Assembly (NCBI GenBank): GCA_035221665.1
Contig: CM069169.1
Coordinates: forward strand, 18,104,001-18,168,000
Reading direction: 5' to 3'
Length of the DNA stretch: 64,000 nt
From: Okamejei kenojei
Taxonomy: Eukaryota
Part shown: positions 1 through 64,000 of the stretch, one piece after another
Position numbering within the stretch: position 1 is the first letter of the stretch
Layout: every line of letters begins with the position of its first letter
Notes under the pieces: generated by a model
Database searches by the model: none
The model's input: the letters and a program-made list of their open reading frames with translations, nothing else
Told to the model about the DNA's origin: nothing
Position numbers and translations under genes: made by a program

Positions 1-1157
1 CTATATGCAGATTGAAGTCACCCATTATAACTGTGTTACGCTTGTTGCACGCACTTCTAATTTCCTGTTTGATGCCATCCCCAACTCCAATACTACTGTT
101 AGGTGGCCTGTACACAACTCCCACTAGCATTTTCTGCCCCATTTCCTGCAGCTCTACCCATATGATTCCACATCCTCCATGCTAATGTCCTTCCTTTCGA
201 TTGCATTAATCTCCTCTCTCACCAGCAACGCCACCCCACCTCATTTTCCTTTCCGTCTATCCCTCCTGAATATTGTATATCCCTGGATATTCAGCTCCCA
301 GCCTTGGTCACCCCGGAGCCATGTCTCCGTGATCCCAACTATAGCATAGTCATTAATAGCTATCTGCACCTTCAACTCATCCACCTTATTAGGAATGCTC
401 CTCGCATTGAGACACAAAGCCTTCAGGCTTGTTTTTACATCACTTTTACCCTTTACACAATTATGTTGACAAGTGACCCCTTTTGATTTTTTTCCTGGAT
501 TTGTCTGCCAGCCACTATTAATTTTCACCTTGCTACCACTTGCTTCTATTGTCATTTTATAACCCTCTTTCTCTCTGCTCACACCTTTAAGACACCCAAC
601 ACCTCTTATTCTCTCGTTTATTATTTTTTTCTTCTTCCCCCCGTACATGTTGGGTCTGAGTGCTTCCCTTCTCTCTCCTGCCTCAGACACCGCCTCCTAG
701 CTATCTCTATTTGAGTCCCTCCCCTCAACCTATCTAGTTTAAAGTCCCCCCAGTAGCCTTTGCAAATTTCCCCGCCAAAATACTGGTCCCCCTTGGGTTC
801 AAGTGCAACCCGTCCTTTTTATACAGGTCACTCCTTCCCCGAAAGAGGTTCCAATGATCCAGAAACTTGAATCCCTGCCCTCCACACCATTCCTTCAGCC
901 ACGCGTTTATCCTCCACCTTGCTCCATTCCTACTCTCACTGTCGCGTGGCACAGGAAGTAGTCCTGAGATTGTTATCTTTGTGGTCCTTTTCCATAGCTC
1001 TCATCCTAACTCCCTAAATTCTCCTTTTAGGACCTCTTCTCTTTTTTTACCTATGTCATTGGTACCAATATGTACCACAACCTCAGGCTCCTCTCCCTCC
1101 CTTTTCAGGATATCTTGGACACGTTCAGACACATCCCGGACCTGGCACCAGGGAGGC
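1..1157 (-). mobile_element. CR1 LINE fragment: ORF1 esterase (SGNH) end and ORF2 AP-endonuclease start; runs off the window edge
   Basis: ORF 734..952 GFKFLDHWNLFRGRSDLYKKDGLHLN; ORF 241..690 CLNARSIPNKVDEL...VGITETWL...GYTIFRRDR; frameshifted. Confidence 0.9.
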
Positions 1158-1527
1158 AAACATGTTGGGTCTGAATGCTTCTGGTACTGGTTACCACCGA
1201 TTGGTAGAACATCTGAGGAATTTAACTTCAGACGTTAAAGGAGCGGAGTCTTCTCAAAAAATACAGCCACTCTGTCTCTTCTTGTCCAGTGTCTCAGTAA
1301 GACTGGTGGGAGAACTGGGAAGGGGGAGGGGATGGAGAGAGAGGGAAAGCAAGGGCTATTTGAAGTTCAATGAGAGGTGATTGCACTGAAACTTAATTTT
1401 GGAGTTGATGTACAGTAAAGTTTATGTCTCCTCTGCCTGTAGATAGAATCCACATTGCAAGGATATCTTGAAATCTTGAAAATTGCATAATTCCCATTGA
1501 TCTAAAGGAAACATTATTGGTGCATAA

Positions 1528-2280
1528 TTGTGGTACATCTGGTAGAGCAGCTGCCTGGGTGAAATTCAGACTTTGGGTGCAGGTGTCGGTGTGGAGTGTG
1601 TACCTGCTACCTATGACTCATGAGTGTCCTCCTGGGTGCTGCAGAATCCTCCAACAACCCAAAGACATGCTGGTTGGTTAGTTTGTGTTAGAAAGAACTG
1701 CAGATGCTGGTTTAAATCAAAGGTGGACACAAAATTCTGGAGTAACTCAGCTGGACAGGCGGCATCTCTGGAGAGAAGGAATGGGCGACGTTTCGGGTCG
1801 AGGCCATTTCTTTAGACTGATGTCAGGGGAGGGGGGGACAAAGATAGAATGTAGGCGGAGACAGTAAGACTAGTGGGAGAACTGGGAAGGGAAGGGGGAT
1901 GGAGAGAGAAAGCAAGGGTTATCTGAAGTTAAGGAAGTCAATGTTCATACCGCCGGGGTGTAAACTACCCAAGCGAAATATGTGCTGTTCCTCCAATTTG
2001 ACAATGGAGGAGGCCAAGGACAGAAAGGTCAGATTGGGAATGGGAGAGGGAGTTGGTGCTGAGCCACCAGAGATCAGGTAGTTTAAGATGAACTGAGCGG
2101 AGATGTTCAGTGAAATCTGTTTGGTTAACTGGCCGCTATAAATTGCCTACATTGTGCAGGTGAGTGGTAGAAACTGAGGGGAATTGAAAATAATCAAAAA
2201 TTGGATTAATGTAGGATTAGTGTAAAATGAGTATTAATTGTTGCCCAAAGGCTCCATGCTCTATCCCTCTACGCTTCTAT
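1528..2280 (+). mobile_element. Degraded V-SINE (HE1-like) interrupted by a Penelope fragment
   Basis: tRNA-like head and V-domain-like TGTGGAGTGTGTAC...CCTGGGTGCTGC...CCCAAAGACATG; resumes at about 2115 with GGTTAACTGGCCGCTATAAATTGCC. Confidence 0.65.
1686..2113 (-). mobile_element. Penelope-like element 3' end (end of GIY-YIG ORF plus terminal repeat)
   Basis: Reverse strand encodes KLEEQHIFRLGSLHPGGMNIDF, as at 11580-11660, followed by the same tail with a decayed hammerhead motif at about 1787-1816. Confidence 0.85.
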
Positions 2281-2359
2281 GATCATGTAAAGTGGAGAAG
2301 AAACAGAATATCATTGAGACCCTTCATTCCCTATATCAGAAGCACATAAAAGCCCAGCT

Positions 2360-3497
2360 TAAGGTCCCGCACAGGAGGCTGGTGACTAAAATTAGAGCAC
2401 ATGGTATTGGGGGTAGGGTGTTGACATGGATAGAAAATTGGTTGGCAGACCGGAAGCAAAGAATAGGAGTGAACGGGTCCTTTCCAGAATAGCAGGCAGT
2501 GGTGAGTGGAGTGCCGCAAGGCTCGGTGTTGGGGCCGCAACTGTTTACCACATATATTAATGATTTGGAAGAGGGAATTAGGAGCAACACTAGCAAGTTG
2601 CGGATGACACAAAGCTGGGCGGCAGTGTGAACTGTGAAGAGGATGTTAGGAGGTTGCACGGTGACCTGGACAGGTTGAGTTAGTGGGCAGATGCGTGGAA
2701 GATGCTATATAATATACATAAATGTGAGGTTATCCACTTTGGCGGCAAAAACAAGGGGGCAGATTATTATCTCAATGGGGTTAGGTTAGGTAAGGGGGAG
2801 GTGCAGCGAGACCTGGACATCCTTGTACACCGGTCAATAAAGTTGGCTTACAGGTACAGCAGGCAATGAAGAAAGCTAATGGAATGTTGGCCTTCATAAC
2901 AAGAGGATTTCAGTATAGGAGTAAAGAGGTTCTTCTGCACGTGTACAGGGCTCTGGTGAGACCACATCTGGAGTATTGTGTACAGTTTTGGTCTCCTAAT
3001 TTGAGGAAGGACATCCTTGTGACTGAGGCAGTGCAGCATAGGTTCACAAGATTGATCCCTGGGATGGTGGGACTGTCAAATGAGGAAAGATTGAAAAGAC
3101 TAGGCTTGTATTCACTGGAGTTTAGAAGGATGAGGGGGAATCTTATAGAAACGTATAAAATTATAAAAGGACTGGACAAGCTAGATGCAGAAAAAATGTT
3201 CCCAATGTTGGGCGAGTCCAGAACCAGGGGCCAGTCTTAGAATAAAGGGGAGGTCATTTAAGACTGAGGTGAGAAAAAACCTTTTCACCCAGAGAGTTGT
3301 GAATATATGGAATTACCTGCCACCGAGGAATTTAAGAGAGAGTTGGATAGAGCTCTAGGGGCTAGTGGAGTCAAGGGATATGGGGAGAAGGCAGGCATGG
3401 GTTATTGATAGGGGATGATCAGCCATGATCACAATGAATGGCAGTGCTGCCTCGAAGGGCCAAATGGCCTCCTCCTGCACCTATTTTCTATGTTTCA
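2360..3497 (+). mobile_element. CR1 LINE (HER1-like), 5'-truncated, RT C-terminal half and 3' UTR
   Basis: KVPHRRLVTKIRAHGI, SGVPQGSVLGP, LVRPHLEYCVQFWSP; tail TTCTATGTTTC. Confidence 0.93.
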
Positions 3498-4179
3498 GCA
3501 CAAACATAAGCACACCATCTCCCAAAATAGTATGTACATTATTGCCAAGATCTGCTTCTCACAGTAGATTATTTAAAGATATGCTCTAAAGTAATTTATA
3601 TTCCAAAAAAGAAGATAAGCACCTGAAGTCCACTTATGTATTTTCAAACTTCTGACATGGACAAACATTCCAAGGTTGTGATGCTGCAGAAATGACTACT
3701 CTCTCATTATCAGGCTTTTACCACAATGAGTCAGATCATCCAGTCTGCTCATACGCCCACCTGGGTCTCTAGCCTCCCTCATATCTCAGAGGTCTCCACC
3801 CCCTCTCTGGGATACTCTCAGAGCTCGGTCTGTCCACCCAATCCATAGTTGGGACTCGGTTGCTTCGGCAGCAGACCTCACAAACATGGAACAGATCACA
3901 GGAAAAGGCACTTTGCCCTAAATTGTCTGTACCGAACATGATGCCAACTCATCTTCTCTGCCTATATGTGATTTATATAACTCCATTTCTTGCATGCCCA
4001 TGTGCTTATTTAAAAGCCTTTTACATTTCCCTGTCATATCTGCTTGCACCACTATTCCTGGCAGCACATTCCAGGCATGCACCACTCTTGTTTTGCATGT
4101 CCTTTAAACATTCCCCCTTTACCTTAAAATTATGGCTTATTGTCTTTGACATTTCCCCCGAGAGAAAAGAGAGAGGCCA

Positions 4180-4357
4180 GTTCATTGGCTATATTTAAGA
4201 GGGAGTTAGATGTGGCCCTTGTGGCTAAAGGGATCAGGGGTATGGAGAGAAGGCAGGTACAGGATACTGAGTTGGATGATAAGCCATGATCATATTGAAT
4301 GGCAATGCAGGCTTGAAGGGCCGAATGGCCTACACCTGCACCTATTTTCTATGTTTT
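4180..4357 (+). mobile_element. Short CR1 3'-end fragment
   Basis: Near-identical to 25110-25290 (GATCAGGGG...GAAGGGCCGAATGGCCT...TTCTATGTTT). Confidence 0.85.
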
Positions 4358-5405
4358 TGACTATCTACCCTATTTATGCCTCTCAAAATGTTATATACTC
4401 CTCTCAGGTCTTCCCGCAGACTTTGGTGAAAACATTGCAATTTTGTTCAACGTCTCCTTACAGCGAATAGCCTCTAATCCAGGGAGCATTCTGGTAAACC
4501 TCTACTGCTCCCTCTCCAAAGCATCCACATACATTCTGTAATAGGGCGACTAGAACTACACAAAATACCCCAAATGTGGCAACCAAAGTTTTATAATGCT
4601 GCATCATGACTTCCAACTCCTGTAATCCATTCCCCGAATGATAAAGGCAAACATACTATTCTCCTTCTTTGCCATTCTATCCGTTGTCACTTTCTGGGAG
4701 CTATAATCTTGGATCCCAAATCACTTACCAGTTCAATGTTGGTAAAGATCTTGCCATTAAATGTATATTTTCCTCTTACATTCAACTCCCCAAAGTACAA
4801 CACCTCACACTTTCAAATCACTCACATCCTTGGAACTGAGTAATTATTTGCAACGCATCAAGGGGTGCATAATACAATGAAAGCAATAGTTGCTTAGGTA
4901 AATTACTCCAAAGACAGACTTTAATGGGATGTTTTAAATCATCATAAAATCTGTTTAATTCAGTAAACTGCTCACCCCATCTGCTGCAATGAAGATGTTT
5001 ATTAATCTTTGAAAGTTTCTGCAATTAATAAAAGTAAATGTTATCTTTGCACAATAGACTTTAGTCCCCAACTCAGTCACTAATTTGTGAAGTTCATCCA
5101 GTAATTAGATAGACATAATGTGGAATGTAAATAAGTAGCCACTGGAGGGCAGTAGATTATCATAAATAACATGAACGGTACACTCCCTCTGCTCCTCCAT
5201 GGGTCTACATGGGGGATTGTACTATGTTGCTATGCACAATGTCATTCTGTATGTTTCTGGAGACTCCAGCTTTCATAACAGTGCTCCAAAGAGATAGTCT
5301 TTGCCACATGTTCTGATTGTTGCTCATCCTAGTTGTGTACTGTACTGGCAACTTAAGATAAGACCACATTTGCTATATGTCTGTAAGTAGCTACTCAAGA
5401 GTGTT

Positions 5406-5781
5406 AAAGAAGGAACTGCAGATGCTGGAATTGAATTTTTTCAATTCTGTTAACCCTTACTGTCTCCTCCCCTTCCCACCTCTCCCTCAGCCCTCGGGCC
5501 CTGGCATTCCCTCTATCTCTATCTCCCTCCCCCACCCTAGTCGCACTAGCTTCTCATTTTCACACCACAAACAGCTTACAATGGCTTGTTCCCTTTATCA
5601 TCGATACTTTTTTGCATATCTTTCATTCATTGTTCTTTATCTCTCCACATCACCGTCTATATCTCTCGTTTCCCTGATCCCTGACCAGTCTGAAGAAGGG
5701 TCTCGACCCGAAACGTCGCCTATCTCCTTCGCTCCTTAGATGCTGCTGCACCCGCTGAGTTTCTCCAGCCTTTTGTGTACC
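5406..5781 (+). mobile_element. Penelope-derived terminal fragment with intact hammerhead motif, inverted 5' piece and 10-bp TSD
   Basis: TSD CAAGAGTGTT at 5396-5405 and 5782-5791; motif CTGAAGAAGGGTCTCGACCCGAAACGTC at 5690-5717; 5406-5430 is the reverse complement of the family terminus seen at about 50523-50546. Confidence 0.85.
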
Positions 5782-5789
5782 CAAGAGTG

Positions 5790-6330
5790 TTTTATTGTCA
5801 TATGTCCAGGACTGGACAATTAAATTCTTACTTGCTGCAGCATAACAGAATATGTGAATATGTAAACATTGTAAATAACAGAAGGAAAAAAAAGATAAAG
5901 TTCAACAAATAACAAATATAGTGCAAATAACAAATAACAATATAGTCTTTTGCAGTTCAGAGCTTATTCGATGTTGTTTAATAGCCTGATGGCTTTGGGG
6001 AAGCAGCTGTTCCTGAACGTGGACATTACAGTTTTCAGGCTCTTGTACCTGATGGCAATGATGAGATGAGTGTGTGGCCAGGATGGTGTGGGTCCTTGAT
6101 GATTTTGGCTGCCTTTTTGAGGCAGCGACTACGATAGATCCCTTCGACGGTGGGGAGGTCAAAAGCTGGTGATGGACTGGGCAGTGGTCACAACATTTTG
6201 TAGTCTTTTTTGCTCCTGGACGTTCAAGTTGCTGAATCAGGCCACGATGCAACCAGTCAGAATGTTCTCTATCGTGCACCTGTAGAAGTTTAGGAGAATT
6301 CTCTTTGACATGCTGAACCTCCATATATAA
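5790..6330 (-). mobile_element. Rex1/Babar LINE 3' end
   Basis: Reverse strand encodes YRCTIENILTGCIVAWF...KAAKIIKDPHHPGH...FPKAIRLLN, typical of the Rex-Babar post-RT region; tail ends GACAATAAA. Confidence 0.8.
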
Positions 6331-6889
6331 CATTAGCTATAACATTTATAGGCAAAAAAAAGATAATTTTTAAGAACCTTTTTTTATTACAGATCCAGAT
6401 ACATCCAGATTTGTTCACATTGCCACAGGATTTTTGAGACTTGATTAGCACAAAAACAATTTGTTTTCATTCCATGGCAGTGGATAACTTTCACGAGACT
6501 GCGTAGGACTGCAATGTTACATCTTGCACTGGCAGGGATAAGTCGGGAGTACACTTGAGAATGGAAAAGTTTTAAGCTTTATTTGTTCAGAAGGTTCTCT
6601 TTCAACATTTCAAATGTTCTCTTTTCTTTCTTTAAAAGTATTGATTTTTACTGGAACATTTGCACAATGATCACTAACTGGACAAAGGACATTTAGTGTC
6701 ACATACGCTAATTGGTGCAGTGAAATTTGAGTTACCATGCAGCACACAAATAAGATAATCACAACACTTTAGAATTTAACTTAAAACATAAAAAAAAACT
6801 TATCCTCTGAGATGGAGTTATAGAACCAAGGTAGGGAAGAAAAAAATCACTATAGATGCTGCCTGACTTACTCAGTATTTTAAGTACCT

Positions 6890-8045
6890 TTTAAGTGGTG
6901 GGGAAAATGAATGAATGAATGTGGAACATTTGGACATTCAGAATATTTTGATAAGATGACAATGATATTGTTAAACTACATTAGGGCAAAGGTAATTGGG
7001 CTAGAATACCAATATCGATTAAGGAATAATTAAATGGCCAAAACAGAGTGAAGAAATAATCGTGCAATTTTCCAGCTGAAACGTGACATATTGAATTACA
7101 TTGTGGCAAGCGGGATTAGTGCAGGATCCCCAACAGCCCAAAATCAGTGTCAATGATTTGGATGAAGTGTAACAAATCCAGGTTAGCTGATGATCTTAAG
7201 ATGGGTGCAGAGGATTCAGCGTGGTTTCGGAGCATATAAAAGGGCTAAGTGAATCGTGAGGACAAGGCAGATGGAAAACTTTAATGTAGAAAAGTAAGAG
7301 ATTGCCTCCTTTGGGAGAAAAAATAGCAAAGCAGTGTTTTCTAAATGATGAGAAACTGGAAGGTGTTCAAACGAAGGCAAAGGGTAACTTGGTCTCTATT
7401 ACAAGAGGATTTACAGCAGAAGACAGACTTGCTGCAATTATATAGAGATCTGGTGAGTCCACACTTGAAATATTATGTATCTAGTCGCCTTACCCAAGGA
7501 AGGATATAGACAAAGTGCAGTGAGGGTTCACACAAAATGCTGGAGTAACTCAGTGGGACAGACAGCATCTCTGGAGAGAAGGAATGGGTAAGGGTTCACC
7601 AGTAAGGGTTCATCAGATTGTTGGCAGAATTTCTGAATAAGGAGGGATTAAACAGACTGGGCCTGTAGACTCTAAGGTTGAGAACAAAATGAGACATCAT
7701 CCCACTGGAATGAAGAAGACTATTATGGAACTTGTGCAGGGATGATGTTTAACTTGGCTGCAGTGTCTAAAAAACAGACCTTGACAGCCAATAAAGTTAC
7801 CATCATAGAGTACCTCAATTAATATCCATGAATTTATCATTGACCAAAAACTAAAAATAAAAGTTTATTTTTATTCTACCTTGAATAACCAACCTTTTGT
7901 CTCAAAATAAAAGGTTGGTTATTCAAGGTAGAATTTATTTATGCAGAACCTTTGCAATTCTGTACCCATAAAGGCTGTGGAATTTCATTTACTGAATATA
8001 TTGAAGAAAGAGATCCATATACTTTTGGGGACTGAGAGATATGAG
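6890..8045 (+). mobile_element. Old degraded CR1 LINE with nested insertions
   Basis: Recognisable CTGGTGAGTCCACACTTGAAATATT (LVRPHLEY-like) and other CR1 3' motifs, many indels. Confidence 0.65.
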
Positions 8046-8485
8046 TTTAATTTAGTTTATTGTTGTCATGTGTACTGATGTACAGGGAAAGGATTTTTGT
8101 TGTGTGCTATCCAGTCCGCAAAAAGACTATACATGATTACAATCAAACTGTCCACGGTGTACATGGTAAAGGGAATAATATTTAGTGCAAGATAATGTCT
8201 AGTAAAATCCAATTACATATAGTCAAAAGGTCTGCAATGAGGTAGATGGTAGGTCAGGACAACTCTCTAGTTGGTAATAGGATGGTTCAGCTGGGACGAA
8301 ACAGTCCCTGAATCTGGAGGTGTGCGTTTCACAGATTCTGTACCTCTTGCAGGGTGAGACTCATCCTTTACTACGTTGGTGGCCTTGCAGAGGCAGCGTG
8401 AAGTGTAGATGGAGTCAATGGACAGGAGGTCGGTTTGCGTGATGGTCTGGGCAACGCCAATAATTTTTTGTAATTTCTTGTGGTG
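8045..8485 (-). mobile_element. Rex1/Babar-type LINE 3' tail (further copies at about 39995-40250, 42157-42335, 59395-59690)
   Basis: Shared GTTTATTGTCAC/ATGTGTAC...TACAGTGAAAAGCTTTTGTTGCGTGCTATCCAGTC block; family assignment by similarity to 5790-6330. Confidence 0.65.
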
Positions 8486-9119
8486 TACGTAGGTTAATGC
8501 AGGAAAGTGGTGTGGAGGAAGAGGCCAAAAGGCCTGTGCTGACTTCTATTACTTATGTTATTATAGCATCACCTGCATGTAGCTTCCCCTTTGTTATTCA
8601 ATATATTTGTCTTCATTGTTGTAGTGTCTAAAGCCTGGAGTTCCCAACCCAATGGCATTGTTGAAATCCAACTCTCCTCACCACCATCTTCTCAAAGCCA
8701 ATTAGGAATGTGACAACACAGCTTACATAATAAATCTATAGAAACGATGCCCACATTCTAAGTAGCACAGAACTATTCAGCATAAACTACCTCAAAGATC
8801 ACTTTGATACCTTACGACTCCTCATTCATGCCCAACAGATAACCCAAACCCTTCACTCCAGCACAGTGGATATCTGGAGCAACTTCAGTCGAGATTTGCC
8901 TGAAAGCTACAAAATGGAAGGAATGTGGACAACTTTGGATTTCATCAGATGAAGGGCTACATCTATCTGCCCAACACAGGAATGTACTCATCTCGACGGG
9001 TGGATTCGGTTTGTTTCCAGTTGGGGATAAATATTTTTCTCGTTGAAAGTTTTAAACTTCAATTAGAATTCTGGTGGCGATTTACCTGAAAAGTTGCGAG
9101 TAAGAAGGTTCAAAAATAA

Positions 9120-9960
9120 ACCAATAAATAAATGTGGAAATGACTCAGAGAGAGAGGCATTCCCTCTCCTCCTCGGCCGGCGCTGGTGAGGGCGGGCGGG
9201 CAGTGACTGAGGGAGTGCGGATGCGAGACGGCCGGACCCTCGCTCGCGCCCTCGCGTGCGCTTCCCGCCAAGCGCGTGGAACCGGCGGAGCGGCGAGCGG
9301 CCGTTGACGTCACAGAGGGGCACTATTGTGTAGCGGAAGCGGCGCGTCTGAGGGGCGGAAGTGACGGCGGAGGCGGACGGGCGCGCGCGTCGCCGGGAGA
9401 GAGAGCGCGGCCCAGTCCCTTTGTTGCGGTAGCGCTGCCGGGGGGAGTGCGGAGCGGAGCCTGAGGCAGGGACACCCCCACACACCGGCAGCTCACACCC
9501 GCCACCGGCGCCACCATGGACTCGGACGAGGGCTACATGTATGACGAGGACGAGTACAGCGAGGAGAGCGAGCCCGAGGACAACTTCGAGATCGGCGAGG
9601 TGGAGATGCAGGAGCCCGGCCTGGAGCCCGGGCAGGACGGCGACGGGGTTGGTGGTGGCGGCGGCGGCGGCCTGGGAGGCCTGGGCGGGCTGGGAGGCCT
9701 GGGCGCCGAGCAGGAAGAAGAGGATTACCGCTATGAGGTGCTGAGCGCCGAGCAGATTGTCCAGCACATGGTGGAGTGCATTCGGGAGGTCAACGAGGTC
9801 ATCGAGGTAAGCCTTATCCGGCCATCGTACCGGAGGAAAGCCCGAGTAGACAGGCCGCACAGGACCCGGGCCCTGGAGAGTGGAAGGACTGGGGCTCTGG
9901 GGTGCAAGTAGGGGAGTGTGATGCGGGTGGGAACGCACGGGTACATTGGACCATTGCGAG
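9120..9960 (+). promoter_or_regulatory. CpG-island promoter and 5' UTR of ARIH1
   Basis: Abrupt GC/CpG enrichment from about 9170; CCAAT 9121-9125; TGACTCA 9141-9147; GC boxes near 9190-9200 and 9352-9358; full CRE TGACGTCA 9305-9312; ETS plus half-CRE CGGAAGTGACG 9356-9366; no TATA box. Confidence 0.85.
9516..9806 (+). CDS. ARIH1: ARIH1 coding exon 1 (acidic and Gly-rich N-terminus, start of UBA-like region)
   Basis: Kozak GCCACCATGG; [13 protein letters not shown]...[31 protein letters not shown] matches the ARIH1 N-terminus; donor GAG|gtaagc; 291 nt, phase 0. Confidence 0.97.
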
Positions 9961-10879
9961 GAGGAGAGAGACTTTGCCTGGTCAATTTACCCCCGTTTGA
10001 CTGGTTTTCTTGGGATTGTTGCCAGTGGCTAGTTTTCAGTAGGGCCCCAAGGCTTGAAGAGGGTCTGGGCAAATGCCAGAAGGGTAGATCATCTATTTTC
10101 TTACTGGTTCGGTCATATATGATCTTAGTTTCGTTTAATGCACTGTGTAGAGTGCATGTGTATGATATTAGGAAATGGAGTGTCATTTTGATGCAGTTCA
10201 TCTCTCCTTATAGACTGTTGCATTTCTGTATTTCCACTGCTTAATGTATTTGGATGTTAACTGTAATATATAGTCCAATCTCTGAAATATAGGGGTTTTC
10301 TATTTGAATTTTAGTATATTTCTACTGTGTCAGCTAAAATTGATGTTTAGTTGAGCTGGCTTAAGCTAGCAGCCGACTAACTCCTATTTATTGATTGGCC
10401 AGATGTTTTAGATGTGGATTTTATTAGTACTGTCCTTGTTGCCTCAACCAGGCATTTCATCTGAAAAGTACAAAAATAGTCAAGCAGAATCAAGAATGTC
10501 ATAAACTTTGCCTAAATATTGGAAAAGGGATGCAACAGCTATAATTTGGCGCCTAACAATCAGCCTAATATTTCGGTAAACAAAAATTAAGCTGGAAGCT
10601 TGTCCTTAGTATCGGAAGAAGTTTGTTAAAGGCACCACCTGGGGTACATATTTTAAGGATAGTACATTCTGATATTTAATTAAAAAAATTGTGCATAATA
10701 TTTTAATGTGTCAGTTCCACATTCTTCCATACCTTTGTTGAGACTTAATCTATTTACCTTCAACTGTTTCTCTCTCCACATGTTGATGCAAATGAGTATT
10801 TTCTTAATTTCAACATTAAGGTTAATTGATATTTATTTGTTTGATTTGAAATCTTTTCTATCATATGAAGTGGTGACAG

Positions 10880-11870
10880 GGTCACGCGCATCAGCCACAC
10901 CTAAATCAAGGCATCTCTCTCAACATCGGAGATGTCCTCATTCTTTAAGAAATGGGGGGTTCCCCTTCCATTATAGATAAGGCTCTCACTGGGATCTCCT
11001 CGATATCCCGCAGCTCTGCTCTTGCTCCCCCCTCCCTGCCCATTCACAACAAGGACAGTTCCCCCTGTCCTCCCCTTCCACCCCATCAGCTGTCGCATTC
11101 AGCATTTAATCCTCCAACACTTTCTCCACCTCCAACGGGATCCCACTACTGGCCACATCTTCCCATCTCCACTCCTTTCTGCTTTCCACCGAAACTGTTC
11201 CCTCCGCACCTCCCTGGTCAACTCGTCCCTTCCCACCCAAACCACCCCCTCCCCAGGTACTTTCCCCTGCAACCGCAGGAGATGCAACACCTGTCCCTTT
11301 ACTTCCCCCCTCGACTCATCCAAGGAACCCAACATTCTTTTCAGGTGAGGCAGAGGTTCACTTGCACCTGCTCCAACCTCATCTACTGTATCCGCGGTTC
11401 CAGGTGTCAACTTATGTACATCGGCAAGACCAAGTGCGATTATTTCGCTGAACACCTCCGCTCAGTCCGCCATAACCTATGTGATCTCCTGGTTGCTCTG
11501 CACTTTAACTCCCCCTCCGATTCCCAATCTGACCTTTCTGTCCTGAGCCGCCTCCATTGTCAGTGCGAGGCCCAGTGCAAATTGGAGGAACAGCACCTCA
11601 TATTTTGCTTGGGTAGCTTACACCCCAGCCATATGAACATTGACTTCTCTAACTTCAAATAGCCCTTGCTTTCCCTCTCTCTCCATTCACTCTCCTTCCC
11701 AATTCCCCCACCAGTCTTAATGTCTCTGATTACATTCTATCTCTGTCCTGCCCACTCCACTGATATCAGTCTGAAGAAGGGTCTCGACCCAAAACGTCAC
11801 CCATTCCTTCTCTCCAGAGTTGCTGCTTGTCCTGCTGAGTTACTCCAGCATTTTGTGCCTACCTTCTTTC
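10880..11870 (+). mobile_element. Penelope-like element, 5'-truncated: linker Cys motif, GIY-YIG endonuclease and 3' terminal repeat
   Basis: PCNRRRCNTC then FTCTCSNLIYCIRGSRCQLMYIGKTK...FAEHLRSVR...VALHFN (GIY-YIG), frameshifted; followed by a hammerhead-like motif at 11771-11798 (GAAA mutated to AAAA). Confidence 0.9.
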
Positions 11871-13891
11871 GACATATTGTCATTTCCAAAACATCTAATA
11901 TCTGAAGTGTGATTTAGTGATATTTCAGTGGTACATCTTCTGTTGAAAAACAATGGTGGAATATTCAGATAGGGTTAACCCATTCCAGTGTGTATTAGAA
12001 TTGGCAAACCCCAGTTCATTGCAGATCATAGGTGGTTACCTGGATATTTTATAAACATTTCCATTCAAAGACCATTCGCTGAACAGACTTCAGATATGCC
12101 CTGGTGACCAATGTGTTAGACATAAAAATTCTCGGGTTTCTTGAGAATTTGTATGGCCAATTTCCAATACTCCAATCAAGTGCTTGGTAGGAAAATCTGC
12201 CAACATGGAATGGTTACTGACCTATAGGATTCATCATGGTGGTTATGACAGTGGTCCGTTAGCATATCTCTCTCTCTGGTGTTTGGCAAATGTGCCTCGA
12301 ACAACACCAGATGTTCCAGCTCTCCATGTTTATTGCATAAGTGCAAGAAAAAATGATTTCTCAAGTTAACAGTTATGGTGGGCTAATTATTTGAACTGTC
12401 CAATGAGTCTACAAAGCCATTCATTAGGTTTGTGGTTGAGCATGTCTCTTTCTTAAACCTTTCAATGCTTTTGATTAAAAAAATCCATCAATCCTGGGTT
12501 TAAAATTAGGTACCATTTGTGGAAGAGTTCCACATTTTTATCACCATGCATTTCATACCTTCACTGTTGAAAGGGTTGGTTCTGCGTTGTAATTTTTATC
12601 CTTTTCTATTCTCCCATCGGACAGGTGGTGCTTCTTTCTGTCTATCTCATTGCTTCCTTTTAATATCCTCAGTCAAATGACTGTCAGTTTTCAAAATTCC
12701 AAGAAGCAGTTGGTGATTCCATTGCATTGTGGTATAAGTGTTGAAATCCAAGTGACTATGTTCTACCTTCCTGCCTGCATACGTTCCTCGCGTGAATTGT
12801 GCAGAACTATCCTCAGTTTTCTGCGTACAGTCTAAGTACAAATCTGTTATGGCATTAAATCATCTGGATATTACGGTATACATTCCATCAGTATGTATTT
12901 CCTGTGTTTATGTGCCATTTGAATGATTATTGATAAAATAAATCTAATTCATTCCTTACCTCAGATCCATTCAAGTAGGTAGATTTCTGAACATTGTTTG
13001 TCCACTAACTTCCATGAATGTGGCTATTAATTGCAATATTACTTTGCTTATTGCCCTGATGCCTGCTAGTTCAACACAAGTTTGGTGTAGAGCTGGGATT
13101 TCCCCAGTCTCTGAATTTTCTTCCACAAGCTGAATTAGCCTCTGGGATAGGCTCCATAGATTTGCTCCCCAAGTTCCAATTCAATTCTTCCCCCTGTGAT
13201 ATATAGAGTTGTGTTGCACCAAAAAGGGCTCTTCAGCCCTTCATGTTCATGCTGACATTTCCCCCTATTTACACTAATTGGATTTACCCACATTAGATGT
13301 ACATCCTTCTTATGCCTTCTGTGTTCCACCAGTCTGAATACCGCTTCAAAATAGTGATTGTATCTGATTTCATCACTGCCAATTAGTTCTAGATATCAAC
13401 CAGTCTAAAAACCCCCATTAAAACTCTTTTGTCTCACCTTAAACCTAATTTAGAGAATTTGTCAATCTAGACAATTTCCTGGTGAATGTACTTACTTCAC
13501 GGTTGCAACATTTTTCCTAGTGTGTCAAACAGAATTGCACGCTGTACTCCCAAGTGCAGCCTAAATATGTAAAATTGCGACATAACATCCAAATTGCTCT
13601 CCAAATCTGGAGCGTATCGACATTCTCTACTGTACAATTCCATTTATGTTGATGCTGGTGGGAGCCCTACACACTTGCATCTGCTGCATTTCCCATGGAG
13701 GAGACAGCACAGAAGCAACATCAAAGCTGTGACTAGCCTAATACTCAGTCAATCTGTCGGTCAAATCAGACTTAGCTTTGAGTATTGATTATGATTCCAC
13801 ACTGATAACCTCAGCACCTGAATTGCATGGCTAATGGGAAAATGCATAGCTCTCATTTGGAGGGGTGAAATAAAGATGTCAATATATGGTG

Positions 13892-13989
13892 GGTACACAA
13901 AAGGCTGGAGAAACTCAGCGGGTGCAGCAGCATCTAAGGAGCGAAGGAGATAGGCAAAGTTTCGGGTCGAGACCCTTCTTCAGACCCAT
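13892..13989 (-). mobile_element. 98-bp Penelope-derived hammerhead unit with 16-bp TSD
   Basis: ATGTCAATATATGGTG at 13876-13891 and 13990-14005; body nearly identical to 5688-5781 and 42380-42476. Confidence 0.9.
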
Positions 13990-14129
13990 ATGTCAATATA
14001 TGGTGACATTTTGCCTGCAGCTGGGCAGATTAATGTTAAATATACATGTTTTAAACACGAATCAATGTACCTGTTTTAAACAATTAATCAACTAACATGC
14101 TTCTTCTGGTTCATCTAAATTATTATTGT

Positions 14130-16510
14130 TACTATTGCCGAATGGTCACAGATCTGACTCCATGACAGTAAAATACAGTACCTGGAAATGCAGTGGATGC
14201 TGGACTTCCAGGTACTATATGTCAGTGACTGGAAACATGGATTGGACGTTGGCATCAGGAAAAGGAAGTGCCATTTGTTATATGATGAGCAGTTTGTGCT
14301 GGTCCTGTCCAACTCTTGCTTTCCCCCACCTGGAATATCTAGTATTGAAGTGCCATCCCATCTACCTCCCAAGGGAATTTGTCCATCACCATGATTGCTG
14401 CGTTTCTCCTGCCCTGGGCAGATATTTAACTAGCACTTGAGGAACTATATACCATAGTCAACAGGCGCAAGACAGTGTACCCCAATATTTATCTGTCATA
14501 GCCAAGGATTTCAACTAGGCTATCTTGCAGAAGACGCTTCCGAATTACCATTAACATGCGTCCTGCAGCACCAGAGGATCAAATACTCGTGACCAATGCC
14601 ACAGTGATGTCTACCACACCAAGCCTCACCTGTGCTTTAGAAAACCAGATTACCTGGCTATGCTCCTTCCTGTATATGACTGGTGACTTAAAAAGTCCAG
14701 TTCTGGTGAGGAGAATTGCTGGTCATTGGAAGGCAGAGGAACTACTTCACGGCTGCTTGAACTTGGTCGATCGGGCAATATCGAAGGACTCGGCAACAGA
14801 CTTTAATAAATATGCCCTGGTTGTTACCGACTTCAGAAGGAAGTGTGTGGATGAGTCTGTTCCTTCCAAAACTATCCGAGCTTTCCGTAGCCAGGTCCCT
14901 TGGATGAACCAGGAGATATGAACTGAGGACCAGATCTGTGGCGTTCAAGTCAGACGATTCTGAGTCGTACATGACGTCTAGATGGCCACCAAGAATGCAA
15001 AGAGACACTTCTAGGCTAAACTGAGGGTCAGATGCTTGGTAACATGGCAGGGCTTTCTACAAGATGAAAGTAAATAACTGAAGTGACAGATGCACCACTC
15101 TCAGATGAGCTCCATGTTTTCAATGCTTGCTGTGAAAGGGAGAGCAACAATGTACCTCACGGGCCCCCACGACCCCCCATTACTCTGATTCATTCTCTGA
15201 GGTCGACACCAGAAGAACCTGAGGAAAGCATCTGGCCTGATGGCGCCCCTGGCTGCATTCTCATAATCTGTGCAGGCCAATTGGCTGTAGTGTTCATCAA
15301 CATCTTCAACCTCTCAGTACTGCAGGGCCAGCCTACTTTAAAGGGCATCTATAATGACAGTGCCCAAGAGGTGACATGCCTCAACGACAAATGATTAGTG
15401 GTACTTGTGGCCATTATGATGAAGTGCTTGGAAATGTTGGTTATGACACAAATCAACTCCTGCCTCAGCAATGACCTGGACCCATTACTATTTGCCCAAT
15501 GCTGCGTCAACAGCGGGTGCGATTTCATTTGCTCTCCTCTCTGCGCTGGACCATTTGGATAACAGGAACACATGCATCGGGCTGTTCATCAGCATTTAAG
15601 ACTTTTGCCCATTCCAAACTCACTGTCTATATCTCGGGGATCTTAGTCTCCACTTATGCAACTGGACCGTCATCTTGCTTATCAGCAGACTCCAGTCAGT
15701 GCAGATTGACATCATGAGCACAGGGTACCTCAGGGCTGTGTAGTCGATCACATGCTCCTCTCTCTCCCTCTCTCCCTCTCCCCACCATGGCTACCTGGCC
15801 AGGTACAGCTTCTCACCATCTCTAAATTTGCTGAGCAATACAGGTTTTTGATGTACCTGAGTGCGGGAAGGATCTGGTTGTATAGTACAAATTCCTGCTC
15901 TGAACTTTAGCAAGACCATAGAGCTTATTGTTAACTTCAGCAAGCGGAAACTGCGGGTCCGTGCACTTGTTTGGTAGATCAGGCATTGGTTGGACGATGT
16001 TAAGTACGGCGTTAAAAAAAGTTAATANNNNNNNNNNNNNNNNNNNNNNNNNNNNNNNNNNNNNNNNNNNNNNNNNNNNNNNNNNNNNNNNNNNNNNNNN
16101 NNNNNNNNNNNNNNNNNNNNNNNNNNNNNNNNNNNNNNNNNNNNNNNNNNNNNNNNNNNNNNNNNNNNNNNNNNNNNNGAACCAAGCATTTTAATGTCAT
16201 CATAAGGAAAACTTCCTCAAATTCCTCTATAAAACTTGTACTGTTAGTTCCACTTTCAAGAATAGCTTCTCTCCATCAACCATGAGGTTCGTGAAACACC
16301 CTGCTCAACCCTGACCGCAACCATACCTCAGCAATAAACCACTACAGACTTTGCACTATAATTATGCTTTACATGCTTGTTGCTCTAACATGTCTGCTTA
16401 ACATGGAATCACTGGGGATTTATTGCGTATTGTTGCTTCTGCGTTTAATTTACCTGTAAAGCTGCAGCAAGCATAAATTATATTCTGGTTCATATCTGGT
16501 GCACATGACA
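14130..16510 (+). mobile_element. Degraded long Rex1/Babar LINE
   Basis: Remnants IYLPREF (endonuclease), PWMNQEI, QLAVVFINIFNLS, VTCLND, LDPLLFA (RT); many stops and frameshifts; spans the assembly gap. Confidence 0.8.
16028..16178. other. Assembly gap (151 N)
   Basis: Run of N. Confidence 1.
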
Positions 16511-17760
16511 CACAGCCACTCTGGATGCTGCTTGATTCTAGAATCTTGTGGTTACACGCACTGATTCAGTGTCTGCCTCTAGTGATATTCTTGTTGTTAT
16601 CCAGAACATATAACTGATGGATAACTGTGACTAGTTGATGCTTTTATTTTTCAACTGAGTTCTGGATATTTTGGAATATTTTACACTTTCCTTCAGAAGT
16701 AATTGATAGCTCAAATGTGACACTGCCTTTTTTCCCAGTTTCAAATACAATTTATTTATAACAATGCAAAAAAATGAAGAGCGTTGAAATCATTATTTTA
16801 ATCTAAATCTCGTTATTCCTGTTAGTTTAGCAATTATGCATATACGACCTTGAACAAATAGTTCAATAGATTTTAACAAACATTCCCACTAATGAGTGTG
16901 CACTGGCAGATAGAACCAATGTTGAGTCCATCCCCATGGAGCCTTTTGCATTGACTGACCCTCAGCACTGCTCTAGAACGCCATTTTAGGCAGGAACAGG
17001 ATAAGCTTCATCACACACATGATGCCGGCAATACTTCTAGGCCAGGCTTAAAAGTACTAGTGAAGCCAGACCATTGCCATGTTGCCCAGTGTGGATGAGC
17101 ATACCTTTGGGTGAGATGCTGCTCAGCATTACACTTGGGAACCACATTACTGTCGAGCATGTCTCAATGAGAAACCTTCAGACTTCCGTTGCTTTTTGTT
17201 TTCTCCTGGTGATTGTGGAAACCACAACTTCTGCCCAGCAGATCCTGTCATTTGTGCCCGGGTGGGGCTGTTTGCTCATGAATCATGTTATGGGTGGCCA
17301 GTTTTCATGGCAGCAAAGCCTTTCCACAACACGTTGTCTTTTGTGTGCTTGGCTTTTTTGTCCCGGCTATCAACTTGTCATTAAAATGGTGGACAGTCAT
17401 AATTTCAACTTGCATTTGTCTGCAGAGTTTTTTCTCTGCACGTATAGACTGTAAATAGGTTTCGACATTCATTTTGCTGTTGCTTAATTTGTATTAACCA
17501 GAATGGGCTGTGGCTGAGCCATATCCACAAGCTTCACAAATCATTTTTTTTCTTGAACAGTTGAGAGCATGCATCTATATCTAGGGTATGTTATAGCTGT
17601 CCTTAAAGTTTGTGCTTGAGGTTTAATTGTAGCACTAAAATAACGGAAAATGCTGGAAATAGCCAGCTGGTCAAGCAGTACAAGAGGAGTGAGAAACAGT
17701 TTATGTTGCAGACCAATGTGATTTTATCAGAGCTGGGACTTTAGAATTAACAAAGTTTAA

Positions 17761-18500
17761 TGGACCTGGCTTAGGTGACTTATTAGGCGAGTGCAGGAGA
17801 CTGCGCTCGCCACATGATCGCTGGTGGTCTCCTTCATGGTCGTGAGGGGTTCCCGATTTCTGGGAACTAGTAGCGGCCTCAGTATGGTCGCCGCAAATTT
17901 GGTGAAAATGTTGAAAGGTTTTTTTTCGGCCAAAAATTGGTCGCCATGGAGAAAATCAATAATCCTGTAGTCGTAGGTGCATTTGTAGTAGGGTCGCCAT
18001 GTTGTTGTAGGTAGTCGAGGTAGTTGTAGGTAGTTTTAGTTAATCGCCTTTGCTGACCGGTCATTTTGATTGGCTCATTGGGGGGAAAAAAACGTATGCA
18101 CGAGTTTTCAGAACCAAGGATAACCGACCGGTAATGTTAAATGCCCGCCCAACTTCACAGCTGTGTATCTCTGGCTTATTAAAAGTTGTCTGGCTTCTTA
18201 AGAGTGTCTCCACTCCTTCTCCCGCGCCCCCCCCCCCCCCTTTTTAAAGGACGTACCGTACACTGTGCTAGCCGTCTTAACCTTCCTGTTCATCGCGGTG
18301 TGTGTCTGTATCACCTTGACTTTCCACCGTGTGAATTTCAGATAGCGCTCCCCCCACTTGCCCTGCCCCCTGCCTTTGCAATGTGTTTATGTGTTCCACT
18401 CTGACAGTCATCGTTCCAGTTCCCAGTTTTTCAGGCGACTGCTGCCAACTTGACAGTCGCCGGCAGTCTGCTGAAAAATCGCCTAAGTGGGACAGGCCCA
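17761..18500. mobile_element. Non-autonomous PIF/Harbinger-like DNA transposon (740 bp)
   Basis: TAA on both sides (17758-17760, 18501-18503); right TIR AAATCGCCTAAGTGGGACAGGCCCA, left TIR decayed TGGACCTGGCTTAGGTGAC; CpG-rich interior, no transposase. Confidence 0.7.
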
Positions 18501-18689
18501 TAAGATGCAGACAAGGGGTGAGCAGAATAGAGAACCAGAAGGGATGCCCTAGATAAGATGAAGGCAAATGAGTGAATAACCAATGGGTAATTGTGCAACC
18601 TTAACATCAAGGTCAGATGAGAGGAGATGCAAATGGGAGAAGTGGATTAATCAGTTGGCAAAAAATGAAAAGTGAGTGTTAGAAATGTG

Positions 18690-18990
18690 GAATGGACTAC
18701 AGGAGATGTTGACTTCATTGCTCATTTCTGAATGTATCCAGTCGGGAATGGGATACGGTTGGTTATCGTTCAGCTTTGTTAGATATGTGTCAGAGGTCAT
18801 GGTCAGAGTAGGATGAAGGATTAAAGTGAGAGGCAGATGGAAGCTTTGAGTCACATTCATTGGTGGTCCAGAGGTGTCTTGCAAACAGCAGCTTCTGTTT
18901 GTTATTTCCCCTATGTCGAGACCACACCCTGAGCAGTGAATGCTGGATATTAAATTTGCAAAATTATTGCTTCTCTCGGAAACATTGCTT
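18690..18990 (-). mobile_element. Older Penelope-like GIY-YIG remnant
   Basis: ORF 18651..19004 NLISSIHCSGCGLDIGE resembles NLIYCIRCSRCQLMYIG. Confidence 0.55.
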
Positions 18991-19764
18991 GGGGTTGCAC
19001 ACATGGAAAGGGGTAATTGTATGAAGGTGCATAAAAAGGCTGGGGTGGATGTGGCTATGTGGCTATATGGATCTAGGTTGATAGTGCAGGCAGCTCAGCT
19101 GTAAGGCATGTTTCCATAACATAAATTAGATATAATGCAAGTGATGAAGTAGGGAACACTATTTGCCTCATGCAGGCTGAATTGGCTATGATGTGATTTC
19201 GGTCAGGACTGAGAGAACCACTTTGGAAACTAACAAGCAGAAATAAAAATGTCTTGGGTTTAAACAGTATAATTAACTGTTTATCTGCAGTAAGCAAACT
19301 CCATTGGAACATAATTTTTGTGCTGCAGCAGAAATCCCTGTACTTGAATAAGAAAATATTATAGCTTATCTGATAAATTGGACCATCCTACTACTTAAGA
19401 AAATAGGGATTTGCTGCTCAAGCTCAGGGTACTCGTAGGGGCATGGGTTTTGTAATGGTTTCCACCCACTCATTTGTTCTCTCTGCACTGTATATTATAT
19501 GGGCTGCAAGGTATTTGTGGCTGTTTGGTTTCATCTATTCAAATTTGTATCATAAGAATGGAGTACAATACTAAGAAATAAAAGCAAAGAGGCTTCTCCA
19601 CTTCTCAGGCCTAAATGGCAGAATCTTTATCCCACGGTTGTACCTTCTAGCTGAGCACTCAACCATATGTCATCTTCTGATGATCTCTGTCACAGTTGGG
19701 TATGTCTCCACAGGATCACTCTCGTTCCTCTAACCACTGTCAGCTTAGACCAGTATTAGATACA

Positions 19765-20320
19765 GAGAATTAGACAGCACAGAAATGGGCCCTTTGGCAC
19801 ATCTCAATCAATGCTGTCCCAGATGTCTGTCTGAGTTATCCCATTTGCCTATATTTGGCCCATTTCTATGCATGTGCCTATATAATGCCTGAGTGCAACT
19901 CGTTCCATGTACCTACTTCCCTCTTTGGAAAAAGTTGTCCCTTGGGTCCCTTTTAAATAATCCCCTCTCAATGTAAATCTATGTTCTCTAGTGTTAGATT
20001 CCCTTATCAATTGTGAAAGACTGTGACCATTCACCTTATCTATGCTTCTCATTACTTTATATATCTGTAAGGTAAACCAATGGTCTCGTACGTTCCTGGG
20101 GAAAAGAATCCCAGCCTCTCCAGTTTCTCCTTTATAACTCAAGCTCTGCAGTCCCAGTAATAAGCTTGTGAATCTACTCTGCATCCTTTCCAGCATAATG
20201 ACGTTCTTCATAGGAGACCAGAATGCATGCAATACTCCCAGGTGTAGTCATACCGCCGACTTATAGTTATAATATAACGTCCCAGCTCCTGTTCTCAATA
20301 CCCTAATCAACTGAAGGCAA
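19765..20320 (-). mobile_element. CR1 LINE 3' fragment
   Basis: ORF 19849..20232 FWSP...LERMQSRFTSLL...YKVMRSIDKVN...NTREH. Confidence 0.8.
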
Positions 20321-20811
20321 TATTAAGAATGAAAACTGAGAACGTTTGAAGAAAAAAATTGGGATCTCAGCTGAATTCCTTTCCTTAGTCCACACCAGCA
20401 GAGATTAACTTACAATTTTGTCATTTATTTATCGTGCATAAATTTGCTGCTACATTTGTGTACAGAACAAAGATGATGAGAGATTCAGTGCTGGCCTGAG
20501 ACTGGTTCGTTATACCCTGCTGCTGGTGTGTTGTTGCAAGACTTGTCCAAACTCCATTCTATTTAACCACTGTAATGAGTGTCCACAGCAGAATGATTGA
20601 AGGGGCAAGCAAAAGCTTTCTCAAACAATATAACCAACTTTACAGTAACCTGGCATTATCACGTGACACCTACTTCCTGATTGGTGTACACTGTAAAACT
20701 GTACACAGTTTGAGCAGGATAGATAAAAGAAAGACTCTTGTATTTATGACTTCGGATATGCAAAGATTCTATAGAGCCAGTGAAGTATTTTAAAGTGTGC
20801 TCATTGTTGTG

Positions 20812-21042
20812 ACTTTAGAGATACAGCACGGAAACGGGTCCTTCAGCCCACCGAGTCCGTGTCGACTACCAATCGCCCCTAACACATGCGCGCGCACCCA
20901 CCCACACACACACCACCCCCCCCCCCCCCCCCCCCCACCAGGAGAACATACAGACTCCGTACAGACAGCCCCCGTAGTCAGGGTTGAATCCGGATTGCTG
21001 GTATTGCAAGGCAGCAACTCTGCTGTTGCGTCACTGTGCCGC
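20812..21042 (-). mobile_element. V-SINE (HE1-like), internally deleted, with C-run; further copies at about 21640-21790 (-), 46025-46245 (-), 53255-53735 (+)
   Basis: Reverse strand GGCACAGTGACGCAACAGCAGAGTTGCTGCC...GGATTCAACCCTGACTACGGGGGCTGTCTGTACGGAGT (tRNA head plus V-domain) and CR1-derived tail. Confidence 0.75.
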
Positions 21043-22947
21043 TCAGTGGCAACGGACGTAGGAAATATAGCCAGTTTGCATCAGGAAGCCGGGCAACAAA
21101 ATGTGGGATTTATGAAGAAATTAATTTCTGGATTTCTCTGTTCTTTTGTCATTGTGTTGCTTCTTGCCTCTAGATTCTGTGTTGGACTTGTTTAATCTGA
21201 AGTATTTAAATACCTTATTTCAAATATTCAAGGCCTAAATTCTATTGCCTAAATAAAAAAGTTACCTTGTGATTTTTGTAATGCTATGTGAATGGGAAGT
21301 GGAGTGGAATCCGTTTGCATGGGATGTGTTGCCATGCCACAAGGAACAGATGAGTGAATGAAGTGTGTTTTTAAACCACTAGTTTTCATAATTTATAAAA
21401 AACTATGGTGTCTTCGTTTACGGTGTTACACTTTCAGTTTTGTCAATTCCAGATTGTATGTGTGATGCTTGAACCATATACTGTTTATAATTTCCTGTGA
21501 GGTTGGGCATATGGTATGTTATCAGCATGTGCATAAATAAATTTAAAATAGCAATATTGTGCATGAAATCAAGTCATCAGGTGACAAGGTTTAGGAACAG
21601 GCTTTTTGGCCCACTGAGTCCATGCAAACCATTACTCCCCATTCTCTACCACTTACCTGCACACAAGGAACCAATTAAGCCTCCACCTTTGGGTTGTTGG
21701 ATGAAACTGGATCACCTGGAGCACCCAAGGTCAGGTTTGAACCCTGTCAGGTTTGAACCCTGCATTTCTGGTGCTGTGAGGCAGCAGCTCATTTTGGTCC
21801 CTGACTGTTTCCCTGGCAATCGTATGGCTCCTGATATACGTACAGAATGTCCTAAAGTCATAGTAACATGGCATGGAAATATGCTCTTTGGCCCAACTCG
21901 TCCATGCCGATCAAGGCTCCCCCGTCTAAACTAGTCCCACTTGCCCATTTGTCCAAATCTTGCCCATGTACTTGTCCAAATGTCTTAATATCTTTGAGAT
22001 AAGGTGAATCTTGCAATTCTCCTTAATCTTGCTTGACAAGGATATTTCACATTACCTGCCCTCCTAATTTCCAGTTCTCTCTTAAACCCTCCACGTTCCT
22101 CAAGAGTCACTTGTTTCCAATTGCCAATACCTGTCATCTGCTTCCTTTTCTTTGCTGATTAAGCCGTTGATATTCTTTATCATACTGGGTTCCCTAATCT
22201 TGCAATCTCTGCCTTTTGCCCTTACAGTGCTTAGTCTTTAATTTTATCTTTCTGGATACCCCCGATGCATTTAATTGCACAGTATCCTAAACATTTCATG
22301 CCCTCAACTGAATATTCATGCAACTTTGTATTTGTTTGGTTACTGTAATTAAACTGGTGGAAGTGGTAATGTCTAGTTAGTCAAGATTAAAAAAAACTAT
22401 ATTGAGCATGCACTAGGTGAAAGAAAATTGCGTTTGTGGTAGTTGCCCCATATCCGCAACAGTTCAGTGATTTGCATGCAAAAACACCTCTAGATAATGC
22501 AGCCATTTTGTTCATAAAACGCATGTTCTGGGAGTAAATGGGAGAATGTTCTTTCTCTTTCGGTGCAATTGAGCCTTTAACACACATGCAGGGTTTTCAA
22601 TAGTATAGTACAAGCTTGGTATTGCATAATGATAACCTACATTGTGTTTGATTTGAGTAGCTTAACTCCACAGCCCTTTGACTCAGGTGGTTGCTATGGT
22701 GTATTGAAATTACATTTCACACAGGAAACAAAATGTACAATATTAAAGTAGAATGGCTGTTTTTTTTTCCTTCCTGCAGTAGAGTTAAAGTGTCAAAATG
22801 GTGACAGTGGCCATTGTTCAACCATAGCTTGCATGTCGCTTCATAACTAAAGAAACCCAATCTCAATAATATTTAAATACTTCAACCAGAGGAAATATTC
22901 TTCAAAATAAATGCTTTGTGTAACTTGCCATTGTCTTTTACCTACAG

Positions 22948-23015
22948 AATCCAGCTACTATCACAAGGATACTTCTCAGTCACTTCAACTGGGATAAGGA
23001 GAAACTAATGGAAAG
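22948..23015 (+). CDS. ARIH1: ARIH1 coding exon 2
   Basis: ttttacctacag|[23 protein letters not shown]|gtaagc; 68 nt. Confidence 0.97.
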
Positions 23016-24715
23016 GTAAGCCTGGTCTCTGGTGAAATGTAATATGCTTAATATACAGTGAGGTAACAGATATCAGCTGTGGGGCACGAGGGTATGTGGC
23101 ATTTAATTAAGTTGTATGCTGAATGGAAATGTACACTTTTTAGTGGAAAAGACCAAGCAGATTACAAGAAAGAAATCAATGTTGAGTTGCAATGATCACC
23201 GATCCAATATATGAAGGCCTCGGAGGTTACTTTTGGCTCCATCAGCCTGCTTTTTAGTCAACAAGTTGGTCTCTGGGGAGATTGATGCCATTAGTTTACT
23301 CCTGTAGTTTAGAGTAGGTTGTTATGCTGTCATTGTGATGCTAATAAACACAGATTTTCACCATGATCAGAAGAAAGCTGGAACAATGTTGAGTTGTCAC
23401 CAGCATCTTGGACAGGAGGGATCCGTCCCAGCAGCATCCTGTCGGGAAAAAATTGTATTACTTGTATGATGGCAGAATTATTATCCCACAAAGGTAGTAC
23501 TAATAGTCACAAGCAGGCAAGCTTAGAGAGATCTTTGTTCTCACTTTTTACTGTCTGTCCAATAACCAATGTCACTGAATGACCCAGGATCCCAGTGATC
23601 TAACCTTGTGACTAACGTCTGATGGGATCTAGTCAAAAGCCTTCTGAAATTCTATATACACCACATCCTTTGGTTACCCCTTATGTGTTCTACGAGTCAT
23701 ATCCTCAAACACAACCTTCAATAGATGTGTTAAATATGATTTTGTGTTCATAAATCCACATATCATGTTCTAGCTGGGTTAAAAAATATATATTTTTTTA
23801 AGTTTCTGTTTAGTGTTGATTGTTCCCTGTGGTCCTCTGACCCTCCTTTCTCCTGTTCCAAATTGCAGTAGCATTAAGGATAAAATACGACAGACTGGCT
23901 GACCCGATGTGAACTTTCGCACTGACTTCCTAACCTCTAAGCAATTATTCAGTGGGTCCATTCAATCTTGTCGTGTCTATTTTTAATATTTTCTGGGAGT
24001 ATCAGAGACTCCAGTAAAGTCAAATACTGAAAGGCCATTTTTGATAATTCATTGAACACTACATATGTTGACTACATTGAACAGAGATTCACGGCATGTA
24101 AATTCACTAACCCATTGAAGTACAGAAAGCTTTGAATCAATTCTTTGGACTATTTGTCATTTAACCAACAGTGGTTTACAGTATAGCTTTATGTCTCTTT
24201 CACGTCGCTGTCTCGAGCTGTTCTGAATTAGATAAATCTTGACGATGACTCACTTTTTTTCAGTCATTGCAGTTAACCAAGTTATCAATTGAAACGGGAA
24301 ACCCAGGAAATGATTGTTAGGCGTAAAAAATATTTTCTAAGAATACTGTTTTCAAAAATAAGAAAGTCTGTTGTTTTCTTTGACGATTTCTGTGCTCCCA
24401 ATGCCTTGGTCAAGCCACGTACGCTCTCATTCACAGTCCTAGTGCATGCAGTCCTGGCATGTGTACTCCCACTGTGACTGAGTCATTTACAGGAGGGTAT
24501 ACTGCTAATTTAATTATTCTTTTTTATAAAGCTTTTTAGTTAGAAGCAACACATTTGAATGGGAAAAATCAGCTTCATATTTATAGGATGGTAATTTATT
24601 CTGGACAAATAATTTAATGAGAGTTAACAAACTCCTTGACATTCCTGATATCTTCCTGTTTGAATACTCCAATGATGTGGACAATTGTCTTCAAAGCCAG
24701 GGAGAGGCAATCGCT

Positions 24716-25290
24716 GTGAGTACCTGCCACACCTGGAGTATTGCTTACAGTTTTGGTCTCCTAATCTGAGGAAAGACATTCTGGCCATAGAGGGAGTACA
24801 GAGAAGGTTCACCAGACTGATTCCTGGGATGGCACGACTTCCATATGAAGAAAGACTGGATAGACTCGGCTTGTACTGGCTGGAATTTAGAAGATTGAAG
24901 GGGGATCTCATAGAGACTTACAAAATTCTTAAGGGGTTGGACAGGCTAGATGCAGGAAGATTGTTCCCGATGTTGGGGAAGTCCAGGACAAGGGGTCACA
25001 GTTTAAGGATAAGGGGGAAGTCTTTTAGGACCGAGATGAGAAAATTGTTTTTCACACAGAGAGTGGTGAATCTGTGGAATTCTCTGCCACAGAAGGTAGT
25101 TGAGGCTAGTTCGTTGCCCATATTTAAGAGGGAGTTGGATGTGGCCCTTGTGGCTGAAGGGATCAGGGGGTATAGAGAGAAGGCAGGTACAGGATACTGA
25201 GTTGGATGATCAGCCATGATCATATTGAATGGCGGTGCAGGCTCGAAGGGCCGAATGGCCTGCTCCTGCACCTAATTTCTATGTTTCTAT
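24716..25290 (+). mobile_element. Young CR1 LINE 3' fragment with open ORF2 C-terminus
   Basis: ORF 24685..25200 PHLEYCLQFWSPNLRKDI...TRGHSLRIRG...FFTQRVVNLWNSLP, uninterrupted; tail TTCTATGTTTCTAT. Confidence 0.93.
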
Positions 25291-27659
25291 AAATCTTGGG
25301 GGGTTTGAAGTTAGTGCTTCAGTCTTAAATACTTTCACATTTTTGTGTCATTTTATGCAAGTACCATCACTGAACATCGAGATGTCAATGCAGTTGTGCA
25401 TTTGATGGATATTCCTTTCTTGCATAAAGGAAATAGATTCTCGGCAACTTGTAGGCTTCATGCAAAACAAAGAAACCTGTATCCAAGCCTTCTGCTTATT
25501 TGGAAAGCTGTAATGCGGTGCACAGATTTTGCTCATTTACATTCATCAAATTTGTAATGAGAGCAGAGGGCTTTCTTTGTTTCCTTATGCAATCTGTACA
25601 TCTCAGGCCATTCATTTCTGTTGACACAAGTTTGTGGAGTGTAACTGAATGTTAGCAAACAAATAATACGGGTTGAACAGCAGAAATAATTAATTTGCAG
25701 AATCAAGAATGGTTTGTTTCTCACCGTATCATTTCATTAGTTAAATGCTGATATTGACTTGCTATCCTTCCACAGTTGCTGATTTGATTATGGCTCATGC
25801 AAGGTGGGGAACTTCCAATCGGGGATATCCTGTGGAGCACGTTACACAAAAGTTCAGTTGACTGCTATAATGTTATGAACTGCAAAAGAGAGTTTTCACT
25901 CAGACTGACAATGAAAACCTGGAGCACCTTCCCAGTTAGATTATTTATTTTGAATACATTAATATGAAATTCTGAGAGAGGAAAAAGCACCCCTGCACTT
26001 CAGGACGAGCTGCAAGCAGCAGGTTTTTATCCCCAGACATCTCCGAGATAGCAGCTCCATTTTACATTTTCTACCCTTCAGATATACATTTTCCATCTTA
26101 AAATTTCTGCATAGTTACAACAGAGGTTTTTGTTACTATATGACCATGTTGAGTATATATCTCTCCAAACACTGGGCCCCGAAATGTTCTTATAGCTTAC
26201 AGTTTCAGATAGAAGGGAAATGGTCATGGCTACATTTGAAGTTGGATAAGTGTTTGGAATGAAATGTATCCAATTTTATAGTGCGCAAACATAATTTGGA
26301 TTGAATGGAACCACATTGACTATAATTTGATAGCCTGTGGCTGTGACTATTTTGACCGACAGTTTTTATGAAAGTTCTCAGTGCTATACTATTTTAAATG
26401 TTCTTGTTTCCAAGCTGTAACTCTTTCACTTGCTGGAGCCTCCCAGACTTGTTCTTTCTCCCCCCCCCTCCCCCCTCCCCCCCACCCCCACTTGCTTTGT
26501 TTCCTTCTCCCAGCAGTTGACATCAATGTATTAAAACCTGGCTTTAATAACGTGAAAGGAATCTGGTTTCATGCAAAATGTGAGTGCAATTGTGGAAATC
26601 ACAGCATATCTATGACATGAGTCTATCTAGAAACTTAGTTGGGGCTAGAGCGAATTGCTGGAGCAGCATTTGGAAGAAGTTGTAAAATAAAGAACAGGTA
26701 TTGTCTTCATGTGAAGTAGGACGAGAGGAAGAGGTGATTGTGACTGGGCAAATACTGACACCCAACAGACAGAACAAAGAATCAGGAAAGGAAATAGTAT
26801 GTTATTTTAAGAAGGTTGAAAACAAAGGAGATTTTACTGGAATTATATAGTAACTTGATGTAAAACCCTGAAGTTCTGTGTGCAATCTTGGTTTCCTTAC
26901 CTATGAAACTATAAACTCACCAAAAGGAAAATCCAGCAAAGGTTTACCAGATATTCGAAGGAGGAAGGGGTTGCCAATTGAGTGTGAATAGAGGAGATCT
27001 GTGTGTTCTGGAGTGGAAGAGAAAGAAACTGGGTGAAATTCTTCCAGAGCTCCGCTGGCTGGATAAAAGGACGATATTCCCTGACTGAGCAGTGTAAGCT
27101 TGGGAGTCATGGTCTCAGAATCAGGGCTAGGCAGTTTAGGACTGAAATAAAGAGCAGGTTTTTCCACGGGAAAGATAGTAAATTTGGGAATTCTCTATCC
27201 TGGAGAACAATGTAGGCTCAAACGATTTGTGGATAGTCCTGAAAATGAAACTGTGGTAGAAGATGAATGATCGAGGAGGTTTGAAGAGACAGGTGTCCTA
27301 CTCCTAAGATAGACACAAAGTGCTGGAGTAACTCAGCGGGTCAGGCGGCATCTCTGGAGAAAAAGGATGGCTGACCATTTGATTTGGGGGCCTTCAGATC
27401 TACTCCTACTGTTCTTACTATTGATGTAACCATGCCTTCATTTTGTGGTGTGTTTGTGTGATATCTTCTGCAGTAATCCATGTACTTGTAGCCTGACATT
27501 GTCCCCGCCAATTTCCCATTGCAGATGTATTTGGGAATAATAAAATTGTATAATGGGTTACGGGTACCTATAATGAAAGTGTTACTGTGCGATGATTTAA
27601 AAGTGAACTTCAAACTACAATGTGATTACTTTAGGTAATGGCAAACTTTAATGTTACAG

Positions 27660-27804
27660 GTATTTTGATGGGAACCTGGAGAAACTTTTTGCAGAGTGTC
27701 ATGTAGTTAACCCTTATAGAAAATCTCGAACACGTCAGATGAACACAAGATCATCATCACAAGACATGGTTTGTGCGATCTGCTACCTGAATTATCCTAA
27801 CTCG
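27660..27804 (+). CDS. ARIH1: ARIH1 coding exon 3 (start of RING1)
   Basis: gttacag|[48 protein letters not shown]|gtgagt; 145 nt, phase fits exon 2. Confidence 0.96.
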
Positions 27805-30800
27805 GTGAGTGTGTTATACTGAAGGGCATAAGGCATTCGAAATATGATAAATTTAGCCTCCTTGTGCTGTCTCAATAAGATTCTCATCTTTATCCTGGGC
27901 TTTGCATTAGTGCAACAGTCATTCAACTTACTGAAACTATAGCAGCTTATTGTAGTGTGCAAATTCTTGGTGAATTTTCCTAAGCACCAGGCACAAACTA
28001 TTGATCAGGTCTTGGGCAAGCTACCTCTCAAATGAACATACCTTACTCTTGCTAATCAATGGTAAAGCTTTGAGCCAAAGGATGAGTTTTTCTAATTACA
28101 GAACAATGTGCATAGTACTTTAAGGTCTAATAGACATCACTATGTGCATGTTATTTTTACTTTATATAATGCTATAATGTTATGAACTGCAAGAAATGCC
28201 GATCTCTACAATATTTAATGGTTTAAGCTCTGTTTCTGCGACAGGTGCTGTTCAAAGAACTGTAAGTTCTTTCATCTTGAAAAATTCAAACAACATTCCA
28301 CAGATTCTGTTAAATAATGAGCCTTGTCCCAGTTATATTTCCCAGTAGATTATGGCTCATCGAATTGCTCAGTTGATCCTGATCATCAATTCCTATTCTG
28401 CAGCACTGTGCTCGATACATTCAGCGTGGAAATATGAATTATTGTGAAAGGGAATATTTTGGTAGCACACAGCTGTCCTTCTGATGAGACTATCAGAGCC
28501 CGAGTTTAGCCATTAAATTCTGTTTACAAGCTAATTGAATCTGGATACTTGACGAGACTAATGACATTGTGAAAGATTAATTTGTATCTGGCAAACAACT
28601 GTTAGGCAAAAGGTGTTCTCACTGAATACACTGTCCTGCAAGATGCTTCTGGCTCTCGCCATAACACAGCAGGTCTATTCAGAATATGTTGACTATTTGG
28701 CCACCGACTACTATTTCTAAATAAGTGGGGGTTTTATGTCTATGAAATGTCTTTAAGGTGTAATGTGTCTCGTGTTACTAAGCTCTGGATTTAAACATAC
28801 TGAAATATGTTTATTTGAGACTTCATCAAATAGACCATATCATAACACATTAGCCACCAGGTTGACCCTTTCTGTTAACCATTGGAAAATAGTTTTTTTT
28901 TTTCTTCTTTTGAGGTTTATTTAAAAAATATTGTTTGGGAAGATTTTTCCCAAGCCCCATAATTTTCTTTATACCTTGTTGGTTAGTGTCTAACAACAAC
29001 TCTTACAGACACTAACCTAGTGCTTAAGTCTCAAACCTGATCTGGTGGTCACACTCCCTGTTACTATTATAAGTGAAGTTAAGGCTGTGGCTATATATGG
29101 CTTGCTAGCAGTCATGTAATTGTGATCTCAGAAAGCAAGCAGCTTTTAAACATCCTCTTATTAGATCCGAGATTGAATGAGTTGAAATGCTGTGCATTGC
29201 TAAATATACCCTATGACTGAAACAAACAAAAATGATTTAATGTGTGTCATAAAACAGACGGAGAAGATGATGCAGAGTGTAAGATTGGTAGGAATAGAAG
29301 CAGGAGTGGGCCCTGCAGTCTCACACGCCTGCTTTGCCGTTCAATAAGATCATGGATAGTCTGTTACCCCTGCTCAGTTTTCCTACACTGACCTCGTGCC
29401 CCTGCATTCCTTTAATATTTAAAAATCTATACGTCTCTGCCACATATATACTCTGTCGCTTAACCTCCACAGCCTAAGACCTTACTGTCTTCTGTGTGTA
29501 AAATCTAGATGTCACTTTTGCCCTGAATGGCCAGCCCTCATCTTTACAATTGAGCCAGTGATATTTTTGAATGCTTCAATGAGATAAGGTCTCATTCTTC
29601 TAAACACTCATTCATCAAACATGTCTGTTGTTTGATTTCTCCCCATAAAGCAATTTTGCTGTTCCAGGAATCAATCTTGTGCAGCAGGTCTTTCTTTAGT
29701 TTGGGAGACATGTGCATAATATTCCAGACAGTCGTAGCAGGGCCTATGTAATTGCATGAGGCATCACTGTTTATATATGAGAGACCGACTCACTATTTTC
29801 CTTTATATTTGATTGCTGAATTTGTGTCTTAACTTTATGATTAATGTAAAAGAACATGCAGTCTCTTTGAACACCAACGCTTTCGAATTTCCATTCAAAA
29901 AATGCTCCAACTTTCTATTGAAGTGGATAATCTCACAATTTTCAGCACTATCTTTCATCTGCGGCGTGCTAGCACCTTCTCCTAGCATCGATATCCAACT
30001 GATGTCCCACTGGATCACTCACAACCCAAATTGCCACCTCGGTTTTGCATCATAAGCAGAGATATAATCCATGATTATCATTAACATCATTGATATAACC
30101 TATGGGCATATGAGACACATTTATTGATTTGATTTATGTGCAGCTTTCCAGAGTGAAAACATTGTGTTGAACCCTGCTGTTTTTGGTTGGTTAACTAATA
30201 CCCAACCATTCTAGAATCTTGTCTCCAATGCTGTGAGCTGTTCCTTTCCTTGTGTGGCATCTTATGAAATCTTTCTGAAAGTTCAAGCGGACCATATTAA
30301 GTAGATGGGAAAAACGATTGGAGTGGTGAGCCAAAGGGCCCGTCTCTGTGCTGTACAACTCTGACTATATCATTTATCCTTTCACCCATTCTGCTAGTTA
30401 CTACAGCAAAATGAATTCTTAACAATCTTGTCAAAAATTAATTTGTTTCAATGTTTTGAAAATCAAAAGCCCGCAGATGCTGGGAATCTGAAATAAAACA
30501 AAATGTTGGAATTACTCAGCAGATCAGGCAGCAACTGTGGTAAGAAACAGTTAATATTTCAGCTGAGCAAGTAAGTTTGTTTTAAGTTGCAAAGAAGATG
30601 TGGGAGTAATGCACAGGACAAATGAAATATCTCTGTTTGGATGAGACTAATGCTATATGATTCCTCAGTTAATGAGCTGCTGGTTAATAGTCCAATGAGG
30701 GAAGTTAGAGAGAAAGCAAACAAACGAGCATGTAAAACCGGTGAAATGTAGGCCAGAGGTGTTTGGAGTCCTGAAACCGAAGGGGAAATGCTAGTAATGG

Positions 30801-31310
30801 CAGGCAGATCAGTTAGTGCCTGTGAACCCGAGTTAATATTACAGATATCTATAGGGTTGTACATTACAAAAACAGGACTTTTGATGGCTCATTGTGTCTA
30901 TGCCAACCATTGACTGGCCAGTGCTAACACAGAGAGAAAAGGCAGATCAATATTTGTGGATGGCCTGCCTATTCCCTGCAAGTACAGGAATCTGGAGCAA
31001 AACAAGGAACTCAGCAGGTCGAGCAGCATGTGTGAGGCGGGGGAAGGAATTGTTGATGTTTAGCGGAGTGAGTCTCATTAGTACTATCTCCAATGTTACG
31101 ATATCCTTTTAGGTCAGACCAAAACTCGGTGAAATTCCAGGTGAGGCTTCATAAACACCCATTACAATTGCAGCAACCCCTTTGTGATGAAGACCAAAAT
31201 GCCGTTTGTCCTTGTAACTATTTGTTGTACCTTCCTGCTGTCTTTTAGATGTATACACTCAAGCATCTAGACCACTCAAAACACACCTAGCACTTCTCTG
31301 TATTAAATTC

Positions 31311-32045
31311 CACAATCAATCACAATCACAATAATACTTTATTTGCCTAGTATGTTTTGCAACATGTGAGGAATTGCATTTGCCAAGTCAGTCATACAAA
31401 TAGAAAGCAATGGCACGCACAAAACACATTTTAACATAAACATCCACCACAATGACTCCTCCACATTCCTCTCTGTGATTCAAGGCGAAAAAAAGTTAAA
31501 TCTCTTCCCTTTGCTCTCCCGCGGTCACGGGCCTCGAGCCCTCCGTTGACAGGATGATCTTGACTCCCGTAGCCGGCGTCGGGTCCACCGCGTTCAGGCG
31601 ATCTGCTCCTGCATAGAGGGGATGTCAGCTCCCCCGCGCCGGACGATCGAACCTCACGTCTGGGCTGCTTGAACCTTCCGCGAGATTGGAGCTCCTGACA
31701 TCCACGGTCTATCCCGAGACTGCGAGCTCCTGATATAAAGGCCGCTGGCCTCGGTTGGAGCAGATCCCAGGCAAGGGATCGACTCCGATGTAAGTCCATG
31801 CCACGCGGTGGGGCCAAAGGTCAGTCCAAGGAGGCCTCCAACTCCATTGATGGTAGGCCGCGCAGCGACCGGAGAATGCGATCCGAAATTAATCGCATCT
31901 CCGGCCAGGTAAGAAACTGAAAAAAAAGTTTCCCTCCCCTCCACATAAAACAAACCAGAGAACATTTACACACACTTTTAACACACTAAAAATAAAAAAA
32001 AAGACAAAAAACAAACAGACTGTTGGCGGGGCTGCCAATCGTACA
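31311..32045 (-). mobile_element. CpG-rich non-coding retroposon with LINE-type 3' tail
   Basis: Reverse strand ends ...AATTCCTCACATGTTGCAAAACATACTAGGCAAATAAAGTATTA(TTGTGA)n; body GC/CpG-rich with no credible ORF; inserted in decayed CR1 sequence. Confidence 0.6.
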
Positions 32046-35000
32046 ACATTCCTCGTATCACCTGCACAACTGATCAAGATTCTGCTTGTCTTTCTAATGA
32101 CTATTGTACTGGTACCCTTGTCTCATCCTTAGATTTGTTATGGGGCTCTTACTCCTTTGAGACTCGCTTGCAGCTGCAGAGAACAATATCCTGAACATTC
32201 AGTCATACCCATTTGCTTTATAAATGGAAATGTTCAGGTTGGGTGCCGCTGTAGGGGGTAAAAAAAGATAATACTGGAAACCATCAGCAGGTCAGCAGCA
32301 TCTGTGGATATCGAAACAGTTAATTCTTCAGGTCCTCTAGACCCTCCACTGGCCTCCCATGTGGCTGCATGTGAGGGCCGGCTTGGACAATGGTGTTCAC
32401 AATGAGCATGGCCCATGTGCTGACGGGCAGTCTCTGCTTGGCTGCACAGCGTTCCCCAGCCTGGGGTTTTGTCTATAACAAGCCAAATGGCCAGCAACCC
32501 ATGTGTTGTTTCCAGAGAAGGTGGGGAGAGAAAGTATTTATGCCAAGTTCTTTGCATCGCAATGCATTTCCCTGTATATGATGCTGTAATGACTCTATGT
32601 AGCACTAATTCCATTAACGTTCTTGTTCCTGTGAATGCATATGTGAGTGCAAATGTAGGTCATGTCTATTTATTTTCGTGTCATTAATTTATATTATGAA
32701 CACTGATGCATTGAGATAAAGACCATACTAGTTTAGGTTTCTATCAGCTTTTCCTATTCTGACCAATTGGATTGGCATTTCTAATATATATTCATGCATT
32801 GTCCTTTCTGGGTTAATTCTAGTTTTAATTACCTATTTGTAATCCAACACTATCATCTGGTCCCTTTTTAAATAGCTAAATTTTCCCCATCATTTTTTTC
32901 CACTGCCTATTTGGTTTAAAGTCTTATTTTCAGGCATAGTTTTATGTTTCACTCAGTCTTATTTTTCCAGTACTCCTGTTCCAAGAATTGAAACCCATTT
33001 CTTCATCGTCCCACTTTGAACCACAATTCGCTGATCTTATTGATTCTTTTGCCAATTTGATTTTCTAGATCATAGGTAGTAATCTAGAAACTGTTGCAGA
33101 GATTTACAAGGATGTTGCCAGGACTGGATGACTGGAGAGTTGAGCAAGCGAGGACTTTGTTCCTTTTAGGATGACGGGTGATCTTATAGAGGTGTCTAGG
33201 GTCATGAGAGGAAAAGATTTAATAAGAATCTGAGGGGCAACTTTTTTTACATAAAGGGTGGTAGGTATAATGGAACAAACTGTTGGAGGAGGTAGTTGAG
33301 GCAGGTACTATCACAAAAATTGGACGTGCATGGATAGGATAGATTTATTGAAATATGGACCAAAAGCAGGCGAGGGACTAGTTGGGGCATGTTGATCGGT
33401 GCGGGCAAGTTAAACCAAAGGGCCTCTCTAAATTGTCTAAAGAGTTTAAATTGGTGTGGCTTTGCTTTTCAATTTGGGCCCAGTTGCTTGGTATTTCAAA
33501 GTCAAACTCAAAAGAGTTTGTCATGTGTCCCTGACAGGACAATGAAATTATTTCTTTGCTTAGCACAACAGAACATAGTAGGCATTGACTACCAAACAGA
33601 TCAGCATGTCCATATACCATTATATACGTAAATACACACATGAATTAATAAATTGATAAAGTGCAAATAACAGATAAAGGGAAGATAAACAGATCAATAG
33701 AACTTCCCTTTTCTCCGTTTCCCCCCCCCCCCCCCCCCACCCCTAATCAACCAATATGACTAGATCTTTCCTTCCCACTCCAAGTTCCTGTACAAGCCTG
33801 AAGAAATGTTGTTAACCCTGGTGAGGTGACCTCGCTCGCAGCTGCAGAGAACAATATCTGTCCCGCACATTGCCCCTATTATCAACATGTTCCTTTTCTC
33901 TCTCCCAATTTTAATAGCTCCTTATATTTGCTCATTCTCTTTGCAATCATTTCTCTCATCTACAAAGGCTACAAGAATGTAATACCTGTTGGACATCTAC
34001 ATGGGTTGCACTCAAAGTAGGAAATGCTTGTAACCCTCGGCAGATCAGGTAGCATCTGTTGAAAGAGAAATAGAAGACCCTTTTGTCAGAAATTCAATTT
34101 GAAATCTTAACTCTGTTTGCCTTTCTACTGATGCTGTCTGAGTATTGCAAACTGTTTTTATTTCAGACTCTCATCATCTGCAGTGTTTTGATTTTCATTG
34201 TGTGTTGAGACTCCTACAGTGTTAACTTCTGTATCCCTGTAGATGTCTCTTTCATATACGCAGCATTTTGTCTCATTTCACTAATTGATTTTACACTACT
34301 TAATCAAAGGGGTGTAAATAGTTTCTGAAACAGTTTAGAGGTGGTTTGTGCCTAGTAGTTCTGAATCTTGAACTCCAGATCTTCAACTCTGAGCTAAATT
34401 TCCTGGAGCAGCTGATGTTTTCTGGACCCATGGACCTTGATCGTTTCCACCATTCTTATTCACTACTGCAGCAACACAACATATGCTCTGTATTGCTTGC
34501 CTTCCATTGATATTGTTTAATTATGTTGCCATCACCTAACTTCACCAAAATCTACTCTCCATGGACTCTGCCTGCTGTGCTTTTAGCTGGGACTGGCTAA
34601 AGCGTTTGTAAGTAGACCCTTTGTTTCAATGTTTCATGCTTTTCCATTAGATTTTCTTTCAATAGATAGGCGGGTTCTTCAACATTATATATAATTATTA
34701 GAAAGCATAATATCCCTATCCACGTGATTATTCTTTGTTTGTTGTATCTGGATTTTTATCTGGCTGGGCCCTTGCATTCTGGCAACATCTTTACAGTTCT
34801 TCATCAGAATAAATAATTTGCTGAATAGCATTGGATTTGTATAAGTAGTGGTGCACACTTTATTGGGCTGAGTATAATGTGCAAATAAATCATATCGTTT
34901 AGTTGATAGATGTTATAGTCATGATATTTAGTCATTTACAATATTATGCAAATTCAGAATAGTTGCGGTTAAAGCATTGACAACATGGAAACAAGTCTCG

Positions 35001-36566
35001 TGTTCTCTCATTAGAAAGAAGAAAGTGGGGGGTCTGGAAGCAGCACTAAGATCAATAACTCGGTATCAGATGGCCAGGTAGGGTGGAGACTGTTAAGCTC
35101 TGCATAGTGTATGATGTGGCACATTGTATTGGAAAATACCGATTTGGTTCTTTTTCAATAACTCAATATTGTGGCCAATGTTGATTGGAATTAATTTGGC
35201 CCCTGGTGCTTCTGACTTTCATCTGCACCTTGTGTGGTTAACTGCACATTTGTATTCTCATTTCAAAGAAACAGTTAAAATATTGATATGTCATTATAAT
35301 TGAATCAGTAATTGATGAATTTTCCATAAATGTGCCATCCCTAGTATAGTGTAGTTCTTGGTTTGAGATTACTGTTTTGTCTACTGAAAATCCATCCATC
35401 CATTCACTAAATCTGTCTCAAATACAGGCACGAGACATTCTATTGAATAAATGAGTACTGCTGATGCAGCAGAAATCCTTTACATCAGCACTAATATTTA
35501 GCTGTCTGTGATGAAATGTTCCCAGATGTACACTTTGAGTCCCTACACTGTAAAACTTTTTGAACTGCAGCAATCACTGAACTGGACATCAAACAGTTTT
35601 TTGGGCTGATTTTTAGTTTAATACACTAACCAAGTGTTTGTCCCCATGGATGGATTAGATTGCTGAAGTTTTTTTTTAAAAGAATGGGAACTTGATCAAT
35701 GATCTGCATAACTTCATGAGCTTCATCTTGTTTGTCACGGTGAAGGTCGTAGTTACTAGAGGGTACCTGATCAAGGAGCTCCAATGAATATTATAAGATT
35801 GTGTTTGCAGAGGGATCTAAATAAAAGATCCCAAGTAATATGCAGATTTTTTTTCAACACATTTTTGCAACATAATGTAACTTTCAGGTTATTTAGTTTT
35901 GAGTTGATCTGCATGGCAATTATGTTTGTAGTTCCTTTGGTTTATTGATGTCCAAACTAGCAGTAATCCCTCAATCGAAAATATAAATTGTGGTTCATCT
36001 CATTGCTGTTAATAGGACTTTGCTTTGTAAAATAGGCTGCTACGCTATTTCTTAAAATGTTATTTTTCAAAATAAATGTACTTTAGTGAAGCATTATACA
36101 ATATCTTGGAGGCATAAATAACTCTAAAACTAAATATTTATATGCAGGGAAAATATAAAGCTTTAAAGAAGGAACTGCAGAAAGCTGACTGTTTTCACCC
36201 ATAGGTATGAAATCATGAAGGGTCCTCGCCTACCTGTTCAATTAGTACCACCTTTCTGTGTTGTCTGACGGTGCAGCCACCTTCCAACAACAGTGTCTCC
36301 GGTTTCTGTGATCAAAGGAAGCCAATCACAGTACTGGTTCACTAAACACTGAATGCCAATATCCCAATTGAATTGACCCTCATGCTTGATTCCATTAAGG
36401 ATCACATTTCCAGGGACCTTCTAGTTATGTAGATAGTTGTAACAAAATGGTTGAAACAAGGAGTGGTAAGAGATCACAAGTTGTTAACTCCAGGTGTTCT
36501 TTTGGTTAAATGCATCTGCACTAACTCCAACACTAGATCTTCAGTAAGAGAAGGTAAGAAAGACTA

Positions 36567-36970
36567 CATTAAAACTCTCGTAATCCGACACTGTGGACTT
36601 TGATGTTGCTGGATTAGCAAATCTTCTGATCTGTTGAATGTTGCTTCCATTAATACCCTAATATATTTTATTTAACTGATTCACATGTTATACATTAGTA
36701 TAATATTTCAATTGATCAAATTGACATGGGTAGCTGGGCCCCGTGGGTTTAAAAGGAGGGGTAATTAAATCTGGTGAATCCCATTTGTAAATTTAACCTT
36801 CTGTGTTTTTGCTTGTAACGGCAATCTGAAGCATTAAGGCACTCCAGCTCCTAACCACGACCCTGCTTGCATTCTGGGCTCCACATCATGCTCGCCCTGT
36901 CTAATGCGCTAGTCAGTGCCCAACCATGGGGATTTCCACACAATCATTCGGGATTATTAGAGTTTTACTG
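36567..36970. mobile_element. pogo/Tigger-type MITE
   Basis: TA|CATTAAAACTCTCGTAATCCGA ... TCGGGATTATTAGAGTTTTACTG|TA, imperfect 22-bp TIRs with TA TSD. Confidence 0.65.
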
Positions 36971-37478
36971 TATTCCATAAACAATGACTATGCTCAAAAA
37001 TGGACAATTTACCTTTCTTCTTCGGGTGCTTCACACATTATCTGAAATAGCTCACTCAGAGTTAGTGATCATCAGGAGGAGAGACAGGAACTTTCTGCTT
37101 GGGTCTGGATAGAGGTAAGCAATGGTTCTCAGCTGTATATTGGTTTTAACAGTAAAGTAGAATGGAATTATAATAACGATATGTGCACTTTCAGAGATCA
37201 GATAGCAATTGGTGTTAAGGCATGGCTTTTGCCCACAAGCTTACATAGTGGATAAATACTTGGGGAAAGGTGACACATGGGAGGCTGCCGGATAGAACTA
37301 TTTTGAGTTGGCCTGAGAATGTCACGATGTCCTGGCTGTGAGGTTGTGTTCTATCTATACTGGTATATTGTGGTACAATAATACTACTGTCATAGGTTTA
37401 GCCAAATTAAACTTGGACAAAATAACTATCTTGATTGTTACCAATTTTGATGCATTAATGTTATTATAAGCTGTGTTA

Positions 37479-39468
37479 AAGCCCTGTCTCACGGTGCGAG
37501 TGCACCCACGAGTGACCCCAAGTGAAAGGGAAAAAAAGACTCGTGGTTGTGTACGAGATTCCAAGTTTATGTTCAAGTGTTTAACCGAGTTCCCACGGGT
37601 ATGTCATTTCTGCAATGTTCCAAGTTCCTCTCCCGAGTTACCAAGTTCCTCTCCCGTTACTCTTGAGCCAACCGTGAATGAAGATCTGTTTTAATAAGCA
37701 ACAGTGTTAAAGAAGACATCTCCATCCTGCGGCTTTAAGTTAAAGATAGAATTCAGCGCGGCCGCATCTATTGATATGACCTACAAAGGGAAAATGCGCA
37801 CTGTCCAGTGCCAGAGCAGTTATACTTATGATTTGTTTGAAACACACATCACGTAGTTAGAAGACCAGCGGGCTGAGGTTTGTTATATCTTAATTGAATT
37901 TACTACCAGGTCTACACACTGCGGGGAGACGGGAGATGAAATCTTTGAATGTGGACAGATGTCTACGCGCCTGCTCGTTCTAAGGGGAATATATTTTTAG
38001 TTGCCTTTCAAGCCGGGCTTTGGCTTTATTCCTTGATTTTGTTTATTCACACACACTTTTCGTGTGTGAGGGTGTGAGAAGTCCATGCCAGGTGCAGGCT
38101 GGCCGCAGCCGCAGTTCTTTCACATCAGTTGCACATCAGATTGTTGGGAGACGGAGCTCAGGGTTCACCTCCTCAGCTGCTTTGGTGCCCAGGCGTGAGT
38201 TGAGGTGGAGAGAGGTTGGGGGGAGCGGGGTGTGCGGGCGTCATTAATCTGTCTGGGGTGACAAGGCTCTTAGGTTAGGCTGGGATCATTCTCTGCAGGA
38301 TGATCTTAGTGCGGGAGACAAGTGTAGGAGAGGTGTACTGACTGTGTGGACAGACACTTTGGTAGTGATTGCCCACCAGTCTCAAAAGCTGCTGTGTCTC
38401 CCTGTCCCTGGGATAGCAGGGGGCGATCAAACAGCACAATACCGCCCTCCCCTCCACGCCAACACGAAGGGCAACGATCCCAAGGCTTTAGCGTCAGAAA
38501 CAGCGGGCAGGCGACGTTCACCCGCCATAACGCTTCTGGTCTGCAGTGTGCAATAGTCACCAAAATACACTGCAACTTTAGAAAGGAAAAATACAAAATA
38601 TGTCAATCCCACAATCCCACCCAAAATATGTCATGGTGCTGTACAGCACGGAAACAGGTCCTTCGGCCCAGCTTGGCCGTGCCGTCCAATTTGGTGCCTT
38701 GGGGTAGTCCTATTTACCTGCATGTGGCCCATAGCCCTCTAAACCCTTCCCGTCCATTTACCTGTTGTTAATGACCTCAAGAAAATTCCTGCTTCAGTTT
38801 CCTGGGTCCAACTCAGAGAGAAGTTTCCCCCCTTCCCAGGGTTAATCGCTCCACTGTTTATAATGCTCTCTGCGTTATGAAGTCCTCGACAGTGAACCCC
38901 ATGGTCAATCACTACCAAAGTGTCTGCTCATACTTGTCGCCCGTACTAAGTCACCCCGAACCCCCCCCCCCCCATCCTTTCCCTCCCAACTCCAGTCCTG
39001 TCCTGAACCCCTGGGAAACTGAGGGGAACGACAATCAACTGCCATGGATACAAACAATGCCATACACAAGAAAGGGTAGATGCTGGTTGACAAAAAGACG
39101 CAGCAGAAATTTGGAAACATCATCCCATCACCCATTCCTTCTCTAGAGATGCTGCCTACCCACTGAGTTAAAAAGTGCCCACGGTAGACTCACGAGTCAC
39201 TAAGGTAAACTCACAGGCCACTACGTTCTTACAACAAGTTTAAATTTTTCAATTTTTTACTTCAACATTAAATTTGACTCGTGAAAAACTTTAAACATGT
39301 TTGAATTTTTGCAAGAGTTAACAAGTTTCACAGGTACCTGCCGTTAGCGCCACGAGTCGCTAAGTTGCGTCCGCCAGTTCCGACGTTCCCGCTACGTTAA
39401 TTGTATGTGATTGCCACGAGTGCAAACTCGGGGTCACTCGTGGGTCGACTCGCACCGTGAGACGGGTT
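37479..39468. mobile_element. About 2-kb non-autonomous PIF/Harbinger-like DNA transposon with nested retroposon fragments
   Basis: About 40-bp TIRs CCCTGTCTCACGGTGCGAGTGCACCCACGAGTGACCCC / GGGGTCACTCGTGGGTCGACTCGCACCGTGAGACGGG; TTA on both flanks; subterminal CACGAG/GAGTT repeats. Confidence 0.8.
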
Positions 39469-42379
39469 TTAGTGCGAGGTGTACATCAGGTTGAAGGGCC
39501 AGTTACATGAAGGAAGAGCCAAAAGAAGAGGTATGAGTGAATACCATTAGGTCCATTGTGCCATTTCACTTTATTAATGGTACGTCAACAAGATGAAAAT
39601 GCTGCTGATCTGCTGGAAATTTTCTCTATTCTTAAACACACATGACTTGAACATTAAGCAGCAGTTAATATTATTGATTTTTAAACTAGGTCTCCTTGTT
39701 GAGATTGCCATAATCCATTACTGTCATCATTAACATCCCACACGTTACTCCAGTTTAAACATTCCGTGTAGCTGATTTGTATATGGACTATTATTGTTTG
39801 GGAGATGAGTTTTTTGGGGGCCCTGAAATAATATTCAACCGTCAAGCACTCCTATCAATTTGAGTAGTAATAATATTTAAATGTTAGACAAGCAGAACAA
39901 AAACTTAATTGAAAATAAAATGTCATGCAACAATTGACCTGGGATACCCAGGGTCTAGGGAGTGCTGTTAAAACCAAATGAGAAAGCTAATGTTAGTCTT
40001 GTTTTATTTTTTGGTTTAGCTTATTGTCACGTATATCGAGGTACAGTGAAAAGCCTTTTTGTCGCGTGCTACCCAATCAGCAGAAATACTATACATGATT
40101 ACAGTCAAGTCATCCACTGTGCACAGATACAGGATGAAGGGAATAATGTTTAGTGCAAACTAAAGTCTGATTAAAGGTCTTCCAAGGATCTCCAATGAGG
40201 TTGATGGTAGGTCTGGACTGCTCTCTAGTTGGTGATAGGGTGGTTGATCTGAGTTCCTGTGCCAGGAGGAACTGTGTATAAACTTTGGCCTAGAATTTTG
40301 CTAGCTATTTGGGCCATGGGTTTTGATGGTTTTGAGTTCAATGTTCAATATTTGAACATTGTTCTATGAATTCTTCCAGTACCTTGACGCAACTCAAAAC
40401 TTAAGATGGAGTACTGTGCACATACCTTCGAAAGCAAGATGAGTATTGTTTTATTTTCCATCCTCAAAATGTATTACACTATTGAATAATAAAGGTTGAA
40501 ATTCAGAAACTGCCAAGAGAAAATGAGTTTAAAGTGGAAATATTCAGATCTATATTTCTCTGTACCTGATCCCTCAAGGATAAGTTGGACATGTTCCCTG
40601 CAGTCAAGGTTTCCATTAAATTTTGCTGCACCATCTGTGCTTTATTCCTCCAAGCCTATTAATTGTGCAAAGCAATTCATTTATTTGTTATATTGAGGTT
40701 CTGGGCATGTGTCTTTATCGTCTTTTTCATGTCAAACTTCGCAAAGTGAAAATAAAAATTCAGTCTGTACAATTGTCCATACAATTAGATACTGGCTGTA
40801 GTCTACCTTGACTCATGCCCTCTGACATTCTTGGCAAAAACAAAGTTAATTCATTAGACCCTTTTATCCACAATCATTTTAGTGAAGAGAATTCCAGTTT
40901 TCCATAACCCTTTTTGTGTAAAAGTGCTTCCAGATTTCACCCATGGGTTGCCCAGTTTAAATTCCTCTTTTTCTTTAGATGTCTTCTCAAATTAGAAAAG
41001 CTGACTATGTATATTAATATCAAATCCCATGCAACATTAATTGGATCATTTCTCAACCTTAGACTTTTAAAATGTCAGCAACTAGTGGATCTATCTTTTT
41101 CATCCAATGTATTTGTTATGTTCCTCTGCACCAGAAGAGCTTTCCTAATGTTTTGGAGCTGGAACTGAAAGGTGACAAAACTGCTTCAGGTGGAGTCTGA
41201 ATGTACCTATGTTGATTGTGTAATTTAACTATCATTGCATTGTGCAAAACATTTTCACACTTTGTTATTTGCTCTTTTAATTGATAATTAAAATTATCAA
41301 TAACAATGACCTATTCAGCAGTATTTTTGGAGAAGTATTTTGCAGATTTTCTTAACAATTGATAATTCTGGCCATGCAGGCTTGAGATTTTATGGATAAT
41401 ATGCACCTTTGACTTTTAGAAAATCCCCAAGACCACCTCACTATCTAGTGTTCAAAATTTATCTTGGTCATGAGCCTGGGGAAGTGAATAAACCTTCTGC
41501 TCAATGTGGCTGTTTTTTCTCAAATATACTTCTCTATCGTTTGACAATAGGTGCAGGAGTAGGCCATTCGGCCCTTCGAGCCAGCACCGCCATTTCTAAG
41601 TCCTCCCTGTTTTCCCAGTGTTAACAAATATTATATTAAGAATATGATTGAACATCTTTGAAAATCTTCTGGTTAGCAGTATGTTTTTTTAAAAATCATT
41701 AATACATTGCAGTGATTATGATCTATATTGGCCTATTTCAAAGACTCAAATACAAAAAAATCTTGATTGATCTTCTAGTGTGTGCCAGAGGGACCGAGTC
41801 ACAGTTGGAATTGTCATTGTTCAACTGAATCCCTTGTTTGTGCTCTAGGGTGAATGTAAAAAATGCCAACCGCTTAATGTGAAGAAGACAGGATGCCCCC
41901 TGTTTCCAGACAATATCTTTCCCTAAAGCAACTCATTAAAAAACAGTTTGTCAGATTATTGCTATCTGTGGGAACTTGCTGTGCATACCTATGGTATAAC
42001 TCTTCAGAATGTACTCGATTAGCTGCATTTTGGGCAATTTGCGGTCACGAAGGATGTTTTACAAGTTTGTTTGTCTTATTCAAATGGGTATGAATTACCT
42101 TTGATAATGAATCCCATTTTTGTAAGGAATTGTATTCGGATTGCAAAGTATTGCAAGTTCAGTTTAATTTATTGTCACGTGTACCGAGATACAGTGAAAA
42201 GCTTTTGTTGCGTGCTATCCAGTCAGCGGAAAGACAATACATGATTACAATCGATCCATTTACTGTGTATAGATGCATGATAAGGGAATAATGTTTATTG
42301 AAAGATAAAACCATCAAAATCTGATCAAGGATAGTCTGAATATTTGAAATATTAATTGGCCTTAGTGGCAGTACTTGGG

Positions 42380-42476
42380 GGTACACAAAAGGCTGGAGAA
42401 ACTCAGCGGGTGCAGCAGCATCTAAGGTGCGAAGGAGATAGGCGACGTTTCGGGTCGAGACCCTTCTTCAGACTGA
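42380..42476 (-). mobile_element. 97-bp Penelope-derived hammerhead unit with 11-bp TSD, core intact
   Basis: CAGTACTTGGG at 42369-42379 and 42477-42487; reverse strand CTGAAGAAGGGTCTCGACCCGAAACGTC at 42471-42444. Confidence 0.9.
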
Positions 42477-45151
42477 CAGTACTTGGGAGTTATGTTGAAT
42501 TGATTGTTATATGCTCCTTATTTGATGAGTGACACATCTGTTCCTGCATGGATTCACTTAATCATTTCCGGGCATTGTATTTAAATTTTGTTGACTAATT
42601 CGTTTAGAAATGACTAAGCATTTGTGATTCCTTAAAATTCTATTTTAAACTATTTAATCAGTGATGAGGATGTAGCAAAGTGATATCAGTAGAGGTCAGA
42701 TGGAGCCTCGTTTTCTGAATTTATTAAAGCTAAATTAACTTGATGTTCAGATAGTCTTTCAACTACTCCTGAATGTTCTCGCCAACATAACATTCCCAGG
42801 TATCATCTGTCTTTATTAGAAGCCTTCATTTGATTTTGATATAAATGGCGCTGTCCTTGTACATTATGGAGTCTACAGTGTGAGATCTCAACATGTAATA
42901 TCTTGCTGAGTTGCTGCTTTATCAGATCTCAGTATCAAAGTAAGTTGAAAACAAGTTGTGGAAGTAACACATCCCCTCAAAAGTTAGCATTGTTTAGAAT
43001 CGGGGGGGGGGGGGGGGGGGGTGGGGGGTGGTATCCAGTTGGTACAAAGTCATATTGGAAACCTGCCACAGTAGCTTTCTAACAACCCTGTGCCATCTGT
43101 AACTTCGGGACTGTAGGCTTGTAGGTTTGCAAGGGAATTTGCTGGGTAAGGTGAACCAACAATATAGACACCACAGAGTGTTCATAGTAAACTGCTGAAG
43201 CAAGAGGACTTACAGCAATCATAGGCAGCATCTTGGAAGCTAGATACAGCGCTGCCCCTCTGTCTCTCCCACATGAACACATCAGATTTCCCTATAGTTT
43301 ATCTCTGACCATTCCCATTGGTGCTTAGTACAGTCCTTCCCCATTGGGTACAAAATCCTGAATGTTTCATTTTACCGCTCAGTGTTGATTGTTTGTTCTC
43401 AGATTTGTTCATGGTTCATTAATCTGCATGAATTGGAAATGGAAACAGCTTCTCAATACAATGTCTCTTTGAAGCTTTCCTGACCTCAAAGCCCTCTGTA
43501 CATTTTGGAGGGGTGGGGAGGCTAGTGAGATTTAGGGGGCCTTTCTCTAAGGGCTATGTATTTTGTTTCTGCAATTCTGTTGTCGGAGCATAATATTACA
43601 ACCATGCTAAAGCTCTGGAAGTTGAAAAGCTTCCTCATGAAACAGACTTTCATCTTGAAAGTATAAAAAGTCTTGCAACCCAGGTGCTACCTATAACCCC
43701 AACTGCCATATATACATGATTGTCAACATTTTGTGGAAAGGATCTCTTGTAATCAATAAATCATTATAAGTTTATGGAGGCTAGGATCAGTAATTATTTG
43801 TGGAAGGCCATTGCTACTGGAAAGTTATACTAATACATCTGAAATTAATTTGGCAGTAAGAGAATGTATTCAGAAGTAGCTTGGAAGATGCTCTGTCACT
43901 ATGGTATATGATATTCAGTGCTGTGTAGCCCAGGGTTAGGTAGGATTGCACCAGATCAGCATTGCCTTAATAAATGGCACGAGGGGCCGTGGCCTAATTC
44001 TCCGAGTTCCTATGTTTGTATATGGCTGGCTGGAATCGGCAAGTAGGGGGTACTTTTCACACAGACGTTTTAATATCTCTTGCTAAATCCTTCCATTTAA
44101 TTGTTAGGACCTGCTGCTGACTGGATTGTTGCAATAGGTGCTATGGGTGTTCCCTTCTCTGTAATGCCAGGCCTTGAGTCTTAAGATAAGGGTTAGGTAA
44201 GCTGCTGAAGTTTTTGATTTTTTGGAATTCTGCCACCCTGAGAGCTATTGGTCAATCACCATGTGCAGGGCTGAGGCTGATGTGGAGACATGAGGTGTTA
44301 GGTTGGGAAAACTAAACCTATGCCCCGGATTTTTACCTCAGGGACAGGACAATTTCTATTATCTGGTATCTTTCTAATTTTACACACTTCAATTAAGTTT
44401 CCCCTCAACACCTATGTATTAAAATCAGCAATGCTAACTTATCCAAGTTTACCCAACATCCGTGAAAATCTCCCCTGCACTATTTCTGGTGAAATCATCT
44501 AATTCCAGATGTGTAGCAGCAGGACCGTCTGTGGTCTACCATGTATCTCTGGCATAACCTCCTGACTCTTGTGTTGTACGGCTGCTGATGAAGGAAAAAT
44601 TCCTGTGTTATCTGCAAACCTCTTTATCGTGCCTTCTGCATATCAAGTCTCTTGTTAATAAGATCCTCGCGATAAACAATGACTTGCTTTCATGCAAACA
44701 CAATCAGATATCCAATTACTGGACCCAGTGGAATTTCACTGCTACACTCCAGGTGCAAAAACACCCATTAACTATCACCCTTTGATTACATTGTTATTGG
44801 ATTCATACAGGATGAGGCATAATCTTTTCTGCAGGTACAGGGATAGGAAAGGTTTAGGGGGATATTGTTCAAACATCAGCAGCTAGGACTAGCACAGACA
44901 GGCCATTGGTCTGCATGGGCAAGTTAGGCCGAAGGGCCCCTCTCTCTATGACTCTAATCAGGTTTGGATTGAGAAGTCTTTGTGCTTTAACAGCTGCATA
45001 TTGTATGGGTTTGTGCAAAGTGCTGAATTCCTGTCTTAGACTTTTGCTGCATTTCTGTAAAGGGCTGCTTGTGATCTTGATGTTCCCTGGTGCTAATTGG
45101 GTCTGTTCTTGACATCGGCAATCTATTGTTTATATATCCTGCCTTTTGCAG

Positions 45152-45244
45152 TATTTCACAGGCTTGGAGTGTGGACACAAATTCTGTATGCAGTGCTGGA
45201 ATGAATACTTAACTACAAAGATCATAGAGGAAGGTATGGGGCAG
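45152..45244 (+). CDS. ARIH1: ARIH1 coding exon 4 (RING1)
   Basis: ttttgcag|[31 protein letters not shown]|gtatgt; 93 nt. Confidence 0.97.
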
Positions 45245-45344
45245 GTATGTATCCACTCTGCTGTTTGTTTCGTTGCTGTTCAGGAAATGAAATATTTAAG
45301 TGTGATTCCATTGGTGAACTCATTTGTTTTGCACCTCTTTGCAG

Positions 45345-45400
45345 ACCATATCCTGCCCAGCTCATGGCTGTGATATCCTAGTTGATGACAACACAGTTAT
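45345..45400 (+). CDS. ARIH1: ARIH1 coding exon 5 (end of RING1)
   Basis: ctctttgcag|[19 protein letters not shown]|gtaagt; 56 nt. Confidence 0.96.
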
Positions 45401-48400
45401 GTAAGTACTGTTTTAATAGATGAAAGTTGTTTCCATGAGTGAGCAGTGTAGACGAAGGCAAAAACAGTAGAGACTAGGATTACAGTAAAATGTGAATATA
45501 GATTTTCATAGAGAGAGATTTGAACTAGGTAAAGCACACATTTCCACAGTTCTGGGTCTGTTCTTTTGTCTGTGATGTATGTTGTGCCCGAGTGAGGTGC
45601 TGATGGTTGTAATCCTGTCTTGAGCTGATAGCACAAAGGTGTGAAAATCCCTGGAAATCTCATGGCCAAAAGTATATTTCATAGCAGATGGAAGGCTTGT
45701 AGTTACAGGAACCTATGTAATGTTTATGGAAAGCAGTGGGGATAGTTTGCAGTTCTTGTAATATGACTTATTATGGTTTTTGATTTGGAGAAAGTGGCGA
45801 GGATGGTAGGTCTTTTGTAGAAGAGTTGCTGTGGTCTGACTTGGTGTGCTTCTGTAATATTTTTGAATTTAATAATCTGGGTGGTTCAGATGAAGAAAAA
45901 CTGGTAGAAAGGGATGAAGTCTTTCCAGGAAACAGGGTGGGAGGAGGTTTAATTTAGAGGCAATAAGGAAATGGGGTATTTGTCTGACGAGTCCACGATG
46001 AACATTGATCATCATTCGCAACAATTCTACATTATGCCACTTTCTCATCCACTCCCTATACACTAGGAGCAATATACAGTGGCCAATTAACTTATAAAAC
46101 CTACATGTCTTTGTGATGTGGGAGGAAAACAGTGCACCCGGAGAGAACCCGTGTGGTCACAGGACAACATTCAAACTCCACAGCATCCGAGGTCATGATC
46201 GAAACAGAGTCTCTGGTGTTTGAGGCAGCTGCTCCACTAGCAGCACCGAGATGTTGCCTGTCCCACTGAATTCCTCCAGCATTTTACGTGTACCCTAAAA
46301 GAGTAGTTGAGATACATAGATTTATAGTTGATACCAGAGGATAGTTAATAAAGAGCTGCTTCGACTGGAATCTTCTAAACTGCTCTGCCACCACAGAGTT
46401 TTAGATGTGTTGAAAATGTAACAGTTGATTAGAGCACAGTATGGTTCCACAATTCAGTAATTAATAATGGGTATTGATTAAGTGATAAATATTGGCAAGT
46501 TCACAGTGGGTTATTCTCTGCTGTTGGATGCCTTGTATCCACCTGGGTCAAGCAGTTGGGAATCTCAGTGTAACTTCCGTGGTGATGCGGCAAATCTGGC
46601 CGCTCCTCCAGTGGCCAGAAGACATGGGAGCAGAATTAGACCATTTGGTACATCTTCAACATTCAATCATGGCTGATCTATCTTTCCCTCTCAACCCAAT
46701 TCATCTGCCTTCTTCCCGTAACCTTTGATGCCCGTACTAATCAATTAGCAACCAGGGCTGGCTGCCCCCAACAGTACAGCAGTCCTCACCATGGTCCCTC
46801 AGGAATGTCAGGATGGAGAATGTCACGGACGGCACTGAACCTGTGTGTGTTGCTCACTGCATTTTCACTCAGTGCAACTTTTACTATTCCTCTTGGTGGC
46901 ATATTTAGATATGCCACAGCTTGCACCTCCAGCTATGGTTGTGCAGTACCGCAGGGAGTTCTCCCTTCCAGGCTGGAGCATGGTGTAGGACATGGTGTAG
47001 ATATTTCTGCAGAGGAAGTTGGTTGCAGTGATACAACTAATAAAGTTTCCATTTTGAAGGAACAGTTTTTTCATCATGTGAACTGCTTGCCATAAAGAGG
47101 AATAGATGAATGGGGGGCGGGGGGCAGGTCACCATTTTGTGGACGCCCTGCTATGCTGCCACATTTGTCTGGCTGCAGTTCTTCATATAAAATACTTTGA
47201 AGTGTTTGAATGGTGTGGTAAGCTGATATATAAACTGCTGATCCGTGAAAGGAGAGCGCGGGCAATGGTGTGGCTACCCTTTTGTGGTGGAGAGTCAGGA
47301 GATTTCTTGTAGTTTTTCAAATATCAAATGCCTCTATTGCCCGATAATACCTTTGTCAGTGTGATCGACAATCAAATGGCTTCCACAGCTAGTTCAGGGT
47401 TTTGGGGGCGGTTCAACATTTGTCCAAGTACTGTATTGGTTGTTTATTTTGTGCTGATGTCCTGCTTGTCTGTGTCATAAATAGTTTACATGACTGTGCA
47501 TTCTAACTGGGTATAATAACCACAATTAAGGCGGCACAAGTAAACTATCTACTGCTGTTAGAAAAGATGTTTCATAAATGAAACTGGTTTTAAATTATGT
47601 ATGCGTGTGGTGAATAGGGATGCAAAGATTGGGATGAACAGAGCCATTTTTATGCAATTTCTGTCAAGCTCTGAGGAGTGAAATTGTGCTGACATTGTAG
47701 AGCTGTGCATAAACCATATTTTGTTGGCTATTCAATAGAGGCTTTGATCCGTACAATGCTGAGAGTGTTTGTGGGTTTGACCTCCTGTAAGTGCATGCCT
47801 TTGTTCCTCGTTCTGCCTGTCACTTCCCACACTATCTGTGATCACCTTAACATGCCTGCCCCCTGTTTCTTCAATAGCTCCCAGCAATTATTATTCTATC
47901 TGCTGACTGAATTGTCTTCAAATGTTTACAGTTTTCTTTGCTCCAGTTTCACAAACTGAGGGTGGGCAGGAATTTATTCCTGATGATTTATAAGTTCACT
48001 GTGCTTGAATTTGAGAATAGCTGCCAACCACTTCACTTCCTTTGCCCTGGGTACAGAATTAATGCTGATGATAAATGCGCTCATTCACACTTGCTGTGTT
48101 GCATGTTACAGCACTGTTTCAGTTCATGTGAAAGGCTGCAAAATTCAATTTCTTTCTGGTGACCTGTCAGCGCATTTTATAGATAGCGAGCCTAAGTACT
48201 TTCATTGCAGCAATAACAAGATATCCGTCTTCTCACTGATTATAAAAAGTGTAACATTTGGGAAGCTAGTGTTGCACTTGCTGAATATCAGTGATGCAAA
48301 GCAGGAATCTGGTGTTATATCTGTCCAGAAGACTCTAGTACCTCCTCACAGTACCTAATTGAATGGTGCGTATTACACCTTGATGACAGTTTAATTGTAT

Positions 48401-48517
48401 GCGTTAATAATTGCACAGTCAAGAATTTTGTAGATTCACAAGTTCTTAAAAAGCTTATTCCTTGCCTAACCATGCACCATTGTTGGCACTGAGATGGGAA
48501 ATCAGCACTGTTTTCAG

Positions 48518-48911
48518 CAAAGATCCTATAGCGGAGCAAGATAGACCACTCCTTCTAAATGCAATGGGCTGATGTGTAGTACGCAAAGGAGCGGAACGTG
48601 GGCCTTTTTTTCATCCATTTCAGTGACCCGACTCGCAGTGTAATCAACATTGCGGGGGAACAGTTTGTGTTAATAGATTATAATTCTGAAAATGAGGAGA
48701 AGATTTTTACTAAAGAACTTTGATTTTTACAAGGATGTTTCCATAACCGGCTTCCGTCTCCTCACTAGTATCTTTGCTACTCTATGGGATCTTTGGTGCA
48801 GAAACGGAAGCCGCTTATGGAAATGGGGCCGGAAATTACCCATGAATCTGCCCATGACTGTACTACGTCTTTTTTGTCGAGTGATCTATCTTGCTCGCTG
48901 TAGGATCTTTG
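48518..48911. mobile_element. hAT-type MITE (394 bp)
   Basis: About 33-bp TIRs CAAAGATCCTATAGCGGAGCAAGATAGACCACTC / GAGTGATCTATCTTGCTCGCTGTAGGATCTTTG; perfect 8-bp TSD GTTTTCAG (48510-48517, 48912-48919). Confidence 0.88.
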
Positions 48912-48991
48912 GTTTTCAGGGTGTGGTTGAGTTGCTCCTGTCTTGTGTGTTTTCAGTCTAAAGGTATTGTGCTTCGATTTATATTCTCCAG

Positions 48992-49058
48992 GCGTTTGAT
49001 CACAGATTCCAAAGTCAAGTTGAAGTACCAGCATTTAATAACAAACAGTTTTGTAGAG
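48992..49058 (+). CDS. ARIH1: ARIH1 coding exon 6
   Basis: ttctccag|[22 protein letters not shown]|gtaaga; 67 nt. Confidence 0.96.
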
Positions 49059-49357
49059 GTAAGACATTCTCTTTTTAAAGTAAACATTATGCAACAAGTA
49101 AAAACTAAAATAGAACTTTCATGCTGGTATTGTAGTAATTCTAAATAGTTTTGAGTATGTTAAGTCTGGATTTTAAATTCCTCTGCATGTTGACATAAGT
49201 GGGGTATTACAGCACTGAACAATAAGTTAGGAAGTGTGGGGCAAAATATGACATCCTGGGAGATCAGTAACTGAAGACTGGCTCTAGCAGTATCTGGACC
49301 TCTGTGCCACCTCATTGATGTGGTCTTTTTTTTAATTGTTATGCATTTCCATCACAG

Positions 49358-49464
49358 TGCAATCGATTGTTAAAATGGTGTCCTGCCCCTGACTGTCACC
49401 ATGTTATTAAAGTTCAATATCCTGATGCAAAGCCAGTTCGTTGTAAATGTGGACGGCAGTTCTG
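49358..49464 (+). CDS. ARIH1: ARIH1 coding exon 7 (IBR)
   Basis: catcacag|[36 protein letters not shown]|gtaagt; 107 nt. Confidence 0.97.
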
Positions 49465-49582
49465 GTAAGTGTGCACAATGCAACAGAATGTTATCTAGGT
49501 GTCCTTCTTGGTCATTGGGCATCTTTAATGGTCTAAAATGTAATGGGGGTGTTGCAAAGTAAACTTGTTTCTTAATTTACAG

Positions 49583-49625
49583 CTTCAACTGTGCTGAGAA
49601 TTGGCATGATCCTGTTAAATGCAAG
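49583..49625 (+). CDS. ARIH1: ARIH1 coding exon 8 (IBR)
   Basis: atttacag|FNCAENWHDPVKCK|gtgaga; 43 nt. Confidence 0.95.
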
Positions 49626-50294
49626 GTGAGAGACGGTCTCCTGAATATGTTCCATATATTCACAGTATTTTCACATTAGTGATGTGACGGTGTTCCTGTG
49701 CAAGCTCAATTTATTTTAGAATTGCAGTAGGTGAAGTTAAACCTCAATGACTATTTACTATAAACGAGAAAAAAAGATAGTAAAGTAGACAAACTAATGG
49801 TAGCGTACAGCCAGATGTGTCATTGTGAGGGAGTGGGCAGGGTGGCAGTTGTCTTGGCAATGGTGAGGAGTGTCGAGAGTTGAAAAAGTTTAATGGTCAT
49901 GTGTACCAGCAACAGAATAATGACATTCCTATTTGCTGCTGCTTTACAGGCCCATTAATACGATAACACAAATATACAATAATCAAGCGAGCAAGAAATT
50001 AATAAGCAGTAATATTCGATTATCCGATCAGAATGGTGCAACTAAAGCTGAGACCATAGAAGTCGTTGTTGCTGAGGCAGGGTTGTGGGTATTGCCGTGC
50101 AGCGTTCAAGAGTCTTCTGATGGTTGCAGGGAAGAAGCTATTCTTGAAAATGAAAGTGTGGATTTCAGAGAATTCATTGGGGGGGAGGGGGGGAAATAAC
50201 TGGTCTTCAGTTCATTCTCTCCTTTGTGCTAACACTATCCTCAGGTTGAGATGGTAATAGCGAATAAATAATTTGTCAACAATTGAATGAGGGA

Positions 50295-50551
50295 AAAAAT
50301 GCTGGAGAAACTCAGCGGGTGAGGCAGCATCTATGGAGCGAATAAAATGGGCGATGTTTCCGGTCTCGACCCTTCTTCAGAAAAAGGGTCTCGACCCGAA
50401 ACGTCGCCTTTTTCCTTCGAGTCTGAAGAAGGGTCTCGACCTGAAACGTCACCTATTTCCTTCGCACCACAGATGCTGCCTCACCCGCTGAGTTTCTCCA
50501 GCATTTTTGTTTATCTTCGATTTTCCAGCATCTGCAGTTCTTTCTTAAACA
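50295..50551. mobile_element. Head-to-head Penelope terminal repeats with three hammerhead-like motifs
   Basis: Arms 50295-50380 and 50423-50508 are reverse complements; motifs at 50353-50380 (-), 50378-50405 (+) and 50423-50450 (+). Confidence 0.85.
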
Positions 50552-51266
50552 GTGGGTTAGAGTTGCTGCCTTTGCTCACTGTTAGAATGTGCCTGCTTCA
50601 AAGTCATCCTGTCAATGGAGAGATCTTCTCTATAATTATGTCAGCTCTGCTGTACGTGCAGATGCAATGAAGAACTAAGGCTTCTGTGGCTGACCCAAAA
50701 TAATATGTATAGATCAGATATGAAAACAGGAAATACTGGAGTTAGTCAGCAGGTCAGGCATCACTTGTGGGGAGAGAAATGTGGATTTGGGTTGGTGACT
50801 TTTTAGTTAGGAAAACAAGCCTCATTTAGTAAGTTTAAAAAACATAGCTGTAGCTTTGTAGGCTGGGTGATCGAAAGAGAAAACAATGAGTGAAAATGTA
50901 CATGAAATGTGATTGGGAAATGTATTGGGCACTCCTTATTTTTCAGTAGAAAAAAAAATATTGGGGAGATTATCGGCTAGCTGGGAAGTTGCGGGCATGA
51001 ACTACGCACAATCACCATCAAAGCTCTGATGGGAAATCACTTTCTTGTATGAGGGTGCAGGGGAAAGAAGGATTGCTGTGTACTCTAAATAACGGGCACA
51101 ATGCGCGTTTCAGATTGCTTCAATTGGAAAGCACTGGAATTAGAAGGTAGATCTCTCTCAGTGACTCAATCATTTTCTAAGTTTACCTCTGTTTGTGAAA
51201 TGAGCACAATTCAGGTCACTGTTTTTAATCAGGATGTACTATTAACATTCTCTGCTGTTCTTCTAG

Positions 51267-51338
51267 TGGTTGAAGAAATGGATTAAGAAGTGTGATGATG
51301 ACAGTGAAACTTCCAATTGGATTGCCGCAAATACCAAG
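51267..51338 (+). CDS. ARIH1: ARIH1 coding exon 9
   Basis: ttcttctag|[24 protein letters not shown]|gtagag; 72 nt. Confidence 0.96.
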
Positions 51339-51999
51339 GTAGAGCAGAGACATTTGGAGAGTAGTCTTCTTGTTTGCCCCCTTGACAATAGGATGAAAGT
51401 CTTCAGTTTATTTAAACAGTTCCAATTAAAGGTTTACACTGACGGTAGACAAAATGCTAGAGTAACTCAGCGGATTAGGCGGCATTTCTGGAGAAAGGGA
51501 ATGGGTGACGTTTTGGGTTGAGACCCTTCATCAGACTGATTATCTATGCCATGCTGTCAGTGTGCCTATGGTGCTGTGTCCTCCATACCAGTTGCTGGTT
51601 AAGATTCTGTCTCGTGTAGTATGCTGTCATACTCATCTCCCCACTCAGGCCTGTGGTGGAAACAGCGTAACTGCAGTCTGTTCCAAAGCTTGCCAAATAC
51701 TTGAGCGTTAGTGATGTAAAGTATGCACGTCATTCCCACCACTCCCAGTCTGTCTGCTAATGTAATATGGGCTACAAAAATCTCTTAAAGTAAAATATTA
51801 CCTGGAACATATCTAGTGTTGAATGGCTGTTCACTATCATTAACCCTAGGGTTGATTTCTAGATACGGTTTGCAAATTCATTGGGTCTTGTGATTGCTGG
51901 TATAGGCAACACAATATTGGATCTTGAGTGTGAGCTCCTGTTGTTTCTCTGTAGTTGAATTGTTACTGTTTGCTAACGGTGCCTCTAACGTTCCGACAG

Positions 52000-52130
52000 G
52001 AATGCCCAAAATGTCACGTGACCATTGAAAAGGACGGAGGATGTAATCACATGGTTTGTCGCAACCAGAATTGTAAAGCAGAATTCTGTTGGGTCTGCCT
52101 TGGTCCCTGGGAGCCGCATGGATCTGCCTG
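52000..52130 (+). CDS. ARIH1: ARIH1 coding exon 10 (RING2/Rcat; catalytic Cys codon TGT at 52042-52044 = C329, equivalent to human C357)
   Basis: ccgacag|[44 protein letters not shown]|gtcagt; 131 nt. Confidence 0.98.
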
Positions 52131-52530
52131 GTCAGTATTTTGCTTTGGTTTTGCATGGAACATTTCAGGATTAACCAACATTTTAATTGTTTGAACATTG
52201 GATTGGATACTGCTGTATATCTGCCCCAAGTTTAAATCAAACAGGATGCTTGATTAAAAGCTTCAGAAATGCTGTTGGTTTTTGACATCTGAGCAAAGTT
52301 TCAGGGCAAACTTGCTTTCTTTGACTATAAGTGCACAATCTACAGTTGGATAATTAACCTAGTAGACTGTTCTTAAAGTAGATAAGGGAAAACGGTGTCC
52401 GGTAAGCCCTGATCAATCCAAACAAGGTGATTTTAACTGTCTTAGAAAGTAAAGAAATATCATTTTGTTTGTTCTGTGTATTCTGCGTAAAGTCTGAAAT
52501 GAAATTAAGTCAGGCCCTCTCTACTTTTAG

Positions 52531-52588
52531 GTATAATTGCAATCGTTATAATGAAGATGATGCAAAGGCGGCAAGGGATGCCCAGGAG
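52531..52588 (+). CDS. ARIH1: ARIH1 coding exon 11
   Basis: cttttag|YNCNRYNEDDAKAARDAQE|gtaaaa; 58 nt. Confidence 0.96.
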
Positions 52589-53103
52589 GTAAAAGGAGCA
52601 CGGATGTGGGCAAGTCCACAAACCCCTAAACTCTGCAGTTGTGGGGAAATATTTCTTATTGAAGCATTAAATCTCCTGCACCTGCCCAGGGTAGTCACGT
52701 CCCTCTTGCAGTGTGGCAGCCACAATTGTACATACTGATCCATCTGTGCAAGTTTGTTCAACCAGTCTTTTATAAAGTTGTATTATAGCCTCCCTGCTCT
52801 TCCGTGCCCCAGCTGATGAAGGCAAGCATCCCTTACATCGGTGTTACAACCTTTAAAGACCCTTGGAATAGTATACTCACGACCTTCGTGTCTCCATACT
52901 CTCGGGTTCCGCCCTTCATTGTGTTTGCCCTTGCCATACATCCCCTCACATTTATCATGATTAAATTCTATCAGCCATTGGTTTGTCCATCGTAACAAAA
53001 CTAATCAATGTCATCCTGTATTCTACGGCTATCCTCCTCTCGAGCAACAACACCAACGTTTGTGTCACCTGCGAACTTCTACATTCATATAAAAATATGA
53101 ATA

Positions 53104-53879
53104 CGGTAAACCCCTGCTATAACAGACCACACGGCAGGAGACGATGTCTTGCTGATTGTCCACTATAACCGAATAAGGGGGTTAATTTGTACAGTACTAT
53201 TGGAAAAACACCCAATAAACATACACCACGCAGTAAAGGACACAAATACCCTGGGAAAGCATTGCGGTACAGTTGCTGCCTCACAGCACCAGAGACCCGA
53301 GTTCCATCCTGACCTCGGGTGCTCCCTGTGGCAACGTGGGTTTCTTCCTGGGTGCTCCAGTGCACTGGCTCCATCCTACACTGAGTTGTCCCTAGTGTGT
53401 GGGGTGGAGCTGATGTGCCCGGAATGGTGGGGGGGGGGGTCGGGCTGGGTCACTGGCGCAATGCGGTGGCGACTGCCGGTGGTTTGGGCAGCTCGCTGAG
53501 GCCAGTTAGGCGACAGGCCTGCGTGTCGTTGCTGTGGGGGTGGGGTGGGGTGCCCAGGGGAAACCCACGCTGTCACAATGTCTCTGCCGTTGCAATGCGG
53601 GGGGAATGATAGAACCATTGCAGTAGTTTTATCCTACACACTGCACACTGTCCCTAGTGTGTAGGATAGAACTAGTGTGCAGGTGATTGCTGGTCGCCGC
53701 TGACTCCATGTTTCTATGCTGTATCTCTAAACTAAGCTAAACAAAAATGGTTCAAAAACACCATTTGCTCCATCTACCTAGTGGTTATTCCGTGAAACAA
53801 TGAACTTGGACTACAACAGATTCAGTCCGCTAAAACCAAAATCCGTTATAAAGTGGTCAGTTAAAATGAGGGTTTCCTG
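53104..53879. mobile_element. pogo/Tigger-type MITE with nested V-SINE
   Basis: TA|CGGTAAACCCCTGCTATAACAGACCAC ... GTGGTCAGTTAAAATGAGGGTTTCCTG|TG, imperfect TIRs; V-SINE pieces from about 53255. Confidence 0.55.
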
Positions 53880-54577
53880 TGCTTAGAAATACCTTTGATG
53901 TACTTCACAGCAGCAAGGGTACCGGCATTGACTGCTGTGGTGCATCACTGGTTACAGGTTCCCAGTCACAAAAACACCCCTTAGTCATCACCCTCTACCT
54001 CCTATTAACAACCCAATTATCATTCCAATTTGATGTACAAGTAAATACCTGCCACAGATACCATTCGCCCTGCATTAGAGAACGCTATTGGGGAAAGAAC
54101 GTTGGACAAGCCATTGTGTGTGCCCACAGCTCTGCGAGTATGCCAAGACGTGTCTACAGCCACCTACCTGATGGATAAACATGCAACATTTCATCCAAAT
54201 GCAACTTTTGGCGTCACCACTTGGTTTGGATTATAATTCTTGAGTTGTGGGTATTGCTGGTAATTGTTGCTCATCAGCGTCTATCAAGGCCATTGCAGTT
54301 GTTTACGCACATGAACCTGGAAGGATGTGTTTCGAGGAATGCACAAACTTAAATATTGATGTAACACTGAGTGTATATTTGTGTAAATAGACGTCCGTCA
54401 TTAAATACTAAATTCATTTCAAGATTATTTTGTCGGGAGCTTAAAATCTATTGACATCACAAGTTTCAAATGTCATCCTTGTAACAGCAGAGCTTTGAAA
54501 TAGTTTTTGTAGTAATCATGATGTAAGGACATGTTGCAAGAGGTAAAGGGTTTACTGCTCTTCATTCACAATATACA

Positions 54578-54780
54578 ATAGAAAACAGACAATGCTGAAA
54601 GTACTCAGCAGGTCAGGCTGCATTGATGGAAAGAGAAGCGGCCAATGTTTCAGGTTTAAGACCCTTCATCAGAACTGAAACGTTAACTGTTTCTCTTCCC
54701 ATAGATGTGACCTGACCGCTGAGTATTTACAGCATTTTCTGTTTTTATTTCAGGTTTCCCAGCATCTCCAGCGTTTTGAT
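54578..54780. repeat. Old fold-back repeat built from Penelope-type terminal sequence (similar one at about 34020-34195)
   Basis: AATGCTGAAAGTACTCAGCAGGTCA ... TGACCGCTGAGTATTTACAGCATT inverted arms around GACCCTTCATCAG (CTGATGAAGGGTC on the - strand). Confidence 0.7.
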
Positions 54781-55072
54781 ATCGATTACCATTCTTCATA
54801 TTCCAACTAAGTGAGAGTAAAGCTGCTGACACATTGTGGATGGTATCTTATGAATAGCATTTGCTTATCGCCTTGCTCTAATTTCTGTTGAAATACTTAA
54901 GATCATTGCTCTTAATTGGAAATTACCTATGCGAAGTAGTAAGATATGGACGGTGCAGAAGTATAAGTTGGTTTACTTGGCTGAAAGGATGTGATGATAG
55001 AAAAATAATGGCAAATGAAATGTATAACCGTTCCCAGCAGCTGAGCTTCTCTGCTGTATGTTTCATTGACAG

Positions 55073-55333
55073 CGTTCACGAGCGGCACTCCAGCGATACC
55101 TCTTCTATTGCAACCGCTATATGAACCACATGCAAAGTCTGCGATTTGAGCACAAGCTCTACGCTCAAGTCAAGCAGAAGATGGAAGAGATGCAACAACA
55201 CAACATGTCTTGGATTGAGGTGCAATTCCTGAAGAAAGCTGTGGATGTCCTCTGCCAGTGCCGCGCCACACTAATGTACACATACGTCTTTGCTTTCTAC
55301 CTCAGAAAGAACAACCAGTCCATTATCTTTGAG
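55073..55333 (+). CDS. ARIH1: ARIH1 coding exon 12 (Ariadne domain)
   Basis: ttgacag|[34 protein letters not shown]...NNQSIIFE|gtatgc; 261 nt. Confidence 0.98.
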
Positions 55334-56959
55334 GTATGCCCCTTTCCACAGAAAGGTTCAAATCACTTTGTCTGAGCCTTCTAACAAACCTGGGAATGAT
55401 TGATACAAGTAAATGTTTTGATGCAATTAAACATTTTCAGGGACAGCTTGGCTAATTTGAAATTCAAGTTGAATGTGAACACTGGTTCTGTCGATAGATG
55501 AGTGGCAATAGGAGCTACTGGAAAATATGCACCAGATTCAACATAAGTTAGTTCTTCCATTCATTCAAAGATCATGCTATACCAACAAGACCCATTGAGA
55601 TTAAAGAGCATTTATAAATACCTTCTATTACAGTATTACAAAACCATTCCTACAACCCTTCTCCCCCTGATTTTCTGGTGCAGAAATTGCATTGCTCTCT
55701 CCTTTTTAGGTCACAACATTTATTTTTCAGAGTTACCCCATTGACCCAGATATCCATTGATCATTTTACTCGGGTCCTTTGAGCAAATCTTGTGATCACA
55801 ACCATGGCAGGTCTATCTTGAATATTTTCAGTACATGTAGTTCTAATATGATCAAGCTTTCCATCTTGCAAATTGGATATAATCAACAATGGGTGAATTG
55901 GGAAAACCATTTTTTTTTTTGCACAGGCTGAATGGGTTGTAACATGATTTTGATCAGGAACCAAAGTGCCACTAGAGTTACATTGGAAATAGACAAGCAG
56001 AAAAAATATGTATTTGGTGAAAAGAACGTCTAGTGGAAAATCAACTGTTTCTATGTAACCACCCTGCAGTAATCAGACTTCCTTGTCTCTTAACGATACT
56101 TGCAGGTGTCCATTCAAATTGACAAGCATTTGCTTCCATTGACACTTGTGTGAAGATATTCTATTAAACAATGTTATATACAGCCTTTAGTATTTTTAGT
56201 TTGCAGTAACACAAATAAACTCAGAACTATTAAAAATACCTTTAGTTTATAAAATCCTGTGGGGAAAATTATCTTTGTTATTGCACGTCTGAAACACTCT
56301 TCCTCCTAACCCTATTTCTCGTCAGCACAATTCTTGTTATAACACTATTTTCGATAATTCAAGGTTTCTTAGGATCACAATTATTCTTTTGTAGCAGAGC
56401 TATCTGTAGATGTATGAGATTTTGTATTCTGATCTTGATGCTATAATCTTGACAGGCATTTAAGCAAAGCATTCATCTGGTTTGTGGGACCACCGGACTT
56501 GGTTCCAAACGGCAGGATACTATTTGGCCCATTGACTATGGATTGGCCCTACTCGTAGCCAATCCATTTTGTCTTAATCCACACATACTCTACACGTAGA
56601 CCACAAATCCTTTTCCTTCAGATAATTATCCAGCTCTGTGTAGATGCTTCAGTTGAATGTGCCTCAACTGCTACCCCCTGCAGTGCAGTCCAAACCCCAA
56701 CTATTGGTTACCTAAAATATGTTCCTCCTCAGGTCACTCTACCAATCGACTTCCTTCTCCATCATTGCTTTTAGATCCTTCTGCCTATAATAACAGGTTC
56801 TCTCTATATATTTTGTAAAACAATTGGACTAAATGGGCACCCCTGTGTGGCAACCATTCTATGATTCTTCAGGGCATACCTGTCCCACCACTGTCCTCAA
56901 ACTGGGTGGCCCTGATTGTTTTCTAGCAGATTCTCTTGCCATCTTGGTTCCATGGAGGT

Positions 56960-57830
56960 CATAAGACATAGTAGAATTGGGCCATTTGGCACATTGCATC
57001 TACTCTGTCATTCAATCATGGTTGACCTATTGTTTTCCCCTCAATCCCATTCTGCCTTCTCCTTATAACCATTCACCCTCTTACTAATCAAGAACCTGTT
57101 AATCCCCCTTTTAAAAATTATGCAATAAATTGGCCTCGACAGCCACCCGTGGTAATGAATTCCACAGATTCACAACCCTCTGGCTAAAGAAATCCCACCA
57201 TCCCCATTCCAAAGATATGCCCTTTATTCCGAAGCTGTGCTGTCTGGGTCCCAGACTATTCCAGTAATGAAAACATCCTCTTCACATCCACTCTATCCAG
57301 GCCTTTCATTATTCGGTAGGTTTCAATGAGATCCCCTCCCTCCCCCATCCTTTTAAACTCCAGCAAGTATGGCCCAGAGCCATCAAACGCTCATAATACG
57401 TTAACCCATTCATCCGCAGGAGCATTCTGAATGCTCTTTAACTCCAGCATATCCTTCCTTGGATATAGAGCCAAAAACTGCTCACAATATTACAAATGTA
57501 GTTTGACCAGTGCCTTAAAGCATCAGTATTACATCCTTGATTTTTTTTATATTATAGTCCTCAAAATGAAATCTACCATTGCTTTTGTCTTCCTTACTAT
57601 CGATTCAACTTGCAAATTAACCTTTTGCGAATCCTGCACCACCACTACCCAGTCCCTTTTGCACCTCCAATATCTGAATCCTCTCCCCATTTAGAAAATC
57701 GTCTACATCTTTATTCTTTCTACCAACGCAATACTGTATTTAATTTACCACTTCTTTGCCCCTTCTCCCAACCTGTCCAAGTCCTCTGCAGACTCCATGT
57801 TTCCTCAACACTACCTGCCCTGCCACCTAT
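56960..57830 (-). mobile_element. CR1 LINE 3' fragment; a short younger CR1 tail follows at about 58020-58190
   Basis: Reverse complement of CR1 3' motifs (GAATTCCACAGATTCACAACCCTCTGG, CAAAACTGCTCACAATA). Confidence 0.8.
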
Positions 57831-59822
57831 CAGCCGCAGCTTCTCCAGTCTCTCCAAATAATGAAGGTCTTCTCTGGAATTATTTCAGTAAACCTCTTGT
57901 ATGCTTCCTAAAACATTAAAATGATTCCTAAATTGAAGGCAATTCTCTTGTTCTGGTTGAACCATTGTGTTCAACATGTTGACTGTGACTTCCTTGTTAT
58001 TGTATCTGTGCCTCTATTTAGACAATAGGTGCAGGAGGAGGCCATTGGGCCCTTCGAGCCAGCACCGCCATTCAATGTGATCATGGCTGATCATCCATAA
58101 TCAGTACCCCGTTCCTGCCGTCTCCCCATATCCCCCGACTCTGCTATCTTTAAGATCTCTATCTAACTCTCTTGAAAGCAAGCAGAGAACCGGCCTAGCT
58201 TCCAGAGAACCTAAAGTCTAGCTTCTATTTTTGGCCTGTCCCCATCAACAAACCGTGGAATATTGTATGTCATTCCATGGCAACCACTGTGGTTTTTGGC
58301 ATTGATAGGTATGAGCGCTGTCTGTAAATGCGAATGAGGAAAAATCATCTGACAACCAGCTTGTGGGTGACCTTGTAATGCACTGAGTTGCAGTTATGAG
58401 GAGAACTGATTTAAATTTAAGTAGGTCTTGTGTTCATGAATGTTATCCAAAGGCGCTGTTAAATCCTTGCCCAGATATAATTGGGATATTTTCCATCATT
58501 GATATCCCTTTAGAATTAAAATTGCTTCCTCCACAATGTCCCAGCTCCACGAACAATGTTTAGAAAGATCACTGTCCAATACTAGCATACTATAGCTGTC
58601 AGAGTTGGGTGAGAATGTCACATATCCCCACTTTGCATGATCTAGCAAGTGGAGAGAGAGATCAAGTTAAAGATTCAGACTGTTCATCTTTCTTCAACCT
58701 GATGTGTTAACGATATCTCACTCCATTGCTGCTGCCTGATCTACAGTATATTCAGAGCATCTGGAGTACTTTGCTTTTGTTCCATTGCACATACAGTCTG
58801 TCACTCCTTGAGGTGACCAATACGAAGATGAAATGCTCATCTCTGATGTTGTCAGATTCTGAAATTAAATGCTGTAAACCTGGAACTTGTGTAGATTGCT
58901 ATATGTTCTTATCTCATTACCAAAGAATGGAAGAAACAGCGTAATCTTATCGCCTGAACTTTCATCTTTGAGCTGATTAACGTGTCTCTATTCATAGCCC
59001 CTCCATCCTGTGACCCACACAATACAATTAAAAGTTACTTTGCATTGGATGCAACCAAATGAGCAAAAAGCAAAATGCTGGAGGAACTTGGTGGGTCAAG
59101 TATCATCGGTGGAAGAAAATGGACAGCTAACATTTTTTTGTTCAGACTGGTGGAATAGAGGGGAGGTAGCTGGTAGAAAGAGGTGAGGGGAAGGGGTGTG
59201 GATTGAGCTGGCAAGTGATAGGTGGATCGTGGTATGGTAGGGAGAGAAGAATGGAGAAAGTAACCAAGAGGTGTCTGCAAATGTACAACCTTGCAGTTTA
59301 ATCAGCAAAAATGTGGACCATGTCATGGGCCACCAAATTATCTAGCGGTTCAATGGTACATGTACACAGTGGTACTTGTACACTAAAACTCTTGGTTTAT
59401 TATTGTGTTGAGTACAGAGATACCATGAAAAGCTTTGTTTGCATGCTATCCAGTTGATTCAAAGTATACGTGGACACAATCTAGCCTTGCACATATAACA
59501 TCTCATGTAGAAAATAATACCTAAGTGCAGAATATCGTGCTGCAGCATTGTAGCGTTGCTGTTACAGGGGAAAAGTGCAAGATCGGAAGGTAGGTTGGAA
59601 GATCAGGACTACACACTTGCTTATGGGAAGACTGTTCAGTCATCTGATAACAGGGGAAGAAGCTATTTCTGAATCTGGTGGTACATGGCAGAAGGATTAA
59701 GAACTTTGTAGTTTGGCAATAGGAGGAAGTTTAATTTGTTATTACAATCACTTGGCAGGATCAGAATACTGACGTAATTGCAGGGATACTTGATCTGCAA
59801 AACATGTGCTTCTCTCCCCCAG

Positions 59823-59935
59823 AACAATCAGGCAGACTTGGAGAATGCAACAGAAGTGCTGTCTGGCTATCTGGAGAGGGACATATCCCAAGATTCCTTG
59901 CAGGACATCAAACAAAAAGTGCAAGACAAGTACAG
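59823..59935 (+). CDS. ARIH1: ARIH1 coding exon 13 (Ariadne domain)
   Basis: tctcccccag|[38 protein letters not shown]|gtgggt; 113 nt. Confidence 0.97.
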
Positions 59936-60588
59936 GTGGGTTGACATCAATGATGGACTCGATGTAGACTTGTTGGGTCAAATGGCCTAATTCTACTCTG
60001 TATTATGGTCTATTGGGTCTAAATCTGAGGTGCAGGGGCATCTGCAAGTGTGTTTACCCTGCCCGAGGTCCTTCAGTAGAGGTCCCTGTCAGTTTGCCAA
60101 GAGGGGAACAATAGTTGCTCACAGTTTCATGATTTTGTCATATGTCGCTGGCAGTTTTACACTAAATCTTTTAATACTGGTTTTTTTTAATTTCAATTAT
60201 TACCATTAGGAAAACTGGGCTGATTAACATAAACTTTTTTTGTTAATGTGGGATATATCTAATACATTTAGTTTGCTTGTTAATAACCTATCATTTGAAA
60301 TTCAGTTTAACAACTTCTGCGCTGTAACTTCATATTCGATGTTGTTTGTGTTAACACAGAACATGGAAAATTACAACACAGCAACAGGCCCTTCACAGTG
60401 AAACTTTAAACACAATAAATGCACTTTTGACAAAGAAGGAAAAAATGTTTTCTAATTTTACTGAATTTTAATTTATCATTAACCTTAAAATGCAAAATAA
60501 AATCCTTAAGCCATTGCAAATAGTGTCTGAAGATTTCAAGGTAGGAAAAAATACTATGTCTTCCTCCAAAATATTAGACTTATGAATA

Positions 60589-61221
60589 CAGTGCATTCAG
60601 AAAGTATTCAGACCCCTTCACTTTTTCCACTTTTTGTTATGTTACAGTCTTATTTTAAAATTGTGTTTTTGCAAAGTAATTAAAAAGAAATGAACAGAAA
60701 TATCACATTTACATAAGTATTCAGACCTTTGCTATGACACTCAAAACTGAACTTGATTGGAGTCCATCAGTGGTAAATTAAATTGATTGGACATGATTTG
60801 GAAAGGCACACACCTGTCTATATAAGATCCCACAGGTGACGGTGCATGTCAGCCTCTGTGGAGATGGAAGAACCCTCCAGAAGGACAATTATCTGCAGCA
60901 CTCCACCTATCAGGCCTTTATAGTAGAGTGGCTAGACGGAAGCCACTCCTCAGTAAAAGAAGACTTGGGGCTGTAATCGCTGCCAAAGGTGCCTCAACAA
61001 AGTACAGAGTAAAGAGTCTGAATACTTATATAAATGTGATATTTCAGGTTTTTTTTCTTAATTACTTTGCAAAAATTTCGAAACACCTGTTTTTGCTTTT
61101 TTTATTATGGGGTTTAATGTGTAGATTGATGATTAAAAAAAAAAAGAATTTAACCCATTAGAATGTAACGTAACAAAATGTGGAAAATATGAAGGGGTCT
61201 GCATACTTTCTGAATGCACTG
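60589..61221 (+). mobile_element. Internally deleted Tc1-like (IR/DR) transposon, 633 bp
   Basis: TA TSDs; TIR CAGTGCATTCAGAAAGTATTCAGACCCCTTCA at both ends (1 mismatch in 32); inner direct repeats AAGTATTCAGAC at about 60715 and 61016; transposase remnants GLYSRVARRKPLLSKR joined to RLGAVIAAKGASTKY. Confidence 0.92.
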
Positions 61222-61710
61222 TATCTAAAACTAGAGTGCATGGGTTTAGAATAAAGTGTAACATTTAGGGAGACTTTTTTCATTGAGGGTGGTTGGAGTT
61301 TGGAGTATGTAGCTTGAGGGGGTTGTTGGAGGCAGAGGCTCTCAACATTAAACAAGGAACATTTGAGTCACCACGGTGTAGAAGTGATGATAAATGGAAT
61401 CATTGAAGATCTGTGGTTGATGATCTGCAGGGGCAGGGGTGGGGCTTGTTTGTGTGCTGTGTCACCGTGACTCTTCAACTTCAACATATCTGAAGTATGG
61501 CAGGAGCCATGTACAATCTAATGTTTAAAGTGTCTTATTGGGCCATTCAAATCTCTGTGTCTCTTCTCAGCATAGCTGAGATTTCTGCAGCTTGACCCAG
61601 ATGCCGCATTGCAGGTCGTGCCTTGCAACCAGTGTAAAGGATATTAATTCCCTGGCAAAATAGCTCCAAGCTTCCCGCCTGACAAGTTGCCTCTCTGTTC
61701 CCTTTCTCAG

Positions 61711-61795
61711 ATACTGTGAGAGCCGGAGGAAGGTGTTACTACAGCACGTGCATGAAGGCTATGAGAAAGACCTCTGGGAGTACATCGAGGACTGA
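61711..61795 (+). CDS. ARIH1: ARIH1 last coding exon 14
   Basis: ctttctcag|[27 protein letters not shown]; 85 nt. The 14 exons sum to 1590 nt = 529 aa + stop, with no frameshift. Confidence 0.97.
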
Positions 61796-62700
61796 GGCTC
61801 GGCTTGCATTGAACTGTCAACCCGTTAGCAACAGAGTGCTGATGCAAATAAAGTGGGCGGCACAGGCCCTTGCAGACACTGCTGGAGTTCTACCCTACTT
61901 TTTGTTAATGGAAAGTTTAAGTAAATTATATTGTAATAAAAAAGTAGATAAAAACCACAAAATGTACAACAGTATTGTAAGTGGATGAAGGGTGTGACAC
62001 ACTACAAACCCTCCAGCTTTGATCTGTAATGTAGCTACATTCTGAGAGCTGAACCATCTTCTGTTTCCTTTCATTTATTCATTTTCTCTGTGTGTAGTAA
62101 TTGAACTGAAACTGTTTTGACCTGGCTCCTCTTTTCCAGCCAGTCATTAATTGTATGTAGGTTCCCTGTTTGTGAATGTTGATTGGCTAATGTAAGGGAG
62201 CACTCTGGGGTTACCTTTGTATATGACTTTTAAAAGGAGGACACAGTATTTTTCAAATTGTACATAGCGCATATGCATGGTTGAGCGAGAGCAAGCGTGG
62301 CACGTGTTTGCATAATGTTTAATTACAAAAAAATATTTATTCTTTAAAAACCTTCAAGAATATGTATATTTGCTGTGCAGTTTCTTTAGGTTTGTTAACC
62401 TTTGACCTCAGCGCTGTTAGTGGAATGTGGATTGAATTTTCTGCTCTTTGTCCTTCCCCTTTTAAAATGAAAAGCAAGTTTTTAACCTTGTGATATTCCA
62501 TAGTACTAGTTGTCGACTCGAGCCGAGTCCTGGTGCTGTTGGGTTTCCCTAATGTTCACCGCTTCCCTCTTTTTCTCATTGCTTTTCTACTCTGCTACAG
62601 CTAATGACAGTCACCTCCAGCTTCGGCAGAAGCCCCCAGTACTTTCTATGTTCACTGTTGCTGTATAAAAATAAAAAAAAACCTGTAAAATTGTACAGAT
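61796..62700 (+). other. ARIH1 3' UTR (proximal part) with candidate poly(A) signals
   Basis: AT-rich, no recognisable repeats; AATAAA at 61847-61852, 61935-61940 and 62670-62675; Pumilio element TGTACATA 62259-62266. The true 3' end cannot be determined and may lie further downstream. Confidence 0.6.
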
Positions 62701-64000
62701 CTCGTCAGACAGTAGGAGTGATGTAACATTTGGAAGAGAGCAATGTCCAGCCTGTCTCTCCCCACACCACCAGTGCCCTGGATGATGATGGCTGCTGTCC
62801 TTGCTGAGTTCTGCCTGTATTGCTACGCTGGGGTAGAGAGGTCAGGGTTGAAGGATCATTGCTTGAACTGCTGTGTTCCCAAGCAGCAACTAAACCTCTG
62901 CATCAAATATTGGGTAGTTCTAATTTATTGTGTCATTTAATTCATTATATCAAAGAAAGTTGTCTGAGATTAAGACCGGGCATTGGATTCCTTAACCCTA
63001 CGCTGTAGAACGTTTATTTTGTTTCTTCTTTTGTTGCACTGGGACAATGTATTGTCAAATTCTCAAACAATGAAAGAATTGTAGCTGTAATGGATGAATC
63101 CATGACAAACTTACACAGTTGTAAAGCTTGAATACTGCAAAGCATTTACTGACGATAAAGGTTTAATTTGGGTAATCCTTGCGTGGCTTCCAGTGCTTGT
63201 GAGATGAGAGTGTGGAGCAGGGCAAAGAAGAAGCATGAATTTCTCAGTCATGTGTAGCTCACACACAAGATTGTACTCAAATTGGGAAGCATGCTTTTAA
63301 TCTGCACTGTATTCTACAAACGAGAAGGGTTTTGAATCCTTTGGTTGTGGACTTGCCTGGGAGTTCATGGTTTTGACTATTCTGCAATCTCCAGTGTTGC
63401 TGTTGACTTTGCGTTGGAATGTGCAGTCACCTAGAAACACAAGTAGAAAAAAGTATTTGTGTCCGGAATGCTCACTAGGGTGTTTCATCTTGTACTGCGT
63501 TGTTGCCCTGTTGAAGGGAAACATTCAATGCTGTTAGAAACCAGTCCCAATGAGAGTAAATAGCAGCGACTGTTTGGCAAATGGAGATTTGTGTGTTTGA
63601 CCTTACCATGCAAACCCAGCAGGAAGCTGAGCGTCATCGCTCACTGAAGTCATCAACCCTACTTTATGAAAAATTCAGGGTTGCTTACAAAATGGAAAAA
63701 CTGACAAATTAGCCTTTCCTGCAGGAATACTCTATGAATTAAGCCAAGGTCACCTGTGGCACTTTCATTTGCAATCGGAAGGTATAGACAGGCACTTGTG
63801 TTGTGTTCCTGTTGTTTATGGGTTAATCTGTATAGGAGTTTAAGCAGTTTAGGTTTGGTGGTAGTTCAGTGTTAAGCACTGAAGTGACAGAGGTGTATCA
63901 TAGAAAATTTCTAGCGGATGAGTAGGTCAGTGAGCTCTGCCCGTGCCAAGAGATTGCACGAGAGGGGGATTCTCTTTTGGGAAACACCTTGCCATTGGGT

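Follow-up and report, generated by a model that had tools for sequence, protein, structure and literature searches.

The 64-kb stretch of Okamejei kenojei DNA analyzed here (the window) contains, in and around the gene ARIH1, a recurrent motif resembling a minimal hammerhead ribozyme (HHR). This raises the question of whether the gene has acquired self-cleaving RNA in its introns, or whether the motifs are passengers carried there by a mobile element.

Hammerhead Motifs in the Window

The initial annotation listed about ten minimal hammerhead motifs, and all ten were found at their coordinates. Relative to the reference copy at 5690–5717, the copy at 42444 shows no mismatch, those at 11771 and 50423 show one each, 13956 and 50378 two, 51507 three and 50353 four, while the 1787 copy has seven ungapped mismatches together with indels, and the 54645 copy carries an insertion. 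As the best match in 30 dinucleotide-Markov random windows had 8–12 mismatches, the ten motifs stand far above chance. They correspond to eight insertions (Table 1), since 50353, 50378 and 50423 form one compound fold-back, and at least seven further Penelope-like family pieces in the window lack a complete motif. The motif is perfect at 5690 (plus strand) and 42444 (minus strand). Regarding their location "in and around" ARIH1, eight motifs lie inside the gene, and those at 1787 and 5690 lie upstream of its ATG at 9516. A scan of the window against Rfam gave no hammerhead match at E values up to 10; the Rfam hammerhead models are likely too long for such a minimal form.

Table 1. ARIH1 and the motif-bearing insertions of the window (positions from the first base of the window; C3 is the reference point for insertion ends).
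Feature	Position	Strand	Composition	Evidence and context
Older Penelope-like 3' remnant	1691–2114	−	Last ~70 GIY-YIG codons (frameshifted), 3' UTR, damaged hammerhead ~1787–1816, long tail	tblastn aa 623–693 and local alignment to +124; upstream of ARIH1
Young-subfamily insertion	5406–5781	+	Short inverted tail piece, last ORF codons, 3' UTR, perfect motif 5690–5717, short 3' end	10-bp target duplication 5396–5405/5782–5791; ARIH1 ATG 3.8 kb downstream
ARIH1, start codon to Ariadne-domain exon	9516–55333	+	Minimum span, gene may extend further; exons partly mapped	ORF list, Pfam, human match
Penelope-like remnant	10923–11866	+	CX4CxxC linker, GIY-YIG domain (frameshifted), 3' UTR, hammerhead 11771–11798 with G12A	
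95-bp stub	13891–13985	−	5' start 2 bases before C3; G16.2U and C17U	16-bp target duplication; antisense to ARIH1
97-bp stub	42379–42475	−	5' start 4 bases before C3; perfect motif 42444–42471	11-bp target duplication; antisense to ARIH1
Compound head-to-head insertion	50295–50549	.	Minus arm with damaged motif 50353–50380; partial plus copy 50378–50405 (U4A and G8A); plus copy 50423–50450 (C11.1U) with long tail	MFE −153.1 kcal/mol, z −16.75
Older stub	51428–51540	−	5' start ~6 bases before C3; G12A	Antisense to ARIH1
Old head-to-head pair	54585–54757	.	Minus copy with motif ~54645–54672 (insertion in stem II region, G16.2A); plus arm whose start is GAAA	

An Abundant Penelope-like Family

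Genome-wide, one 30-mer form of the motif occurs in 40,026 exact copies in 2.76 Gb, against none for the reversed control. In one element (L031), an ORF, a UTR, the motif and the next ORF are arranged in tandem; this ORF matched the Pfam models RVT_1 (E = 6.4e-6) and, C-terminally, GIY-YIG (E = 0.0021), both under the curated cut-offs, and the family copies of this single RT and endonuclease ORF contain frameshifts. A CX4CxxC linker was found both in L031 and in the window (10977–11348), and a CCHH motif, with CxxC and two His, could be read by eye in the endonuclease translation. Moreover, the motif was present downstream of 55 of 64 endonuclease ends (allowing up to nine mismatches), mostly 82–274 bases past the stop, and the likely ATG of L031 lies ~160 bases 3' of C3. 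Judging from L031 and the endonuclease ends, the motif sits in the pseudo-LTR (pLTR), in sense with the ORF. A GIY-YIG ORF had been described directly 5' of the motifs at 11771 and 1787; endonuclease sequence is indeed there, but as a 5'-truncated, frameshifted remnant with no intact ORF, its stop lying 114 and ~110 bases from the motif, respectively.

Overall, the earlier assignment to a Penelope-like element (PLE) carrying a minimal type I hammerhead is supported, including the palindrome ACGU as helix III and the short helix I of 2 bp. It is highly probable that the motifs represent such a hammerhead in the pLTR of an abundant RT and GIY-YIG Penelope-like family, and that the window copies, mostly 95–130 bp long and 5'-truncated, are inert passengers without a role in ARIH1. 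The find itself is ordinary, as hammerheads in Penelope-like pLTRs are already a known feature (PMC4209133) and an effect of the copies on ARIH1 is unlikely; its value lies in the data set, a young family with more than 40,000 near-identical copies that preserves the start and stop points of reverse transcription.

Structure, Conservation and Decay of the Motif

The copies at 5690 and 42444 have a perfect core (CUGANGA and GAAA, with U16.1 and H17), as does the majority in each of six groups of at least four copies. Loop 3 is absent, and the palindromic 15.2-16.2 segment reads ACGU, with C-G in 203 of 350 copies and CA/TG, reflecting CpG decay, in 99. The extra base between 9 and 10.1 is A in 309 of the 350, and the 10.1-11.1 pair is G-C in 213 and G-T in 47. 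Helix II comprises 4 bp with one-sided change only (U-A in 276/350, U-G in 38/350), and no clear two-sided stem II covariation was seen among the 350 copies; helix I comprises 2 bp (U-A in 142/350 or U-G in 113/350; G-C in 216/350), the third position being A-C. Core conservation and stem II covariation had been proposed as a refutation test, and its outcome was divided: besides the one-sided stem II, copy decay is CpG-driven and neutral-like, with core columns kept no better than downstream columns in the 350 copies, but subfamily majorities retain the motif. A group labelled 'F_AACT' was rejected as a separate family, being a mis-binned mix. In poly(A) RNA reads of a related organism, a weak test, no pile-up of read ends was observed.

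It is unlikely that the motif resembles a hammerhead by chance or as a vestige, free of ribozyme selection, in a segment kept as, e.g., a promoter or protein-binding site. Such a reading would fit a helix I of only 2 bp, the one-sided changes of stem II and the lack of both an Rfam match and a read-end pile-up, but the core, the extra base, G10.1-C11.1 and the palindromic 15.2-16.2, located where expected, all agree with the published min-HHR consensus. Moreover, the motif changes at subfamily level are structure-neutral (loop 2, U-A/U-G at 10.4-11.4 and 2.1-1.1, C17U), whereas variation is seen in the UTR and in roughly a dozen columns downstream.

Comparison with Known Systems

Cervera and De la Pena (2014, PMC4209133) described min-HHRs as general in metazoan Penelope-like pLTRs, with no activity as monomers and weak activity as dimers. 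The motif studied here shares with those described in that text the type I core without loop 3, the palindromic 15.2-16.2, the extra base before helix II, G10.1-C11.1, the pLTR position and an occurrence mostly as single dispersed copies. By the same source, helix II has 7–8 bp in Schistosoma, against 4 here, and helix I 4–5 bp in Schistosoma and 2 in D. virilis, against 2 here, while the 40,026 exact 30-mers compare with ~4,000 motifs in coelacanth and ~9,000 in Xenopus. The article text of PMC4209133 names no cartilaginous fish as a host, and no PLE hammerhead of cartilaginous fish was among the topics of the papers listed by our literature searches, although the supplements of that work and of the preprint by Li et al. 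may contain one.

The role of PLE ribozymes is described as an open question (PMC8557442). Frangieh et al. (2024, PMC11167929) reported that in the anole element PAc the HHR requires protein and is dispensable for insertion, the main template being unprocessed RNA. Like this Anolis Poseidon element as presented there, the family carries its HHR where pLTR and ORF meet, has two 3' ends ~33 bases apart and shows no RNA reads that end at the cut. It differs in its CX4CxxC linker, which is of the Neptune/Nematis type, and in its likely ATG ~160 bases past C3, which in PAc lies inside the HHR; in addition, 5' ends pile up at the HHR edge here, a feature that is not part of the description of PAc in the sections of that article drawn upon. 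Partial tandems, 5' truncation, an adjacent inverted copy, a 30–40-bp tail, target duplications, a Zn-finger linker and the CCHH motif are shared with EN+ PLEs of the Neptune/Nematis type as characterized by Craig et al. (2021, PMC8557442) and Arkhipova et al. (2013, PMC3846280), a likeness drawn from these features; unlike in those accounts, very short stubs predominate here. Finally, non-LTR retrozymes, with one chondrichthyan among their reported hosts, are likewise HHR-bearing non-coding pLTR derivatives, but are described as at least two consecutive tandem units with a complete HHR each (Li et al. 2026, bioRxiv 10.64898/2026.07.22.740005), whereas here the insertions lie dispersed, singly or head-to-head. 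Just one two-core tandem occurs in the window (50378 and 50423), and its first core is broken.

Insertion Ends and Proposed Mechanism

Among 110 young copies, the 3' ends fall mainly into two classes, 69 at +88 to +95 and 23 at +125 to +132 from C3. Target duplications of 9–25 bp were found in 13 solo copies, and an inverted arm was flagged in 29 of the 110. At the other side, 62 of the 110 start at −10 to +6 (about three being sister-subfamily copies with another UTR), and none clearly at +28, the GUC cut. In a random 600 kb, 87 of 199 5' ends lie at −6 to +5, versus 3 of 199 at +25 to +31. Since genome-wide ends per base near the motif's 5' edge outnumber those at the cut about tenfold, the integrated copies stem mostly from uncut RNA, which is consistent with the one biochemical study available (PMC11167929). 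The genome-wide estimates show a slight excess at +28 (~145, versus ~81 at +30 and ~18 at +27), and there is room for a small fraction of copies from cleaved template. The corresponding purine-preceded counts are 290, 243 and 177, with 15/30, 10/30 and ~3/30 true ends and microhomology not separated; 4 of the 15 true ends at +28 are two palindromic junctions, each counted twice.

That the short copies form a separate non-autonomous element, retrozyme- or SINE-like and amplified from its own short RNA, is improbable, even though the most frequent form is a 95–130-bp unit with target duplications and exact 30-mers number 16,487 upstream versus 41,131 downstream. Their 5' ends spread over ~13 bases, each junction being individual, in sequence they equal the pLTR found in copies with an ORF, the two 3' end classes are shared by long and short copies, and the window holds no multi-unit tandem array with intact motifs.

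With the short copies read as products of the ORF-bearing family, we propose that the element RT would initiate within its RNA at either of two sites, ~93 and ~126 bases past C3 (the known 'tail' signature), and would read through the uncut hammerhead, mostly stopping a few bases from the motif's 5' edge, while nicks on both target strands would yield target duplications and head-to-head pairs. The ribozyme would likely be maintained in active master elements, cutting only with help from a second copy and/or the element protein, and not as lone genomic copies. The 5'-end cluster just before the motif may mark the RNA start. More specifically, and as a tentative reading, the RNA could start at the initiator-like YCAGTCT 3–4 bases before C3, the hammerhead being the transcript's 5' end and the 95-/130-bp stubs complete cDNAs of uncut RNA. 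If so, the tens of thousands of stubs would each extend from one of the two internal sites of RT initiation up to the capped end of the RNA, head-to-head pairs would be joined at capped-end positions, solo pLTRs and inverted junctions would be explained, and cleavage would have only a minor role, at most in a small class of copies starting at the cut. The copy record provides a precise, testable position for the RNA 5' end.

For copies with a −3 start, the preceding base is G in 992 of 2,234 non-C cases (44% versus ~26% expected), and this G was untemplated in 9/11 versus 13/29 (Fisher p = 0.07). Because the G:A ratio is 1.42 at start +2 versus 1.26 at start −3, this cap-G test does not single out one start, and it was rejected as a specific mark of the RNA start. 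An intron reading, based on the pyrimidine tract and CAG 5' of the motif as in D. virilis, was rejected on three lines of evidence: no common GT donor was found at the ORF end across 46 copies among those listed, short copies adjoin target duplications and not an upstream exon, and no GT..AG ends occur among the joints listed from RNA reads.

Motif Copies Inside ARIH1

Pfam analysis of the ARIH1 ORFs gave a weak UBA_ARI1 match and an Ariadne match (4.5e-12), and 86 of 88 residues are identical to human ARIH1 405–492. A search with ARIH1 exon 1 listed no RNA data containing it. Five of the eight internal motif copies are antisense to the gene, and none of the three sense copies has the full motif: 11771 carries G12A, 50378 U4A and G8A, and 50423 C11.1U. 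The claim that the family supplies self-cleaving RNA to ARIH1 introns thus fails, as five of eight copies are antisense and all three sense copies are altered. The change at 11771, GAAA to AAAA, is the very one suggested earlier as a dead control. Regarding the copies initially called intact, 5690 and 42444 are perfect, whereas 50423 has a G10.1-U11.1 pair and is predicted to be buried in a fold-back of −153 kcal/mol, paired to the inverted arm of the same insertion (helix II probability 0.0). Three plus-strand copies were folded locally, giving a probability of 0.0 for helix I and at most 0.012 for helix II, with folding energies that leave out tertiary contacts and proteins. The 42444 and 5690 copies could be transcribed in their own sense.

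Functional self-cleavage in ARIH1 introns, e.g., by a double hammerhead of the plus-strand cores 50378 and 50423, is very improbable: these lie 45 bases apart in sense orientation and can be drawn as a hybrid structure that includes a 4-bp ACGU helix III, but its energy is +1.1 kcal/mol, compared with −10.3 for the local minimum, the insertion as a whole is predicted to form a fold-back, and every sense copy, including 11771, is altered. A domesticated intronic hammerhead of the amniote type is a single, conserved, canonical, sense-strand ribozyme in an intron; here, in contrast, the motif is a high-copy repeat with no intact sense copy in ARIH1. The window copies are likely inert passengers, those inside ARIH1 being likely idle, either mutated or in the wrong orientation.

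Identity and host element of the motif

The ten hammerhead motifs listed in the initial annotation are all present in the window, and their naming as Penelope-like minimal hammerheads was correct: the core, the extra base before helix II, G10.1-C11.1 and the palindromic ACGU all agree with the published minimal hammerhead, with a 4-bp helix II and a 2-bp helix I. The motifs at 5690 and 42444 (named by window start) are identical, while the others are 1-4 substitutions apart or carry indels (1787, 54645); in 30 trials with random windows of equal dinucleotide composition, the closest match had at least 8 mismatches. An Rfam search of the window gave no hammerhead match. Across the 2.76-Gb genome, one 30-base form of the motif occurs in 40,026 exact copies (reversed control, 0), and a profile of the downstream part only found 207 matches in evenly sampled stretches totalling 600 kb. 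Seven more pieces of the family, absent from the initial list, lie in the window (see table).

The endonuclease-like ORF end at window 11255-11659 had 149,527 first-look candidates genome-wide, of which 150 were scored and ten loci with long open frames taken. In L031, a Penelope-like tandem outside the window, the order is ORF, 237-base pyrimidine-rich UTR, motif, tail and the next ORF's start. The motif lies downstream (at most 9 mismatches) of 55/64 endonuclease ends, a set that includes loci picked for having it. This repeat matches the canonical endonuclease-bearing Penelope-like element with a hammerhead in its pseudo-LTR, as laid out in PMC4209133 and PMC8557442; the motif is real, and its kind already known. 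Pieces of the Penelope ORF reported directly before 11771 and 1787 are indeed there, both truncated and frameshifted. A short extra piece of ORF end (1295-1367) is 90% alike to 11651-11722. The likely start codon of the ORF in L031, ~160 bases after C3 (the first core base), is overlapped by a donor-like AAG/GTATG at 6136-6145; among the splice joints listed for the poly(A) reads of a related organism, none uses this donor-like site.

Features of the motif family in the window
Feature	Position	Strand	Substitutions
Sense copy in ARIH1	11771	+	G12A
Sense copy in ARIH1	50378	+	U4A, G8A
Sense copy in ARIH1	50423	+	C11.1U
Penelope-like family piece without complete motif	7530-7597		
Penelope-like family piece without complete motif	27298-27380		
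Penelope-like family piece without complete motif	30498-30546		
Penelope-like family piece without complete motif	46248-46283		
Penelope-like family piece without complete motif	50720-50781		
Penelope-like family piece without complete motif	54677-54757		
Penelope-like family piece without complete motif	59071-59135		

Conservation

Among 350 copies analyzed of 609 matches (anchored on the downstream part, at least 20/32 columns matching), CpG decay dominates the changes, those at G12 and 15.2/16.2 among them, and conservation is no higher in core columns than in downstream ones; inserted copies are therefore under no visible selection. Across subfamilies the motif is constant, with structure-neutral changes within it, while differences occur in the UTR and in roughly a dozen columns downstream; this suggests constraint in master elements, but two-sided covariation was not found. 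The conservation test proposed in the initial annotation was thus split, negative among copies and with support from constancy across subfamilies.

In L031, the first core half (5984-5988, GAAGAAGG) has complements in two places, a pyrimidine run shortly after the core (6015-6019) and another at the long 3' end (6093-6103). The minimum-energy fold pairs GAAGAAGG with the latter, and such pairing might act as a built-in ribozyme off-state.

Ends of the copies

Positions are counted from C3, with the predicted cut after GUC at +28. Of the 5' ends of 110 young copies, selected by the 30 bases following the cut site, 62 fall at -10..+6, with ~3 of these from members of a sister subfamily, and 28 lie farther upstream. 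Another 18 are at +7..+24, several of them artefacts of indels, and the 2 ends at +25..+28 both proved to be artefacts when inspected. A random set agrees, with 87/199 at -6..+5 vs 3/199 at +25..+31, although some boundaries may reflect missing references, as only 16 reference UTRs were used. Counted over the whole genome, 1,779 purine-preceded starts lie at -3 and 1,414 at +2. Almost all of those subsampled are true ends (~57/60; 20/20, G-preceded only), and both counts far exceed the estimates of about 18 at +27, 145 at +28 and 81 at +30. RT thus usually copies through the uncut ribozyme and halts at the hammerhead's 5' edge.

Copies starting at the cut represent below about 1 percent of 41,131 tail matches; a small excess there is possible, not separated from microhomology. 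In two head-to-head insertions (L278/L279 and L284/L285, G000:C1), the arms share a 2-base palindrome, and the predicted cut is a possible start for both of them, through either a cleaved template or plain microhomology.

If the hammerhead blocked RT by its structure, RT would be expected to stop at the 3' side of the motif and not at the 5' side. The simplest reading, which we hold tentatively, is that element RNA starts near the 5' edge, at an initiator-like sequence. The cap-G test, a comparison of the G preceding copy starts, is suggestive at -3 and to an equal degree at +2, which leaves room for dispersed starts as well as for simple untemplated addition of purines. In D. virilis, Penelope has an internal promoter that contains Inr and DPE (PMC2377424). 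Among the poly(A) reads from the related organism, 1,380 and 558 switch to unrelated sequence at the hammerhead 5' edge, and no site where many molecules begin or end was seen in 9,309 reads (~6 in 100 of the run).

At the 3' side, 69 of the 110 young copies end at +88..+95 and 23 at +125..+132, the other 18 being mostly shortened by indels in ungapped extension. These two classes correspond to the tail signature tied to two internal RT start sites (PMC11167929).

Relation to ARIH1 and other repeats

ARIH1 runs along the plus strand from 9516 to 55333 or beyond, with motifs 1787 and 5690 upstream. The self-cleaving RNA initially proposed for its introns is not borne out: 5/8 copies within the gene are antisense, and the sense copies are mutated. 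Moreover, 50353, 50378 and 50423 form a single head-to-head insertion, whose sense RNA has a predicted fold-back of -153.1 kcal/mol (z -16.75), and the double-hammerhead fold drawable at 50378/50423 has +1.1 kcal/mol. The copies are therefore unlikely to take part in ARIH1 processing and, on present evidence, are no regulator of the gene.

Another dispersed repeat has fragments at 2794-3496, 4173-4356, 24676-25287, 41532-41594 and 58012-58172, whose translation resembles the end of a CR1-type LINE. An inverted repeat pair at 60586-61224 (~150 bases, 85% alike) is possibly a small DNA transposon, and an AT-rich hairpin at 7871-7939 (Rfam mir-186, 31.6 bits vs gathering 70) is probably a chance inverted repeat.

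Follow-up and report, generated by a model that had tools for sequence, protein, structure and literature searches.

Minimal hammerhead ribozymes are known from metazoan Penelope-like elements (PLEs), for which a circular template has been proposed (Cervera and de la Pena, 2014, PMC4209133). According to the in vitro work on the anole Poseidon element PAc (Frangieh et al., 2024, PMC11167929), its reverse transcriptase (RT) starts internally at two sites that bound the tail, both target strands are extended from these two start sites, uncut RNA is the main substrate, and the enzyme needs RNA as far as ORF position +172. In the Penelope element of D. virilis, a start site is followed after 46 nt by a 75-nt intron (PMC2377424), the end of which maps to hammerhead helix I (PMC4209133). 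A CX2-5CxxC motif between the RT and the endonuclease (EN) marks Neptune and Nematis, and not Penelope or Poseidon (PMC8557442). How Penelope elements form partial tandems and what role the minimal hammerheads play are regarded as open questions (PMC4209133, PMC11167929).

Here we analysed a 64-kb stretch of DNA (the whole of which is called the window) in which insertions of about 97 bp, consisting of little more than a hammerhead and flanked by target-site duplications (TSDs), had been noticed from the sequence alone. Both the stub feature and its size mode are real, and the element is of a known kind. Giving a probability of about 0.55 to this claim and to the mechanism proposed below taken together, we posit that an EN-bearing (EN+) Penelope-like retrotransposon gave rise to the inserts of about 97 bp, which would be its shortest and most frequent copies and not a separate ribozyme element.

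The insertions in the window and their parent element

Positions within the element are numbered from the first C of the hammerhead core (position 0), and the ribozyme is predicted to cut between +27 and +28. Rechecking of the coordinates confirmed the three insertions that had been picked out, of 98, 97 and 376 bp, together with their TSDs (Table 1). The two stubs are nearly identical, as had been claimed, with 3 differences over 94 aligned positions. Of these, two fall at +25 and +27 of the 13892 copy, in the region of the cleavage site, so that the ribozyme motif of this copy is damaged. The common 3' end that had been read for both stubs and the 376-bp insertion (5406-5781) lies at +91 in all three, and poly(A) is indeed absent 3' of each of them. 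With regard to the features of Pol III SINEs, no A-rich tail was found on the three window copies and Rfam gave no tRNA-like match. The larger part of the 376-bp insertion contains, in this order, the last codons of the EN ORF, a pyrimidine-rich 3' UTR, the hammerhead and the untailed 3' end.

Table 1. Coordinates of the three insertions in the window, their parts and their flanking duplications.
Feature	Position	Strand	Remarks
TSD 10 bp, left	5396..5405	.	
Piece of the 3' tail, 24 nt, inverted	5406..5429	-	24/24 matches; begins the 376-bp insertion
Copy of the element with ordinary 5' truncation	5430..5781	+	starts at -260; hammerhead (core pattern) 5690-5717
TSD 10 bp, right	5782..5791	.	
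TSD 16 bp, left	13876..13891	.	
Untailed pLTR stub	13892..13989	-	-2..+91 = 13985-13892; 4 extra 5'-junction bases = 13986-13989
Putative minimal type I hammerhead core, helix II, degenerate helix III (13892 copy)	13956..13983	-	pattern scan
TSD 16 bp, right	13990..14005	.	
TSD 11 bp, left	42369..42379	.	
Untailed pLTR stub	42380..42476	-	-4..+91 = 42475-42380, plus 1 extra base
Putative minimal type I hammerhead core, motif intact	42444..42471	-	core pattern; predicted cut after 42444
TSD 11 bp, right	42477..42487	.	

An Rfam scan of the 64-kb window returned no hammerhead family, and the hammerhead call therefore rests on the core pattern and on the published description of minimal hammerheads. 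A scan with the core pattern found seven motifs in the window, five of which belong to the stub family. The canonical type I hammerhead with a 6-bp helix I was not found here: Rfam has no hammerhead match, the predicted folds lack such a helix and, by eye, helix I pairs only at -1/+28 and -2/+29 (about 2 bp). The cut predicted after 42444 follows the hammerhead numbering of PMC4209133.

Two weak Rfam miRNA matches in the window were judged to be due to chance, and a near-perfect AT-rich hairpin at 7871-7939 carries a weak match to mir-186 (E = 0.04; 31.6 bits against a gathering threshold of 70) that is probably fortuitous. At least 13 pLTR-like copies, which belong to several older Penelope subfamilies, lie between 1723 and 59113 of the 64-kb window. 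The region 50288-50546 is occupied by an older pLTR hairpin, built head to head from a related subfamily, in which the hammerhead core is duplicated at the junction and a piece of tail is present. Other interspersed repeats, probably LINE or SINE fragments, are located at 2962-4356, 24727-25286, 41540-41594 and 57995-58172, with further families, probably likewise LINE or SINE fragments, at 8053-8293, 40014-40251 and 42162-42286; positions 16028-16178 are 151 N.

The stub family is not a product of chance, since the 2.76-Gb genome matches its diagnostic 36-nt stretch exactly at 44,147 sites and the reversed control at none. Long copies encode an RT followed by a GIY-YIG domain, and the motifs of both lie in one 405-aa frame of locus L048 and are also found in L121 and L133. 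The GIY-YIG core includes two cysteines, and a C-x4-C-x2-C linker is found upstream of it in L078, L133 and L143. Judged by this linker motif, the parent is a Penelope of the Neptune/Nematis type. Pfam matched RVT_1 (E = 0.002) and GIY-YIG (E = 0.0007) in two of three translated pieces, both under the curated cut-offs.

Copies that include the start of the ORF (ORF-start copies) are partial tandems, in which the 3' part of the ORF, the UTR, the hammerhead and the tail precede the reading frame. This frame opens immediately 3' of the tail, and its first ATG is located at +162. The upstream 3' part is present in 21 of the 24 ORF-start copies that reach +5, and seven partial-tandem loci occur in a separate locus set that overlaps the ORF-start sample. 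The predicted ribozyme, recognized by its core pattern, sits at the pLTR-ORF junction. The features of EN+ PLEs are thus found here: a single ORF with RT and C-terminal GIY-YIG, partial tandems, an optional tail, inverted 5' copies, a minimal hammerhead in the pLTR (predicted from the core pattern) and TSDs of variable length. Two young copies, L140 and L143, are 98-99% alike, by which measure the Penelope family has been active recently.

In L143, the frame at 839-3350 is open for at least 837 codons and begins with a long Pro-rich N-terminal region, in the first 254 aa of which Pfam found no match. A splice-donor-like motif at L143:870-878 overlaps the first ATG (+160 to +164), and no spliced joint occurs among the contig joints listed. 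The same locus has a long pyrimidine tract with an AG just 5' of the hammerhead.

Ends and abundance of young copies

Ends were mapped in two samples. Sample A consists of the first 100 listed 36-nt matches (C1, 0-5.16 Mb) and two more in the same stretches, giving 102 anchors. Sample B consists of 29 young copies in 864 kb of blocks from seven contigs, the window's three included, a copy being counted as young when its identity was 92% or more over 55 nt or more (29 out of 158 BLAST hits). Thirty further loci, which are biased to the 5' bases of the query, were kept outside all 5'-end counts and served only for the junction and TSD lists.

In the two samples together, 72 of 131 young copies have their 5' end at -5..+5. 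The fraction is 54/102 in sample A (53/102 under a slightly different rule) and 18/29 in sample B (16/26 without the window's three copies). The arms of inverted pairs are not independent, and non-inverted copies were hence counted separately (48/85). Among these the upstream edge is steep: 10 copies start at -4, 8 at -3 and 9 at -2, compared with just 4 over the whole of -7..-5. At -199..-50 lie 0/102 ends in sample A and 2/29 in sample B, and one of the two is due to the edge of a block. Upstream of -200, 26 copies of sample A and 3 of sample B have widely scattered ends, a few of them being lower bounds at locus edges; the 26 C1 copies spread from -242 to -1665. The sharp mode near 97 nt that had been put forward as a test was therefore found, and the clustering of ends in an 11-nt interval below a near-empty gap (2/131 at -199..-50) upholds the claim that truncation was not random. 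Only one of 131 copies starts at the hammerhead cut site (+26..+30), and hammerhead cleavage was rejected on this count as the source of the 5' end.

Two 3' ends are fixed: +91 in 87/131 copies and, in 44/131, the end of a tail of about 34 nt near +125. An inverted arm lies upstream of 46/131 copies, and the plain untailed 97-nt class accounts for 37/131. The density of young copies in sample B, 33.6 per Mb, would correspond to about 90,000 copies genome-wide if uniform. Extrapolated from the samples, the 97-nt class likely comprises tens of thousands of copies. In older subfamilies the core was found in 51/84 matches, where the measure of 5' ends is confounded by inverted arms.

TSDs of 8-25 bp were found in 30/57 short and 19/41 long non-inverted copies, in lists that include the 30 biased loci. 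At the 3' junctions of 30 of 40 untailed TSD-bearing copies, the continuation of the element overlaps the start of the TSD by 1-6 nt (p = 2e-6 against a rough 38% null), an overlap that is inflated because TSD edges were maximised in the count. This suggests short primer-template pairing at the RT start. Copies are often paired head to head, and in 12 of 13 such pairs one arm has the tail and the other lacks it, a pattern consistent with the use of two RT start sites to prime both target strands. The stubs may themselves be re-copied.

The sequence-only reading had taken the stubs for recent target-primed insertions, by a Penelope RT/GIY-YIG, of a separate non-autonomous and possibly retrozyme-like RNA. 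Its Penelope mechanism of target-primed insertion and its non-random ends are supported by our analysis, and the separate RNA is not. In variants and divergence the stubs agree with ORF-bearing copies, and they also use the two 3' ends of the autonomous element. The three-way variant at +80 is distributed 46/22/8 among 76 short copies and 19/11/1 among 31 long ones (p = 1.0), and the variant at +90 does not separate the two classes either (p = 0.20). Divergence is alike (p = 0.50), as is TSD length (median 12.5 in short copies, n = 30, vs 14 in long ones, n = 19; p = 0.60). No lineage apart from the autonomous element was seen among these 76 short and 31 long copies. Two helix II variants occurred in short copies only (7/76 and 10/76 vs 0/31; p = 0.11 and 0.06), in a comparison with few informative sites that small short-only clades would fit too.

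The build of the stub points the same way: it contains one minimal hammerhead, begins at the 5' edge of this motif and not at its cut site, and is nearly never found in tandem. Among the 102 anchors, only two same-strand neighbour pairs lie less than 400 bp apart, one of them at unit spacing, and no head-to-tail tandem occurs among the window's three copies. The unit is not bounded by ribozyme cut sites at its 3' side either, where it ends at +91 or at the end of the tail. Of the features of LTR retrozymes (two LTRs, type III hammerheads and 4-bp TSDs), none was found in the three window copies, which have one type I motif and TSDs of 10-16 bp. In such genomes, size alone is insufficient to annotate abundant TSD-flanked hammerhead stubs as retrozymes or SINEs.

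Origin of the fixed 5' end

ORF-start copies were sampled as the 30 best of 40 listed copies, with the duplicate locus L261 dropped; the sample is best-scoring and not positional, and at least 5 of its 24 copies reaching +5 are rearranged. Three of these 24 stop at -5..+5 and 21 run on to between -42 and beyond -1364, while five other copies end before +5, one of them at +6. The stop at -5..+5 is thus seen in 3/24 ORF-start copies and in 72/112 terminal copies (Fisher p = 5e-6), or in 48/80 when only non-inverted terminal copies are compared with the same 3/24 (p = 4e-5). Since 21 of 24 ORF-start copies pass through it, the hammerhead edge is no general block to the RT. The stop depends on the template and belongs to copies primed within that same terminal repeat. 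It splits templates into two kinds and hints at the copying route of Penelope. Tens of thousands of young copies provide a genomic read-out of this 5' stop, which applies to terminal-repeat-primed copies and mostly not to ORF-crossing ones.

Around the stop, an AG at -3/-2 is kept, by eye, in 15/17 long copies of older subfamilies that differ in their upstream UTRs. The bases at -5..+1 fit the initiator consensus YYANWYY. An added G was found at the 5' junction of 5/30 short and 0/19 long TSD-bearing copies (p = 0.14), which only weakly suggests a base added opposite a cap. Loose ends of contigs peak at -4/-3 and may simply mirror genomic copies, as most runs may be DNA. No match to the Drosophila downstream promoter motif described in PMC2377424 was seen by eye in sequence and spacing, and the known start of D. 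virilis lies about 120 nt further upstream, as the 46 nt and the 75-nt intron precede helix I. Alternatively, the AG at -3/-2 could be a splice acceptor and not a feature of a start site. A fixed copying distance was ruled out, since both 3' ends have one common 5' stop. Normal splicing needs a branch A further from the AG than -6; a stop at a branch point, with a candidate branch A at -6, was ruled out by reasoning alone, this base being too near the AG.

We propose that the stubs are run-off cDNA primed inside the 5' repeat of a linear RNA with a predicted 5' end near -4, which is the mechanism covered by the slightly better than even estimate given at the outset. The two 3' ends (+91 and about +125) would be RT start sites, as in the anole element in vitro. 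Priming would need RNA 3' of the tail and would then be possible only at a repeat-ORF junction; this need for downstream RNA has been demonstrated in a Poseidon element with an ORF that begins in the hammerhead, whereas the frame of our element opens after the tail. With its 5' end near -4, a linear RNA would have the front junction only and yield run-off products of 97 or 130 nt. Long and partial-tandem copies would derive from templates that extend upstream of the junction, either tandem read-through transcripts or a circle made by the hammerhead. The 3 of 24 ORF-start copies at the mode would fit a minority of dimer transcripts that start near -4. In the stubs themselves, the hammerhead is likely an uncut passenger.

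A tentative extension, which we consider doubtful, is a cycle with two templates. The linear RNA could give 97- and 130-nt stubs only, akin to integrated 'strong-stop' products, and the two minimal hammerheads of this RNA would cut it as a dimer into a unit-length circle, from which the long and partial-tandem copies would be made. If such a cycle exists, tailed stubs would be ready-made seeds for tandem retrozymes.

The main rival to run-off from a linear RNA is a stop set by the initiation complex: on a long RNA, the RT would halt at the 5' limit of the repeat in which it primed, this repeat being folded or protein-bound, while enzymes that escape would turn processive and pass later repeats. 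This agrees with the ORF-start copies passing through and with both start sites giving one stop, which is hence fixed by position. Furthermore, the 130-nt unit is predicted to close by pairing of +1..+10 with the end of the tail, and the anole hammerhead folds only with protein (PMC11167929). The predicted fold is unexceptional, however (z = -1.3 for the 130-mer and +0.25 for the 97-mer), a helix would be expected to halt the RT at its 3' side and not some bases past its 5' side, and the initiator-like bases at -5..+1 are left unexplained. We hold such a stop to be rather unlikely. Clearly unlikely, in our judgement, is that processing makes the RNA end near -4, by a cut or by splicing stalled at a 3' splice site before the core. 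The pyrimidine-rich tract and AG immediately 5' of the core, the retention of this AG in 15/17 long older copies and the D. virilis intron that ends at helix I (PMC4209133) all suit this idea, but many stubs retain -4..-2, which would be intron, and the extra bases at 5' junctions share no common exon-1 sequence. In addition, a check for splice and back-splice joints showed no GT..AG joint into the core among the joints listed (15/52 and 15/34), which come from contigs where most runs may be DNA.

More improbable still is a discrete non-autonomous hammerhead RNA, that is a minimal retrozyme with source loci of its own, mobilised in trans by Penelope proteins. Such an RNA would explain a sharp unit size, clean TSDs and copies extrapolated to tens of thousands, and could be behind the two variants confined to short copies, which are not significant. 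The derivation of animal retrozymes from pLTRs in a 2026 preprint (10.64898/2026.07.22.740005) and contigs from one run of a related organism, which join the tail end to -4 over short spacers, are in its favour as well. It is opposed by the lack of any private sequence or lineage in the stubs, by the single start at the cut site and the two same-strand neighbours reported above, by the 97-nt form being without the tail, and by the absence from both forms of the downstream RNA required by the anole enzyme (PMC11167929). Ordinary random 5' truncation does occur, as the 26 scattered C1 copies attest, but for the short class it is refuted by the 72/131 ends in 11 nt next to the near-empty interval upstream, and we give it almost no weight.

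In X5 contigs placed on L143, the tail end (833-836) is joined to the -4 region over 15-36 other letters; such joints were also seen in X2 and X3, and one of them has a depth of 759. These contig joints could stem from a tandem array of tailed stubs, a retrozyme-like satellite, in the related organism.

Comparison with described systems

Animal non-LTR retrozymes, as described in PMC7229834 and in the preprint 10.64898/2026.07.22.740005, resemble the stubs in being non-coding, in carrying a type I hammerhead, in their relation to pLTRs and in the implication of PLE machinery; the preprint also admits minimal hammerhead motifs. Retrozymes, however, consist of two or more hammerhead units in tandem, which are cut into circles, whereas the stubs are single or head-to-head, do not end at cut sites and do not constitute a separate lineage. 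With the minimal hammerheads of metazoan PLEs (PMC4209133) our element shares the type I core and the palindromic minimal helix III, and in both cases the motifs are mostly single, dispersed and linked to truncated PLEs. Helix I is about 2 bp here by eye, as in D. virilis, in contrast to the 4-5 bp given in that work, which in the passages considered here does not map the 5' ends of copies.

The anole element PAc (PMC11167929) matches ours in two fixed 3' ends that bound the tail, in the extension of both strands and in the use of uncut RNA. Its ORF begins in helix II of the hammerhead, whereas the element analysed here opens its frame after the tail (first ATG at +162). The main-text passages on PAc considered here describe no fixed 5' stop, and Fig. 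S2 of that work, which maps genomic ends of PAc, may bear on the novelty of our finding. Within the literature searched, made up of main texts with only a minority of the subscription papers, no description of a fixed 5' stop was found.

The stubs are most readily compared with the solo or 5'-truncated pLTRs of EN+ PLEs such as Neptune or Nematis (PMC8557442, PMC3846280), with which the parent element shares the RT, the C-terminal GIY-YIG and the CX2-5CxxC linker. Partial tandems, inverted 5' copies, an optional tail of 30-40 bp and variable TSDs are described there likewise. In these accounts 5' truncation is frequent and TSD-less solo pLTRs are put down to recombination or deletion, whereas the stubs here are TSD-flanked insertions and, unlike in the pLTRs described, more than half of the copies begin at a single point.
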